A DNA stretch of 64,000 bases from Halarcobacter sp. (GCA_048571215.1 CP182352.1:640001-704000), one strand, 5' to 3'; counted from the first letter of the stretch, positions 1-64,000 are shown. A program made the numbers and translations. Notes: generated from the sequence alone by a model not told the origin.

Positions 1-563
1 TTATTTGTAGGAATCTCTTCCCAAAGATTTGTGTAAGAACCAATAACATCTTCTAATCCCCAAAAGAAATGATATGTCCATTCAAATCCCTCTTTAGGAT
101 CTCCTCCTCGACCAAAAAAGTGAGGTTGCCATGGAGTATCAGTTGTAAGGCAAGGTACACCATTTAGTTCACATTGATCTGCAACTGGATTTGTTGTTGC
201 TGGAGTACTAGCAGCTATTACAATATCCACTTCATCATTTAATATTAGTTCAGATGCAACTTCAGAAGCTCGATTTGAATTAGATTGACTATCTTTATAA
301 ATAATCTCAACAGGATGCGTTGTGCCATTTATTGTAATACCATCTTTTAGTGCTTCTTTTACTTGATTTAATGTAAAAGTATCTGGCTCTGCAAATATCG
401 CTAATGGTCCAGTTTGAGGACTAACATAACCAATCTTAAAAGCTTTTCCTTTTTTACTAGATGCAGCAAAAGTGCTTGTTGCATTTAAAATTGTCATTCC
501 TCCAACAGCAGCTGTACCTAAACGCTTTAAAGCCTCACGACGAGTTAAAGTATTATTGTTCAT
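1..563 (-). CDS. ABC transporter substrate-binding protein, Leu/Ile/Val-binding (Peripla_BP_6)-like, with Tat signal; 3' end runs off the window
   Basis: Not in the ORF track; manual translation gives MNNNTLTRREALKRLGTAAVGG...FKIGYVSPQTGPLAIFAE...DSQSNSNRASEVA...WTYHFFWGLED. Twin-arginine TRREALK, IG..P.TGP and D.QS motifs; AAGGG RBS. Confidence 0.85.
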   Translation of the reverse strand, partial: MNNNTLTRREALKRLGTAAVGGMTILNATSTFAASSKKGKAFKIGYVSPQTGPLAIFAEPDTFTLNQVKEALKDGITINGTTHPVEIIYKDSQSNSNRASEVASELILNDEVDIVIAASTPATTNPVADQCELNGVPCLTTDTPWQPHFFGRGGDPKEGFEWTYHFFWGLEDVIGSYTNLWEEIPTN

Positions 564-602
564 CTTTTTTCCCTTATAAATGTATTTATGTCCTTCAAAA
601 TC

Positions 603-634
603 ATTATTACAAAAACTTATCGCTTCTTAATCGC
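603..634 (-). promoter_or_regulatory. GCGA direct-repeat box plus extended -10, upstream of the Tat SBP gene
   Basis: Minus strand GCGA ttaagaa GCGA taagtttttgt AATAAT; same spacing as five other sites. Confidence 0.7.
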
Positions 635-663
635 GAATTAAATTTTTTTTAAATCATTTAATA

Positions 664-695
664 GCGATAATTTCGCGAAACATTTTTGGAATAAT
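664..695 (+). promoter_or_regulatory. GCGA direct-repeat box plus extended -10, upstream of ORF 747
   Basis: GCGA taatttc GCGA aacatttttgg AATAAT. Confidence 0.7.
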
Positions 696-746
696 CTATT
701 CAACAAATCTTAATAAGTTTTGTAAATCAAATTAGAGGGAGAAGGG

Positions 747-1472
747 ATGAGTGTTAAGTTTGGTAAAGTATTTTTCTTTACAATATTTGTTTTTTTTAGT
801 TGTGTATCAGTATTTGCAGGTGAGTATAAAGCTTCATTAGCTCAAATGCCCGTATATGCTGAAAGTACAGACAAGGGTGTATTAGTTGATCTAACTAAGG
901 CTATTGAAAAAGCAAGTGGTGAGACTATATCTATAAAAGTGATGCCTTTTGCAAGTTCTGTTTATATGGCACAAAAAGGAAAAGTAGATTTTCATATGCC
1001 ACTAATCAAAAATGATACAATTAGTGAAGACAAACTACCTTTTATGTACTCAAATGAGACTATCTTTCATGTTAATTTTGTTTTATATACAAAAAAAGGA
1101 AGTGATGTAACTTTAGATAATTTATCAAGTAAAAAAGTTGAAACAGATAGAGCTCATGTAAACTACTTTCCTTTTGATATTAAACCAACAAACTCTATTG
1201 CAAAAAGTTTAGAAAAAGTTGAGAGTGGGGCAATAGATGCCTTTATTTTTGCAGATTTTGCTACAGATCCATTTTTAAAACAATCAGGTTCTAAAGATAT
1301 ACAAAGAAGTTTATATAAAGTGTTTGAGTCTAAAATTGTATTACCTAAAACACAAAGGGGTAAAGATGTTGATAAGATGTTAACAACTGCAATTGAAAAA
1401 CTAAGAAAAAGTAAAGAACTAGAAAAGATTATGCATAATATCGACTTACCTTACGATAATTGGCAACCATAA
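747..1472 (+). CDS. Periplasmic solute-binding protein (family 3 / PBP2-like), orphan
   Basis: Signal peptide (VFA|GEY); G.LVDL.KAI, GKVD, L..GAIDAFI and C-terminal L.KSKELEKI pattern typical of SBP_bac_3; no adjacent permease. Confidence 0.75.
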   Translation: MSVKFGKVFFFTIFVFFSCVSVFAGEYKASLAQMPVYAESTDKGVLVDLTKAIEKASGETISIKVMPFASSVYMAQKGKVDFHMPLIKNDTISEDKLPFMYSNETIFHVNFVLYTKKGSDVTLDNLSSKKVETDRAHVNYFPFDIKPTNSIAKSLEKVESGAIDAFIFADFATDPFLKQSGSKDIQRSLYKVFESKIVLPKTQRGKDVDKMLTTAIEKLRKSKELEKIMHNIDLPYDNWQP

Positions 1473-1476
1473 ACAA

Positions 1477-1501
1477 AATAAGCGGTAAAAAACCGCTTAT
1501 T
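1477..1501. terminator. Bidirectional intrinsic terminator between convergent genes
   Basis: Perfect inverted repeat aataagcggt-aaaaa-accgcttatt. Confidence 0.75.
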
Positions 1502-3161
1502 AATCTATCAAATCAAATGTTATATTAAAACAAGCACCTTTATACTCTTTTTTATTATATTTATATTGTTTATTGAACACTACAATTTTACCTTTATGTC
1601 GTTCATCTATTATATTTTGAGACATTGATAAGCCTAATCCAGTACCTTGATATTGATGTTTTGTAGTAAAATAAGGGTCAAATATTTTGTCAATAATATC
1701 TTCAGAAATCCCTTGTCCACTATCACAAATTGATAACTGAATTTTATTTGAATCAAGTTTTTTAGTTGAGATAAATATTAGTCTATCATTCTCTTTTTTA
1801 ATATTTTGTTTTAGGGCATCTTTTGCATTATTTAATATATTTATAAAAGCTTCAGATAACTCATTTTTATTTCCAAAAATCTTACCATCATCTTCTATAT
1901 CTAATATTAGGTTTATATAGTTGTGTTTTAATGAAGGGGCTATTAAATTTAATGATATCTCTATAACATCTTTTAAGAAAACTTCTTGAATTATATTTTC
2001 ACCTTTAATAAAGTTTCTAAAATTGTCAATTGTATTTGATAAATAATTTGACTGTTTCATTATAATCTCTACAGTTTCATTTATGTATTCTTTTGTTATC
2101 TCTCCAAATTCTGATTCTAGTTTGATTCCACTAGCTGAGGTTGTAATTACACTTAGAGGTTGTCTCCATTGATGGGCAATATTTCCTATCATTTCACCCA
2201 TAGATGCTAGTCTTGCTTGTTGCTCCATGATTTTTAAAGTGGAGATATTTTTTAAAGTTAAAAGAATTCTTTTCTTATCAGGTAATAAAGACATACTAAT
2301 ACTTACAGTTATTTTTCTATTTCCATTTACAATATAATCTTTTTCAAAATCTTTAGAATGACCAGTTTTTATAACTTGTTCTAAAGCATCTTGATTTCTG
2401 TCTCTATGTTCTAAGATAGTTAGTTCATTTGAACTTTTATTTAAAAGTTCTTTTTTTGTATAACCTGTCATCTCTAAAAAAGCTTTATTAAAGTTCAAAA
2501 AATTTGTTTCAAAATCGATAATTGCAATTCCATCTTTTGCATAATTAAAAATTGTTTCAAGTTCATTTTTTTTAGCTTCTAATTCATCTTTTAATTTTTG
2601 TTGTTTAGCTGATTCTCTCAATAGTTTTAAAGTATTTGTAGATAAAACTTTATACATTGACATTACTAGACTAGTTAGTTTTTTTGTATTGCCATCCATT
2701 CTTTTTTGAGCTTCTTTATAAGCTTCTTCATAAGATTTTCCTTTTTTCAATGACATAACCTTATATGCCATAAATCTATCTGATTCAAGGATGTGGGATA
2801 CTAACCATTGCACAAGAAAATCAAGTATATTCTCAGCAATCTCCTCTATAGTACTATTTTTTGCTTTTTTAATTAATTTTTTTAGTTCTTGTATAAAATT
2901 TTTATGAATTTTTTGATGTTTTATTTCACTTTCTTTATTATTTATATACTTATTCCAAATTGTTTCTTCTGAATTAAAATGGTAATTTGTATAATCGATA
3001 AGTTCATTAAATATATTATTAATATCTATAGAATTTGAATTGTATGCAAATTGTGTTGCTAAATTATTTATTATATCAACTAATTTTTTGTGTTGTTGAT
3101 CGACAATCTCAATGCCTGTATTAAAACTATCATTCCACGGAATAATATCAATTTTATTCAT
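1500..3161 (-). CDS. Cytoplasmic sensor histidine kinase: bacteriohemerythrin + PAS + HisKA + HATPase
   Basis: WNDSFNTGIEIVDQQHKKL, YHFNSEE, H..IH..F and WLVSHILESD hemerythrin ligands; PAS (N.AF..MTGY..EEL); H-box IAHQWRQPL; N-box NILNNAKDA; DSGQGI, FDPYFTTK, GTGLGL. Confidence 0.9.
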   Translation of the reverse strand: MNKIDIIPWNDSFNTGIEIVDQQHKKLVDIINNLATQFAYNSNSIDINNIFNELIDYTNYHFNSEETIWNKYINNKESEIKHQKIHKNFIQELKKLIKKAKNSTIEEIAENILDFLVQWLVSHILESDRFMAYKVMSLKKGKSYEEAYKEAQKRMDGNTKKLTSLVMSMYKVLSTNTLKLLRESAKQQKLKDELEAKKNELETIFNYAKDGIAIIDFETNFLNFNKAFLEMTGYTKKELLNKSSNELTILEHRDRNQDALEQVIKTGHSKDFEKDYIVNGNRKITVSISMSLLPDKKRILLTLKNISTLKIMEQQARLASMGEMIGNIAHQWRQPLSVITTSASGIKLESEFGEITKEYINETVEIIMKQSNYLSNTIDNFRNFIKGENIIQEVFLKDVIEISLNLIAPSLKHNYINLILDIEDDGKIFGNKNELSEAFINILNNAKDALKQNIKKENDRLIFISTKKLDSNKIQLSICDSGQGISEDIIDKIFDPYFTTKHQYQGTGLGLSMSQNIIDERHKGKIVVFNKQYKYNKKEYKGACFNITFDLID

Positions 3162-3247
3162 TAAAATCCTTATAAATACTATTATTATATAAATATAATA
3201 AATTATTAATTAATCATAAAAATATCAATAATAATTTAATAATTATT

Positions 3248-4009
3248 TTATAATAATTCTATTTTATAACCAGTATTATTTTGATTTATAATTAAATCTT
3301 TATGTATTTTATTCCTTAATCTAAAAAGCAAAGACCTAAAAGCGGCATATCCTGCTGGTTCATCTTGCCATATTGCATATTCTAATTGTTCTTGAGAAAT
3401 ATTTTGTCCTGGCGTTTGACATAAAACTTTTATGATTTTTATCTCTTTTGAGGTTAGTTTTACTGGATCATCCCCAAAATACAAAATCTCTTTTTCTTTA
3501 TCAAACAGATAACCATATTTTAGTTTGATAGTTCTTGATTTTGATTCTGTATTTAAAGATAATTTATGTTCTAAGGTTTTATTTATATTTTGTACAGCAG
3601 TTAAACTACTTTTATTTTTATTATCCTCATAGGATTTTTTTAGTGCAACTTCTATTGCTGCTTGAAGATGACTTTTTTTGTATGGTTTAATCAAGTATCC
3701 ATAGGCTAAAGTTTCAGAAGCTTCTTTTATTGTTGCAAGTTCAGAGTTTGCTGTTAAAAAAATAACAGGTACATTAGGTAAAATATTTTTTAATTCTTTT
3801 GCTAAAACTATTCCTGTTGTTGGACCTTGAAGATATATATCCATTAGAATCAAATCAGGTACAATTTTCTTTTCATTTAATAGTTTCATTGTATTACAAC
3901 GGTTATTTGCAATTCCACAAGGTTCATATTCCAACTCAGCTAAAACATGTTTTAGATTTAAAGCAATAATTGGCTCATCTTCAACTATTAAAATTTTTAT
4001 TTTACTCAT
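3248..4009 (-). CDS. Response regulator, REC + OmpR/PhoB-type winged-helix domain
   Basis: IVEDE, LMDIYL phosphoacceptor, FLTA, IKPY; C-terminal LTSKEIKII...IW...FRSLLFRLRNKI...GYKI. Confidence 0.88.
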   Translation of the reverse strand: MSKIKILIVEDEPIIALNLKHVLAELEYEPCGIANNRCNTMKLLNEKKIVPDLILMDIYLQGPTTGIVLAKELKNILPNVPVIFLTANSELATIKEASETLAYGYLIKPYKKSHLQAAIEVALKKSYEDNKNKSSLTAVQNINKTLEHKLSLNTESKSRTIKLKYGYLFDKEKEILYFGDDPVKLTSKEIKIIKVLCQTPGQNISQEQLEYAIWQDEPAGYAAFRSLLFRLRNKIHKDLIINQNNTGYKIELL

Positions 4010-5307
4010 TTAATCTCCTTTTTGGGAAATACAATATTGCATTCCAAACCATTATTATTTGTAAACTCTATTTTTCCATGTAATTGAAAATCAACTATAG
4101 AATGGATTAGTTGCATACCTATAGAATCAGCTTTTTCTAACTTATCTAAATCTTTAAGACCTTCACCGTTATCTCTTATTTTTACATGTATATCTTCACC
4201 TTTTAATCTCATATGAACACAGAGTAAGTTTTTTTTATCCTCTTTAAAGGCATATTTAAAAGCATTTACACAAAGTTCATGAAGAAGCATCCCTACTTGG
4301 ATAGATTTATTTATAGAAAACTCCATTTTATCGATATTTAAATCAACATCTATATGGGTATTATTTGAGATATATAACTCTTTTATATCTTCAATAAGTT
4401 TTTCAAGATACTCATTTACATTTATATAAGCTAGGTTTTCTCCTAAGTATAAAAATTCATGAACTAAAGCCATTGCATGGATTTTACTTCTACTCTCCTT
4501 CATCTGTTCTTTAAACTTTTCATCTTCCGATTTATATGCTTGCATATTAAGTAATGAAGAGATTATTTCCATATTATTTTTTACTCTATGGTGTATCTCT
4601 TTTAGCAAAATCTCTTTTTCTTTTACAGATTTTTGTAGCTCTTCATTCATATTTGTGATTTTATTTCTATTTGCAATCCTTTGGGTCATATCTCTAGCAA
4701 AAGCACAAATATACTCTTTATCATTGTAGATAAAGGAGTGACCAGAAACCTCCACTGGATATAAGGTCCCATCTTTTCTTTTATGTACTGATTCTATTCT
4801 CCAATTTGGAGTATTCTTTATCTCTTGCATACAAAAAGGTGAGGTCTGTCTTGTAAAGTTAGGGTCAACATCCTCCAAATACATATTTTCAAACTCCTCT
4901 TTTGAATACCCATCTAATTTGCAAGTGGCATTGTTAACATATATAAATTTTCCATCTAGGGTAAACCAATGTATGGCATCAACAGAATGATCAAGAGCAA
5001 ACTCATAGGGTGCCAATCTATCTTTCTCTTTTTGTTTTAAATCATTATATGCTCTTTCTATATTTTTAATAACTTTTTGCATATGGTTAATCATTAAATA
5101 AAGTATTATTCCTGTTGAAATAATAAATAAAATGCCAAAAGTTAGGGGACCTTGCTTGCTTATATCATTGTTTTCAAAAAAAATACTAACTAACTTATCT
5201 AGAAGGGTTATCCCCACTATTCCAACTAAAATAAAAGTTATAGAAAAACGTTTTGCTATTTTATTTGTATTAAAAAATCTTCTACTTATATTTAACATTT
5301 TTGTCAC
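4006..5307 (-). CDS. Membrane sensor histidine kinase, 2 TM + PAS + HisKA_2 + HATPase
   Basis: Two hydrophobic segments; PAS (YVNNATCKLDGYS...RKDGT.YPVEVS); LKEIHHRVKNN HisKA_2 H-box; ELCVNAFKYAF, DNGEG, SIGMQLI; overlaps the regulator start (ATGA coupling). Confidence 0.9.
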   Translation of the reverse strand: MTKMLNISRRFFNTNKIAKRFSITFILVGIVGITLLDKLVSIFFENNDISKQGPLTFGILFIISTGIILYLMINHMQKVIKNIERAYNDLKQKEKDRLAPYEFALDHSVDAIHWFTLDGKFIYVNNATCKLDGYSKEEFENMYLEDVDPNFTRQTSPFCMQEIKNTPNWRIESVHKRKDGTLYPVEVSGHSFIYNDKEYICAFARDMTQRIANRNKITNMNEELQKSVKEKEILLKEIHHRVKNNMEIISSLLNMQAYKSEDEKFKEQMKESRSKIHAMALVHEFLYLGENLAYINVNEYLEKLIEDIKELYISNNTHIDVDLNIDKMEFSINKSIQVGMLLHELCVNAFKYAFKEDKKNLLCVHMRLKGEDIHVKIRDNGEGLKDLDKLEKADSIGMQLIHSIVDFQLHGKIEFTNNNGLECNIVFPKKEIK

Positions 5308-5350
5308 CTTTTCAAAATTATATCATATAAATTTTTTTAAGTTAAACAGT

Positions 5351-5382
5351 GCGAATATTTCGCGAATAATTTTTTATATACT
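5351..5382 (+). promoter_or_regulatory. GCGA direct-repeat box plus -10, upstream of mdh
   Basis: GCGA atatttc GCGA ataatttttta TATACT. Confidence 0.72.
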
Positions 5383-5410
5383 TCAATAATTTATATATGA
5401 AGGGTAGCAA

Positions 5411-6346
5411 TTGAAGGGAAGTAAGGTTGGAATAGTAGGTGTTGGTAATGTTGGTTCAACTCTGGCATATGCACTAGCTACAAAAGGGGTTTGTGATTAT
5501 ATTTTATTAAAAGATATAAGGGGAAACTTCACAAAAGCAATGGCATTGGATATATCACAAGCTGCTAGTTCTGTTAGCTCTAAGACACTTATATTTGCAG
5601 TTGAAGAGGATAGTGAATTTAAAGATTGTGATGTGGTTGTAATAACAGCAGGCGTTGCAAGAAAACCTGGTATGAGTAGAGATGACTTACTAAATACAAA
5701 TGCTAAAATTATGAGTTCAATAATCAAAAGTGTCACTAAATACAATGAAAAAGCGATAATTATAATAGTATCAAACCCTTTAGATCTTATGGTTTATACT
5801 GCTCTTAAAATATCAAATTGGACACGAAATAAAATAATTGGTATGGCAGGTATTCTTGATAGTTCAAGAATGAACCATTTTATAAAAGAGAAATTAGGCG
5901 CTAAAAAAATCGAAACCTCTGTAATGGGTGGACATGGGGATGATATGGTTCCCTTAGTTGAATCAACAATGGTAGATGGTGTTTTTTTATCAAAACTTCT
6001 ATCAAAAGAGGAGATTGAGGAGATAATTGAAAAAACCAAAAGTGCTGGACTTGAGATTGTAAAATTACTAGAAACAGGATCTGCATATTATGCTCCTGCT
6101 CACTCAACAGCACTTATGGTAGAGTCTATTTTAAAAGATAAAAAAGAAGTTTATCCTTGTTCTGTAAAACTTAATGGAGAATATGGCTTTACTAATGTAG
6201 TAACTGGTGTCCCAATTATTTTAGGAAAAAATGGGATAGAAGAGATTATTGAACATAAGTTAAGTAAAAATGAAAAAGTTCAATTTTCAAAATCTGTTAA
6301 TTCTGTTATCTCTTTAATCGATAAACTTGATGCAAATGGAAAATAA
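5411..6346 (+). CDS. mdh: Malate dehydrogenase (LDH-like tetrameric type)
   Basis: GVGNVG Rossmann motif; TAGVARKPGMSRDDLL (Arg-type substrate loop); SNPLD, GILDSSR, GGHGDDMVP, GSAYYAP; TTG start. Confidence 0.88.
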   Translation: MKGSKVGIVGVGNVGSTLAYALATKGVCDYILLKDIRGNFTKAMALDISQAASSVSSKTLIFAVEEDSEFKDCDVVVITAGVARKPGMSRDDLLNTNAKIMSSIIKSVTKYNEKAIIIIVSNPLDLMVYTALKISNWTRNKIIGMAGILDSSRMNHFIKEKLGAKKIETSVMGGHGDDMVPLVESTMVDGVFLSKLLSKEEIEEIIEKTKSAGLEIVKLLETGSAYYAPAHSTALMVESILKDKKEVYPCSVKLNGEYGFTNVVTGVPIILGKNGIEEIIEHKLSKNEKVQFSKSVNSVISLIDKLDANGK

Positions 6347-6461
6347 ATATCCAATTTCAATCTAACAATTAAAAAATTTTTTTATTATAAATATTTATAA
6401 GTTTTATATATATTTTTTTTTGAAAAAAAGTTTAGAGTTTTTTTCATAATTTCTTTATTTT

Positions 6462-6493
6462 GCGATTATTATGCGAATTTTTTAAAGTAAAGT
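6462..6493 (+). promoter_or_regulatory. GCGA direct-repeat box plus -10, upstream of the meta-cleavage operon
   Basis: GCGA ttattat GCGA attttttaaag TAAAGT. Confidence 0.72.
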
Positions 6494-6546
6494 TTCCTTA
6501 GTTAAAAAGTTAATTACTTTTTAAATGTTTTAGGGAAAGGGAAATT

Positions 6547-6870
6547 GTGAAACATACAATCTTAGTAAAAAACAAGAATAGAAAACATACTTGTATTGAG
6601 ACTAAAAATCTTATGGATGGTTTGAATGTTTATGCAAACCTAGTTCCTAAAGGTTGTCATAACGGTGCATGTGGTGTGTGTAAAATTCATGTTCTAAAAG
6701 GGGAATATTGCTCTAAAGGAAAAATGAATAGAAAACACATAACTGAGGAAGAGGAAAAAAATAACATTGTTTTGGCGTGTAGAGTTTTTCCTAAAGGTGA
6801 TATGGATATAGAGTTTATTCCAAGAACTATACCAAGTATCAAGAAAAAAGTATATGTATTAGGTAACTAA
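6547..6870 (+). CDS. xylT: XylT-type [2Fe-2S] ferredoxin (C23O reactivation)
   Basis: GCHNGACGVC...KMNRKHITEEEE...VLACRVFP; directly precedes C23O. Confidence 0.85.
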   Translation: MKHTILVKNKNRKHTCIETKNLMDGLNVYANLVPKGCHNGACGVCKIHVLKGEYCSKGKMNRKHITEEEEKNNIVLACRVFPKGDMDIEFIPRTIPSIKKKVYVLGN

Positions 6871-6886
6871 ATTTAAGGAGAGTAAA

Positions 6887-7834
6887 ATGAGCGGTATTAT
6901 GAGAATGGGTCATATAGACATTAATGTTTTAGATATTAATGAGTCAAGAGAATATTATGAAAATATAATGGGACTAAGCGTTACAAGAGAAGATAGTGAT
7001 GGTACTTTATACCTAAAATGTTGGGATGAATGGGATAAATATAGCCTTGTTCTTAGACCAAGTGATGAGGCAACTTTTAACAAAGTGGGTTATAAAGTAG
7101 AAAAAGATTCAGATATCGATGATTTAAAAGCAAAAATAGAAGCTTATGGGATTTCAACTGAAATTTTACCAGCAGGAACTGTTGCAGAATGTGGAAGAGT
7201 TCTAAAATTTAACCTTCCAAGTGGACATGAGTTTAACTTATATGCAGAAAAAACTTTTATGGGGAAAGATGTTGGAGTTGTAAATCCAAGACCTTGGCCT
7301 TTTGAAGGAAGAGGTATAAAAGCTCACTGGATTGATCATGTATTATTGATGTGTGAGGGTCCAGAAAATGTTATGGCTTCTACAAAATTTTGTATGGAGG
7401 TTTTAGAGTTTAATTTAGCAGAACAAGTTACAGTTGGACCAGAAGGTTCTCTTCAAGCAGCAACTTGGCTTGCAAGAACTTCAACTCCTCACGACATAGC
7501 ATTTGTTGCTGGAGCTGAAACAGGTATGCATCATTTTGCTTTCTTCTTAGATGGATGGAATGATATTTTAAGAGCAGCGGATGTTATGGCTATGCATAAT
7601 GTAAAAATTGATGTAACTCCACAAAGACATGGTATTACAAGAGGTGAAACTATTTATTTCTTTGACCCATCAGGACATAGATTAGAAACATTTGCAGGAT
7701 TAGGTTACCTAATGCAACCAGATATGCCAACAGTTACTTGGACTGAAGATGAATTATGGAGAGGAATCTTTTACCATACTGGTGCAGAAGATGGAGCATT
7801 TACAACTGCTTATACATTATCCGCATATAAATAA
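6887..7834 (+). CDS. xylE: Catechol 2,3-dioxygenase (extradiol; resembles subfamily I.2.C)
   Basis: YLKCWDEWDKYS, WIDH, PHDIAFV, HHFAF, RHGITRGETIYFFDPSG.R.ETFAGLGY; His/His/Glu Fe(II) triad present. Confidence 0.95.
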   Translation: MSGIMRMGHIDINVLDINESREYYENIMGLSVTREDSDGTLYLKCWDEWDKYSLVLRPSDEATFNKVGYKVEKDSDIDDLKAKIEAYGISTEILPAGTVAECGRVLKFNLPSGHEFNLYAEKTFMGKDVGVVNPRPWPFEGRGIKAHWIDHVLLMCEGPENVMASTKFCMEVLEFNLAEQVTVGPEGSLQAATWLARTSTPHDIAFVAGAETGMHHFAFFLDGWNDILRAADVMAMHNVKIDVTPQRHGITRGETIYFFDPSGHRLETFAGLGYLMQPDMPTVTWTEDELWRGIFYHTGAEDGAFTTAYTLSAYK

Positions 7835-7842
7835 GGAATTTT

Positions 7843-8268
7843 ATGATTTTAACAGTAACTGAAAAATCTATATCAAGACAAGCTTCAAACCAAGCTTGTC
7901 TTTTGGCAATAGAAAAAGCAGAAGAATTAAATATAAAAATAAATGTTTCAGTTGTAGATAATAAAGGCTTGGAAATGGCTTTTTTAAGAATGGAAGATGC
8001 TTTTATACACTCAATTGATATAGCTAAAGATAAAGCATATACAAGTGCAAGTTTTGGTTTTCCAACAGATACCTGGACTACTATTTTCAAAAGCATGCCG
8101 CACTTGGAACAAGGTTTTTCTAATAGAGAAAGACTTGTTCCATTTGGAGGAGGTCTGCCGATTTTTGAAAATGGTATCAAAATTGGTGCTATTGGTGTAT
8201 CAGGTGGAACTGAAGAGGAAGATATTATATGTGCAAAATATGCAATTGAAAAAATAGGATTAGAATAA
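7843..8268 (+). CDS. GlcG/HbpS-family heme-binding protein (NahX-like)
   Basis: VSVVD..G...FLRMEDA...SIDIAKDKAYTS...FGGGLPI...IGAIGVSGG.EEED. Confidence 0.85.
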   Translation: MILTVTEKSISRQASNQACLLAIEKAEELNIKINVSVVDNKGLEMAFLRMEDAFIHSIDIAKDKAYTSASFGFPTDTWTTIFKSMPHLEQGFSNRERLVPFGGGLPIFENGIKIGAIGVSGGTEEEDIICAKYAIEKIGLE

Positions 8269-9725
8269 TGAAAAAAGTACAACACTATATTAACGGACAA
8301 TTTTTAGACTCAGCAAATGGTGAGTTTTTTGATAACTTTAACCCCGCTACAAATGAATTGATTTCAAAAGTAGCTTTAGCAAGAGAAGCAGAAGTAAACG
8401 CTGCTGTTGCAGCTGCAAAATCTGCACTTACAGGTGAATGGGGACAAATGAAGCTAAATGATAGAATAGCTTTAATGTACGAAATAGCAAATGAGATTGA
8501 TAGAAGATTTGATGATTTTCTAGAAGCTGAAGCTTTAGATACAGGTAAACCATACTCTATAGCTAGACATATTGATATTCCAAGAGGAGCTGCAAACTTC
8601 AAAGTATTTGCAGATACTATGAAATCTGTTGCAGATGAAGCATATAGAATGGATACGCCTGATGGAAAAATGGCTATGAACTATTCTATGAGAAAACCAA
8701 AGGGTGTTATTGGTGTAATTTCTCCTTGGAATCTACCACTACTTTTAATGACTTGGAAGGTTGGTCCTGCTATGGCTTGTGGTAATACAGTTGTTGTAAA
8801 ACCATCACAAGTTACACCTACAACTACATCTTTATTGGGTGAAGTTATGACTAAAGTTGGAGTACCAGCTGGAGCATACAATGTTGTTCAAGGAAAAGGT
8901 TCAGTAACAGGGAACTTATTAACTGCACATAAAGATATAGATGCAATCACTTTTACAGGTGAAACTGTAACTGGTGAGATGATTATGAAAGCTTGTTCTG
9001 TTGGTGTTAGAGATGTTTCACTAGAGCTTGGTGGAAAAAACCCAGCTGTAGTTTTTGCTGATTGTGATATGCAAAAAGCTATAGCAGAAACTACAAGATC
9101 ATGCTTTGCTAACTCAGGACAAGTTTGTTTAGGAACAGAGAGAGTTTATGTACAAAGAGAGATTTTTGATGAGTTTGTAGCAAAACTTAAAGAATCGGCT
9201 TCTAAAATGAAACTTGGTATTCAACATGACGAATCATCTGATATGGGACCACTTGTAAGTGCTTCACATAGAGATAAGGTATTAGATTATTATAAAAAAG
9301 CAGTTGATGAGGGTGCTAATGTTGTTTTAGGTGGAGGTGCTCCTAAGATGCCTGGAAATATGAAAGATGGATATTGGGTAGAACCTACTATTTGGACAGG
9401 ACTTCCAGAAACTGCAACTGTTGTTCAAGAAGAGGTTTTTGGACCTTGTTGCCATGTACAACCTTTTGATACAGAAGAGGAGGCAATTAAAATGGCAAAC
9501 AACTCACCTTATGGATTAGCAGCTACACTATTTACTGAAAATCTAGATAAAGCTCATAGAGTAGCTTCTCAGATTGATGCGGGAATTGTTTGGATTAATT
9601 CATGGTTTTTAAGAGATTTAAGAACTCCATTTGGTGGTATGAAAGGTTCAGGAATAGGTAGAGAGGGTGGTCATCACTCACTAGAATTCTATACAGAACT
9701 TAAAAATGTATGTATAAAAATGTAA
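8268..9725 (+). CDS. dmpC: 2-hydroxymuconic semialdehyde dehydrogenase
   Basis: DIPRGAANF, SPWNLPLLLMTWK, LELGGKNP, NSGQVCLGTER, EEVFGP, SWFLRDLRTPFGG. Confidence 0.93.
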   Translation: MKKVQHYINGQFLDSANGEFFDNFNPATNELISKVALAREAEVNAAVAAAKSALTGEWGQMKLNDRIALMYEIANEIDRRFDDFLEAEALDTGKPYSIARHIDIPRGAANFKVFADTMKSVADEAYRMDTPDGKMAMNYSMRKPKGVIGVISPWNLPLLLMTWKVGPAMACGNTVVVKPSQVTPTTTSLLGEVMTKVGVPAGAYNVVQGKGSVTGNLLTAHKDIDAITFTGETVTGEMIMKACSVGVRDVSLELGGKNPAVVFADCDMQKAIAETTRSCFANSGQVCLGTERVYVQREIFDEFVAKLKESASKMKLGIQHDESSDMGPLVSASHRDKVLDYYKKAVDEGANVVLGGGAPKMPGNMKDGYWVEPTIWTGLPETATVVQEEVFGPCCHVQPFDTEEEAIKMANNSPYGLAATLFTENLDKAHRVASQIDAGIVWINSWFLRDLRTPFGGMKGSGIGREGGHHSLEFYTELKNVCIKM

Positions 9726-9728
9726 GTA

Positions 9729-10529
9729 ATGGATAATAAAATGACAAATGAAAAAATTGAACAATATGGAAATGAATTATATGATTCTTTGAAGTCAACT
9801 AAATCTATTGCTCCATTGACAAGTAGAGAGGCAGATATAACAATTGAAGATGCTTATGCTATTCAAGATGTCTTAATCAAAAGAAGAATGAGTGAAGATG
9901 GTTCAAAAATCATTGGTAAAAAAATCGGCGTAACATCAAAAGTTGTGATGGATATGTTAGGGGTTGACCAACCAGATTTTGGATACTTATTATCAGATAT
10001 GATCTATTCTGATGGTGATGAGATTGATGTATCTACTAAAATGATTCAACCAAAAGCTGAAGGTGAAATAGCCTTTGTTTTAAAAGAAGACTTAATGGGA
10101 CCAGGGGTAACAAATGCAGATGTTCTAAGAGCAACTAAATTTGTTATGCCTTGTTTTGAGATAGTTGATTCAAGAATTACTGATTGGAAAATAAAAATCC
10201 AAGATACAGTTGCAGATAATGCTTCTTGTGGATATATAGTATTTGGTGGACAAAGTGCAGATCCAAGAGATTTGGATTTAACAACTTGTGGTATTACACT
10301 TGAAAGAAATGGTGAGTTATTACATACAGGTGCTGGAGCAGCAGCTCTTGGTAGTCCTGTAAATGCTGTAGTTTGGTTAGCTAATAAATTAGGTGAATTT
10401 GGAGTTGGTTTAAAAGCTGGAGAGGTTATTCTTTCAGGGGCTTTATGTGCTATGGTTCCAATTGAATCAGGGGATAATATGACTATAAATATTGGTGGAA
10501 TTGGTTCTGCCTCTTGTAGGTTTGTGTAA
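9729..10529 (+). CDS. dmpE: 2-oxopent-4-enoate hydratase
   Basis: GKKIGVTS, DQPDFG, PKAEGEIAF, EIVDSRI.DW.I..QDTVADNAS; start may be 9741. Confidence 0.9.
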   Translation: MDNKMTNEKIEQYGNELYDSLKSTKSIAPLTSREADITIEDAYAIQDVLIKRRMSEDGSKIIGKKIGVTSKVVMDMLGVDQPDFGYLLSDMIYSDGDEIDVSTKMIQPKAEGEIAFVLKEDLMGPGVTNADVLRATKFVMPCFEIVDSRITDWKIKIQDTVADNASCGYIVFGGQSADPRDLDLTTCGITLERNGELLHTGAGAAALGSPVNAVVWLANKLGEFGVGLKAGEVILSGALCAMVPIESGDNMTINIGGIGSASCRFV

Positions 10530-10632
10530 AGAGTTACTTATTACTTCTTTTAGAGTTTTTAAAAAGGGTGAAAACACAAGCTTTTTAGGTGAGATTTACT
10601 TTCACTGGTAAAAAGAAATTACAGAATAAAAG

Positions 10633-10665
10633 GTCCCTTTAAAATAGGGACTATTTTTAAGGATA
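10633..10665 (+). repeat. Intergenic hairpin + U-tract + RBS element (copy 1)
   Basis: gtccct-ttaaaat-agggac-tatttttaaggata; near-identical to 13427-13459. Confidence 0.55.
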
Positions 10666-10669
10666 TAGA

Positions 10670-11554
10670 ATGAAAATTAATTGTGCATTGATAGGTCCAG
10701 GAAATATTGGTTTAGACCTAATGTATAAACTTCAAAGAAGTGAAATACTTAATCCATTATGGATGGTGGGGATTAACGAAGGATCAAAAGGTTTAGCAAA
10801 AGCTAGAGATAATGGTCTTAAAACTACACATAATGGTGTAGATGGATTATTAGAACATATTGAAAAAGATGAAATAAAAATTGCATTTGATGCAACGTCA
10901 GCATATGTACATGGTGAAAATAATAGAAAATTAAAAGAAAAAGGTGTAATGGTTATTGACCTTACACCAGCAGCTATTGGACCATTTTGTGTACCTTCAG
11001 TAAATCTACAAGAGTTATTGGCACAAAATACACAAAATGTAAACATGGTAACTTGTGGTGGACAAGCAACTATTCCTATGGTTGCAGCTGTTTCACAAGT
11101 ACAAGCAGTTGAATATGGTGAAATAGTTGCTACTATTGCTTCAAAATCAGCAGGACCTGGTACTAGAGCAAATATTGATGAGTTTACAGAAACTACAGCT
11201 TTAGGGATTGAAAAAGTTGGTGGGGCAAAAAAAGGTAAAGCAATTATTATATTAAATCCAGCAGAGCCGCCACTTATGATGAGAGATACTGTTCATTGTT
11301 TAACTGTAGGTGAACCAGATCAAGAAGCTATTACTGAATCTGTTCATAAGATGATAGCAAAAGTTCAAAGATTTGTACCTGGATATAAACTAAAAAATGG
11401 ACCAGTATTTGATGGAAATAGAGTATCAATCTTTTTAGAGGTTGAAGGGCTAGGTGATTATTTACCAAAATATGCAGGAAATCTAGACATCATTACAGCA
11501 GCTGCAACAGATGTAGCAGAGCAAATGGCTGAAAAAATAAAAGCAGGGGTATAA
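10670..11554 (+). CDS. dmpF: Acetaldehyde dehydrogenase (acylating)
   Basis: [47 protein letters not shown]. Confidence 0.93.
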
Positions 11555-11555
11555 G

Positions 11556-12584
11556 ATGGATTTAAATGGTAAAAAAATAAAAATACATGATATGTCTTTA
11601 AGAGATGGAATGCACTCTATTAGACATCAGTTTACTCTTGATCAAATGAAAAATATGGCAACAGCTATGGATGATGCAGGAGTTCCATATATTGAAGTAA
11701 CTCATGGGGATGGACTAGGTGGTTCATCTGTAAATTATGGCTTTGGATTACATAGTGATGAAGAGTGGTTAGATGCAGTTGTTCCAAACTTAAAAAAATC
11801 AAAAGTATCTGTACTTTTATTACCAGGGATTGGAACAGTACAAAATCTAAAAAGTGCTGTAAAACATGGTGCTTCAATGGTTAGAGTTGCAACTCACTGT
11901 ACAGAAGCTGATGTATCAGCACAACACATAAAAGCTGCACGTGAAATGGGACTTGATACAGTTGGATTTTTAATGATGTCTCATATGATTGATGAGAAAA
12001 AATTATTAGAACAAGCGAAATTGATGGTTTCTTATGGAGCAACAACAGTTTATGCAACTGATTCAGCAGGATATCTTTTACCAGAAGGTGTTTACAAAAG
12101 AATTGATACTATTAAACAACATTTTGGTGATGATATTGAAGTTGGTTTTCATGGTCATAACAATATGTCTATGGGAGTTGCTAACTCAATTGCAGCTATT
12201 GAAGGTGGTGCAAATAGAATTGATGCATCACTAGCTGGATTTGGTGCTGGTTCTGGAAATACTGCAACTGAAGTATTGGTTGCTGTTTTAAGTAGAATGG
12301 GTGTTGAAACTGGAATTGATTTAAATAAAATTGAAGATGCAGCTGAAGATATTGCATTACCAATTATGGGTAAACCTACAAGAATCTCAAGGGATTCATT
12401 AACTTTAGGATATGCAGGTGTTTATTCATCATTTTTACTTTTTGCAAGACGGGCACAAGAAAAATATGGTATTGATGCTAGAGCAATTCTTATAGAGTTA
12501 GGAAAAAGGGGAACTGTTGGTGGTCAAGAGGATATGATTGAAGATTTAGCCTTAGATATGGCAAAAGAAAAAGGACTTATATAA
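11556..12584 (+). CDS. dmpG: 4-hydroxy-2-oxovalerate aldolase
   Basis: [53 protein letters not shown]. Confidence 0.93.
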
Positions 12585-13372
12585 TGGCACTAGATAAAGA
12601 AACAATAGAAAAACTTGCAAAACATTGTGAAGATGCAGAAATAAATGCTTATGAGATTACTAAGATAACAGATGATTATCCTGAAATGACTTATAAGGAT
12701 GCCTTTGATATTCAATGGACAGCAAGAAGAAATAAAGAGGCTCGTGGTACTAAGATTATTGGTATGAAGATGGGGCTAACTAGCCAAGCAAAAATGAAGC
12801 AAATGGGTGTTGAAAATCCTTGTTATGGATATTTGGCTGATTACTTTGCATATGCTGATGGAGCTGAGATTGAGATTGATAAACTGATACATCCAAAGGT
12901 AGAAGCTGAGATTGCTTTTGTTTTAAAAGAGGATTTAGCAGGACCTGGCTGTCATATTGGTGATGTAATAGCTGCTACTGATTTTGTTATGCCTGCTGTT
13001 GAGATTATTGATTCAAGATATAAAGATTTTAAATTTGATTTAAAATCAGTTATTGCAGATAACTCTTCATCTTCAAGATATGTAACAGGTGGGCAAGCAA
13101 GGGATATTAAAGGTTTAGACCTTAAAACTCTTGGTGTAGTTATGGAAATAAATGGTGAAATAGTTCAACTTGGAGCTGGTGCTGCTGTTCTTGGACATCC
13201 TGCAACTTCTATTGCAATGCTTGCAAATATGATGGCTGAAAGAGGTGAAACACTTAAAAAAGGTGAATATATTTTATCAGGTGCAATCACAGCTGCTATA
13301 TCAGTAAAAAAAGGTGATAATGTAAATGTTAAATTCCAAGATTTAGGTTCTGTGTCATTTAAGTTTGTATAG
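12584..13372 (+). CDS. dmpH: 4-oxalocrotonate decarboxylase
   Basis: KMGLTSQAKMKQMGV, HPKVEAEIAF, DSRYKDFKFDLKSVIADNSS. Confidence 0.92.
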   Translation: MALDKETIEKLAKHCEDAEINAYEITKITDDYPEMTYKDAFDIQWTARRNKEARGTKIIGMKMGLTSQAKMKQMGVENPCYGYLADYFAYADGAEIEIDKLIHPKVEAEIAFVLKEDLAGPGCHIGDVIAATDFVMPAVEIIDSRYKDFKFDLKSVIADNSSSSRYVTGGQARDIKGLDLKTLGVVMEINGEIVQLGAGAAVLGHPATSIAMLANMMAERGETLKKGEYILSGAITAAISVKKGDNVNVKFQDLGSVSFKFV

Positions 13373-13426
13373 GTTTTTTACTTTAAATGGTTCTATAAAT
13401 CATTTTAAAAGTAGAAAAAATTATCA

Positions 13427-13459
13427 CTCCCTAAAAAATAGGGAGAATTTTTAAGGATA
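13427..13459 (+). repeat. Intergenic hairpin + U-tract + RBS element (copy 2)
   Basis: ctccct-aaaaaat-agggag-aatttttaaggata. Confidence 0.55.
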
Positions 13460-13463
13460 CATT

Positions 13464-13655
13464 ATGCCAATAGCAACTATAAATATTATTGAGGGTCGCG
13501 ATGATGAAAAAAAAGAGAAGCTTATTGAAAAAGTAACTCTTGCTATTCATGAATCATTAGATGCTCCAATTGAGACGATTAGGGTGATTTTAAATGAGAT
13601 GCCAAAACAGCATTATGGTATAGCTGGAAAAAGTGTAAAAAAACTAGGAAAATAG
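13464..13655 (+). CDS. dmpI: 4-oxalocrotonate tautomerase
   Basis: Catalytic Pro1 after Met (MPIA), EGR, IRVIL.E...HYGIAG; 63 aa. Confidence 0.92.
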   Translation: MPIATINIIEGRDDEKKEKLIEKVTLAIHESLDAPIETIRVILNEMPKQHYGIAGKSVKKLGK

Positions 13656-13657
13656 TA

Positions 13658-14674
13658 GTGAAGTTAAAATTAAGTGTATTAGACCAATCCCCAATACATG
13701 ATAACAAAGAGGCTAAGAGTGGTCTTTTTGATACAATAGAATTAGCAAAACTTTGTGAGGATTTAGGATATAAAAGGTATTGGTGTGCAGAGCATCATGA
13801 TACACCAGGATATGCAAGTTCATCACCTGAGATAATGGTTGCAGCTGTAGCTTCTGCCACTTCAAAAATAAGAGTAGGAAGTGGTGGGGTGATGTTAAAC
13901 CATTATAGTGCTTATAAGGTAGCTGAAATATTTAATACCTTAACTGCTCTTCATGGTTCTAGAATAGATTTAGGAATAGGTAGAGCCAATGGAGCAAATT
14001 TTTTAAGTGCAAGGGCACTTCATAATAAAAATAGTGATTCTTATGCCCAAAAAGCAAACGATTTAATAAATTATTTAAACGATACTGTACCCAAAAACGA
14101 TTATTTTCATGGGGTTGGAATATCTCCTAAAGATGTTGAATCAACTCCTGTATACCTATTGGGTTCTAGCGATGGAAGCTCTGCTTTAGCTGCCCATCTT
14201 GGAGCTAGTTTTTGTTTAGCTTTATTTATTGGAACCCATGAGAGACCAATAGAAATAATTGAAAATTATAAAAAGCAATTTAAAGCTTCAAAAACTTTTA
14301 ATAAACCAAAACCTATGATAGCAGTTGCTTGTATATGTGCACCCACAAAAGAGGAGGCAATACAAATAGCATCAAGCCATACCTATTGGAAAGTTCAAGC
14401 TTTTAGACACACTACAAGAGATGGTTTACATAGTCCCCAAGAGGTAGAAGAACTATACGAAGAGTTATCTTATGATGATAAAATATATTATCACGAGACT
14501 ATGAAAACTATGGTTTTAGGTACACCAAAAGAGTGTAAAGAGAAAATAGAAAATTTAGCAAAAGAGTATGGAGTTGATGAGGTTATGCTTGTTAATGTAA
14601 CTTACTCTTTTGAAGATAGAAAAAGATCATATAAACTTTTAGCCAAAGAGTTTAATTTAAATAAAGGAGAATAG
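13658..14674 (+). CDS. Luciferase-like (LLM) flavin-dependent oxidoreductase, YhbW/MsnO8-like
   Basis: LSVLDQSP, GYKRYWCAEHH, SSSPE, IRVGSGGVML.HYS, RIDLGIGRA, LLGSS..S. Confidence 0.85.
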   Translation: MKLKLSVLDQSPIHDNKEAKSGLFDTIELAKLCEDLGYKRYWCAEHHDTPGYASSSPEIMVAAVASATSKIRVGSGGVMLNHYSAYKVAEIFNTLTALHGSRIDLGIGRANGANFLSARALHNKNSDSYAQKANDLINYLNDTVPKNDYFHGVGISPKDVESTPVYLLGSSDGSSALAAHLGASFCLALFIGTHERPIEIIENYKKQFKASKTFNKPKPMIAVACICAPTKEEAIQIASSHTYWKVQAFRHTTRDGLHSPQEVEELYEELSYDDKIYYHETMKTMVLGTPKECKEKIENLAKEYGVDEVMLVNVTYSFEDRKRSYKLLAKEFNLNKGE

Positions 14675-15499
14675 ATGTCACAAAATCCTGAAATTGCAAA
14701 TAGTATAAAAACAGGAAGTTTTAATACAAATTATCATGATATTGGAGAGGGTGAACCAATCATTTTTATTCATGGTTCAGGACCTGGGGTTTCAGCATTT
14801 GCAAATTGGCGGTTGTGTATGCCTGTACTTGCTGAAAAATTTAGAGTAATTGCGCCTGATATGGCAGGTTTTGGTTTTTCTGATAGACCTGAAGGAATGA
14901 TTTATAACATGGATGTTTGGCTTAAACAAACAATCGATTTAATGGATGCTTTAGGTATTGAAAAAACAAATCTAGTGGGAAATTCATTTGGTGGAGCTTT
15001 AGCATTAGCTTTAACTATTAAATATCCTCAACGATTTGATAAAATTGTACTTATGGGTGCAATGGGAGTTGAGTTTGAGATTACAGCTGGACTTGATCAA
15101 GCTTGGGGATATACACCAAGCTTAGAAAATATGAAATCATTGCTTGATACCTTTGCTTATAGTAGAGTATTGGTAACTGACGAGTTAGCAAAATTAAGAT
15201 ATGATGCAAGTATTAGACCTGGATTTCAAGAATCGTTTGGTTCAATGTTCCCTGAACCTAGACAATCCTCAGTTACTGCAATGGCTAGTGATGAAGAGAA
15301 TATAAAAAAAATAAAAAACAATGTTCTAATTATTCATGGTAGAGAAGATAAAGTTATCCCTTTTGAAAACTCAATAAGATTACATAATTTGATAACAAAA
15401 TCACAATTACATGGTTTTGGAGAATGTGGACATTGGAGTCAAATAGAACATAAAGATAGATTTAATGAGCTTTTATTAGATTTTTTTAGTGAAGAGTAA
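14675..15499 (+). CDS. dmpD: 2-hydroxymuconic semialdehyde hydrolase
   Basis: HGSGPGVSAFANWR, APDMAGFG, GNSFGG nucleophile, HGREDKVIP, CGHWSQIE. Confidence 0.92.
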   Translation: MSQNPEIANSIKTGSFNTNYHDIGEGEPIIFIHGSGPGVSAFANWRLCMPVLAEKFRVIAPDMAGFGFSDRPEGMIYNMDVWLKQTIDLMDALGIEKTNLVGNSFGGALALALTIKYPQRFDKIVLMGAMGVEFEITAGLDQAWGYTPSLENMKSLLDTFAYSRVLVTDELAKLRYDASIRPGFQESFGSMFPEPRQSSVTAMASDEENIKKIKNNVLIIHGREDKVIPFENSIRLHNLITKSQLHGFGECGHWSQIEHKDRFNELLLDFFSEE

Positions 15500-15541
15500 T
15501 ATTGTATAATTAATTTTATTTAATTATACAAAGGATTGATA

Positions 15542-16498
15542 ATGAATTTTATAATTTTGGGTGCTGGTGGTATAGGTTCTTTTTATGGTGCAAAACTAAT
15601 TGAACACGGACATCATGTCTTATTCGTAGCAAGAGGTGAACACTTAAAAGCCTTACAGCAAAATGGTTTGAAGTTGCAGCACCCAAAATTTAAGTTTAAT
15701 AAAAAAGTTGATGTCACCCAACTTTCTTTTTTAAACTCTGAAATGCTTCTAAAAGTTAATGCTGTAATTATTACTACTAAATCAACTTCAACTGAATATA
15801 TTGCAAAGGAGTTGTCTTCATATTTAGCTTCAAAACAAGAGAGTTTTCCTTTCATTATCTCTTTACAAAATGGGGTCGAAAATGAAGATATCCTTTGCAA
15901 GTATTTCCCAAAAGATAAAGTAATAGGTGGTTTGTGTAGAAAAATTGGGGCACATATAGTAAAGCCTGGAGTTATTGAAGCTACAGGGGATATTGAAACT
16001 ATAATAGGTGCTATGAAACTTACAAATAAAAGTAAAGCATTTTTATTGGATTTTAAAAATATTTTAACAGATGCAAATATATTTTGTGGTATTACTGATA
16101 ATATAAAATTTGAGTTATGGAAGAAATTAATTATTAACAATGGAGTAAATGCTATTTGTGCATTGTTAAGAATTAAAACCGGGAAATTGATGTCCCATAA
16201 TAAGTTATCTAAAATAGTATTGGAACTTATGAAAGAAACAGCTACAGCTGCAAGGGTTCAAGGGGTAAAATTCACAAATGAAGATGTTATTCAAATGTAT
16301 GAACTTATTAAAAACTTTGATTCTATAAAACCTTCAATGTTAGTTGATGTAGAAAACAATAGACCTATTGAATTAGATGAGATATGCACTATAGTTATAA
16401 AAAACTGTGAATCACTTAAGCTAGACGCTCCTTATACTAGAACTATATCAACTTTATTATCTTATACTTATATAGAAAAAAGAGGCTTTAAAAATTAA
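15542..16498 (+). CDS. Ketopantoate reductase (PanE/ApbA) family protein
   Basis: GAGGIG, LQNGV.NE, LWKKL..N...N, KPSML.D..N.RPIEL; ATG at 15542 follows AAGGA RBS. Confidence 0.82.
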   Translation: MNFIILGAGGIGSFYGAKLIEHGHHVLFVARGEHLKALQQNGLKLQHPKFKFNKKVDVTQLSFLNSEMLLKVNAVIITTKSTSTEYIAKELSSYLASKQESFPFIISLQNGVENEDILCKYFPKDKVIGGLCRKIGAHIVKPGVIEATGDIETIIGAMKLTNKSKAFLLDFKNILTDANIFCGITDNIKFELWKKLIINNGVNAICALLRIKTGKLMSHNKLSKIVLELMKETATAARVQGVKFTNEDVIQMYELIKNFDSIKPSMLVDVENNRPIELDEICTIVIKNCESLKLDAPYTRTISTLLSYTYIEKRGFKN

Positions 16499-17376
16499 TG
16501 TTATATCAAATCATAAATATACTCTTTCCTGTATTATTAGCAAGTTCAATAGGGTATGTTTATGGAAAATTTCAAAAATTAGATATGGAGATACCAAATA
16601 AAATAAATCTTGATATTTTTATCCCTATTTTGATTTTTTATGCAATTAGTGAAAAACTTCCCTCTATCACAGTTCTTGGATATTTCTCTTTAGGTGCAGT
16701 ACTTGTGGTTTTTGGTTCTGGTATTATTTTGTACCCATTTTTAAAATTTTTAGATATTAACATAAGAGCTTTTTTACCCACAATGATGTTTAATAACTCT
16801 ATAAATTTAGGTTTACCTTTGGCTTTATTTGCCTTTGGTCAAGAGGCTATGGCTATGTTTATAGCCTTATCTTTAGTGCAAGTAATTGGGCAGTTTACGG
16901 TTGCAGTTGTTATGTATGGAGGGAGTTTTAAACTATTTGATTTATTAAAAAATCCTGTAATCATAGCTACGATTATAGCACTTATTTTTAACTATTTTGA
17001 TTTTCATTTACCACAATTAATAATCTCTTCTGTAGATATGTTATCTAAAGTTGCCATACCTTTAATACTTTTTTCCCTTGGGGTTAAATTATCTACTGTT
17101 AAGTTTGCACATTATAAAGTTGGCATTATTGGTGCAATTTTATGTCCATTATCTGGGCTTGCTATGGCATATTTAGCTATAGAGATTTTTGAATATACAG
17201 CTTTACAAAAAGATTTAATAATCCTTTTTGGGGTATTACCACCTGCTGTTTTAAATGCAATCTTAGCGGAAAAATATAATCAAGACTCTTCAATGGTAGC
17301 TTCTGTTGTAGCTATGGGAACACTTTCTAGTATTATTTATATCCCTATCGTTTTATATTTTTTATTACAAAACTAG
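16498..17376 (+). CDS. AEC (auxin efflux carrier/malate permease) family transporter
   Basis: Highly hydrophobic; F.P.LIF, N...LGLPL, KNPVI.A, AIPL.LFSLG, PPAV. Confidence 0.82.
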   Translation: MLYQIINILFPVLLASSIGYVYGKFQKLDMEIPNKINLDIFIPILIFYAISEKLPSITVLGYFSLGAVLVVFGSGIILYPFLKFLDINIRAFLPTMMFNNSINLGLPLALFAFGQEAMAMFIALSLVQVIGQFTVAVVMYGGSFKLFDLLKNPVIIATIIALIFNYFDFHLPQLIISSVDMLSKVAIPLILFSLGVKLSTVKFAHYKVGIIGAILCPLSGLAMAYLAIEIFEYTALQKDLIILFGVLPPAVLNAILAEKYNQDSSMVASVVAMGTLSSIIYIPIVLYFLLQN

Positions 17377-17408
17377 TAATAATATTTTTATTTACACTTT
17401 TAATCTAT

Positions 17409-17440
17409 GCGATAAATTTACGAATTATTTTTTGTATTAT
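17409..17440 (+). promoter_or_regulatory. GCGA-type direct-repeat box plus -10, upstream of a small ORF
   Basis: GCGA taaattt ACGA attattttttg TATTAT (one mismatch in second core). Confidence 0.6.
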
Positions 17441-17472
17441 GCTTATAATAAATAACAAATATAGGCATAGTT

Positions 17473-17559
17473 ATGAAAGATTACTTAGGGTTACATTTCT
17501 TAGTTATTAATTTAAGTTTAGTATTCTTTATATTATGTCATTTGTATTTGAAATTTTAA
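17473..17559 (+). CDS. Putative 28-aa single-pass membrane peptide
   Basis: MKDYLGLHFLVINLSLVFFILCHLYLKF*; weak AGG RBS; preceded by a boxed promoter. Confidence 0.4.
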   Translation: MKDYLGLHFLVINLSLVFFILCHLYLKF

Positions 17560-17627
17560 AAATAGTTAGTTTAGAAATAATAAACCATGTTCTATAAAAA
17601 AGCATAATTTAGAGAAGATAGTTTTAA

Positions 17628-17659
17628 GTGCCCTTTTATGGAGGAGTATAAAAGAGCAC
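17628..17659 (-). terminator. Hairpin downstream of the porin gene
   Basis: gtgcccttttat-ggaggagt-ataaaagagcac (G-U pair on the minus-strand RNA). Confidence 0.6.
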
Positions 17660-17667
17660 GAGTTATA

Positions 17668-18864
17668 TTAGAATTTATATGTTAAATAAACTCTTGTAGT
17701 GTCTGTATCTTTTGGTATCTTTTCAACCTCTACATGTTCATAGTTTACTTTAAGAAGTAAGTTTTTTGAAACAGGATATATTGCTATAGCACCCATTGCT
17801 GTAACATCACCGATTGGATGAGTTGAAGACATAGATTTACCAGCATACCCAACTGCAGTTGCACCCATAACAGGAACAGCAATAGCACCCACTATTGTAT
17901 CTGTATCTGCTCTAGTTGGAACTCCACCACCATGTACTGGCATTGCAGTAAAAGGAGTATCTGTTGTACCTGAACCTGCACCTACATATACAGGAGCATT
18001 CTTATCTGTACTTGAATTATATGCTAACACATATCCAAGTTTTCCTATCCCTAATGGTCCAGTAGCTTTTAATCCAAAAAGTTTTCCATCTTGTGCATTT
18101 GCAGCTTGAGTTTTATCAGTTGATGATAAGAATTGAGCTGAAAGCATGTGACCATTTAAATTATAGTCTGCTTGTAAATATAAAGCATCTTTATCTGTTG
18201 CAGAAGTTTTTCCACTTTCATCTAAATATTGAGCTTGTAGAGTTAAATTTTCAATAGAAGTATTTTTTGCATAGATTGTATATGCACCATCTTGAAAATC
18301 TTTAAAATCTCCTATATCATTTGATGTAGCATCAACTTTGTTTTGATATTTGTTTACATAACCTGCAACAAGAGTAGTGTTAGGAATATCAGTATTTGTT
18401 AAAACATAAGCTTCAAATGAATCTTTTAATACAGTCTCAGAAGATTTCCCATCAATTGCTGTACTTACAAGTGGTGTATAGATATATTGTCTACCAGCTT
18501 TCAAACTTGTATTAGAGTATTTATATTGAATATAAGATTCTGATAATCTAGCTCCTGATGCATCCAGTGGGTCTATTTGAGGTCCTGCTGTTGGAGCATT
18601 GAAGTCATCAGTTAATACAGTTGAAGCTTGAAAGGTAACTCCTGCTGAAAAACCATAAAAATCTCCAGTAATTACCCCAAGGCTACCACCAACTGCAGTA
18701 ATATCTTCTGATTTTGCTGCACCCAGAAAATTAGAATCAGAGTACTCTGCTTTAATCTCACCTTTAACCTTAAGATTTTGTAATGCATCTGAAAGGTTAT
18801 CTGCTAATAGTGGAGTAGTGATTGCTATAGATGCAATCAAACTTAAGCATGAAATTTTTTTCAT
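17668..18864 (-). CDS. Outer-membrane porin (OprD/Campylobacterota porin-like)
   Basis: Signal peptide; DNLSDAL...KVKGEI; LSESYIQY, KAGRQ...TPL; amphipathic strands; C-terminal RVYLTYKF. Confidence 0.85.
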   Translation of the reverse strand: MKKISCLSLIASIAITTPLLADNLSDALQNLKVKGEIKAEYSDSNFLGAAKSEDITAVGGSLGVITGDFYGFSAGVTFQASTVLTDDFNAPTAGPQIDPLDASGARLSESYIQYKYSNTSLKAGRQYIYTPLVSTAIDGKSSETVLKDSFEAYVLTNTDIPNTTLVAGYVNKYQNKVDATSNDIGDFKDFQDGAYTIYAKNTSIENLTLQAQYLDESGKTSATDKDALYLQADYNLNGHMLSAQFLSSTDKTQAANAQDGKLFGLKATGPLGIGKLGYVLAYNSSTDKNAPVYVGAGSGTTDTPFTAMPVHGGGVPTRADTDTIVGAIAVPVMGATAVGYAGKSMSSTHPIGDVTAMGAIAIYPVSKNLLLKVNYEHVEVEKIPKDTDTTRVYLTYKF

Positions 18865-18970
18865 TTTATTCCCTTATGTTATATTTAGATTTTCAAAACT
18901 AAGATTTTTTCCTTAATATAAAAATTCGCAAAACTATTAAAGAAAATTCTTAGGATGAATTTCAATACTA

Positions 18971-19002
18971 AATATAGTTAAATGAAATCGCACTTTAATC
19001 GC
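18971..19002 (-). promoter_or_regulatory. GCGA direct-repeat box plus -10, upstream of the porin gene
   Basis: Minus strand GCGA ttaaagt GCGA tttcatttaac TATATT. Confidence 0.72.
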
Positions 19003-19139
19003 ATTTTTATTATTTTGATTAAAAAATCATTTCAAACTTCAAGATAATAAGAGTTCTAAAGTATGGTAAATAATTATTTTTTAATAATCAAAGTGCTATA
19101 CTTTTAATATTATTTATTCTTTAAAAAAAAGGCACTCTC

Positions 19140-20519
19140 ATGCAAAATGGAATTATATTTTTTTATTTGCTTGCAGTTTTATTTATAGGTTTAAAAGCAG
19201 GACAAAATATAAAAGGGATGAGAGAGTATGCTGTTGCTGGAAAATCTTTTGGAACCTTAGCTATTTTTGCAACCCTATCTGCTTCTTTTATAGGTGGTGG
19301 TTTTTCAATGGGAAATGCTGAAAAAGTGTTTTTAGTTGGTATCTCAAATATTGTAGCCTTGTGGGGATTTAGTTTAAAAGAGATTTTAGTAGCACAATTT
19401 GTAGCACCCAATATGCGACACTATCCACATGCTATCTCTGTTGGGGATATTATGGAACCAGCATATGGAAAAGAAGCAAGAGTATTTAGCGGAATATTTG
19501 GCTTTATTCTTTGCTCAGGAATTCTTGGAGCACAAATTGGAGCTATTGGATATATATTTAATCTTTTTTTAGGTTTGGATAGAACTTTTGGTATTTTAAT
19601 TGGAATGGGGATTGTGATTGCCTATGCAACAGTTGGTGGAATGAAAGCTGTAGTTTGGACTGATATTATGCAGTTTATAGTATTAGCCATTGGTATCCCT
19701 ATAGTATTATATTTTGGTATAAATCATGTGGGTGGTTGGGAAAATATAGTGGCAAAAGTACCACCTTCTCATTTAGAGATACCAACAGATACAATGTCAC
19801 TTATTGCTTTGACTTCATTGTTTTTAACCTTTTTATTAGGTGAAACCTTAGTTCCTCCATATCTTCAAAGGCTTTTAATAGGAAAAGATACAAAAAGAGT
19901 TTCAAGGGGGACTTTACTTAGTGGATTGTTTTCTATACCATTTTTTGCTATGACAGGACTTATTGGTTTAATTGCTTTAGCAATGAATCCCGAATTAGAT
20001 GCAAATCTAGCTATGCCTTATGTTATAAAAGAATCATTACATCCAGTATTACAAGGAATTGTAATAGCTGCTGTAATATCTATAATAATGTCATCGGCAG
20101 ATTCATTTTTAAACTCAGCTGCTATAGCTTTTAGTAATGATATTTTAAAACCTTTGAGAAAAACCTCTTTAGATATAAAAAAAGAGTTAAAAATAGCAAG
20201 ACTTATTACACTACTTGTGGGAGTACTAGCAGTAGTTTTTGCCTTATCAATTGATAGTGTGTTAGATATTTTAATCTATTCATATAATTTTTGGGCTCCT
20301 ACAGTATTAGTTCCTTTATCAGCTGCCTTATTAGGACTAAAAGTAAGTAGGTTGCGTTTTTTAGCTGGTTCTCTTAGTGGAATATTAGGAGTATTAATCT
20401 GGAATATAGTTTTTAATTCACCATATCAAATTGATGGTTTAGTTATTGGTACCTTATGTAATTTTATTATATTTTTTAGTATTGATAAAAAAGGTGCTAT
20501 AAAAAGGGTGAAGTTATAA
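19140..20519 (+). CDS. Sodium:solute symporter (SSS) family protein
   Basis: EYAVAGK, AS.IGGG, YA.VGGMKAVVWTD.MQ, QRLL, S.IMSSADS.LN; about 13 TM segments. Confidence 0.88.
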   Translation: MQNGIIFFYLLAVLFIGLKAGQNIKGMREYAVAGKSFGTLAIFATLSASFIGGGFSMGNAEKVFLVGISNIVALWGFSLKEILVAQFVAPNMRHYPHAISVGDIMEPAYGKEARVFSGIFGFILCSGILGAQIGAIGYIFNLFLGLDRTFGILIGMGIVIAYATVGGMKAVVWTDIMQFIVLAIGIPIVLYFGINHVGGWENIVAKVPPSHLEIPTDTMSLIALTSLFLTFLLGETLVPPYLQRLLIGKDTKRVSRGTLLSGLFSIPFFAMTGLIGLIALAMNPELDANLAMPYVIKESLHPVLQGIVIAAVISIIMSSADSFLNSAAIAFSNDILKPLRKTSLDIKKELKIARLITLLVGVLAVVFALSIDSVLDILIYSYNFWAPTVLVPLSAALLGLKVSRLRFLAGSLSGILGVLIWNIVFNSPYQIDGLVIGTLCNFIIFFSIDKKGAIKRVKL

Positions 20520-20532
20520 ATTCACTCTTTTT
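20501..20532. terminator. Intrinsic terminator at the end of the SSS gene
   Basis: aaaaagggtgaa-gttataaa-ttcactcttttt inverted repeat. Confidence 0.6.
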
Positions 20533-20552
20533 ACAGCTATTAGTAAAGTTAA

Positions 20553-20822
20553 TCAAAAACTATATTTATTGTTCATTTTAGAAATTCTTAAAAGATTTAC
20601 ATACCAATCTTCATCTAAATCTTCTTTATCTAAATCTTTAAGGTTGATTTCTAAACAATAGGTGTCACTTAAATTGAGATCTTCAATTTTTTCTTCAGGA
20701 ATATAGAGGGCTTCAATACAATATAAATATAGCTGTTCTTCACTATCAATATCTTCCATTCCCCAACCATCTTCAAACTCACATAATAAAAAATATCCTT
20801 CTGATTCACTAATTGTTTTCAA
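20553..20822 (-). CDS. Small acidic hypothetical protein
   Basis: 89-aa ORF, TTG start, AAGGA RBS upstream; no motif recognised. Confidence 0.6.
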   Translation of the reverse strand: MKTISESEGYFLLCEFEDGWGMEDIDSEEQLYLYCIEALYIPEEKIEDLNLSDTYCLEINLKDLDKEDLDEDWYVNLLRISKMNNKYSF

Positions 20823-21090
20823 ATACTTTAATCCTTTTTAATCTTAATAATCAATATAATTTTTGATACTATAATTTATTTACTTTGTGAAAACTTAAAA
20901 TTAAACTTTTATAACGGGTTTATAATTTTAGTCTAACACTTAAAAAAAAGAAAATATAGAGGAAAAATCCAAAAAGAAAAAACTTGAATTAGAAATTTCA
21001 AAGATTATCTTAATACCAAATAATCTAAACTACTATCATGACAAGAATATTGTATTTTAAAATATAAGTTGTAGAAAAAATAGTTGAGTT

Positions 21091-21121
21091 AAGTATAAAA
21101 GGTGTTAAACCTTTTATACTT
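21091..21121 (-). terminator. Terminator hairpin downstream of the feo operon (second hairpin at 21125-21151)
   Basis: Perfect inverted repeat aagtataaaaggt-gttaa-accttttatactt. Confidence 0.7.
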
Positions 21122-21154
21122 GAAATTGATAAAATTGATTATTTTATCAATGGA

Positions 21155-21946
21155 TTATTTCATAGGTTTAGCTTCAACCCAAATAACAGCATCTTGACTT
21201 AGTTCTTTACCTTTGTATTCTTTGTCAGAACCAGCTCCTAGTGCGCAAAATCCCCAAAACCCAGCTTTAGGAATTGAGAATGTAAACTCACCATCTTTAT
21301 TTGCTTTGATTCCAATTGTTACAAATGAATCTTGTGGAGCTTTATATTTATTTGGTCCCATTGCATTATTTTTCATATCTGGTGTATTATTTATATATTC
21401 AACTTCTATTTCTGCAAAAGGTACTGGTTTTCCATTTGATTTTACTATACCCGTAAAACTTCCACCTTCCCAAATTGAATATGGTTTTGTTAATGGCACA
21501 ATCTCAGCTTTTAATCCTAATTGCGCATCCCAATCTGTTGGTGTTCCCGCTACATTGATTACTGTTTTTGTAATTTGTTGGATATATATTCCTTCACCTG
21601 CTTCAAAATATGGAACTGGTTTCATAACAAATACATGATCACCCATTCTTCTTGCTTTATATGATGATTCAAAAGCTTTTCCTGAGTTATGTTTACCTTT
21701 CCAAGTGATAGGTTTTAAACTATCTTTTAAATCTTTCTTTTTACCTTTATTAATTACATAAAACTCTTCTACTCCTGCCATATCCATTGTATGTTCATCT
21801 GCAAATGGGTGAGTAAATACATGTTTAAATTCTATTGTTTTACCTTTTTCTAATGCTGTATTTGGTGTATATACCATTTGAAAGTGTGCCAATGCGTCTG
21901 TTGCTAAAACTGTTGCTGCTGCTAATCCTACGATTACCTTTTTCAT
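21155..21946 (-). CDS. DUF4198-like periplasmic metal-uptake-associated protein
   Basis: Signal peptide ALA|HFQM; FTHPF, P.PYFE..E...IQQITK, EIVPLTKPY, G.V..NGKPVP.AEIEVE, GFWGF.AL. Confidence 0.78.
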   Translation of the reverse strand: MKKVIVGLAAATVLATDALAHFQMVYTPNTALEKGKTIEFKHVFTHPFADEHTMDMAGVEEFYVINKGKKKDLKDSLKPITWKGKHNSGKAFESSYKARRMGDHVFVMKPVPYFEAGEGIYIQQITKTVINVAGTPTDWDAQLGLKAEIVPLTKPYSIWEGGSFTGIVKSNGKPVPFAEIEVEYINNTPDMKNNAMGPNKYKAPQDSFVTIGIKANKDGEFTFSIPKAGFWGFCALGAGSDKEYKGKELSQDAVIWVEAKPMK

Positions 21947-22042
21947 TTATTTTCTCCTATTTTATAATTTATATTTATAACCAAGTGTTAATTTTAGACT
22001 TTTTATAAGATCTAAACTATCACTAACAAATATCTTATTTAC

Positions 22043-22342
22043 TTACTCAGTAATGTCTGAACCTTTTACATGAACTTGATGTCCTTCTCCTGCATCAAAT
22101 ACAGCGGTATAACTATTTGAAGGTTTTTTAAATGTTACTTCACTATCCTCATTCATTTTTGCTTCATAGATACTTTTCCCATCTTGTAAAACATGGAATT
22201 TTACACCACTTGCGCTACTACCATCGGAAAAACCACCTTCGCAAGTGATTGTTCCATCTCCATTATCAAAACAACTCATAATTGCAGTATGAGCAAACAT
22301 CGAACTTGCAACAAATGCAAGACCTAATAAAATTTTTTTCAT
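22043..22342 (-). CDS. Small exported protein (CbiL/NikL-like GFSDG motif)
   Basis: Signal peptide MFA|HTA; CEGGFSDGSSA...FDAGEGH. Confidence 0.65.
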   Translation of the reverse strand: MKKILLGLAFVASSMFAHTAIMSCFDNGDGTITCEGGFSDGSSASGVKFHVLQDGKSIYEAKMNEDSEVTFKKPSNSYTAVFDAGEGHQVHVKGSDITE

Positions 22343-22361
22343 TTTTTCTCCTTTTTTAAGA

Positions 22362-24830
22362 TTAAATTTGTTTATTTATTTTAGGCTTAATTCCACCCTT
22401 CCAATTTACATTTTTCTTTGGAAAAAAACCAACTATTAGTGCTACTGTAAGTACAGAAAAATAAAAGTAAGTCATTGCTTCTAGTCCTGTCCAACTATTA
22501 CTTAAGCCTAAAGTAAAAACTATGGAAGCTAAAGTAATACCCAAAAATACAGGAAAGAAAATAGCAAATATCATCCACTTATAACTATTTGTTTGTAGTT
22601 TCACAACAATCATTGTTGCAATACAAGGTGGAGTTAAAAGCATGAAAATTATAATTGCTGTAGCATGCAAAGGTGTATATCCACTATTTTGTGCTATAGC
22701 TTCTTCTGCTCTCATTGAATCAGCTTTATTATTTTCATATAAAGATCCAAGTGTTGCAACAGCACTTTCTCTTGCTGCAAAAGAACTTAAAAAAGCCACA
22801 TTTATTTTCCAATCAAAGCCTGCATATTGAGTAAGTGGTTCAATTGATCGTCCAGCCATTCCTAACAATGAATTTTCAACTTTTTCATTTTTCATATATC
22901 TTAAAATTCTTTTTCTTTTTTTAGATAGTTTTCTAAGTTCTTTATTTATAATTCTTGCTTCTTTATCTCTTTTAGGTTTTATAAATTTATATAATGAAGC
23001 ATTCATTTGTTTATATTCTTCATCAACAGAAGATGATCCAGACATCTTTTTTGCTTTATATCCATCATAATAATTTAAAAGATTTGAAACTTCATCTTTT
23101 GTATCAACTTCTTCAAAATATTTAGATTTTTTTACTTTTTTATAAAAAACGTCTAATGCTTTTTGTCCATCTGCATTAAATTTAATTTGCTCTTTATCTG
23201 AAAGTCCAGGGAATTGAAGCATTGCAAAAAGTATAATAGCCACAGCTAATACAATTGTTACTACTTTTTTAATATATAACCAAACTCTTTGTGAAGCTCT
23301 AATTATTACTCCTTTAACAGTGGGCATATGATAAGGGGGAAGCTCCATCAAAAATGGGGCTGTTTCCCTTGTTTTTAATATAGTTGTTGTAATTAATTTT
23401 GCTACTATCATCGCAATAAACAAGGTTACTGTTGAAATAAAAAACATCATAATTGCCATATCTGGTTTAAAAAAAGCTCCTAAAAGTAGAGTATAGAATG
23501 GAACCTTTGCTAAGCAGTTCATATATGGAACTGAAAAAATAGTTGCCATTCTTGCTCTATCATCTGCAATACCTTTCGTAGCCATTACTCCTGGAACTGC
23601 ACATCCTCCAACAATTGCACCACCTAAAACAAGAGGTAAAGTTGATTGACCGTGTAATCCAAACTTTTTAAAAACTCTATCTAAAATAAAAGCCATTCTA
23701 GGCATATAGCCCACATCTTCCATAATTGCGATTAATGAAAATAAAATAAAGAAGATTGGAATATAATTCATTAAAGCATTTGCACTATTTACCATCCAAA
23801 CACCAAAGTCGGTTATCATAGGAACATCTATAAAGTTTGCAGCAGGCAAAATATCAATAACAAAATTTTTAAATGCAGCTAAAATTGGCCAAGTATAATC
23901 TGTGAGTTTATACCCCCATACAATAGAGATTTCATATACCATAAACATAAAAAATATTAAAATAGGAATAGCTAAAAATCTATTTAAGATGATTTTATCT
24001 ACTTTGTCTGTTAAGGTTAATTCATTTTTGTGCTTTTCTTTGATAGCTTTGTGATAAATTATATCTGCTGATTCGTATCTAATAGAAGCAAGGAAAGAGA
24101 TTGTATCTTTATCATATTTTTCATGAAATAAATCTTCTTGAATTTTAGAAAACTTTTCAATATCTGAAAACTCTTCTTTTAAGCGATTTATTATTGTATG
24201 ATCTCCTTCTAAAGTTTTTATTGCAAGCCATCTTTTACTTTGACTTAAAGTTGCAGTAGATATTTTCTCTTCAATATACGCTATATGGGGTTCTAGTTCT
24301 TCATAATTTATTTTAAATTCTTCATAGTGATGCTTCTTTGAAGCTGCATCAACTATGGTTTTCATTATTTCTTTTCCCCCAATACCTTTTGCTCCACTAG
24401 CCTCAACTACAGGGCAGTTTAATAGTTTTGATATCTCTTGTGAATCTATTGTAATATCTCTTCTTTTTGCAACATCCATCATATTTAAGATCACAACAAC
24501 AGGGATACCTATTTCTAGGAGTTGAAAAGTTAAGTATAGATTTCTTTTTATATTTGAAGCATCAATTATATTTACTATTAAATCTGGATTTTCATCAATT
24601 ATAAAGTCTTTTGCAACTCTTTCTTCTAAAGAATATGAACTGAAAGAATAGGTTCCAGGCAAATCTACCATTTCAATTTTCTTCTTTTCATAGGTGAAGA
24701 ATCCTGTTTTTTTATCTACAGTTACACCTGGATAATTTGCAATATGTTGTTCTATTCCACTTACAAGATTAAAAATTGTGGATTTACCACAATTTGGTTG
24801 TCCTGCAAGTGCTACTTTTATTTTCTTCAT
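22362..24830 (-). CDS. feoB: Ferrous iron transporter B
   Basis: G1 GQPNCGKS, G2 NYPGVTV, G3 DLPG, G4 NMMD; EDVGYMPR, GC.VP, MELPPY, GFDWK, PPCIAT. Confidence 0.95.
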   Translation of the reverse strand: MKKIKVALAGQPNCGKSTIFNLVSGIEQHIANYPGVTVDKKTGFFTYEKKKIEMVDLPGTYSFSSYSLEERVAKDFIIDENPDLIVNIIDASNIKRNLYLTFQLLEIGIPVVVILNMMDVAKRRDITIDSQEISKLLNCPVVEASGAKGIGGKEIMKTIVDAASKKHHYEEFKINYEELEPHIAYIEEKISTATLSQSKRWLAIKTLEGDHTIINRLKEEFSDIEKFSKIQEDLFHEKYDKDTISFLASIRYESADIIYHKAIKEKHKNELTLTDKVDKIILNRFLAIPILIFFMFMVYEISIVWGYKLTDYTWPILAAFKNFVIDILPAANFIDVPMITDFGVWMVNSANALMNYIPIFFILFSLIAIMEDVGYMPRMAFILDRVFKKFGLHGQSTLPLVLGGAIVGGCAVPGVMATKGIADDRARMATIFSVPYMNCLAKVPFYTLLLGAFFKPDMAIMMFFISTVTLFIAMIVAKLITTTILKTRETAPFLMELPPYHMPTVKGVIIRASQRVWLYIKKVVTIVLAVAIILFAMLQFPGLSDKEQIKFNADGQKALDVFYKKVKKSKYFEEVDTKDEVSNLLNYYDGYKAKKMSGSSSVDEEYKQMNASLYKFIKPKRDKEARIINKELRKLSKKRKRILRYMKNEKVENSLLGMAGRSIEPLTQYAGFDWKINVAFLSSFAARESAVATLGSLYENNKADSMRAEEAIAQNSGYTPLHATAIIIFMLLTPPCIATMIVVKLQTNSYKWMIFAIFFPVFLGITLASIVFTLGLSNSWTGLEAMTYFYFSVLTVALIVGFFPKKNVNWKGGIKPKINKQI

Positions 24831-24832
24831 TT

Positions 24833-25069
24833 TTATTCCTCTACTTCAATAAGCTCAGCTTCACTTTTTCTAACTGTTAAATGGTAGTTATGAAGTCTAA
24901 GTTCCATTGGATCAAAAAGTGGAGCTTCTCTAATAACTTCAATTTCTACATTATTTACAAAGCCCATATCAAGAAGTTTATGTAATAATTTTCCTTTTGC
25001 ATGTAGTTTTTTAACCTTTGCCATACACCCTTTTTCTAAAACAGCTAAAGTTTTTGTTTTAATATTCAT
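24833..25069 (-). CDS. feoA: Ferrous iron transport protein A
   Basis: KLLDMGF..NVEIEVIREAPLFDPM...L.VRKSEA. Confidence 0.92.
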   Translation of the reverse strand: MNIKTKTLAVLEKGCMAKVKKLHAKGKLLHKLLDMGFVNNVEIEVIREAPLFDPMELRLHNYHLTVRKSEAELIEVEE

Positions 25070-25105
25070 AATTATCCTTTGTTTAAAATATCTTTATTTA
25101 TTTTT

Positions 25106-25213
25106 TTAATTTTTTATTAAAAACTGCTGCGTAGTATTTAAGTTTAAATTTTTATAAATAATTTTTAAGCTACAAGAGTAAGATAAGTCTTTTATCTCAA
25201 TAATATTTTTCAT
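25106..25213 (-). pseudogene. Possible truncated 5' remnant of an ABC ATP-binding protein gene
   Basis: MKNIIEIKDLSYSCSLKIIYKNLNLNTTQQFLIKN* resembles the N-terminal strands of ABC ATPases but stops before Walker A; starts immediately after the upstream stop codon. Confidence 0.4.
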
Positions 25214-25339
25214 CTAATTCTTATCTTTTTTAGTTTGACAATTATTACTGCCACAATTGCAACCTCTATTCTTAAATATAGTTTTATAAATATAATATAA
25301 TGCAAAAATTGCAATTATTATTAAAAAAAAATCTTCCAT
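25214..25339 (-). CDS. FeoB-associated Cys-rich small membrane protein (41 aa)
   Basis: Not in the ORF track; MEDFFLIIIAIFALYYIYKTIFKNRGCNCGSNNCQTKKDKN*, TM helix plus GCNCG..C; AAGG RBS. Confidence 0.8.
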   Translation of the reverse strand: MEDFFLIIIAIFALYYIYKTIFKNRGCNCGSNNCQTKKDKN

Positions 25340-25368
25340 ATTGAACCTTATATAAGTTTTTATTATCA

Positions 25369-25403
25369 TTAATTATTATGATAATCGATATCATAATTAT
25401 TAA
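25369..25403. promoter_or_regulatory. Putative Fur box upstream of the feo operon
   Basis: Palindrome ttatgata-atcga-tatcataa with TGATAAT-c-GATATCA core, close to the 7-1-7 Fur consensus. Confidence 0.7.
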
Positions 25404-25870
25404 GAAATATTATTACTAATAAACTTTAAAGTTACTTAAAAAAAGTTGTCAGAAGATTAGTTTCTAAAATTTAGGAATTATTTAGAATATATAAAAAAGT
25501 TATAGAATCAATCATTGATTGATGAAAGTTTTATTGTAAATGTTACTTTATTATTATATTTATGAACATTTAATACTCTTCTCATATTTTCTGATTTGAT
25601 TAGAAAAATGCTTTATAAAGTTAAATTTTGTGATTAAAATAAATACTTAAAAAAATTTTTTAATCTAAAAAAAATAAATTTAATTAAAATATTCTTAATG
25701 AAATCTACATTTATTAAGTAATAAATAATCAAATATTTTTAAAAATAACTTCATATTAATTTGATACTATTTTATAGTATAAAAAATATACTTTAATAGT
25801 ATAAAATATACACTTTAAGTTAATTATAAATTATACAATTAAGTTATATAATTAATAAAAAGGAGAAATT

Positions 25871-28564
25871 ATGTCAGGTTTGGTAAATAATAATTATATT
25901 GAATTCTTTAGAAAGCATATCCCCGAAGTAGTTGAATATCAGAATAATCTAAATGAATTATCCCAACATTGGAGCATTATCAATATGTTAAATGACGTAT
26001 CTGAGGGTGGTACAAATATGGAAGATACTCAAAATGAATTTAACATATTATCTGGTAGCTTAATAAATAATTTGGCTGAAGAAAATATAAAACAATTATC
26101 TAATGAAATAATTACTCGTTCTCAGGTTGTGGTAGATATAGTAATTAGAAATTTATTTGAAAGAACTGCTGACATCGGTTTTTTGGCAACAGATGATTCT
26201 ATAAGGGAATTTTATACTAGATATTTTTTATATAATAATGATTTAGATAATAGTTTAAAATATGATGAAAAATCAAAAGTTTGCCAAAACTGTCCTGAAC
26301 CTTTTACAAATCAATGTAAGTCTGAAAATATTGATGAAAATTTTAAAAATATCTTACAACCAATTTTGTGTAAAGATAAAAAACCTTTAGAAAGAAGTGG
26401 AATAAATGCAAAATTAAATCAAATAAAATCAGAGATTAGAGATAGATTTAATGAGTATGTAAAAAAATATAGTGTTTATTTTGATGTAATTCTAACTGAT
26501 ACAAAAGGAGATGTACTAGTTACACTTGATGAAAAAAACTGTGTTAAAAAAAGTAATGACTCAATAATAAATGATGCATTAACCACAAATGAAGATTTTA
26601 TAGAAAAACTGTCAAAAACAGATCTAAGAGAGGATAGAGAAAGTACTTTAATGTATGCTTATAAAGTAACTAAAACAAATGATAAAGATTCAGAAGCTCT
26701 TGGTGTATTGATATTGTGTTTTAGATTTAAAGATGAGATGAGAGGGGTTTATAAAGGATTAAAAGAATCGAATCAAAACTTAAATCTTATGTTACTTGAT
26801 AAAAATGGAATAGTGATTACATCTAGTGATCTTCATCAATTTCCTTTGGGTACTAAAATGGATGTAACAAATAATAATGAGTTTAGTATTATAAGTTATG
26901 GGGGTAAAAAATATATTGCAAGTACTTCTAAAACAAAAGGTTATCAAGGGTTTTTTGGTTTAGGTTGGAGAGGTCATGCAATGTTTTGTATAGATGAAGC
27001 CTTTGAAAAAAAATCTACATTTGATTTAGCTTCAATTGATAAAAGTATATTAAATACTGTTTTACACTCAACTTCATTGTTTTCCCAAGAGTTACAAGAT
27101 ATTCCCATGCAAGCAAAAAAGATACAAGATAACCTTAATAGAACGGTATGGAATGGAAATCTACATCAAAACAGTGCAATAGGGAAAAAACTTTTATCTC
27201 AAGTTTCAAATACAGGGGAAAGAACTAAAGAGATATTTCACAACTCAATAAAAAGTTTAAATGAAACAGTTCTTCAAACTATTATTGGAGAAGTCTCTTT
27301 TCAAGCTTTGCAAGCAGTAGATATAATGGATAGAAATTTATATGAAAGGGCGAATGATTGTAGATGGTGGGCACTAACTCCTAAGTTTTCTGAAATTTTA
27401 TCAAAAGAGTATATTGATGAAGATGATTGTGAAACCATAAGTAGTATATTAAAATATATAAATGATTTATATACAGTGTATACAAACCTATTTATATACG
27501 ATAAAAGTGGAAAAATAATAGCTGTTTCCAATGAAGAGAGTAAGAATCTAATAGATATAAAATTAAATGAAGATTGGGTAGCTAAGACTTTACAAATAAC
27601 AGATTCACAAAGATATAGTGTTTCAGATTTTGATAGTACATTTTTATATAACAATGAATATACCTATATTTATGGGGCAGCAATATCATCAAATAAAACA
27701 AAATCTAATGTGGGTGGAATAGGTATTGTATTTGATGCCAAACCACAATTTAAAGATATATTAAAAGATATATTGCCTTTAGGAGAAAAAAACTTTGCTT
27801 TATTTACAAATAAAGATTCAACTATTATCTCATCTACAAATTCTCTTCATAATATTGGGGATAGATTAGATATAGATTATAAATTTTTTGATTTGTCAAA
27901 TAATGAATCATATTCAAGTATTATTGAATACGAAAATAAATATTATGCAGTTGGTTCTCGATGCTCTTTTGGTTATAGGGAGTATAAAAATGGTGATGGT
28001 TATGAAAATGATGTAATCTCTTTAGTTTTTATCTATCTATCAGATAAAAATAGTGAAATTGAAGTTAAATCAGATAACAATAAGTATTTTTCAAATGTGG
28101 TTTTCAAAAAAGATTCTTCTCAAATAAAAGATATAGGTACTTTTTTTATTGGTAATTATTGGTATGGTTTTGAATTAACTAGTTTAGTAGGTGCTGTTGG
28201 TCTTGAAAGTTTGCAGCCGGTAAATTCAGGAGGAATAGTTGCAGGAAGAGTTATGTATAACGATATGTCTATTGAAGTTATAGATTTACATGAGTATTTA
28301 AAAGCTAAAGCATCAGCTGAACAAGAGATTATTATATTTGAAGTTGAAAAAGGCAGTTCTCTTATAAAGCTAGGATTGATAGTTGATAAATTAGGAGATT
28401 TTTGTGAAGTACCACAATCTCAACTAAAATCAGCAAAAAGTAATTTTTCAGGTGTGTTTAGTTTTGTATCTGAAACTGTAAATCCTCCTGCAGGAATTAA
28501 TACTATATTACAAATTATTGACCCAGTAGTTTTATTAGAAAGATTACAAAAAAAAACTCAATAG
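25871..28564 (+). CDS. Large cytoplasmic protein with two Cache-like repeats and a C-terminal CheW domain
   Basis: Internal repeat RNLFERTADIGFLATD / RNLYERANDCRWWALT; C-terminal TFFIGNYWYGF...EVIDL...LGLIVDKLG CheW pattern; no TM segment; AAGGAG RBS. Confidence 0.75.
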   Translation: MSGLVNNNYIEFFRKHIPEVVEYQNNLNELSQHWSIINMLNDVSEGGTNMEDTQNEFNILSGSLINNLAEENIKQLSNEIITRSQVVVDIVIRNLFERTADIGFLATDDSIREFYTRYFLYNNDLDNSLKYDEKSKVCQNCPEPFTNQCKSENIDENFKNILQPILCKDKKPLERSGINAKLNQIKSEIRDRFNEYVKKYSVYFDVILTDTKGDVLVTLDEKNCVKKSNDSIINDALTTNEDFIEKLSKTDLREDRESTLMYAYKVTKTNDKDSEALGVLILCFRFKDEMRGVYKGLKESNQNLNLMLLDKNGIVITSSDLHQFPLGTKMDVTNNNEFSIISYGGKKYIASTSKTKGYQGFFGLGWRGHAMFCIDEAFEKKSTFDLASIDKSILNTVLHSTSLFSQELQDIPMQAKKIQDNLNRTVWNGNLHQNSAIGKKLLSQVSNTGERTKEIFHNSIKSLNETVLQTIIGEVSFQALQAVDIMDRNLYERANDCRWWALTPKFSEILSKEYIDEDDCETISSILKYINDLYTVYTNLFIYDKSGKIIAVSNEESKNLIDIKLNEDWVAKTLQITDSQRYSVSDFDSTFLYNNEYTYIYGAAISSNKTKSNVGGIGIVFDAKPQFKDILKDILPLGEKNFALFTNKDSTIISSTNSLHNIGDRLDIDYKFFDLSNNESYSSIIEYENKYYAVGSRCSFGYREYKNGDGYENDVISLVFIYLSDKNSEIEVKSDNNKYFSNVVFKKDSSQIKDIGTFFIGNYWYGFELTSLVGAVGLESLQPVNSGGIVAGRVMYNDMSIEVIDLHEYLKAKASAEQEIIIFEVEKGSSLIKLGLIVDKLGDFCEVPQSQLKSAKSNFSGVFSFVSETVNPPAGINTILQIIDPVVLLERLQKKTQ

Positions 28565-28582
28565 AGAAGATATAAAAGATAG

Positions 28583-28610
28583 ATAAAATAGGGGATAAAC
28601 CCTATTTTAT
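28583..28610. terminator. Bidirectional intrinsic terminator
   Basis: ataaaataggg-gataaa-ccctattttat between convergent genes. Confidence 0.75.
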
Positions 28611-28625
28611 ATTTTAAAAATATTA

Positions 28626-29909
28626 TTAAGAACCATACATTAAATCAGGTAAGAACATTACAATATCAGGAATATATGTAATAGCTATAAGACCTACTAA
28701 AATAGTAAGTGTCCATGGCCAAGCGGCGACAATTACATCTTTGATACTCATCCCAGTAAGTCCAGAGGTTACAAAGAGGTTTAAACCAACTGGTGGGGAT
28801 ACCATACCAAGTTCCATATTTACAGTAATAACAATACCAAAGTGGATTGGGTCAATTCCAAGTGCAATTGCAACTGGAAGTAATAATGGAACCATAATCA
28901 TAATAATAGCACTTGGCTCCATAAATGAACCAGCTAAGATTAGAAGTAAATTAACCATAAGTAAGAACATATATTTATTTACATTTGCTTCAACTAAAGC
29001 TTCTGTAATCATTTGTGGAATATTTTCAATTGTTAAAAAGTGTGCAAAAAGCATTGCATTTGCAATAATAAACATAATCATAGCAGTGGTTTTTGCTGAT
29101 TCTAAAGCAGTTGTATAAAGTTCATTAAATTTGATATCTTTATAAATAAATACAGATACAATAAATGCCCATACACAAGCAACTGCTGCTGCTTCAGTTG
29201 GAGTAAAGATACCACCATAAATACCACCAATTACTAATACAATGGTAAATAAACCCCAAGATGCATCTTTCATTTTTGATAGTCTAACTTTAAAAGGTTG
29301 TGGTTCAACTTTTTCAAAACCAAGTTTTCTAGCACCAATATAAGTTACTACCATCATCATAATCCCAAGCATAATCCCTGGAACTACACCAGCCATAAAT
29401 AGTTTTCCAATAGAAACTTCTGCTGTTACACCATATACGATAAGTACAATTGATGGTGGAATTAGAATACCCAATGAACCTGCTGTTGCGATAGTACCAA
29501 CTGCATATTTTTTTGGATATCCAGCTTGCATAATTGCACCAAACATAATAGAACCAATAGCAACAACAGTTGCAGGAGAACTTCCAGAAACTGCTGCAAA
29601 TATGATTGAGGCAAAAATAGCTGAAATTGGTAAACCACCTGGTAGGTGACCAACACAAGATTTAGCAAACTCTATGATTCTTTGTGCCGCACTACCTTTA
29701 GAAAGTAGATTACCAGCAAAGATAAACATAGGAATAGCCATAAGTGAGTAGTGTTCTATTTTTTCAAACATCATAGCTGAAATTTCAATAGGTGAAATAT
29801 CAGTAAATACAAGAAGAGTAACAAAAGTTGATGCCCCTAAACAAATAGCAACAGGTGTTCCTAAAATAACAAGTACAAAAAATATCCCAAATAATAAAGC
29901 TACACTCAT
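28626..29909 (-). CDS. dctM: TRAP transporter large permease
   Basis: LMAIPMFIFAG, SGSS.AT, GSLGILIPPS, GGIFTPTEAA, DPIHFG, SPPVGLNL. Confidence 0.93.
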   Translation of the reverse strand: MSVALLFGIFFVLVILGTPVAICLGASTFVTLLVFTDISPIEISAMMFEKIEHYSLMAIPMFIFAGNLLSKGSAAQRIIEFAKSCVGHLPGGLPISAIFASIIFAAVSGSSPATVVAIGSIMFGAIMQAGYPKKYAVGTIATAGSLGILIPPSIVLIVYGVTAEVSIGKLFMAGVVPGIMLGIMMMVVTYIGARKLGFEKVEPQPFKVRLSKMKDASWGLFTIVLVIGGIYGGIFTPTEAAAVACVWAFIVSVFIYKDIKFNELYTTALESAKTTAMIMFIIANAMLFAHFLTIENIPQMITEALVEANVNKYMFLLMVNLLLILAGSFMEPSAIIMIMVPLLLPVAIALGIDPIHFGIVITVNMELGMVSPPVGLNLFVTSGLTGMSIKDVIVAAWPWTLTILVGLIAITYIPDIVMFLPDLMYGS

Positions 29910-30526
29910 AGCATACCTCCTGTTTTCTTTTCAACTTCTTTTACCATTTTATTTAGTTCCTTAACATTTTCATTGTCAACATTATCTTTTGCTCCAATTC
30001 CCATACCAGCTAAGACTTGTTCTGCTTCACTCTCTTTTAAAATCTTGTCATGACTTGTACTTAAAATTGCATGAATTCTTTCCGCAACTCTAAAGGCTGC
30101 AAATGAAAATGCAACAGGTATAACTAAATATGGAATCCACATAGGCATACCCCAAAGGTCAATTGATCTCTCTTCTAAATCAATAACTAAAAGTAAGTAT
30201 TCATATCCATAATAGGCAACTGCAATTAGAAATACTATGGTAACTAAGTGTGAAACCAAAAGCATTGCTTTTGCTACCCTTGATGGTACAACATCTAATA
30301 CTATTGTTACTGCAATATGGGCATCTTTTTTAAAGCAATATGCTGCTCCAAAAAAAGCACTCCATAAAAACATAAAAATAGATAGTTCTGCTGCCCAAGT
30401 TAATGAAGCATCAAATACATATCTAGCCACTACATTTGTAAATGAAATTGCAACACCGGCACTAATACCAAATGCAGCAATTGATTGGTTTATAAATCCA
30501 ATTATTTTACTTATTATTTTAATCAT
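29906..30526 (-). CDS. dctQ: TRAP transporter small permease
   Basis: NVVARY...WAAEL...W..F.GA..AHI; four TM segments. Confidence 0.9.
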   Translation of the reverse strand: MIKIISKIIGFINQSIAAFGISAGVAISFTNVVARYVFDASLTWAAELSIFMFLWSAFFGAAYCFKKDAHIAVTIVLDVVPSRVAKAMLLVSHLVTIVFLIAVAYYGYEYLLLVIDLEERSIDLWGMPMWIPYLVIPVAFSFAAFRVAERIHAILSTSHDKILKESEAEQVLAGMGIGAKDNVDNENVKELNKMVKEVEKKTGGML

Positions 30527-30530
30527 AATT

Positions 30531-31583
30531 TTACTCCGTTGCTAAAACGCCTTTTATTAACTCTTCACCGATTTTATCGGCATCATAAAACTCTGGATAG
30601 ATTTTACTTACAGCTTGCCTCCAAGTATTTTTTTGATTTTCTGTAAGTTCAATTATATCTAGTTTTCCTGTATTTTTAGAATACTCTTTTATCAAATCAA
30701 ATTGAGCATCATTTAATTCCTCTGCATACTCTCTTTCTTTTAAAGTTGCTTCATTCATAGCTTGAATAACTGCATCTTTTAAATTTTGAGGTAGTTTATT
30801 CCAAAAAGTTTCACTCATTACGACTAAGTATCCTAGGTAACCATGATTTGATATAGTAAGATATTTTTGTACTTCATGAAATTTTTTTGTATAGATATTT
30901 GAGTTAGTGTTCTCTTGACCATCTATAACTCCTTGTTGAAGTCCTGAATAAACTTCAGAAAATGGCATCATTTGAGGGTTTGCCCCAATTACATGAAATT
31001 GTGCTTCCAAAACCTTTGATGACATAATTCTAAATTTTTGACCTTTGGCATCTTGGGGTAAAATTAAAGCTTTTTTTGAAGAGCTTAATTGTTTAAACCC
31101 ATTATCCCAAAAGTTAAGTGCTAAATAACCTTTAGCTGTAACCATTTGTTTTAGTTCTTGACCAACTTTTCCATCTTGAACTCTATGTAAGTGGTGTATA
31201 TCTTTAAATAAAAATGGCAAATCAAATAGTGCTAGTTGGGGTACAATTTTGCCAAATTTTGAAAAACTTGGTGCAGCCATTTGAACCGAATCCAATTTTA
31301 AAGCTTTTAATACCGCATTGTCAGTATAAAGTTGAGATGATGGATATACTTGTACATCTATCATTCCTTTACTTAACTGTTCTAATCTTTGCTCAAAGAA
31401 ATTTGCTGCTTTTCCTTTTGGGGTATTTTGATTAACTACATGGGAAAATTTAAGAATATATGGTTCTTTATTATTTTCACTTAGGGGTTTATTAATCCCT
31501 TTGTTATCTTTGTCTCCACATCCAGAAAATAAAAGCAAAGTGGCTAGTACAATACTAGAATTTAGGTATTTAAAGCTAGTCAT
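30531..31583 (-). CDS. dctP: TRAP substrate-binding protein DctP, lipoprotein form
   Basis: Lipobox LFSGC; FSHVV...TPKG, WDNGFK, FRIMSS, FSEVYSGLQQGVIDGQEN, SNHGYLGY. Confidence 0.88.
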   Translation of the reverse strand: MTSFKYLNSSIVLATLLLFSGCGDKDNKGINKPLSENNKEPYILKFSHVVNQNTPKGKAANFFEQRLEQLSKGMIDVQVYPSSQLYTDNAVLKALKLDSVQMAAPSFSKFGKIVPQLALFDLPFLFKDIHHLHRVQDGKVGQELKQMVTAKGYLALNFWDNGFKQLSSSKKALILPQDAKGQKFRIMSSKVLEAQFHVIGANPQMMPFSEVYSGLQQGVIDGQENTNSNIYTKKFHEVQKYLTISNHGYLGYLVVMSETFWNKLPQNLKDAVIQAMNEATLKEREYAEELNDAQFDLIKEYSKNTGKLDIIELTENQKNTWRQAVSKIYPEFYDADKIGEELIKGVLATE

Positions 31584-31614
31584 TTTTTATCTCTCCTTTT
31601 TCCTTTGTAGATAA

Positions 31615-31646
31615 ATTATAATCAAAAGTTATGTAGTTATTATGTA
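31615..31646 (-). promoter_or_regulatory. TACA direct-repeat box plus -10, upstream of lipoprotein dctP-dctQ-dctM
   Basis: Minus strand TACA taataac TACA taacttttgat TATAAT. Confidence 0.62.
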
Positions 31647-31724
31647 TTTTAAAATAAATTTTTGAATTTAATTTTAATATAACAGCTAGATTTATAATTG
31701 AGATTTAATTAGTGGGATTTGAGG

Positions 31725-31755
31725 TAAAAACTATCGGTTTTACCGATAGTTTTTA
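31725..31755 (-). terminator. Intrinsic terminator after the soluble dctP
   Basis: Perfect inverted repeat taaaaactatcggt-ttt-accgatagttttta. Confidence 0.8.
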
Positions 31756-31763
31756 TTGAAAAC

Positions 31764-32759
31764 TTATTTAGTGTTAAGTGCACCTTCGATTAAATCTTTT
31801 CCAATTTTATCTTTATCATAAAATTCTGGATAGATTTTACTTACAGCTTTTTTCCAAGCAGCTCTTTGCTCTGGAGTTAATTTAATAATTTCTAATTTAC
31901 CAGTTTTTTCTGCATAATCTTTAATTTTTGCAAATTGTTCATCATTTAACTCTTGTGCATATTGTCTTTCTTTTGCAGTTGCTTCATGAATAGCTTGTAC
32001 TACATCTTTTTGTAAATCTTTTGGTAAAGATTTCCAGAATTTTTTAGACATTACAACTAAATATCCTAAGTAACCATGGTTAGAAATTGTTAAATATTTT
32101 TGTACTTCATGGAATTTTTTAGTATAGATATTTGAAATTGGGTTTTCTGCTGCATCAATAACACCTTGTTGTAAACCTGAATAAACTTCAGAAAATGGCA
32201 TCATTTGAGGGTTTCCACCAACAGCTTTCATTTGAGCTTCAAGTACTTTTGAAGACATAATTCTAAATTTTTGTCCTTCAGCATCTTCTGGCATAATTAA
32301 AGCTTTTTTAGAAGATGAGAATTGTTTAAATCCATTATCCCAAAAATCTAAAGCTACAATACCTTTTGCAGTAACCATACCTTTAAGTTTTCTACCAACT
32401 TCACCATCTTGAACTCTATGTAAATGATCAATATCATTAAATAAAAATGGTAAATCAAATAATGCTAATTGAGGTACGATTTTACCAAATTTAGAAAAAG
32501 ATGGTGCCGCCATTTGTACTGAGTTAAGTCTTAATGCTTTAACAACTGCGTTATCGTTATATAACTGAGATGATGGGTAAACTTGAACATCAATTCTACC
32601 TCCTGATAACTCTTCTAACCTTTTTTCAAAATACTTAGCTGCTTTCCCTTTTGGTGTATTCTCACTAACAACGTGAGAAAACTTTAGTGTATACTCAGCT
32701 GCCATTGCTGAAGTTGCCATTACAGCTGCTGCAACAGCAGTAGAAATTAGTTTTTTCAT
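31764..32759 (-). CDS. dctP: TRAP substrate-binding protein DctP (C4-dicarboxylate-binding type), soluble
   Basis: Sec signal AMA|AEY; same DctP motifs; ATG at 32759 sits 5 nt from AAGGAG. Confidence 0.92.
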   Translation of the reverse strand: MKKLISTAVAAAVMATSAMAAEYTLKFSHVVSENTPKGKAAKYFEKRLEELSGGRIDVQVYPSSQLYNDNAVVKALRLNSVQMAAPSFSKFGKIVPQLALFDLPFLFNDIDHLHRVQDGEVGRKLKGMVTAKGIVALDFWDNGFKQFSSSKKALIMPEDAEGQKFRIMSSKVLEAQMKAVGGNPQMMPFSEVYSGLQQGVIDAAENPISNIYTKKFHEVQKYLTISNHGYLGYLVVMSKKFWKSLPKDLQKDVVQAIHEATAKERQYAQELNDEQFAKIKDYAEKTGKLEIIKLTPEQRAAWKKAVSKIYPEFYDKDKIGKDLIEGALNTK

Positions 32760-32790
32760 TTTCACTCCTTTTGTTTAATAGATATAAAAA

Positions 32791-32822
32791 AGTATAATCA
32801 AAATTTGTGTAATTGTTATGTA
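32791..32822 (-). promoter_or_regulatory. TACA direct-repeat box plus -10, upstream of the soluble dctP
   Basis: Minus strand TACA taacaat TACA caaattttgat TATACT. Confidence 0.62.
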
Positions 32823-33056
32823 TAAAAACACGAATTTTGAAAAAAAACTTAAGTAAAATAGCATGAACGTAGCATTTTGTATATATTAAGCTTAAATTAA
32901 TATACTGCTAAAGAATAATTACTATTAGAAGTTTCTTTAGTAGTTTGATTTATACTTAAAATTGTAGGCATTTTTTTTTAACCATCTTTTAATCAAAAAA
33001 AAAGTATAATCCCCCACTTTATGAGGAATATAAAGATTAAAACACAAAGGATAATG

Positions 33057-36000
33057 ATGGGAAGTAATTTAGATTTATTAACTTCTTTTAAAGATAATTG
33101 TGGTTTTGGTTTAATGGCTGACTTAAAGAACAGACCAAGTCATGAAAATTTAGAAGACGCTATAACTTCGCTTGAGCGAATGATGCACAGAGGTGCAGTG
33201 GCAGCAGATGGTAAAACAGGAGATGGTTCTGGACTACTATTATCTATGCCAAATAAATTTATGAGAAAAATTGCAACTGAACAAGGTATTGACTTACCTG
33301 AAAGTTATGCAGTAGCAATGATATTTACAAAAGATTTAAAAGATATTGATACTTTTGAAGACCATTGTGAAAACAATGATTTAAAAGTGTTATTTACAAG
33401 AGAAGTACCTGTTGATAAAAATGCCTTAGGTCAACAAGCACTTGACTCTTTACCACACATAATTCAAGTTTTTGTAAGCGCCAATGCAGTTATGACTGCA
33501 AAAAGATTTGATGCAATGCTTTATTTAACTAGAAAAGAGTGTGAACATAAATTAATAGATAAAAAAGATTTTTATATTCCAACATTTTCTTCAAAAGTTA
33601 TTGCGTACAAAGGGCTAATAATGCCTACGCATATCAAACATTTTTATATAGATTTAAGAGATGAAGATTTTAAAATTTCATTTGCTCTTTTTCACCAAAG
33701 ATTTTCAACAAATACTTTACCACAATGGAAACTGGCACAACCATTTAGAGCTATTGCACATAATGGGGAGATTAACTCTGTTGAGGCAAATAGATTTAAT
33801 GTACAAATTAAATCAGAACAAATTAAATCAGAAGTATTTACAGATGAAGAGATAAAAAGAATTTTACCAATTCTTCAAATAGGTAGTTCAGATTCTGCTT
33901 CATTAGATAATATGTTTGAGTTTTTAGTTGCAAATGGGGTAGACTTTTTTAAAGCTGCAAGAAGTTTGGTTCCTGCACCGTGGCAAAATGCTCCACATAT
34001 GGATTCTGATTTAAGAGCATTTTATGAATATACTTCAACTGCAATGGAAGCTTGGGATGGACCTGCTGCTGTATCTTTAACAGATGGTAGACATATTGGG
34101 TGTTTAATCGATAGAAATGGATTAAGACCATCTAAATATGTTATTACAAAAGATTTTAAGATGTATATTACATCTGAATATGGTACTTTAGCATTAGATG
34201 AAGATAATATTATTGAAAGAGGAAGACTTCAATCTGGACAAATGATTGGTGTTGATCTTAAACATGGAAAAGTTTTAAAAGAAGATGATATTAATAACTA
34301 CTTGAAATCATGTCAAAACTATGGAAAATGGCTTAACAATGATATGGAATACTTACAAGAGTATATTGATGAATCATTTTTAGATACAAGCGATTATGAG
34401 TTAGAAGAGTTAGAGAAAAAACAAAAATACTTTAATATTACATATGAAGTATTAGATCAAATGATTGAGCCAATGGCAAAAGATGGTAAAGAACCAGTTG
34501 GTTCTATGGGTGATGATACTCCTTTAGCATGTTTTTCACAGGTAAGTAGAAATTTTAGTGACTTCTTTAGACAAAAATTTGCTCAAGTTACAAATCCACC
34601 AATTGACCCATATAGAGAAAAAATTGTTATGTCTTTGGAAACAGGTTTTGGTCATGTTCATAATATTTTAGATGAAAAACCAGAATATGCAAAAAGACTT
34701 AAAGTAGCAAGTCCTATTTTAATGAAAGAAAAATTTGATGTTCTTTATTCTTTTGGTGATCCATCATCTCCACGATATGATGAATATTATAAAAATAGAG
34801 TATTCTCAACAACTTTTAAATCAGATTTAAAAACCGCTTTAGATAAATTAGCTTCATATGTAATAAAAGCAGTAAAAGAAGATAAAGTTACTGTTGTAAT
34901 TTTAAGTGATAAAGATATTAGCCGTAATGTAAAATCAATCCCAATGGCAATGGCAGTTGGATTTGTAAATGAACAACTTCTTAAAGAAGGAGTTAGACAT
35001 CATGCTTCTATTTTAGCTGAAACAGGTGAGGTTTATGATCCACATATGGCTGCTGTATTAGTAGGATATGGAGTTACTGCAATCTATCCATATATGATGT
35101 ATGCATCAACAGTTGCACTTTATGAGAGAAAGGGTGTTACAAAATATGAGATGCAAAGAGTTCTTAAAAATACTCAAAAAGCTATAAATGCTGGACTATT
35201 AAAAATTATGTCTAAAATGGGTATTTGTACAATTGCAAGTTATAGAAACTCAAGATTATTTGACGTTATTGGATTAAGTGATGAGATAATTGAAAGTTGT
35301 TTTGAAGGAAGTCATTCTGATTTAGCAGGACTTACTTATAAAGATATAGAAAAAAGAATTGAAAAACAACATTTTAATGCCTTTTTTGATAATAAACATA
35401 TGTTCCCTCTAGAACTAGGTGGATTTTATAAATACACTAATGGTGGTGAATATCACGATTATGGTCCAAATACAACAAGAGCTATGCATAATAAACATGC
35501 AGTAGTAAAAGAGGATATTTCAGATTTTGATAAGCTAAAAGAATTAGTTGAAACTAGAGATAAAAAATTTATCAGAGACTTTTTAGAGTTTAATTCTGAT
35601 AGAAAACCTATAGATGTAAGTGAAGTTGAGTCTATTGAAGATATCTTTAAAAGATTTGCAACTGCTGCTATGTCTTGTGGTTCTATTTCGCCAGAAGCTC
35701 ATGAAGCTATGGCAATGGCTATGAATACTATTGGTGGTATGAGTAACTCAGGTGAGGGTGGAGAAGATCCAAAAAGATTTGGAACACTTAAAAACTCAAA
35801 AATTAAACAAGTTGCTTCAGGAAGATTTGGAGTAACTCCAGGATATTTAAGAAGTGCTCAAGAGATTCAGATTAAAGTTGCACAAGGTGCAAAACCAGGT
35901 GAAGGTGGACAATTACCAGGGCATAAGGTAACAAACCTTATTGCTACTTTAAGACATACAATTCCAGGGGTAACTTTAATCTCTCCACCTCCTCATCATG

Positions 36001-37493
36001 ATATTTATTCTATTGAGGATTTAGCTCAATTGATTTTTGACTTAAAACAAATTAATCCAGATGCAAAAATCACAGTTAAATTGGTATCAACTATAGGTGT
36101 TGGTACAATTGCTGCTGGTGTTGCTAAAGCTTATGCAGATAGAATTGTTATCTCAGGTGCTGATGGTGGTACAGGTGCTGCTCCATTAACATCAATCAAG
36201 CATACTGGTAACCCTTGGGAAATGGGATTATCAGAAGCTCACAATGCCTTAAAAGCTAACCATTTAAGAGAATCAGTTCATGTTCAAACTGATGGTGGAT
36301 TAAAAACAGGTCTGGATGTGGTAAAGGCTGCATTACTTGGAGCTGAATCATATGCTTTTGGTACAGCTGCTTTAACTTTACTTGGATGTAAAATTTTAAG
36401 AATTTGTCACACAAATAAATGTTCTGTTGGTGTTGCTACCCAAGATGAAGATTTAAGAGCACATTTTACAGGAACAGTAGAAAGACTTATATCATATTTT
36501 AATTTTATTGCAAGTGATGTTCGAAATATTCTTGCTAAACTTGGTTATAAATCAATTGAAGAGATTGTTGGTAGAAGTGATTTATTAAAAGTTATTGATG
36601 ATGAGTTTGCTAAGAAATTTGACTTTCAAAATGTTTTAAGAAGAGTTGATGGTATTAATACTTGTCAAAAAGAAAAAAATGAGCCATTTGATAAAAATAA
36701 GTTTGAAAAAGAGTTACTTAAAAAAGTACATAAAACTATTGAAAAACCAACGGTTCCTATAAAAGTAAAAGAAAAAATCTCTAACTTAAATAGAAGTTTC
36801 GGAACACTTATTTCTGGAGAAATTGCAAAATACTATGGTGATGCAGGACTTCCTGATGGTTCAATAAACTTTTTCCTAAAAGGTATTGCAGGTCAATCAT
36901 TTGGAGCATTTTTAAGTAAAGGTATGAATCTTTATTTAGAAGGTGCAGCAAATGATTATGTTGGTAAAGGTATGAATGGTGGTAAAATCATTGTAAATAC
37001 ACTTCATCAAGGTCCAGAGTTTGCAGGTGCTGGTAATACATGTTTATATGGTGCAACTGGTGGTAAACTATTTGTTAGAGCTGCAGTTGGTGAAAGATTC
37101 GGTGTTAGAAACTCAGGTGCTACTGCTGTTGTAGAGGGTACAGGGGATAATGCTTGTGAATATATGACTGGTGGTATTGTTGTTATTTTAGGAGATACTG
37201 GGATAAATTTTGGTGCTGGTATGACAGGTGGATTATCATTTGTATATGACCCACAAAAAACCTTTGTAGATAAGATGAACCAAGAGTTAATTGAAGCTGT
37301 AAGAATCGACACAGATGATACAGAAAGAGAAAGATTATTTTTAAAAAGACTATTAATGGAATATTTAAATGAAACAGAATCTTTAAGAGCTGAAGGTGTT
37401 TTAGAAAACTTTAGAGCAGAAGTAAGAAACTTCTGGATGGTTAAACCTAAAAACATGACTGTATTACCTTTAAATCCCGATGAAGGAGACTAA
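33057..37493 (+). CDS. gltB: Glutamate synthase large subunit
   Basis: DNCGFG catalytic Cys, HQRFSTNT, AHNGEIN, SNSGEGGE, QGAKPGEGGQLPG, C..LRICHTNKC; start at 33057 chosen from the RBS (track start 33021). Confidence 0.96.
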   Translation: MGSNLDLLTSFKDNCGFGLMADLKNRPSHENLEDAITSLERMMHRGAVAADGKTGDGSGLLLSMPNKFMRKIATEQGIDLPESYAVAMIFTKDLKDIDTFEDHCENNDLKVLFTREVPVDKNALGQQALDSLPHIIQVFVSANAVMTAKRFDAMLYLTRKECEHKLIDKKDFYIPTFSSKVIAYKGLIMPTHIKHFYIDLRDEDFKISFALFHQRFSTNTLPQWKLAQPFRAIAHNGEINSVEANRFNVQIKSEQIKSEVFTDEEIKRILPILQIGSSDSASLDNMFEFLVANGVDFFKAARSLVPAPWQNAPHMDSDLRAFYEYTSTAMEAWDGPAAVSLTDGRHIGCLIDRNGLRPSKYVITKDFKMYITSEYGTLALDEDNIIERGRLQSGQMIGVDLKHGKVLKEDDINNYLKSCQNYGKWLNNDMEYLQEYIDESFLDTSDYELEELEKKQKYFNITYEVLDQMIEPMAKDGKEPVGSMGDDTPLACFSQVSRNFSDFFRQKFAQVTNPPIDPYREKIVMSLETGFGHVHNILDEKPEYAKRLKVASPILMKEKFDVLYSFGDPSSPRYDEYYKNRVFSTTFKSDLKTALDKLASYVIKAVKEDKVTVVILSDKDISRNVKSIPMAMAVGFVNEQLLKEGVRHHASILAETGEVYDPHMAAVLVGYGVTAIYPYMMYASTVALYERKGVTKYEMQRVLKNTQKAINAGLLKIMSKMGICTIASYRNSRLFDVIGLSDEIIESCFEGSHSDLAGLTYKDIEKRIEKQHFNAFFDNKHMFPLELGGFYKYTNGGEYHDYGPNTTRAMHNKHAVVKEDISDFDKLKELVETRDKKFIRDFLEFNSDRKPIDVSEVESIEDIFKRFATAAMSCGSISPEAHEAMAMAMNTIGGMSNSGEGGEDPKRFGTLKNSKIKQVASGRFGVTPGYLRSAQEIQIKVAQGAKPGEGGQLPGHKVTNLIATLRHTIPGVTLISPPPHHDIYSIEDLAQLIFDLKQINPDAKITVKLVSTIGVGTIAAGVAKAYADRIVISGADGGTGAAPLTSIKHTGNPWEMGLSEAHNALKANHLRESVHVQTDGGLKTGLDVVKAALLGAESYAFGTAALTLLGCKILRICHTNKCSVGVATQDEDLRAHFTGTVERLISYFNFIASDVRNILAKLGYKSIEEIVGRSDLLKVIDDEFAKKFDFQNVLRRVDGINTCQKEKNEPFDKNKFEKELLKKVHKTIEKPTVPIKVKEKISNLNRSFGTLISGEIAKYYGDAGLPDGSINFFLKGIAGQSFGAFLSKGMNLYLEGAANDYVGKGMNGGKIIVNTLHQGPEFAGAGNTCLYGATGGKLFVRAAVGERFGVRNSGATAVVEGTGDNACEYMTGGIVVILGDTGINFGAGMTGGLSFVYDPQKTFVDKMNQELIEAVRIDTDDTERERLFLKRLLMEYLNETESLRAEGVLENFRAEVRNFWMVKPKNMTVLPLNPDEGD

Positions 37494-37496
37494 GAG

Positions 37497-38870
37497 ATGT
37501 TAAACTTTACTAAATTTGAAAGAATCAATCCTGAAAAAAGGGATGTATTACAAAGATTAAAAGATTACAATGAAGTTTATCAAGTATTTGAAAAACAAAG
37601 AGCAAAAGAGCAATCTGATAGATGTATGCAATGTGGAGATCCATACTGTCATACGGGATGTCCATTAGGAAACTTTATCCCTGCTTGGTTAAAACAAACA
37701 GCAGAAGATAATCCTGATTTGGCTTTTGCTTTATCAAATGAAACATCTCCTTTCCCTGAAATTTTAGGAAGAATTTGTCCTCAAGATGTATTATGTGAAG
37801 GTGCATGTTCTCTTAACACTGGTCATGGAGCAGTATCTATTGGAGCTATTGAAACTTCATTGAATGAGAAAGCATTTGAAAATGGAATGAAACCTAAATT
37901 TTCTCCTATTAAAGGTGATAAAAAAGTGGCTATTATTGGTTCTGGACCATCTGGAATATCTGCTGCAACTTTTTTACTTAGACGTGGAATTGCTGTTGAA
38001 ATGTTTGAAAGAGAAGATAGAGCTGGTGGATTATTGATGTATGGAATTCCAGGGTTTAAACTTGATAAAACTACAGTTAATAGAAGAGTTAATTGGTTAT
38101 TAGAAGCAGGAATGAAACTACATCTAAATTGTGAAATAGGTAAAGATAAGTCAGTAGCTGACTTGGAAGCTGAATTTGACGCAATATATGTAGGTATTGG
38201 TGCAAAAGCAGGTAGATGGGCTCAAATTGCTGGTGAAGATGCATCAAATGTACATTTAGCTATGGAGTTTTTAACTGGCTTACAAAAAAGAAATCTAAAT
38301 CATAAAGAAGAGTATATTGATGTTAAAGATAAAAATGTAGTTGTAATTGGTGGTGGAGATACTGCTATGGACTGCGTTAGAAGTTCAGTTAGAGAGGGTG
38401 CAAAATCTGTTAAATGTCTTTATAGAAGAGATGAAGCAAATATGCCAGGAAGTAAAAAAGAGGTAGTTAACGCAAAAGAAGAGGGTGTTGAGTATCTATT
38501 TAATGTAAGTCCTAAGTCTATTATCACAAAAGATGGTATTGCAACAGGAATAGAGTTATTAGAAACTTCTATGAGTCAAGCAGATGAATCTGGTAGACAA
38601 AGAGTTGTTATAAATGAAGGAAGTGAATTTGTAGAAGAAGCAGATGTTATTATCATGGCATTAGGTTTTTCTCCTGAAGTTCCAGAATTTTTAAGTAATG
38701 CTAATATTAAAACAAATACTTGGGGTGGGATTGAAGCAAATGAAAAATATCAAACTTCAAATCCTAAGTTTTATGCAGGTGGTGACTGTAAAAGAGGTGC
38801 TCACCTAGCTGTTACAGCAGCAGCAGATGGTAGAGAAGCAGCAAAAGAGATTATCAAAGCATTAGTTTAA
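37497..38870 (+). CDS. gltD: Glutamate synthase small subunit
   Basis: RCMQCGDPYC..GCP, GRICPQ..LCEGAC, GSGPSG, GGGDTAMDC. Confidence 0.95.
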   Translation: MLNFTKFERINPEKRDVLQRLKDYNEVYQVFEKQRAKEQSDRCMQCGDPYCHTGCPLGNFIPAWLKQTAEDNPDLAFALSNETSPFPEILGRICPQDVLCEGACSLNTGHGAVSIGAIETSLNEKAFENGMKPKFSPIKGDKKVAIIGSGPSGISAATFLLRRGIAVEMFEREDRAGGLLMYGIPGFKLDKTTVNRRVNWLLEAGMKLHLNCEIGKDKSVADLEAEFDAIYVGIGAKAGRWAQIAGEDASNVHLAMEFLTGLQKRNLNHKEEYIDVKDKNVVVIGGGDTAMDCVRSSVREGAKSVKCLYRRDEANMPGSKKEVVNAKEEGVEYLFNVSPKSIITKDGIATGIELLETSMSQADESGRQRVVINEGSEFVEEADVIIMALGFSPEVPEFLSNANIKTNTWGGIEANEKYQTSNPKFYAGGDCKRGAHLAVTAAADGREAAKEIIKALV

Positions 38871-39608
38871 ATGTTTGATTATAACTCATTTAGAAATGCA
38901 GTTATAGAAGCCAACAGTGAGCTTTATGAGTATATAAATACTCATCTAAGCTCAGCTGATTTAGAAGACTCTAATACTATTAGTTACGGTGGTGACCATA
39001 GCCTAAATATAGATTTAAAAGCAGAAAATATTTTTATAAAATACTTGTCATCTTTTGGAGATATTTTTTCAGAAGAGATTGGATTAGTATCTTCAAACTC
39101 TAATATAAAAATCATAATTGATCCCCTTGATGGTAGTAATAACTTCCTATCAAATCTACCATATTTTGCAACATCAGTTGCATTAAAAATAGATAATGAG
39201 TTAAAAGCTGGGTATATTTGTAACTTAGTAAATGGGATTTTAATATTTAGAGAAAATAATTTAGAAGTTAGACAACTATCAATTTTAACAAAAAAATTTA
39301 TCCCTTTGTATCATTTGAAGTCTCCAAGTATTGCTATTTTTGAAAGGGCATATAGGTTCTTAAATATAAGTAAAAAGCTTTCTGAAAATAAAATAAAATA
39401 CCGAAGTTGTGGGGCTATAGCCTTATCTTTGGCAAATGCTAGAAATTATAAATTTGTATTATTTGCAGGTCAAATTAGAGAGTTTGATATAGCAGCTGGT
39501 ATATATATAAATGGTAACTTAAATATATACCAAAATAATAAATTTCTATTAGTTTGCAAAAACAAAGAGTATTTTGAGTTTATTAAAGAAATTATTAAAC
39601 AAGAATAG
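38871..39608 (+). CDS. Inositol monophosphatase/FBPase-like family protein
   Basis: D..AE, FSEE.G, IIDPLDGS.N, FDIAAG. Confidence 0.8.
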   Translation: MFDYNSFRNAVIEANSELYEYINTHLSSADLEDSNTISYGGDHSLNIDLKAENIFIKYLSSFGDIFSEEIGLVSSNSNIKIIIDPLDGSNNFLSNLPYFATSVALKIDNELKAGYICNLVNGILIFRENNLEVRQLSILTKKFIPLYHLKSPSIAIFERAYRFLNISKKLSENKIKYRSCGAIALSLANARNYKFVLFAGQIREFDIAAGIYINGNLNIYQNNKFLLVCKNKEYFEFIKEIIKQE

Positions 39609-39902
<294 letters not shown>

Positions 39903-39903
39903 A

Positions 39904-41376
39904 ATGGCCAAAATAACAACTATTATCGACATTGGGTCTAACTCAATGCGAATGGTTGTATTTGAAAAGAGTAGTCGTTACGCTTTTAACCTTATAAATG
40001 AAACAAAAGCGAGAGTTAAAATATCTGAAGGGTGTTATGAGAATGATGGTAACCTTCAAGAAAATGCAATGGAAAGAGCATTTAACTCTTTAGAATCTTT
40101 TTTAAATATATCCAAAGCCTTAAAATCGAGAAAAACTATGTGTGTTGCAACCTCTGCCTTAAGAGATGCACCAAATGCAAATAAGTTTTTATCAAAAGTT
40201 AAAAATGAGTTAGGTCTTAACATAAGAGTTATAGATGGACCAAAAGAAGCATACTATGGTGGTGTTGCTGCTTTGAATTTGATTTTTGGAAGTAACTTTG
40301 TAACAGTTGATATTGGTGGTGGTTCAACTGAATTTGCATTTATAAAAGATGGAAAGATTGAAGAGTGTTTATCTTTAAATATAGGAACAGTAAGACTCAA
40401 TGAACTTTTTTTTAGAAAAGGTGATATAAATGGAGCAAGAGCTTATATTTTAGAAAAATTAAATGAGGTAAAAGATTGTGGATATGAACTTCCTTCAACT
40501 GTTGTTGGTATTGGTGGGAGTATAAGAGCATTAAGTAAAATTATTATAAAACAAAATAGTTACCCTTTAGATATTTTACATGGCTTTACCTATGAATATC
40601 AAGCAAATAAATATATTTTTAAAGCAATTGTTGAAGCAAAAGATGAAAAATCCTTAAAAGACTTGGGTGTTAAAAAAGAGAGATTTGATACTATAAAAGA
40701 GGGTACTTTTATATTTAATACTATTTTAGAAGAGTTAAGTATACAAAAAGTTATAACTTCAGGTGCAGGTGTTAGGGAAGGTGTATACTTAGCAGACCTT
40801 CTTAGAAGTTCTAACTGTAAATTTCCTGGAAATTTTAATATTAGTCTTAGAAGTATGCTTGATAGGTTTCAAATCGATGCAAAACAAAGTGCCTATTTAG
40901 GTAGAAATGCAGTGGCGATATTTGATGCCTTGGAACCTTTACATAATCTTGATATTAAATACAGAAAAAAACTTGTTGATGCTTCTAAGCTTCACTCAAT
41001 TGGAACAACACTTAACTTTTATAAATCAAATGATAATACTTTTGATTTTATCTTAAATGGTTTGAACTATGATATTAAACATACAACTAGGGTTGTTGTA
41101 GCTCATATTATAAAATTCTCTAAAAAGTCTTTACCAGAACAAGAAGATTTAATGCAATATGGAAAATTACTACCTAGCTTAGAAGCTATGCAATGGTTGT
41201 CTTTTATGATATCAATTAATCTTACTATTAATCAAGATTTTTCTATGCCAAATGTAGAGTATAAAATAAAAAACAATAAACTTAAAATTTATCTTTTAAA
41301 ACCTAATTATTTAATTCAAAGTGATATAGAAAAAATTCAAACTCCAAAAGGGCTTAAGGTAAAAGTTATATGTTAG
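39904..41376 (+). CDS. ppx: Ppx/GppA exopolyphosphatase
   Basis: IDIGSNS.R, ATSALRDA.N, EA.YG, DIGGGSTE, GVREG. Confidence 0.9.
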   Translation: MAKITTIIDIGSNSMRMVVFEKSSRYAFNLINETKARVKISEGCYENDGNLQENAMERAFNSLESFLNISKALKSRKTMCVATSALRDAPNANKFLSKVKNELGLNIRVIDGPKEAYYGGVAALNLIFGSNFVTVDIGGGSTEFAFIKDGKIEECLSLNIGTVRLNELFFRKGDINGARAYILEKLNEVKDCGYELPSTVVGIGGSIRALSKIIIKQNSYPLDILHGFTYEYQANKYIFKAIVEAKDEKSLKDLGVKKERFDTIKEGTFIFNTILEELSIQKVITSGAGVREGVYLADLLRSSNCKFPGNFNISLRSMLDRFQIDAKQSAYLGRNAVAIFDALEPLHNLDIKYRKKLVDASKLHSIGTTLNFYKSNDNTFDFILNGLNYDIKHTTRVVVAHIIKFSKKSLPEQEDLMQYGKLLPSLEAMQWLSFMISINLTINQDFSMPNVEYKIKNNKLKIYLLKPNYLIQSDIEKIQTPKGLKVKVIC

Positions 41377-42278
41377 AAAAAGTTTTATATATATTGTTTT
41401 TAAGCTTTGTAAAACTAATGCAAATTTTGCCTCAAAAACTAAGAAGGGCTATATTACTTTTATTTTCAAAAATAGTATATCTTTTTGCTGCAAAAACAAA
41501 CTCTATAATAAAAGCTAATCTAAAATTTGTTTATAAAGATATTAGTGAAGATGATATAAAGAAGATTCAAAAATATTCTTATTTTAATATAACCCTTTGG
41601 ATTTTGAGTTTAATTGAAAATCCAATCATAAGTGATGATGAGTTAAAAAATAGTGTAGAGATAGAAAATTTAGAGATTTTTGAAAAATTAAAAAGTGAAA
41701 ATAAGCCAATAATACTTATCTCTGCACACTTTGGGAATATGGAGGTTCTAAGTAGCTATTTAAATAGATTTATAACTCCAATAATTCAAGTTGCAAGGGA
41801 ATCTAACTTTAAACAAATCGATAATTATATTGTAAAAAGTAGAGAAAGATTTGGAGCAAAAATTATATTTAGGGCTGGTGCTTTAAAACATCTATATAAA
41901 GCTTTAAAACGTAAAGAGGTTATTTCATTAATAATCGATCAAAGTATAAATAGTAATGAAGGTATAGAAGTTGATTTATTAGGTAAAAAATGTAACCAAA
42001 CAACATCAACTGCTGTTTTTGCTAGGAAATTTGATGCTTATATACTTCCTGTGGCAATATTTAATCAAGATGATTACAAATATAAGATTAAGTTTTATGA
42101 TTATATAAATCCTATAAATAGTGATAATTATGATGATGATATAAAACAACTCTCTCAATTGCAAGCTAATGTAATATCTGCTATAATTAATGAGGATAAA
42201 AAACAGTGGTTTTGGCCACATAAAAGATTTAAAACTCATAATAAAGAGATATATGAAAAGAATTTTAATAATAAGTGA
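41370..42278 (+). CDS. Lipid A late acyltransferase (LpxL/HtrB family)
   Basis: SAHFGNME, IIDQ, QWFW.HKRFK. Confidence 0.85.
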   Translation: MLEKVLYILFLSFVKLMQILPQKLRRAILLLFSKIVYLFAAKTNSIIKANLKFVYKDISEDDIKKIQKYSYFNITLWILSLIENPIISDDELKNSVEIENLEIFEKLKSENKPIILISAHFGNMEVLSSYLNRFITPIIQVARESNFKQIDNYIVKSRERFGAKIIFRAGALKHLYKALKRKEVISLIIDQSINSNEGIEVDLLGKKCNQTTSTAVFARKFDAYILPVAIFNQDDYKYKIKFYDYINPINSDNYDDDIKQLSQLQANVISAIINEDKKQWFWPHKRFKTHNKEIYEKNFNNK

Positions 42279-43128
42279 TGGAAAACCAGGACACTTAAAC
42301 CAATCAATCGCCTTTTGTAAAATCAAAAAGATAAGTTATGATATTTTAACTGTTGAGTATAAATCAAAGTTTTTTAAATCTTTGTCATATCTTTTTGATA
42401 AGATAGGTTTTTATACAAACTATTTGTATAAACCATATAAAAAAATTAATCATGAATTTTATGATGCTATAGTTTGTACAGGTTCAAGCACTTATTATCT
42501 AACAAAGTATTTATCAAAAGAGTATGATATAAAATCTATTGTTTTGATGTTACCAAAATCTTATAGGTATGAAGATTTTACTTATATTGTAGCCCAAGAA
42601 CATGATAATCCACCAAAATTAGATAACCTAATAAAGGTACCACTAAATATATCATTTTCAATACCAAAACATTTAATTAAAAATGAAACCAATAAAAAAG
42701 CTATAGGTATTATAGTTGGTGGGAATAATGCTATATTTACACTAAAAACTGAAGAGTTTAAAAAGCAATTAGATGGGATATTTGAAAAATATAAAAATCA
42801 TGCAAAATATATTACAACATCAAGAAGAACTCCAATACAAGTTGAAGAGTTGATTGAAAAGTATGAGTTTGATTATAAGCTTATCTATTCAAAACAACCA
42901 ACAATAAATCCAATACCTGATTTTTTAGAACTTTGTGAAGAGCTTTTTATCACAGTTGACTCAACATCAATGCTTAGTGAAGCAAGAGCAAATAGTGATG
43001 CAAAGATAAATATAATAAAACTTGAATCTAAAAAAGAGGATACAAAATACCATAAACTTGCCCAAAAAGTTGAAGCTTTAAACAGTAGAGTTAATTTTGA
43101 AAAAAAAATAATGAAAATAGAAATCTAA
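42253..43128 (+). CDS. ELM1/GtrOC1-family putative glycosyltransferase
   Basis: IISDGKPGHLNQS, QEHD, VGG, TTSRRTP, NP, TVDSTSMLSEA; start moved to MKRIL. Confidence 0.8.
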   Translation: MKRILIISDGKPGHLNQSIAFCKIKKISYDILTVEYKSKFFKSLSYLFDKIGFYTNYLYKPYKKINHEFYDAIVCTGSSTYYLTKYLSKEYDIKSIVLMLPKSYRYEDFTYIVAQEHDNPPKLDNLIKVPLNISFSIPKHLIKNETNKKAIGIIVGGNNAIFTLKTEEFKKQLDGIFEKYKNHAKYITTSRRTPIQVEELIEKYEFDYKLIYSKQPTINPIPDFLELCEELFITVDSTSMLSEARANSDAKINIIKLESKKEDTKYHKLAQKVEALNSRVNFEKKIMKIEI

Positions 43129-43140
43129 CCAAGGTAAAAA

Positions 43141-44406
43141 ATGAATAAAAAAATATGTATAATAGGCTTAGGATATGTAGGATTACCGCTAGCCCACGCC
43201 TTTGCAAAACAATATGAAGTAGTAGGTTTTGATATCTATGAACAAAGAGTAAAAGAGTTAAAAGAGGGGTTCGATAGAACATTAGAATTAAATGAAGAAC
43301 AACTTTCAGAGATAAAAGATAAAATAGTATATACAAATAAAATAGAAGATATAAAAGATTCAAATATATTTATAGTAACAGTTCCAACCCCAATAGATAA
43401 ATCAAATAGACCAGACCTAAGTCCCCTAATAAAATCATCTCAAACTATAGGGAAAGTTCTAAAAAAAGATGATATAGTAATCTATGAATCAACAGTATAC
43501 CCAGGTGTAACAGAAGAGGTGTGTGTACCTCAATTAGAAAATGAATCAAAATTAAAATTTAATGAAGACTTTTTTTGTGGATACTCTCCTGAAAGAATAA
43601 ACCCAGGTGATAAAGAACATACAGTAACAAAAATACTAAAAATAACCTCGGGATCAACTCCTAAAATAGCAGAAATAGTAGATGAACTGTACTCTTCCAT
43701 AATAACAGCAGGAACATTTAAAGCCTCAAGTATAAAAGTAGCAGAAGCAGCAAAAGTAATAGAAAATACCCAAAGAGATGTAAATATAGCCCTGATAAAT
43801 GAATTAGCCTTAATCTTTGATAATATTGGAATAGATACAAATGAAGTGATAGATGCCGCAGCAACTAAATGGAATTTTATAAAACTAAAACCAGGATTGG
43901 TTGGAGGTCATTGTATAGGTGTAGATCCATACTACCTAACTTTTAAAGCAGAAGAGTTGGGATATAAACCAAACCTAATCCTTGGTGCAAGACAAATCAA
44001 TAATGGTATGAGTAAATATATAGCAGAGAAAACAATAAAACTAATGATAAAAAAAGGTAAAATCATAAAAGACTCAAATATCTTAGTTTTAGGATTGACC
44101 TTTAAAGAGAATTGCCCAGATATAAGAAATACAAAAGTGATAGATATAATAACAGAACTAAAAGAGTATGGTGCAAATGTAGATGTGTATGAACCATGGA
44201 TAGATGAGAAAGATAAAAGCTATTATGATTGTAATTTTATAGAAAATCCACTAAAAAATAGTAAAAGATATGAAGCAATAGTAGTAGCAGTAGGACATGA
44301 TAAATTTAAAGAGATAAAAGAGGAAGAGTTTGATAAGCTAATAAATGGTGAAAGCTTAATAGTTGATGTTAAGGGGATTACACCTAATCCTACTTGGAAA
44401 TTATAA
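43141..44406 (+). CDS. UDP-N-acetylhexosamine C6 dehydrogenase (TviB/Gna/WbpO family)
   Basis: GLGYVGLP, VPTP, ESTVYPG, YSPERINPG, GGHCIGVDP, FKENCPDIRN. Confidence 0.9.
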   Translation: MNKKICIIGLGYVGLPLAHAFAKQYEVVGFDIYEQRVKELKEGFDRTLELNEEQLSEIKDKIVYTNKIEDIKDSNIFIVTVPTPIDKSNRPDLSPLIKSSQTIGKVLKKDDIVIYESTVYPGVTEEVCVPQLENESKLKFNEDFFCGYSPERINPGDKEHTVTKILKITSGSTPKIAEIVDELYSSIITAGTFKASSIKVAEAAKVIENTQRDVNIALINELALIFDNIGIDTNEVIDAAATKWNFIKLKPGLVGGHCIGVDPYYLTFKAEELGYKPNLILGARQINNGMSKYIAEKTIKLMIKKGKIIKDSNILVLGLTFKENCPDIRNTKVIDIITELKEYGANVDVYEPWIDEKDKSYYDCNFIENPLKNSKRYEAIVVAVGHDKFKEIKEEEFDKLINGESLIVDVKGITPNPTWKL

Positions 44407-44409
44407 TAT

Positions 44410-45510
44410 ATGAGGGTTGTACAACTTTTACCTGAATTAAATGAAGGTGGAGTGGAAAGAGGTGTAGTTGAGTTAAACCGTGAGTATGTAAAAAAAGGAA
44501 TTGAATCTTTTGTCATAAGCAATGGTGGAAAACTTGAAAACCAAATAGGTAAAGATGGGGGTAAACATATTAAATTTGATGTATGTTCTAAAAATATCTT
44601 TACTGTACCTTCTAGAGTTTTTAAATTAAAAAAAATATTAAAAGAGTTAAATGCTGATATTCTACATGTAAGAAGTAGAGTGCCTGCTTGGTTAGTTTAT
44701 TTTGCAAATAAAAATTTAAAAATAAAAACTGTGAGTACAGTACATGGTTTTAATTCTGTTGGTTTTTATAGTTCTATTATGACAAAAGCAGATAAAGTAA
44801 TATGTGTAAGTAATGCAATAAAAGAGTACATACAAACTAATTATAATACAAAAGAAGATAAAATAACAGTTATACCAAGAGGTGTAGATATTGAACTTTT
44901 TTGTGAAAAATCAATAGATGAAGATTTTATAAATAAGTTTAAAAAAGATTTTAATTTAGAACATAAGTTTATTGTTTCTAGTGTAGGAAGGGTTACTCAA
45001 CTAAAAGATTATGAAACTTTTATAAAAGCCATAAGTATAATAAAAAAAACTAATAATGAAGTAGTTGGACTTATTGTAGGTGGTGTTAGAAGTGATAAAC
45101 AAGAGTATTTAAACTCTTTAAAAAGTTTGATAAAAGAGTTAAGTCTAGAAAACAATATTATTTTTACTGGAAGTCAAAAGAAGATATCAGAAATATATAG
45201 TCTTAGTGATGTTATTGTAAGTAGCTCAAAAAAACCAGAAAGCTTTGGAAGAGCAGTAGCAGAAGCAATTGCTTTAAATACTCCAGTAGTAGCTACAAAT
45301 CATGGTGGGGTAAAAGATATAATAATTGAAAATAAAAATGGATTTTTCTTTAAAGTTGGTGATGAAGAAGAGTTAAGTGAAAAGATTATAAAAACAAAAG
45401 ATTTAAAATTTGATGGGTATAGTTATATCAAAGATACTTTTTCTTTGGATAATATGGTAGAAGAAACAAAAAAAGTTTATAAAAGTTTAGGAGAAAAGAA
45501 GAATAAATGA
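44410..45510 (+). CDS. Glycosyltransferase family 4
   Basis: [40 protein letters not shown]. Confidence 0.88.
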
Positions 45511-46646
45511 GTAAAGTAGCCTTAATAACAGGGATAACAGGACAAGATGGAAGCTATTTAGCAGAGTTTTTGCTAAAAAAAGGATATATAGTACATGGTA
45601 TAAAAAGAAGAAGTTCTTTGTTTAATACAGATAGAATAGATCACCTTTACCAAGATCCACATGTAGAAAATAGAAATCTAATACTTCATTATGGTGATAT
45701 GACAGATTCTATGAACCTAACAAGAATTATTCAAGAGACACAACCAGATGAAATCTATAATTTAGCTGCAATGTCTCATGTAGCAGTTTCTTTTGAGACA
45801 CCAGAATATGTAGCAAACGCAGATGGAACAGGAACACTTAGAATCCTTGAAGCAGTAAAATTATTAGGACTTGCTAATAAAACAAAAATATATCAAGCAA
45901 GTACCTCTGAATTATATGGAAAAGTACAAGAAACACCTCAAAGTGAAACAACTCCTTTTTACCCAAGAAGTCCATATGCAGTTGCTAAAATGTACGCATA
46001 CTGGATAACAGTAAATTATAGAGAAGCATATGGTATGTTCGCTTGTAATGGAATCCTTTTTAACCATGAAAGCCCAGTAAGAGGTGAAACTTTTGTTACA
46101 AGAAAAATTACAAGAGCAGCTTCTAAAATAGCACTAAACCTTCAAGATAAATTATACCTTGGAAACTTAGATGCAAAAAGAGACTGGGGACATGCAAAAG
46201 ATTATGTAAAGATGATGTGGATGATTCTTCAAGCAGATGAACCAGAAGATTGGGTAATAGCAACAGGACAAACAACAACTGTAAGAGACTTCGTAAAATT
46301 CGCTTTTGCCTACGTAGGGATAAAGCTAAGATTTGAAGGAGAAGGTGTAGATGAAAAAGGTATTATTGATAGTATAGATGAAGAGAAAGTAAAATCATTA
46401 GGACTGAGCATTGAACACTTAGTACTGAATACTGTTGTCGTAGAAGTAGACTCAAGGTATTTTAGACCAACAGAAGTAGACTTGCTACTAGGAGACCCTA
46501 CAAAAGCTGAAACTAAATTAGGATGGAATAGAGAGTATAAACTGCAAGATTTAGTAAATGATATGATGGCAAGTGATTTAAAACTAATGAAAAAAGACAC
46601 TTATCTAAAAGATGGTGGATATAAAATTATGAGTTATTTTGAGTAA
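45507..46646 (+). CDS. gmd: GDP-mannose 4,6-dehydratase
   Basis: [41 protein letters not shown]. Confidence 0.96.
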
Positions 46647-46653
46647 AATGATT

Positions 46654-47709
46654 ATGAATAAAAATAGTAAAATATATGTAGCTGGTCATAGAGGATTAGT
46701 AGGTTCTGCAATTGTAAAAAATTTACAATCAAAGGGTTATACAAATTTAGTATATAAAACTCATAAGGAACTAGATTTAACAAATCAAAACAAAGTAGAA
46801 GAATTCTTCAAACTGGAAAAACCAGAATATGTAATACTAGCAGCTGCAAAAGTTGGTGGAATAGTAGCAAATAATACATATAGAGCAGATTTTATATATG
46901 AGAACTTAGCTATTCAAAATAATATAATCCATAATGCATATAAATATAAAGTAAAAAAATTGCTATTTTTAGGAAGTACTTGTATCTATCCAAAAGAAGC
47001 ACCGCAACCAATGAGTGAAGATTGTTTATTAACAAGTCCACTAGAATATACAAATGAACCATACGCAATAGCAAAAATAGCTGGTATAAAAATGTGTGAA
47101 TCATATAACTTGCAATATAATACAAACTTTATATCAGTAATGCCAACAAACTTATATGGACCAAATGATAACTTTGATTTGGAAAAGTCACATGTACTAC
47201 CAGCACTTATACGAAAAATATATCTTGCTAAACTTTTAAATGAAGAAAAAATAGAAGAAGTATTAAAAGATTTAAATCTATCTTCTTTGGATGAAGCCTT
47301 AGAATATCTAAATAAATTTGGTGTAAATAAAGATTCAGTTGAGATATGGGGAACAGGGAAACCAAGAAGAGAGTTCCTTTACTCAGAAGATATGGCAGAT
47401 GCATGTGTATTTCTTTTAGAAAATAGAGATTTTAAAGATACATTTGATAAAAATGAAAAAGAGATTAGAAATACTCATATAAATATAGGCACAGGTGTAG
47501 ATATATCAATAAAAGAGTTGGCAACTCTTATAAAAGAGATTATCGGATTTAAAGGTGAACTTGCATTTAATACTAATAAACCAGATGGGACTATGGTAAA
47601 ACTTACAAATCCTAATAAACTTCATAGTCTTGGGTGGAAACATAAGGTTGAGTTAAAAGATGGTATTAAATCTATGTTTGAGTGGTATTTAAAAGGAAAT
47701 AAAAGATGA
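46654..47709 (+). CDS. fcl: GDP-L-fucose synthase
   Basis: [41 protein letters not shown]; start uncertain (46648 or 46654). Confidence 0.93.
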
Positions 47710-49142
47710 TAAACCTAATCCTATGTGGAGGAAGTGGAACAAGACTGTGGCCAATAAGTAGAAGCCTTATGCCAAAACAGTTTGTAAAATTGTTCGATAA
47801 TAAATCATTATTCCAATTAACAGTTCAAAGAAATTCAATAACTTGTGATAAACAATTAATTGTTTCAAATATAGAACAATATTTTCTAGCAGTAGATCAA
47901 TTAGCTGAATTAAATAAAAATGATAATTTGTGTCTTCTAGAACCAGTAGGAAGAAATACAGCACCAGCAATAGCTTTGGCTTGTTTAGCCCTAGACCCTG
48001 AAGAGTTAGTTTTAGTTACCCCAAGTGATCATCTAATAAAAAATGAAATAGAATATGAAAAAGTTGTAAAACAAGCAAAACAATTAGCTCAAGAAAATTA
48101 TTTAGTAACCTTTGGTATAACTCCAACATATGCAGAAATTGGATATGGATATATAGAGGCTTCGCCTGTAGATGGTAATTTGTCATTGGTTAATGGTATG
48201 GATGTTGTAAACTTTCATGAAAAACCAAATTTGAAAATAGCAGAAGAGTATTTAGAAACAAATAATAAATATACCAATGACCAATCAACAAGTTACTATC
48301 TTTGGAACTCTGGAATGTTTTGTTTTAAAGCTGGTGTTTTTTTAGATGAATTAAAAAAATACTCTTCAAATATCTATGAAACTTCTAAAATAGCTTTTGA
48401 AAATAAACAAAAGATAGCAAATAATCAACTAAGAATTACCCATGATGATATGATAAATATTCCAGAAGATTCAATTGATTATGCAGTAATGGAGAAATCA
48501 AATAAAGTAAAAGTAATCCCATCTGATATAAATTGGTCAGACTTGGGAAGCTTTGATGCTCTTTATGAAGAACTTCCAAAAGATGAAAACAATAATACAC
48601 AAAACCCTAATCATATCTCAATAGATTCATCAAATAATTTAGTTTATGGTGATGAAAGAACAATAGCTACAATAGATGTAGAAGATTTAATAGTAGTAGA
48701 TACAGGAGATGCCCTTTTAGTATCAAAAAAAGGTTCTAGCCAAAAAGTAAAAAAAGTAGTAGAAAAATTAAAAGAATCAAACTCTGAACTACATAATATA
48801 CATTTAACAGGATATAGACCATGGGGAACTTATACAGTTCTAGAAGATAGCCCTGGTTATAAAATAAAAAGAATAGAAGTAAAACCAAACTCAAGATTGT
48901 CATTGCAAAAACATTTCCATAGAAATGAACACTGGATAGTAGTAAGTGGAACAGCAACAGTAACAGTAGGAGAAAAAACCTTTACAGTAAGACCCAATGA
49001 GAGTACCTATATAAAGATGGGAGAAGTTCATAGACTATCAAATGAAGGTAAAATACCAGTAGTATTAATAGAAGCACAAGTTGGAGAATATACAGGTGAA
49101 GATGATATTGTTAGACTTGATGATGACTTTAAGAGAAATTAG
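47706..49142 (+). CDS. manC: Mannose-1-phosphate guanylyltransferase/mannose-6-phosphate isomerase
   Basis: [43 protein letters not shown] cupin tail. Confidence 0.95.
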
Positions 49143-49219
49143 ATAAAATAATTACATAAATAGAATTGTTGTTATAGAGTAAAGAATTATTCTTTTCTAT
49201 AATAAATTAAAGGTTTAAT

Positions 49220-50314
49220 TTGAATGTTTTAATGGTAAGCTTAGATTATCCACCAACAGTTGGTGGAATTACAGCCCATGTATATGAATTATCACAAGCT
49301 TTAAAGAATATAGGTTGTAGTGTAAGTGTTGCAACAAAATTAATTAATAAAAATGAAAAATTATATGAAAATATAGATGGTATAGATATTTATCGATTTG
49401 ATTTAAAATATATAGGTTTTTTATATGGTTATCAAATTAATAAATTTTTAAAGAATTTAATAAAAGAAAAAAAATTTGATATTATACATATTCATGGGAT
49501 GAGACCTTTGGAATTTTATAGTATAAAGAGTATTCCTTTAGTATATACAAATCATACCTCTGGATATTTAAAAAGGATAAAAAAAGGTGGTTATAGAATA
49601 CCTATGTTAAAAAAATTGTTTACTAAGCCACAACTTTTTTTAGCTCCAAGTGAAGAATTATTAGATGTTCCTTTTGACTTTTCAGCAAAAAAAGTATTTA
49701 TTCCTAATGGAGTTATATCATCAAAATTTACTAGAAATGAAAATGCTAGAAATAGACTAAGAAAAGAATTAAATATTAAATATGATGAAAAATTAGCAAT
49801 AATAACAAGAAGAATGGTATGGAAAAATGGTGTTAAATTTTTAGCTTTAGCCACTAAGTATATCAAAAATAAAAAGTTAAAATTGTTATTTATTGGTGAT
49901 GGTGAACAATTTAATGAGATAAAATCAATTTTGAAAGAAAGCTTTAAAGGTAGATTTATTTTATTAGGTTCAAAAAAGCATGAAGAGATTATAGATTATT
50001 ACAGTGCAGCTGATTTATCTATATTGCCATCTTTAATGGAAGCAACTAGTATTAGTGGACTTGAAGCTATGGCAGCTTCATTGCCTTTAGTTGGCACAAA
50101 TGTTGGAGGAATTCCTGTTATAATAAAAGATAGTGAAAATGGCTACTTATGTGAAAGTCAAAATGAAAAAGATTTAGCTTTAAAGATTGATAAATTATTA
50201 GAAAGTGATTATGTCGCAATGGGCAATAAATCAAAACAGATGGTAGATAGAAATTTTGATTGGATAGAAATTGCAAAAAAAACACTTGCTGAGTATGTGA
50301 GTATTCAAAAATGA
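49220..50314 (+). CDS. Glycosyltransferase family 4
   Basis: YPP.VGG, IPNGV, LPSLME...SGLEAMA..LP.VGT.VGG; TTG start. Confidence 0.88.
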
Positions 50315-51453
50315 CTAAAAAAGTATTATTAGTATTTGGAACACGACCAGAAGCGATAAAAATGGCTCCTTTAGTGAAAGCATTTAAAGAAGAGAATTCA
50401 ATAGAAACAAAAGTATGTGTAACAGCGCAACATAGGGAGATGTTAGATCAAGTATTAGATATGTTTGATATAAAACCTGATTATGATTTAAATTTGATGA
50501 AAGCAGGTCAAGATTTATATGATATAACAGCTGGGGTACTTTTAGGTTTAAAAGAAGTACTTCACGACTATAAACCAGATGTAGTACTAGTACATGGTGA
50601 TACAACAACAACTTCAGCTTCATCTTTAGCTGCATTTTATGAAAAAATAAAAGTGGGACATGTAGAAGCAGGACTTAGAACAGGGGATATATATTCTCCT
50701 TGGCCAGAAGAAGCAAATAGACAAATCACTGGTGTATTAGCAAACTATCATTTTGCCCCAACCTCTACAAGTGAGAAAAACCTTTTAAAAGAAAATAAAA
50801 ATAAAGAAAATATAGTAGTAACAGGGAATACAGTAATAGATGCATTATTTTTGGCTTTGGATAAAATAGAAAAAAATAAAGAATTAAAAAATAAAATATT
50901 AGATAATATAAATTTACAATATAAAATAGATGAAAATAAAAAGCTGATACTTGTTACGGGACATAGAAGAGAAAATTTTGGACAAGGATTTATAAATATT
51001 TGTGAATCTTTAAAAATGTTAGCAAATAGTAATCCTCATGTAGATATTGTTTATCCAGTACATTTAAATCCAAATGTACAAAAACCTGTGCGAGAGATAT
51101 TGTCTAATACACCAAATGTATACTTAATAGAACCATTGCAATATGAATCATTTATTTATTTGATGAATAAATCATATTTTATAATAACTGATAGTGGTGG
51201 AGTTCAAGAAGAGGCTCCAAGTTTAGGTAAACCAGTACTTGTAATGAGAGATACAACAGAAAGACCGGAAGCACTTCAAGCTGGAACTGTAAAGTTAGTT
51301 GGAACAAATTCAAAAACTATCATTAATGAATCACAAAAACTTCTAGATGATAAAGAGGAATATGAAAAAATGAGCAAAGCACATAATCCATATGGTGATG
51401 GAAAAGCTTGTAAAAAGATTGTCAAATTTATTAAAAATATAAAAGAAGTTTAA
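50311..51453 (+). CDS. wecB: UDP-GlcNAc 2-epimerase (non-hydrolysing)
   Basis: [41 protein letters not shown]. Confidence 0.95.
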
Positions 51454-52329
51454 ATGAAAGGTATAGTACTAGCAGGAGGCTCTGGAACAAGACTTTATCC
51501 CATAACAAAGTCATCAAGTAAACAGCTTTTGCCAATATATGATAAACCAATGATATATTATCCCTTATCAGTTTTGATGTTAGCAGGGATTAGAGACATC
51601 TTGATAATAACTACACCAGAAGATAACCATAAGTTTAAAGAACTTTTAGGCGATGGTAGTCAATGGGGTATCAATCTAGAATATAAAATACAGCCAAGTC
51701 CAGATGGATTAGCCCAAGCATTTATCTTAGGTGAAGATTTTATAGGAGATGATAGTGTTTGTTTGATTTTAGGAGATAATATTTTCTATGGAAGTGGATT
51801 GAGTCTAATGGTAAAAAATGCTGCTTTAATAAAAGAGGGAGCTGTAGTATTTGGATATCAAGTAAAAGATCCAAATAGATTTGGAGTAGTAGAGTTTGAT
51901 AAAGATAAAAATGCAATAAGTATTGAAGAAAAACCAAAAAAACCAAAATCAAATTTTGCAGTTACTGGTTTGTATTTTTATGATAATGAGGTAGTAAATA
52001 TAGCAAAAAATGTAAACTTAAGTGAACGAGGTGAATTTGAAATCACTTCAATAAATGAAGCATATCTAAAAAAAGGGAACTTGAAAGTTGAACTTCTAGG
52101 TCGTGGATTTGCATGGCTTGATACAGGAACTCATGATAGCCTGTTAGAAGCAGGACAATTTGTACAAACAATAGAGCATAGACAAGGGTATAAAATAGCT
52201 TGTTTAGAAGAGATTGCATATAATAATAAATGGATAACAAAAGAGAAAATATTAGAAATAGCAAAACCCTTATCTAAAAATGGATATGGTCAATATTTGT
52301 ATAACTTGGTGAAAGAGATAGATGTTTAA
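51454..52329 (+). CDS. rfbA: Glucose-1-phosphate thymidylyltransferase
   Basis: [43 protein letters not shown]. Confidence 0.95.
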
Positions 52330-53374
52330 TAATACAATATTAGTAACAGGATGCGCAGGATTTATAGGAAGTAACTTTGTGCCATATTTTTTAGAAAAAT
52401 ATCAAGATTGTAATATAGTAAACCTAGATCTTCTAACATATGCAGGAGACTTAGAAAATCTAAAAGAGTGTGAAGAAAATCCAAGATATAAATTTATAAA
52501 AGGCGATATCTGTAATAGAGAATTAATAGAGTTTATATTTAATGAATATGATATACAAGGTGTAATTCACTTTGCAGCAGAATCCCATGTAGATAACTCT
52601 ATAAAAAATCCAGGAATATTTATAGAAACAAATGTAAATGGAACATATACCTTAGTAGATGTGGCATATAAATATTGGATGAATAAACCCTTTGAATATA
52701 AAAAAAAGTACAAAAATTGTAGATTTCATCATATCTCTACAGATGAAGTGTATGGAACTTTAAGTGAAGATCCAAATGACCTTTTCCGTGAGTCTACACC
52801 ATATGCACCAAACTCGCCATACTCAGCTTCAAAAGCATCAAGTGATATGATAGTAAGATCTTATGTGGAAACATTTGGACTAAATGCAGTAATCACAAAC
52901 TGCTCAAATAACTATGGACCAAAACAACATGATGAAAAGCTAATTCCTACTATTATAAGAAATGCTCTACAAGGAAATCCTATACCAATATATGGAGATG
53001 GGAAAAATATAAGAGATTGGTTGTATGTACTAGATCATTGTAAAGGTATAGACTTAGTTTTCAAAAAAGGGCAAAAAGGGCAAACCTATAATATAGGTGG
53101 AAGAAATGAAAGAACAAATCTGCAAATAGTAAACAGAATTTGTGAAATATTGGATGAAGTTAAACCAATCTCTACTAATATACAAATAACAAATAACCAA
53201 TTACAATCCTACAAAGAGTTAATAACATTTGTAGAAGATAGAGCAGGGCATGATAGAAGATATGCAATAGATGCAAGTAAATTGGAAAATGAACTTGGAT
53301 GGAAAGCAGATGAGAACTTTGATACTGGTATAGTTAAGACTATTGAGTGGTATTTAGATAAATACTTAGGATAA
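52322..53374 (+). CDS. rfbB: dTDP-glucose 4,6-dehydratase
   Basis: [45 protein letters not shown]. Confidence 0.95.
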
Positions 53375-53377
53375 AAA

Positions 53378-53956
53378 ATGGCATACTATACAGAAAAGCA
53401 ATTAAATAATTTAGGTTTTAAATCACTTGGCAAAAATGTAAAAATTAGTGATAAAGCAAGTATTTATAATTGTAATCAAATAGAAATAGGAGATAACTCA
53501 AGAATTGATGATTTTTGTGTAATATCAGGAAAAATAAAAATTGGAAGAAATGTACATATTACTCCTACATGTTTAGTTGCTGGGGGAGAAAAAGGTATTG
53601 TTTTTGAAGATTTTACAACTATTGCTTATGGTGTTCAAGTTTTTACACAATCAGATGATTATAGTGGAGAAACTATGACAAATTCAACAGTTCCTAAAAA
53701 TTATAAAAATGAATTTATGAAAGAAGTTATCCTAAAAAAACACTCAATTGTTGGTGCAGGTTCAATTATAATGCCTGGAGTAGTTCTTAATGAAGGTACA
53801 TCAATAGGAGCTATGTCATTAGTTCTAAAATCAACACAAGCTTGGAGCATATATGTAGGTAATCCAGCAAAAAAATTAAAAGATAGAAAGAAAGATTTAT
53901 TGGAACTTGAAAAAAAATATTTAGAAGATGAGAGAGAAGTTAATGATACCATTTAA
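53378..53956 (+). CDS. Hexapeptide-repeat sugar acyl/acetyltransferase
   Basis: IEIGDNSRIDDF, SDDYSG, IVGAGSIIMPGV, YVGNPAK; next to the aminotransferase. Confidence 0.82.
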   Translation: MAYYTEKQLNNLGFKSLGKNVKISDKASIYNCNQIEIGDNSRIDDFCVISGKIKIGRNVHITPTCLVAGGEKGIVFEDFTTIAYGVQVFTQSDDYSGETMTNSTVPKNYKNEFMKEVILKKHSIVGAGSIIMPGVVLNEGTSIGAMSLVLKSTQAWSIYVGNPAKKLKDRKKDLLELEKKYLEDEREVNDTI

Positions 53957-55082
53957 TAAACCTCCTTTTACAGGAAATGAAGAAAAATATATTTTAGAAT
54001 CAATAAAAAGTAGTAAGATTTCTGGTGATGGAGAATTTACTAAAAGGTGTACAAAATGGTTTGAAGAAAAACTTCAATCTAAAAAGATTCTTTTAACAAC
54101 TTCTTGTACCCATGCACTAGAGATGGCAGCAATTCTTTTAGATATTAAAGATGGTGATGAAGTAATTATGCCTTCATATACTTTTGTTTCAACTGCAAAT
54201 GCTTTTGTTTTAAGAGGTGCTAAAATAGTTTTTGTGGATATAAGACCAGATACGATGAATATAAATGAAACTAAAATCGAAGAAGCTATAACTAATAAAA
54301 CTAAAGTAATTGTTCCAGTTCATTATGCTGGTGTTTCTTGTGAAATGGATACAATTATGGATATTGCATATAAGTATAATCTTTTTGTAGTTGAAGATGC
54401 AGCTCAAGGTATGATGAGCACATATAGAGGTAAACCACTTGGCACAATTGGACATATAGGTACTTATAGTTTTCATGAAACTAAAAATTACACTAGTGCA
54501 GGAGAAGGTGGCTTATTGATAGTAAATGATGAAAAATTTAAAGAGAGAGCGGAAATTATAAGAGAAAAGGGAACAAATAGAAGCCAATTTTTTAGAGGTA
54601 TGGTAGATAAATATTCTTGGGTAGATGTAGGAAGTAGTTACCTTATGAATGATGTAAGTGCTGCATACCTTTGGGGAAATTTAGAAAAAGCTAATAAAAT
54701 AAATGAAAACAGAGTAGAAACTTGGCATAAATATTATGATGGATTAAAGAGTTTAGAATCAAAAGACTATATAAGTTTACCAATTATTCCAAATAATTGT
54801 ACTCATAATGCTCATATGTTTTATTTAAAAGTTAAAAATATTGATGTAAGAACAAAATTATTAGAGTATTTAAAAGAGAATGATATATTATCTGTATTTC
54901 ATTATGTTCCATTACATTCTTCAATTGCAGGGGAAAAGTTTGGAAGATTTTACAGTAAAGATAACTATACAACACTTGAAAGTGAAAGACTGATAAGACT
55001 ACCTTTGTATTTTAATATGGAAGATAAAAATGTCAGCTATATAATAGATATATTAAAACAGTTTTTTATAAGAGAGAAATAA
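53943..55082 (+). CDS. rffA: dTDP-4-amino-4,6-dideoxygalactose transaminase (WecE/RffA)
   Basis: MIPFNKP, SCTHALEMAA, EDAAQG, SFHETKN, IIREKGTNRSQFFRG.VDKY.W. Confidence 0.9.
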   Translation: MIPFNKPPFTGNEEKYILESIKSSKISGDGEFTKRCTKWFEEKLQSKKILLTTSCTHALEMAAILLDIKDGDEVIMPSYTFVSTANAFVLRGAKIVFVDIRPDTMNINETKIEEAITNKTKVIVPVHYAGVSCEMDTIMDIAYKYNLFVVEDAAQGMMSTYRGKPLGTIGHIGTYSFHETKNYTSAGEGGLLIVNDEKFKERAEIIREKGTNRSQFFRGMVDKYSWVDVGSSYLMNDVSAAYLWGNLEKANKINENRVETWHKYYDGLKSLESKDYISLPIIPNNCTHNAHMFYLKVKNIDVRTKLLEYLKENDILSVFHYVPLHSSIAGEKFGRFYSKDNYTTLESERLIRLPLYFNMEDKNVSYIIDILKQFFIREK

Positions 55083-55083
55083 A

Positions 55084-55887
55084 ATGAATATAAACAGTAA
55101 AGTACCTGATGCAATTGAACATTTAAATATAGTAAAAACAAAACTATTAAATAAAGAACCCTTTGTTTTTATTAGGTTTAGTGATGGAGAAACAGAAATA
55201 TTAAAAAATAGATATTTGGAAATTAAACCAGGTAAGACAATTTTTAGAGGTAAAGAGATTAAAAATAATTTTCCAGAATTTGATTCTAAAAGATTTGATC
55301 CTTCAATACATCAAAATATTAGAGAAGATTTACTATTAAGTGCTAAGTTTAAAGAAAAAAACTTTTTTAAAGGGATTCCAACTTCTCATAATAAAGCAAA
55401 TGATGATAAAGAAATGATGCTTGAGTTAAATGGAGGGTTTAGTGAAAATATAACATTTGCAGATTTGTTTTTAAATTCAAATTATGAAAAGTATTTAAAT
55501 GAAATTGTTCCTTTATTTGAAAGTTTTGAAAATATAGTTGTAATAGCTAATTATAGAGCAAAACCAATAGGAATATTAAAATATGCTAAACATATTGAGA
55601 TACCCGACAATTTTTTTGCTAATTATGATGATGTAGTAGTTGATGTTATGGAGCAACTTAAAGGGATTGAAGATAATAGTCTAGTTTTATCTTCTGCTTC
55701 ATCCTTATCAAATATATTAGGACATAAACTTTTTTTGACTAATAAGAGTGTTACATTTTTAGATATAGGTACATCTATTAATAGTCTTTTATCATTAGAT
55801 GATAAAATAAGATCATATCATAAACAAAAAAATAAATCATTTTTTAGAAAAATTTTTAAAAAATCTAAAGATACTATAAAATGGTAA
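55084..55887 (+). CDS. Putative glycosyltransferase, GT-D-fold-like
   Basis: F.RFSDGE N-terminal and LDIGTS C-terminal motifs recall DUF1792/GT-D. Confidence 0.55.
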   Translation: MNINSKVPDAIEHLNIVKTKLLNKEPFVFIRFSDGETEILKNRYLEIKPGKTIFRGKEIKNNFPEFDSKRFDPSIHQNIREDLLLSAKFKEKNFFKGIPTSHNKANDDKEMMLELNGGFSENITFADLFLNSNYEKYLNEIVPLFESFENIVVIANYRAKPIGILKYAKHIEIPDNFFANYDDVVVDVMEQLKGIEDNSLVLSSASSLSNILGHKLFLTNKSVTFLDIGTSINSLLSLDDKIRSYHKQKNKSFFRKIFKKSKDTIKW

Positions 55888-55900
55888 TTAAGGACTTTAA

Positions 55901-56974
55901 ATGTTAAGAAAGTTTCGTAATAAATTAGAAACTAAGATTTATAAAATTAGAAATAAAGGTAATATTGATTTATCAGACTATAAGATTGTAGAAAATAGTT
56001 TTAGTGGCAAAAAATTAAATATTATTGTTTTAACTTATGCCGATCACAGTTTTGTTAAAAATAATTCTATAAATGTATTAAAAGAGTTTGGAGAAGTTTT
56101 TACATATGTTATGACACAAAAAACGCATGAGAGAGATTGGTATTTAAAAAAACAAAAGATTAATGAAAACATGTTAGATTTTGTATATGATACAGTAAAA
56201 GAGAATAAAATTGATATTATAGTTTGTCATTTATCTGGACATAGTACTACACCTAAAATTTTAGAAAAAATAAAAGAATTAAATATTCTAATGATAAATG
56301 AATCATTAGATGATGAAGCAAAGTTTAGAAGTAGAAAAGGTAAAGATGAATATTATAGGGGTATGAAAGATATTTGTAAATATTTTGATATATCTCTTAC
56401 TACTTCAAAAAGTGCAATAGTGAAATATTTAGTAGAAGGTGGAAATCCTATTTATAAAGACTACTCAGGAAATGAAAAAATTTATAGAAATTTAAATTTA
56501 GAAAAAGAGTTTGATGTTGGTTTTATTGGACAGGGATATGGAATAAGAAAAGAGTATATTGAGTTTTTATCGAATAATGGAATTGATGTTTACACAAAAG
56601 GACCAGGATGGTCTAATGGTTTTGCTAGTGATACAGAAATGATTGAGATATTTAATAAATCAAAAATAGTTTTAGGTTTTTCAACAGTTGGTAAAGATAA
56701 TAATGTTTACATATTAAAAGGAAGAGATTTTGAAGTACCTTTAACAGGTAGTTTTTATATAACTGGTTACCATAAAGAGCTAGAAGAGTATTTTGAAGTG
56801 GGACATGATATTGAAACTTATAATTCAAAAGAGGATTTACTTAAAAAAGTAAGATATTATTTAGAAAATGAAAAGAAAAGAGAAGATATAGCTTATAGTG
56901 GCTATAAGAAATGTTTAAATAATTATACTTCTAAAAAATCTTATGAAAAACTATTTGGTTATTTAGGATTATAA
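55901..56974 (+). CDS. CgeB-like glycosyltransferase (Glyco_trans_1_2)
   Basis: DVGFIG, SKIVLG, KGRDFEVP..G.FY.T, YYLENE..RE.IA..G. Confidence 0.78.
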   Translation: MLRKFRNKLETKIYKIRNKGNIDLSDYKIVENSFSGKKLNIIVLTYADHSFVKNNSINVLKEFGEVFTYVMTQKTHERDWYLKKQKINENMLDFVYDTVKENKIDIIVCHLSGHSTTPKILEKIKELNILMINESLDDEAKFRSRKGKDEYYRGMKDICKYFDISLTTSKSAIVKYLVEGGNPIYKDYSGNEKIYRNLNLEKEFDVGFIGQGYGIRKEYIEFLSNNGIDVYTKGPGWSNGFASDTEMIEIFNKSKIVLGFSTVGKDNNVYILKGRDFEVPLTGSFYITGYHKELEEYFEVGHDIETYNSKEDLLKKVRYYLENEKKREDIAYSGYKKCLNNYTSKKSYEKLFGYLGL

Positions 56975-57012
56975 TTTATTAAAGTTAATTTTTAGGAAAT
57001 TTAATTAAAATA

Positions 57013-57870
57013 ATGTCTGAAATGAAACTAAGGAAATATAAAATTATGAGTAAGTTTTTAAAAATAATAAATTATATATTTAGAAATAAGTTGGAAAAAG
57101 AAAAAAATAACAAGTATTATAGAAATCATTGCCCTATTAATCCGATGCATGACGATATATATATAGTTGAATTTCCTAAAAGTGGAATTACTTGGTTACA
57201 ACATATATTGGGAAATATTGAACTACAATTGGCAAATAAAAATGAAATAATTACTTATTATAATTATCGAAAATATATGCCAGATATATATCAGGTAGAT
57301 GGGTATAGTAAAATTAATAGATTTTTAGATAGAACCTTTATTAAATCTCATTCGAAATTTAATCCAAATTATAATTTTGTGATTTACTTAATGAGAAATC
57401 CTTATGATGTTATGGTAAGTTTCTATAATTATATGTTAGCACATGGTACGACTTTTTCTTCATTTGAAGAATTTGTAAAAAATGATAAATTTGGTATATC
57501 AACTTGGAAAAGTCACATTAATAGCTGGCACAATAATAATAGTGTTCAAAAGATACATTTTATAAAATATGAGAATTTAATTATTGATGCAATTAACGAA
57601 ATTAAAAAATTGTATTTAAATCTTGGCATAGAACCTTCTGAAAATATTATAAAAGAAGCACTTGCTCGTTCATCAATGAATAATATGAAAAAATCAGAAG
57701 ATGATTATAAGAAAGTAAATGTTAATTATACAATTACTTTTGTAGGAAAAGAAAATAAAATAAGTAAAGATGATTTGTTAACTAATGATATAAAAAAGTA
57801 TATAAATAATATTGCATATGATGAAATCAAAACTTTTTATCCAGAACTTTTAAAAACTGATGAAAGATAA
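57013..57870 (+). CDS. PAPS-dependent sulfotransferase
   Basis: 5'-PSB loop FPKSGITWL, KSH, 3'-PB RNPYDVMVSFY, W..H...W, IKYENL. Confidence 0.85.
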   Translation: MSEMKLRKYKIMSKFLKIINYIFRNKLEKEKNNKYYRNHCPINPMHDDIYIVEFPKSGITWLQHILGNIELQLANKNEIITYYNYRKYMPDIYQVDGYSKINRFLDRTFIKSHSKFNPNYNFVIYLMRNPYDVMVSFYNYMLAHGTTFSSFEEFVKNDKFGISTWKSHINSWHNNNSVQKIHFIKYENLIIDAINEIKKLYLNLGIEPSENIIKEALARSSMNNMKKSEDDYKKVNVNYTITFVGKENKISKDDLLTNDIKKYINNIAYDEIKTFYPELLKTDER

Positions 57871-57911
57871 GTTTCATTATAATAATATTGATATCACTAG
57901 CAACTTCAAAA

Positions 57912-58715
57912 CTATTTTTCCCACCAAATCTTAGGCATAACAAAGTCTTCACATTTATTTGAATTTCTTTGATCAAGTTTGTGAGGAAGTGAAATTGGAG
58001 TATCATTTTTAAGTTTTTTTACATAATCATTTCTTAAAAAAGTTACTTCAAAAGTTCTTGGTATTTCTATACCATTATATGTTTCTAGTCCACATAAATT
58101 GTTTGGATGAATATGACATATGGAAAATTCTTTATAGAATTTTTCAAATATTCCAGTCATCATTCTCAAAAAATATTTATCAAAAAGTTTTTCAGTAGAA
58201 TGAAATTCAATAATTATACAACTAAATCTTTTTAGTGTTTCAATTGATTCAGATATTAAAACATTGTATTCTGAACTTTCTATATCCATTTGGAGTAATA
58301 AATTCTTTTCTTCAGTGCCTAATTTATTGTTAATCCAATCTTTTAAAGTTATTACATTTGTAGTATTATATGAACCTAAATAAAGTTTTTCAAATTCAAA
58401 GTTTTTATCTTTTACTGGCTCTGATTCCACACTAGCATCAATCATAAAACTTTTAATACCATATTTTTCTGATATCATTTTTTCAAATGTAGCAGTATAA
58501 TCTACTCCTGGTGAAAAACAATATTTAATGTCATTAAATATGTCTGGTAATAAATATCCTCCATCATTATTTCCACCTACTCTAATTAGATCAACAGATA
58601 TATAGTGTTTTTTAAATCTTTCAATAAATTGTAAAATATTTTCTAATTCTGCAAAATCATCAACAAGTAATCCTCTTTTGAAAAAAATTTTTTTAATCTT
58701 GGATTTTAAACTCAT
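57912..58715 (-). CDS. FkbM-like/Methyltransf_22 SAM-dependent methyltransferase
   Basis: RVGG..DGGY, FSPGV, LQMDIE.SE, IIEFH, H.HPNN. Confidence 0.72.
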   Translation of the reverse strand: MSLKSKIKKIFFKRGLLVDDFAELENILQFIERFKKHYISVDLIRVGGNNDGGYLLPDIFNDIKYCFSPGVDYTATFEKMISEKYGIKSFMIDASVESEPVKDKNFEFEKLYLGSYNTTNVITLKDWINNKLGTEEKNLLLQMDIESSEYNVLISESIETLKRFSCIIIEFHSTEKLFDKYFLRMMTGIFEKFYKEFSICHIHPNNLCGLETYNGIEIPRTFEVTFLRNDYVKKLKNDTPISLPHKLDQRNSNKCEDFVMPKIWWEK

Positions 58716-58879
58716 ATTATTCCTATAGTTTTATATATATTATTATTTTACTCAGTTTACCTTTAATGTATTATTATGAAGATTATATTATAATACTTAT
58801 TATTGTATTAAAATTTTTACTTTTTTATACGAATGTTAAATAAACAAGAAATAGTAATTTTCAAAGGTATTCATAGTAT

Positions 58880-59794
58880 ATGCAAAGAATTAAAAAAAGA
58901 ATTTATAATTATTTATTGCCAATAAGTAAAAAAAATAAAATTGAAAATTCTTATATTACATGTGCAGGGAGAAATGATGGACTGGGTGCACAGCTCCATT
59001 CTATTTTATCTGTATTGTTAGTTGCAAAACAATATAATCTTATATATGCACATACACCTTTTAATTCATTAGATCATAATAAAGGAAAAGAAAATTTTTT
59101 TGAAGATGCCTTTAATCTTAGTAAAAATGAAGTTAATATAAAAAGTCTTGACGATGATAACTTGGAAATAAAATATATTAAACATCCATTTGAAATTAAA
59201 GATAAAGATAATGTACTATATATAACACAATCTTGTCATCAATATGCGGATAAATATCCAGATAAATATTTAAATGTAGTGGATGAATTTAAAAATAAAT
59301 TTTTTGATAACTTTAAAAGTCAATATGTGAATTATAATGATAATAAAAATCTTAATATAGGTTTACATATTAGAAGAGGTGACGTAAGTAAAAATAAAAA
59401 TGAGATAAAATTTACAAATAATTCATATTATATTAATATTGTAAATAATATTTTAAAATTAGTTGATAATTTGGGAATTGATGTAAATATACATATTTAT
59501 TCTCAGGGGTTAATAGAAGATTTTAAAGAATTTGAAAGTTATAATGTATTTTATCATCTTGATGAATGTTTATTAACAACTTTCTACAATTTAATTGAAA
59601 GTGATATTTTAGTAATGTCAAAGAGCTCTTTAAGTTATTGTGCTGGGTTATTAAATGAAAATATTATTATCTATCAAGAGTTTTGGCATAAACCATTAAG
59701 TAATTGGAATATAGTTAAGTTTAGAGATGGTGATTTATTCTTTGATAAGTCAAGTTTTAAAAACCAAATAATTAAACTATTAGAAAAAAAATAA
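58880..59794 (+). CDS. Putative fucosyltransferase (GT11/GT23-like fold)
   Basis: DGLGAQL, LHIRRGD GDP-Fuc-binding motif, DILVMSKSS.SY. Confidence 0.65.
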   Translation: MQRIKKRIYNYLLPISKKNKIENSYITCAGRNDGLGAQLHSILSVLLVAKQYNLIYAHTPFNSLDHNKGKENFFEDAFNLSKNEVNIKSLDDDNLEIKYIKHPFEIKDKDNVLYITQSCHQYADKYPDKYLNVVDEFKNKFFDNFKSQYVNYNDNKNLNIGLHIRRGDVSKNKNEIKFTNNSYYINIVNNILKLVDNLGIDVNIHIYSQGLIEDFKEFESYNVFYHLDECLLTTFYNLIESDILVMSKSSLSYCAGLLNENIIIYQEFWHKPLSNWNIVKFRDGDLFFDKSSFKNQIIKLLEKK

Positions 59795-59797
59795 GAT

Positions 59798-61181
59798 AGT
59801 TAATGCTATTTAATAGTTACGAATTCATATTTATATTCTTACCCCTAACATTTTTTGTATACTTTTACCTAAATAGTAAAAGATTAACAGAGATAAGTAA
59901 AGGGTTTTTAGTAGTAAGTTCTTTGTTTTTTTATTCTTACTGGAATGTGGCATATTTACCACTGATATTAATAAGTATGGTGTTTAACTATGTAATAGGT
60001 AATACACTTTCAAAGAAAAAAGAAGATAAAAAGACATTTAGTAAAAAAAGTATGCTAACTTTTGGAATAATAGCAAACCTATCATTGTTAGGATACTTTA
60101 AATACGCAGATTTTTTTATAGAGAACTTTAATCTAGTAGTGGGTTCAAATATAAAACCTTTGCATCTACTACTGCCATTGGCAATATCGTTTTTTACCTT
60201 CCAACAAATAGCATACCTAGTAGATAGCTATAGAAAAGAGACAAAAGAGTATGACTTTCTAAATTACGCACTGTTTGTAACTTTCTTTCCACAATTAATA
60301 GCAGGACCAATAGTGCATCATAAAGAGATGATGCCCCAATTTGCAAATGTAAGAAATAAAGTAAAGAACTATAAAAATATAGCACTAGGAATATTTATAT
60401 TCTCAATGGGATTGTTTAAAAAAGTAGTAATAGCAGATACCTTTGCCGTATGGGCAAATGCAGGATTTGATGTAGCCCCAATACTAAATTTTTTTGAAGC
60501 ATGGGCAACATCCCTATCATATACCTTTCAATTGTACTTTGACTTTTCAGGTTACACAGATATGGCAATAGGTATAGCCTTGTTGTTTAATATAAGATTA
60601 CCAATAAACTTTAACTCTCCATATAAAGCCTTGGATATACAAGATTTTTGGAGAAGATGGCATATAACATTAAGTAGATTCCTAAGAGATTATGTATATA
60701 TACCATTAGGTGGAAATAGAATATCTAACTTTAGAACCTATGTAAACTTATTGGCAACATTTGTAATAGGTGGACTGTGGCATGGAGCAGGATGGACATT
60801 TGTGTTCTGGGGCTTTCTGCATGGAGTAGCATTAGCAATACATAGAATGTGGCAAAGTTTCAATATAAGATTGCCAAAAGTAATAGCATGGTTTATAACC
60901 TTTAATTTTGTAAATGTAGCCTGGGTATTTTTTAGAGCAAAAGAGTGGGATGATGCTATAAAAGTATTATCTGGAATGGTAGGATTAACAGGAATAGTAA
61001 TTAAAGAGAAATTAGAGTCAAAATTATATTTTTTAAGTGAATGGGGTGTTAAATTTAGTGATGTAACAGAACATATAGGTGGAGGTAGTAAGGTTTTAAA
61101 TTGGATTATCGTTTCATTTATATTTGTTATAGTGTTTAAAAATTCTTTAGAAAAAGCCAAGGAATTTAACAAAAATTATTT
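59798..61181 (+). repeat. ~1384-bp direct repeat, copy A (copy B 62209-63592)
   Basis: Translations identical up to ...EFNKNY; alternative-frame ORFs identical in both copies; offset 2411. Confidence 0.93.
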
Positions 61182-61269
61182 TAATTTATACTATATAATT
61201 TTACTTTTTATGTATAGTTTGTATTCAATGATTGGATTAAATTCAGAGTTTTTATATTTTAATTTTTAA
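59803..61269 (+). CDS. MBOAT O-acyltransferase (AlgI/PatA/DltB family), copy 1
   Basis: MLFNS..F, LPLAISFFTFQ, FFPQLIAGPI, YFDFSGY.DMA, FWRRWHI.LS, GLWHGA, EFLYFNF terminus. Confidence 0.93.
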   Translation: MLFNSYEFIFIFLPLTFFVYFYLNSKRLTEISKGFLVVSSLFFYSYWNVAYLPLILISMVFNYVIGNTLSKKKEDKKTFSKKSMLTFGIIANLSLLGYFKYADFFIENFNLVVGSNIKPLHLLLPLAISFFTFQQIAYLVDSYRKETKEYDFLNYALFVTFFPQLIAGPIVHHKEMMPQFANVRNKVKNYKNIALGIFIFSMGLFKKVVIADTFAVWANAGFDVAPILNFFEAWATSLSYTFQLYFDFSGYTDMAIGIALLFNIRLPINFNSPYKALDIQDFWRRWHITLSRFLRDYVYIPLGGNRISNFRTYVNLLATFVIGGLWHGAGWTFVFWGFLHGVALAIHRMWQSFNIRLPKVIAWFITFNFVNVAWVFFRAKEWDDAIKVLSGMVGLTGIVIKEKLESKLYFLSEWGVKFSDVTEHIGGGSKVLNWIIVSFIFVIVFKNSLEKAKEFNKNYFNLYYIILLFMYSLYSMIGLNSEFLYFNF

Positions 61270-61295
61270 GGAATATTATGAGTTATAAAAAATGG
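61242..61295 (+). repeat. 54-bp junction repeat (MBOAT end/RBS/MSYKKW), copy A (copy B 63662-63715)
   Basis: ttcagagtttttatattttaatttttaaggaatattatgagttataaaaaatgg; one mismatch between copies; offset 2420. Confidence 0.88.
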
Positions 61296-62201
61296 ATATT
61301 TTTATTTTTTATTTTAAATATTTTATCTGTACTTATTATTGAAATATTATACAGAATATATTATGTAGAATATAGACATAATGTTGATTATTTAGTAAAA
61401 AAAACAATTCCTTCTTTAAAAAATGAAAATAAAGAAGTATTAATATTGGGAGATAGTGTTGCAAATGGAGCATTTAAAAACTTAATATTGAAAGACAATG
61501 TATTAGATTTAACTTCAAATAGAGCTATATCTATTGCTGGTAATTATTTTTTATTAAAGAGATATTTAAAACAAAATAATATTCCTAAAAAAGTTTATTT
61601 ATTTGTTATTCCTGAGTTTTTTCAAAATGATTTAAATGAACCCTATACATATTTATTTTTTGAAACTGTATTTACTGAAAAGGAAGAAATTAATGAAATT
61701 AAAAAGTTAAAACCTACATTATATAATTCTAATCATGTTATTGATAAATATTTTGAAAGAAGAATAAAAGGATTATTTAAAGAAGATAAATACAAGGCAG
61801 TTAAAAGAGATAGTTTTATTGATATTGATGAAACAAAAATTTACAATGATTTTATCAATTTAAATGATAATGTATTGAATCGGATAAATTCTTATAAAAA
61901 AAGTCTTAATAAGCTTGAAAAGTTATCTACTGTTTATTTGAGTAAACTAAAAACATTATGCTTAAAAAATAATATAGAGTTTAATATTGTAATAGAACCT
62001 GTACCAATTGAAATTCAGAAATTATTTTATAATTCAAAGATTTATAATTATTTAAATTTAAATAATTACAGAATAATAGATGTAAATGATTATTATAAGT
62101 TTGGTAATAATCATTTTATCAAAGATTCAATACATTTTTCTGGAAATATTAATAATCTTTTTCAAAAAATAATTGATAAAAATATTATAGATATATTTTA
62201 A
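61278..62201 (+). CDS. Membrane-anchored SGNH-fold protein (AlgJ/DltD/PatB-like MBOAT partner)
   Basis: N-terminal TM helix, ILGDS block I, C-terminal DSIH. Confidence 0.68.
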   Translation: MSYKKWIFLFFILNILSVLIIEILYRIYYVEYRHNVDYLVKKTIPSLKNENKEVLILGDSVANGAFKNLILKDNVLDLTSNRAISIAGNYFLLKRYLKQNNIPKKVYLFVIPEFFQNDLNEPYTYLFFETVFTEKEEINEIKKLKPTLYNSNHVIDKYFERRIKGLFKEDKYKAVKRDSFIDIDETKIYNDFINLNDNVLNRINSYKKSLNKLEKLSTVYLSKLKTLCLKNNIEFNIVIEPVPIEIQKLFYNSKIYNYLNLNNYRIIDVNDYYKFGNNHFIKDSIHFSGNINNLFQKIIDKNIIDIF

Positions 62202-62208
62202 GGTGATA

Positions 62209-63592
62209 AGTTAATGCTATTTAATAGTTACGAATTCATATTTATATTCTTACCCCTAACATTTTTTGTATACTTTTACCTAAATAGTAAAAGATTAACA
62301 GAGATAAGTAAAGGGTTTTTAGTAGTAAGTTCTTTGTTTTTTTATTCTTACTGGAATGTGGCATATTTACCACTGATATTAATAAGTATGGTGTTTAACT
62401 ATGTAATAGGTAATACACTTTCAAAGAAAAAAGAAGATAAAAAGACATTTAGTAAAAAAAGTATGCTAACTTTTGGAATAATAGCAAACCTATCATTGTT
62501 AGGATACTTTAAATACGCAGATTTTTTTATAGAGAACTTTAATCTAGTAGTGGGTTCAAATATAAAACCTTTGCATCTACTACTGCCATTGGCAATATCG
62601 TTTTTTACCTTCCAACAAATAGCATACCTAGTAGATAGCTATAGAAAAGAGACAAAAGAGTATGACTTTCTAAATTACGCACTGTTTGTAACTTTCTTTC
62701 CACAATTAATAGCAGGACCAATAGTGCATCATAAAGAGATGATGCCCCAATTTGCAAATGTAAGAAATAAAGTAAAGAACTATAAAAATATAGCACTAGG
62801 AATATTTATATTCTCAATGGGATTGTTTAAAAAAGTAGTAATAGCAGATACCTTTGCCGTATGGGCAAATGCAGGATTTGATGTAGCCCCAATACTAAAT
62901 TTTTTTGAAGCATGGGCAACATCCCTATCATATACCTTTCAATTGTACTTTGACTTTTCAGGTTACACAGATATGGCAATAGGTATAGCCTTGTTGTTTA
63001 ATATAAGATTACCAATAAACTTTAACTCTCCATATAAAGCCTTGGATATACAAGATTTTTGGAGAAGATGGCATATAACATTAAGTAGATTCCTAAGAGA
63101 TTATGTATATATACCATTAGGTGGAAATAGAATATCTAACTTTAGAACCTATGTAAACTTATTGGCAACATTTGTAATAGGTGGACTGTGGCATGGAGCA
63201 GGATGGACATTTGTGTTCTGGGGCTTTCTGCATGGAGTAGCATTAGCAATACATAGAATGTGGCAAAGTTTCAATATAAGATTGCCAAAAGTAATAGCAT
63301 GGTTTATAACCTTTAATTTTGTAAATGTAGCCTGGGTATTTTTTAGAGCAAAAGAGTGGGATGATGCTATAAAAGTATTATCTGGAATGGTAGGATTAAC
63401 AGGAATAGTAATTAAAGAGAAATTAGAGTCAAAATTATATTTTTTAAGTGAATGGGGTGTTAAATTTAGTGATGTAACAGAACATATAGGTGGAGGTAGT
63501 AAGGTTTTAAATTGGATTATCGTTTCATTTATATTTGTTATAGTGTTTAAAAATTCTTTAGAAAAAGCCAAGGAATTTAACAAAAATTATTT
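62209..63592 (+). repeat. ~1384-bp direct repeat, copy B
   Basis: Matches 59798-61181. Confidence 0.93.
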
Positions 63593-63689
63593 AACTGCAA
63601 CTTTTATTTTAATTTATTCTTATATTATTTTTCTTTTTTCAATATATAATATGTATAAAGTTTCAGAATTTTTATATTTTAATTTTTAA
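62214..63689 (+). CDS. MBOAT O-acyltransferase, copy 2 (different last helix)
   Basis: Same as copy 1 except LTATFILIYSYIIFLFSIYNMYKV replaces FNLYYIILLFMYSLYSMIGLN before SEFLYFNF. Confidence 0.93.
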   Translation: MLFNSYEFIFIFLPLTFFVYFYLNSKRLTEISKGFLVVSSLFFYSYWNVAYLPLILISMVFNYVIGNTLSKKKEDKKTFSKKSMLTFGIIANLSLLGYFKYADFFIENFNLVVGSNIKPLHLLLPLAISFFTFQQIAYLVDSYRKETKEYDFLNYALFVTFFPQLIAGPIVHHKEMMPQFANVRNKVKNYKNIALGIFIFSMGLFKKVVIADTFAVWANAGFDVAPILNFFEAWATSLSYTFQLYFDFSGYTDMAIGIALLFNIRLPINFNSPYKALDIQDFWRRWHITLSRFLRDYVYIPLGGNRISNFRTYVNLLATFVIGGLWHGAGWTFVFWGFLHGVALAIHRMWQSFNIRLPKVIAWFITFNFVNVAWVFFRAKEWDDAIKVLSGMVGLTGIVIKEKLESKLYFLSEWGVKFSDVTEHIGGGSKVLNWIIVSFIFVIVFKNSLEKAKEFNKNYLTATFILIYSYIIFLFSIYNMYKVSEFLYFNF

Positions 63690-63715
63690 GGAATATTATG
63701 AGTTATAAAAAATGG
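63662..63715 (+). repeat. 54-bp junction repeat, copy B
   Basis: Matches 61242-61295. Confidence 0.88.
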
Positions 63716-64000
63716 GTAAATAATTTATTTTTAAATCTTATTTTATTATGTATGATATTTTTTATTTTTACTTTTGTAATTTATGATAAATTTACTAATA
63801 GAAGTTTGATTAATAAAGAGTATTTAATTGTAGATAATAGTCCAAAAATTGTATTTGCTGGTGACAGTAGAGCAGAAAGACAATTAAATGTTGAAGCAGC
63901 TAGAAAAATATTAAATTATAAAAATGGGGATATAGTTAATATTGCTATAAGTTCTGGAGATCCTATTATGATTAACAATTTAATTGATAGATTTCCAGAT
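63698..64000 (+). CDS. Second SGNH-fold MBOAT partner (partial, runs off the window)
   Basis: Manual translation MSYKKWVNNLFLNLILLCMIFFIFTFVIY...IVFAGDSRAERQ...VNIAISSG; TM anchor plus GDS. Confidence 0.68.
   Translation, partial: MSYKKWVNNLFLNLILLCMIFFIFTFVIYDKFTNRSLINKEYLIVDNSPKIVFAGDSRAERQLNVEAARKILNYKNGDIVNIAISSGDPIMINNLIDRFPD

Follow-up and report, generated by a model that had tools for sequence, protein, structure and literature searches.

The locus analysed here raises the question of how a member of the Arcobacteraceae controls the catabolism of aromatic compounds. Phenol hydroxylases are usually under the control of the sigma54-dependent activators DmpR/MopR. A different arrangement was proposed by a first-pass annotation of the window, i.e. 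the whole analysed stretch of 64,000 nucleotides from Halarcobacter sp. (GCA_048571215.1, CP182352.1:640001-704000). It described six promoters with the exact geometry GCGA-N7-GCGA-N11-[-10 hexamer], through which a winged-helix regulator encoded at 3248..4009 would activate uptake, ring cleavage and support genes.

The coordinates, strands and hexamers given for the six 32-bp sites were all found to be correct, and no exact GCGA-N7-GCGA pair occurs in the window beyond 19 kb, in agreement with the annotation. The geometry is exact at five sites, whereas the sixth reads GCGA-N7-ACGA, as the annotation itself had written. The boxes at 603..634 (minus strand) and 664..695 (plus strand) lie 71 nt before the start of a Tat-type binding protein and 83 nt before an SBP3 gene, respectively. 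Both are followed by AATAAT, which lacks the first T of a -10 element and has TG at -15/-14 instead. The former box recurs at four orthologous loci, and boxes orthologous to the latter are found in three (L054, L055 and L119). On the plus strand, the box at 5351..5382 with TATACT precedes mdh by 60 nt, and TANNNT is found at N11 in 9/9 mdh sites, while the box at 6462..6493 with TAAAGT lies 85 nt before the meta-cleavage operon, where all 26 orthologous sites conform. The porin box (18971..19002, minus strand, TATATT) is located 138 nt before its gene; 6/6 porin sites conform, with more in further loci. The imperfect box at 17409..17440 (plus strand, TATTAT) lies 64 nt before a small ORF and is intact at five of seven orthologous loci. 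This site rests on its conservation, because one-mismatch pairs in the intergenic DNA of the genome are not enriched at N7 (19, compared to 12-30 at other spacings).

The Tat-type periplasmic binding protein (5' part, 3..563, minus strand, PF13458) heads a liv-like ABC operon, which runs on upstream of the window, with livGFHM-like genes following (L002), and the SBP3 gene encodes a solute-binding protein of family 3 (747..1472, plus strand, PF00497). Malate dehydrogenase, a support gene, is encoded at 5411..6346 (plus strand, NF004863 over cut-off). The meta-cleavage operon (6547..17376, plus strand; TIGR03211, 03216, 03220, 03215, 03217, 03218 and 00013 over cut-off) begins with a ferredoxin, catechol 2,3-dioxygenase, an HbpS/GlcG-like protein, dmpC, dmpE, dmpF, dmpG and dmpH, and continues with a tautomerase, a luciferase-like oxidoreductase, a hydrolase, a panE-like gene and an AEC transporter. 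Catechol 2,3-dioxygenase and dmpC, E, F, G, H and I are all present (TIGR models over cut-off), as are the phenol hydroxylase subunits K, L, M, N, O and P (PF06099, PF02332 twice, PF02406, PF04663 and a reductase). The small ORF (17473..17559, plus strand) encodes a predicted single-pass membrane protein of 28 hydrophobic residues with a hydropathy of up to 2.2; it is conserved in 7/184 family genomes with identical start and length and with synonymous changes. The porin (17668..18864, minus strand) belongs to the Opr/OprD family (PF03573; NF033923 below its cut-off). A hemerythrin-PAS histidine kinase (1500..3161, minus strand) without a box is encoded downstream of the regulator and is missing from that position in the mapped loci of relatives; its role in the regulon is doubtful.

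Five exact GCGA-N7-GCGA pairs were found in the window, compared to 0.02 expected from 100 dinucleotide shuffles. The whole genome contains 13, of which seven lie within C1:625832-659002. Of the other six, three are identical and belong to a GC-rich repeat, probably the rRNA operons, two overlap within a tandem repeat of 11 bp, and the last, at C1:923486, has no TANNNT at N11. With TANNNT at N11 included, the 3.6-Mb genome has five exact sites, all in the aromatic cluster, and a relaxed pattern gave 13 matches, nine inside the cluster and four outside. The list of six sites was therefore incomplete: three additional boxes upstream of the window precede the dmpKLMNOP phenol hydroxylase operon, tauE and an SDR gene, and adjoin a second, paralogous kinase-regulator pair. 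The box precedes every aromatic-catabolism unit of the cluster, with TANNNT 11 nt on. The arrangement word-N7-word-N11-TANNNT also occurs in intergenic DNA with GTGA (14), GCTA (11) and GTAG (4), compared to five for GCGA. Specificity resides in the GCGA word, and the geometry itself is common in the host genome.

Conservation was assessed in 184 Arcobacteraceae genomes, 36 of which encode phenol hydroxylase. The exact box with TANNNT at N11 precedes dmpK in all 36. The kinase (E<=1e-60) was detected in 39 of the 184 genomes, namely all 36 with the hydroxylase and three with a distant paralogue only, and at least three boxes were found in 34/36 hydroxylase genomes versus 4/148 others. TANNNT stands at offset 11 in 89 of 95 distinct orthologous sites (next offset 20/95), compared to 4/38 off-target pairs in hydroxylase-free genomes. 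Outside the family, the box precedes a p-cresol-methylhydroxylase-like operon in 13/13 kinase-bearing genomes from four other Campylobacterales families; eight of these genomes were examined once the prediction stood, and in one the pair would act from another contig. The pchCXF-like genes of this operon are not homologous to the phenol hydroxylase genes. Since the genomes are kin, these counts overstate independence and correspond to about three independent catabolic settings.

The claim that control differs from that by sigma54 XylR/DmpR was supported. XylR_N was found in 0/184 Arcobacteraceae genomes, with a positive control of 3/3 plasmids, and no -24/-12 pattern was found in 36 dmpK upstream regions. 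RpoN is present in the genome of the window and was not found in three of the four other hydroxylase genomes tested. The dmp/mop operons controlled by DmpR/MopR encode the same enzymes, with dmpN being 62-66% identical to gammaproteobacterial plasmid copies, and in two of three control loci the regulator is divergent from dmpK, the same slot as that of the pair described here. However, DmpR/MopR is a one-component sigma54 activator, of which none was found in the 184 genomes, and no box precedes dmpK in the control loci.

The regulator of the window, RR2 (3248..4009, minus strand), consists of a receiver (PF00072; D11, D57, T86 and K108 invariant in 32/32 sequences), a long helical linker and an OmpR/PhoB-type winged helix (PF00486, 39.7 bits, cut-off 26.2) with R225-S226 in its recognition helix. 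Profile matches of the winged helix include DrrD, ArlR, CovR, PhoP and PmrA, and the top fold matches are PrrA, KdpE and MtrA. The best matches of the receiver are CheY-, PhyR- and EutV-like and 3cg0, while named OmpR-family models all stayed below cut-off. The receiver appears nearer to the EutV/PhyR type than to the OmpR type; the protein is filed as OmpR-type on account of its domain architecture, which does not imply orthology to a named member. The kinase HK2 (4006..5307, minus strand; 433 AA) has two predicted TM helices, joined by a short and variable loop, a single cytoplasmic PAS domain, HisKA_2 (PF07568, 89.5 bits; H240) and an ATPase domain. The second pair, HK1 (C1:624479-625780) and RR1 (C1:623721-624479), is located 16-19 kb upstream of the window, divergent from dmpK, and shares 64% and 77% identity with HK2 and RR2, respectively. 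This position is kept in 34/36 hydroxylase genomes, compared to 12/36 loci with an HK2-type kinase by best-hit label, one being a 45% fragment. RR2 is an accessory paralogue, and the dmpK-divergent pair is the one conserved in place. The proposed link between the box and this winged-helix regulator family is upheld by co-occurrence, retention and matched change, whereas the assignment to RR2 in particular applies to an accessory paralogue only. As RR1 and RR2 share the recognition helix, either could read the boxes. A third paralogue is encoded beside benABCD (G093/G100), where the box has its -10 displaced and is followed by no evident gene.

Taken together, GCGA-N7-(G/A)CGA is likely the binding site of RR1/RR2, which would activate housekeeping-sigma promoters after phosphorylation by the PAS-HisKA_2 kinases. 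The cytoplasmic PAS domain would sense a phenolic compound, i.e. phenol in the case of HK1 and perhaps catechol, benzoate or a different ring compound in that of HK2, while kinases of the pch clades may sense p-cresol or a product of it. The phosphoryl group would pass from H240 to D57, and a regulator dimer, bound head to tail to the 11-bp repeat between about -38 and -24, would recruit sigma70 RNA polymerase in substitution for the missing -35 element. Only 13 of 115 sites match the -35 consensus in at least four of six positions. A pyrimidine-purine step 7 nt past the hexamer, as a start-site signal, was found in 20/28 dmpK and 20/23 dmpQ sites, but it is weak at SDR (7/25) and absent at mdh (0/8). 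The kinase-regulator operon has an extended -10 (TG-n-TATAAT; 5317..5325, minus strand) that begins exactly 25 bp from the opposite-strand box, a spacing kept in 41/43 divergent loci, the other two having GG. Basal expression may originate from this promoter, and the bound dimer may also modulate it.

There is a small but appreciable chance that the pair reads the box and that its signal is not phenolic, e.g. redox state, oxygen or membrane stress caused by phenol. PAS domains are often redox or light sensors. Among the nearest solved relatives of this PAS domain, at low similarity, are sensors that bind FAD, flavin or haem, with no ligand-bound close relative among the solved structures. The support genes in the regulon (mdh, leuB, panE, a pheA-like gene and an MCP) and the hemerythrin kinase behind RR2 would also fit such a signal. 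On the other hand, every mapped locus of the kinase family lies beside aromatic-catabolism genes or has the box before them (dmp, tmo-like, ben, pch and lig), and the PAS residues vary with the catabolic setting.

Repression by the same regulator from the same box, with the -35 region occluded until the signal frees it, is improbable. In its favour, the box and the footprint of the polymerase overlap. The missing -35 is weak evidence for activation, because promoters in this bacterial class often lack the consensus; PMC7755780 describes a less conserved -35 for Sulfurospirillum. However, a repressor has no need for a base-exact distance to the -10, yet the 11 nt are kept in 89/95 sites and also in the GAGA and pch clades. 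Moreover, several hexamers are weak (AATAAT, TAAAGT and TAGCAT), as expected at activator-dependent promoters.

Similarly low odds apply to another trans-encoded factor, such as a global regulator or an alternative sigma factor, with the pair being a mere neighbour. The occurrence of the same geometry with other words, the 65 regulator-like matches in the host genome and orphan boxes in four genomes without hydroxylase and kinase (G011, G017, G057 and G106) could be explained in this way. Nevertheless, boxes are scarce without the pair (at least three in only 4/148 genomes), those of G011 border a deletion by which the start of the porin became joined to the middle part of the regulator gene, and G106 keeps only remnants of the cluster. 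In addition, box and pair are found together in four families, next to different enzymes, and their changes coincide. Finally, although TANNNT is frequent in AT-rich DNA and N7 shows no excess of one-mismatch pairs, a chance or compositional artefact of CG-poor DNA is refuted by the excess in the window and by eight bases and two spacings that stay fixed while the flanks diverge, in 36/36 genomes and in genomes of 36-57% GC.

The activation favoured here resembles class II activation by PhoB/PmrA (E. coli pho box, Klebsiella pmra-box), for which PMC10570014 describes a winged-helix dimer on an 11-bp-period repeat that replaces the -35 of a sigma70 promoter; PhoB at pstS binds -41 to -25, compared to the predicted -38 to -24. 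The system differs in its GCGA word, its EutV/PhyR-like receiver with a long helical linker, HisKA_2 instead of HisKA and its aromatic-catabolism target. Within the Campylobacterota, PceS/PceP of Sulfurospirillum (PMC7755780; CTATW-N17-CTATW box, 7-TM sensor, PCE signal) and SulS/SulR of Sulfurimonas (PMC12936845; TTACA repeats, periplasmic-domain sensor, thiosulfate signal) share OmpR-type regulators, direct repeats over the -35, a catabolic regulon and a TANNAT-like -10, and PceP likewise serves a divergent promoter pair. Identity with PceS/PceP was rejected, given the GCGA-N7-GCGA site and a kinase with two TM helices. TodS/TodT, StyS/StyR, TmoS/T, TdiS/R and BphS/T also control aromatic catabolism by two components, and TodS senses its aromatic by a cytoplasmic PAS; PMC5874301 divides such systems into three groups, each of which combines NarL/FixJ helix-turn-helix regulators with hybrid or tandem-PAS kinases. 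The pair described here has a winged helix, two TM helices and HisKA_2. A TodS/TodT, TdiS/R or BphS/T type was rejected, as only Response_reg and Trans_reg_C were found in the regulator and a single PAS in the kinase; TodS was not among the PDB matches of the kinase. EutW/EutV and PdtaS/PdtaR share the HisKA_2 kinase, and the receiver with the long helix superposes on EutV with an rmsd of 3.9 A over 153 columns. The output of EutV/PdtaR is an RNA-binding ANTAR domain. This type was rejected as well, since the regulator has Trans_reg_C and no ANTAR match. Some database names label the regulator PdtaR.

The word of the box varies with a single helix residue. Regulators with Ser226 pair with GCGA, and a clade with Gly/Asn226 pairs with GAGA boxes (5/5, with an imperfect GAGC..GAGA in G085), while its sister clade retains Ser and GCGA. 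The switch occurred once, on a long branch. As a broader and tentative interpretation, which is possible but rather less likely than the activation itself, the pair could represent a fourth, undescribed class of aromatic-sensing two-component systems that is native to the Campylobacterota. In this view, Arcobacteraceae would have recruited an ancestral sensor of the p-cresol type, together with its chimeric regulator (EutV-like receiver and winged helix), to control phenol hydroxylase and the meta pathway, taking the role of sigma54 DmpR. Two signals would enter one GCGA regulon through paralogues that differ in their PAS pockets, the helix residue (Ser vs Gly/Asn) would insulate a co-resident GAGA regulon, and the box-controlled 28-residue membrane protein would feed back on the kinase.

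If correct, the proposed mechanism adds a winged-helix, sigma70, HisKA_2 class with a candidate binding site to the two-component regulators of aromatic catabolism, with residue 226 as a candidate one-residue specificity switch. Possible uses include a compact biosensor for phenol/cresol, for which nature provides two orthogonal boxes, and target assignment for the numerous orphan winged-helix regulators in these genomes. Aromatic catabolism is unmentioned in the main text of some family-wide Arcobacteraceae genome papers. About a fifth of Arcobacteraceae species genomes (36/184) encode a complete phenol pathway with predicted regulation, which is plasmid-borne in one named case (pACLO), and relatives named Sulfurimonas and Sulfurospirillum in the sources carry cresol-type operons behind the same box and pair. 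If the broader interpretation holds true, regulons of these genomes could be read directly from the sequence by way of other G-initial words at that register.

All six sites that the first-pass annotation had described in the window are in place, and the exact direct repeat GCGA-N7-GCGA (the box) occurs five times in the window against 0.02 expected. The whole genome (3.61 Mb, 28.5% GC) contains 13 exact boxes, seven of them inside one 33-kb stretch, which also holds all five exact boxes (5/5) with a TANNNT hexamer 11 nt downstream (N11). This cluster reaches beyond the window on its upstream side, where a box lies 95 nt before dmpK of a six-subunit phenol hydroxylase (dmpKLMNOP), another precedes tauE, and a GCGA-N7-ACGA box precedes an SDR gene. 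The six window sites and the three upstream sites therefore give nine regulon sites in this genome. At two of the sites the hexamer reads AATAAT and TG is present at -15/-14. A second kinase-regulator pair (HK1/RR1) lies upstream of the window, divergent from dmpK, with identities of 77% and 64% to the window's pair (regulator RR2, 3248-4009; kinase HK2, 4006-5307).

Outside the cluster, an exact box on the contig of this genome (C1:923472-923486, minus strand; L003:7487) is flanked by genes for an M50 peptidase and an EamA protein, with neither a -10 at N11 nor a gene behind it, and a second site is found at C1:1359431. A palindromic, LysR-like reading (GCGA-N5-TCGC) was rejected since it matches only 11 of 95 distinct sites, and one-mismatch boxes on the reverse strand before HK1, HK2 and tauE were dropped as shadows of this palindrome.

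The large subunit of the hydroxylase was detected in 36 of 184 Arcobacteraceae genomes and 9 of 22 genera, and 20-kb loci of 35 relatives and the window's genome were compared. In these loci dmpK is preceded by an exact box at a distance of 57-105 nt in 36/36, with TANNNT at N11 in 36/36. The same hexamer position is observed at 26/26 meta-operon, 26/26 SDR, 9/9 mdh, 6/6 porin and 4/4 tauE sites, as well as at 0/5 sites of the Tat binding protein and 1/3 of SBP3 (solute-binding protein family 3), where the remaining sites carry AATAAT. These counts cover 115 of 136 listed sites; the other 21 comprise 13 without a named downstream gene, six shadows and two assigned to dmpN-like genes. Among the 95 distinct sites, the hexamer is at offset 11 in 89, and the second-best offset reaches 20/95. 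In hydroxylase-free control genomes, it was at this offset in 4 of 38 pairs among the matches listed; two of these four look like regulon sites, one of which shares its contig with a regulator fragment. Seven more sites in G011, G017, G057 and G106, viewed apart from this control, are for the most part leftovers of the cluster that retain a -10. At least three boxes are present in 34 of 36 genomes with the hydroxylase versus 4 of 148 without it. Boxes also accompany rearranged or added genes, namely a tmo-like monooxygenase (G005, G065), an MCP and a prephenate dehydratase. The pACLO plasmid of Arcobacter cloacae has the cluster with five boxes; it may be among the 36 genomes and was not counted a second time.

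The toluene-4-monooxygenase-like operon with its own box (L068:4000-8650 in G005, L104:6204-9646 in G065) comprises TmoB, a Rieske ferredoxin and two hydroxylase subunits. The catabolic genes are gone from G011 and four boxes are left; there, a porin promoter, its box and the first codons are fused out of frame to mid-gene sequence of the regulator (L109:8251-8949), a deletion remnant. The stretch that separates tauE from the ABC operon (L002:11512-15240) has gained an IS fragment (DUF772), a nucleotidyltransferase/HepT-like pair and two defence-like ORFs, and HipA-type genes occupy a similar position in pACLO (L100). Additional copies of leuB, prephenate dehydratase, mdh and panE recur with the phenol cluster and its boxes (L100:1996-3063 and L100:25421-26458; window 5411-6346 and 15536-16498). 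Possible reasons are CoA and oxaloacetate supply, or inhibition of such enzymes by pathway intermediates.

Placing the hexamer at -12 to -7 gives predicted half-site positions near -38 to -35 and -27 to -24, similar to the PhoB site at pstS (-41 to -25; excerpt of PMC10570014). Thirteen of 115 sites match TTGACA at four or more positions. A pyrimidine-purine step 7 nt past the hexamer is present at 20/28 dmpK, 20/23 dmpQ (meta-operon), 7/25 SDR and 0/8 mdh sites. On the opposite strand, 41 of the 43 loci that have a divergent kinase show a TG-n-TANNNT whose start is exactly 25 bp away from the box (the other two have GG), as against 0/2 loci that lack such a kinase. This element may be the basal promoter of the pair, and a regulator dimer on the box might contact it too, in line with the proposal for PceP and its divergent promoter pair (excerpt of PMC7755780). 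A generic sigma70 scan was uninformative as promoter evidence (93 sites versus 103 expected), and one metatranscriptome run (0.05 share, five short contig pieces) yielded no start sites.

Intergenic arrangements of the form word-N7-word-N11-TANNNT occur with GTGA (14), GCTA (11), GCGA (5) and GTAG (4), and repeats at N7 number 41-76 versus 10-40 per other offset. This sharing of one geometry by several words supports class II activation as a putative habit of this genome's winged-helix regulators, but it makes the geometry itself ordinary. Among these other boxes (e.g. C1:2589171, minus strand; L117:9172), one of the 14 intergenic GTGA(C) sites precedes a receiver-winged-helix gene, five of about 10 GCTA boxes lie within C1:55-75 kb (C1:55399-75094), and GAGACA and GCAA boxes precede giant secreted proteins.

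At E<=1e-60, 39 of 184 genomes have the kinase: every one of the 36 hydroxylase genomes, plus three in which the match is solely a distant paralogue. Its gene diverges from dmpK in 34 of the 36 hydroxylase genomes and is located elsewhere in the remaining two. The proposed link between box and regulator is supported by this co-occurrence and by retention outside the family, and we infer binding and activation from it. Sigma54-dependent XylR/DmpR control (excerpt of PMC4486848), against which the first-pass annotation had argued, was not detected, as XylR_N occurs in 0/184 family genomes and in 3/3 gammaproteobacterial phenol plasmids serving as positive control. The dmpK regions of these plasmids have no box. 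Rewiring because the host lacks sigma54 fits only some relatives: RpoN was not found in 3/4 other hydroxylase genomes tested and is present in the window's genome. Phenol hydroxylase was not detected in a sample of 361 genomes from other families, and the available text of PMC6249378 ascribes dmp genes to Marinobacter, not Arcobacter.

The strongest argument for the pair as the probable reader of the box comes from genomes outside the family. A kinase profile search of other Campylobacterales identified the pair in 13 genomes from four families, with dmp genes beside it in 0/13. There it neighbours genes for a cytochrome c, for a Tat protein and for a p-cresol methylhydroxylase/vanillyl-alcohol oxidase-type flavoprotein; the Arcobacteraceae copy of the latter matches PDB 9h40 (E 3e-170), and the others are 33-36% identical to that copy or were recognised by their N-termini. 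G492 adds 4-hydroxybenzoate hydroxylase and LigB. GCGA-N7-GCGA-N11-TANNNT precedes the cytochrome gene in 13/13, eight of which were inspected only after the box had been predicted, and such a box also precedes an aldehyde dehydrogenase gene in G221, G492 and G630. In G335, at first an apparent miss, the box sits on another contig ahead of the same operon.

Flavocytochrome operons of the p-cresol-methylhydroxylase-like type occur in at least five Campylobacterales families (L115, L116, L124-L126, L151-L154, L164-L171, L290, L291), and G221 and G492 have an additional protocatechuate 4,5-cleavage-like cluster. G218 was excluded as a member due to its 630-aa kinase of different architecture. In a metagenome scan, 58 of 80 loci being outside the check, 21 mapped full-length or nearly full-length relatives at 28-39% belong to other subfamilies and have no GCGA boxes, and three close loci were also found. 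In a more remote receiver-winged-helix subfamily, GATA-N7-GATA-N11-TATTAT lies next to the regulator gene itself (L190:3973, L191:3973).

A distant pair lies beside a pch-like operon in five Arcobacteraceae genomes; the sequence is GAGA-N7-GAGA-N11-TACAAT in four of them and GAGC..GAGA..TATAAT in the fifth, G085. G085 and G105 have both systems. Residue 226, inside the recognition helix, is Gly (4) or Asn (1) in these regulators and Ser in GCGA-associated ones (Thr in one paralogue). A sister clade has the preceding loop in common with the GAGA clade, yet retains Ser and GCGA. The GAGA clade has 100/100 support and a long branch. This is one evolutionary event, and therefore the match between residue and box is a lead, not proof, making residue 226 a candidate specificity switch. 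By an assumed register rather than a computed alignment, it may correspond to PhoP Ser216. That serine occupies a mid-groove position (excerpt of PMC4832192).

In the regulator model (pLDDT 83), two long helices lie between the receiver and the winged helix; whole-chain fold matches of the model are OmpR/PhoB members, residues 1-153 as a rigid unit superpose best on EutV in the model, and the receiver sequence matches are PhyR/EutV/CheY-like. RR1 and RR2 have the same recognition helix. In the kinase, two hydrophobic helices flank a short variable loop (conservation 0.48, versus 0.76 for the PAS domain), which makes a signal at the cytoplasmic PAS or the membrane more likely than a periplasmic one. 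HK2-type PAS domains have H113, T128 and H175 in 11/11, HK1-type ones Y, A and Q in 24-25/25, and HK2-type kinases are encoded next to mdh and the meta operon, and also next to benABCD. The two PAS domains probably have different ligands; shared ancestry explains the residue pattern equally well. A third paralogous pair lies beside a benABCD-benE-MFS-porin cluster (L113:7191-17127 in G093; L114 in G100), where its divergent box is followed by TATAAT at N10, with no gene apparent behind it.

The box at 17409 precedes an unannotated, hydrophobic, membrane-like ORF of 28 codons (17473-17559, plus strand). Seven of 184 genomes conserve this ORF, five of them with an intact box; in G105 the box has degenerated, and it is missing from G106, a genome with neither kinase nor hydroxylase. 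MgrB is a feedback-type small protein, and by analogy a feedback role of this ORF might be speculated. The window also encodes an 897-aa protein in which cache-like and CheW-like parts were recognised by eye (25871-28564, plus strand) and, after glutamate synthase genes, a long glycosylation/polysaccharide-like gene run (33021-63689).

The box, the pair and phenol catabolism in Arcobacteraceae were not described in the openly available full-text passages searched, which exclude subscription papers and supplements, and the words 'phenol', 'aromatic' and 'catechol' are absent from the main text of PMC11265409 and PMC10336517. Excerpts of further papers cover aromatic two-component systems in three groups, all NarL/FixJ (PMC5874301), SulS/SulR of Sulfurimonas (PMC12936845), and Sulfurimonas isolates growing on naphthalene, with no phenol (PMC7368058; cited alongside PMC7284936). 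The dmp, pch, tmo and lig labels were assigned here from family matches. Taken together, the observation is confirmed, and its interpretation is supported, extended and very probably correct, the proposed mechanism being a variant of one already known. Judged from the sequences, the enzymes change while the box and the pair persist.
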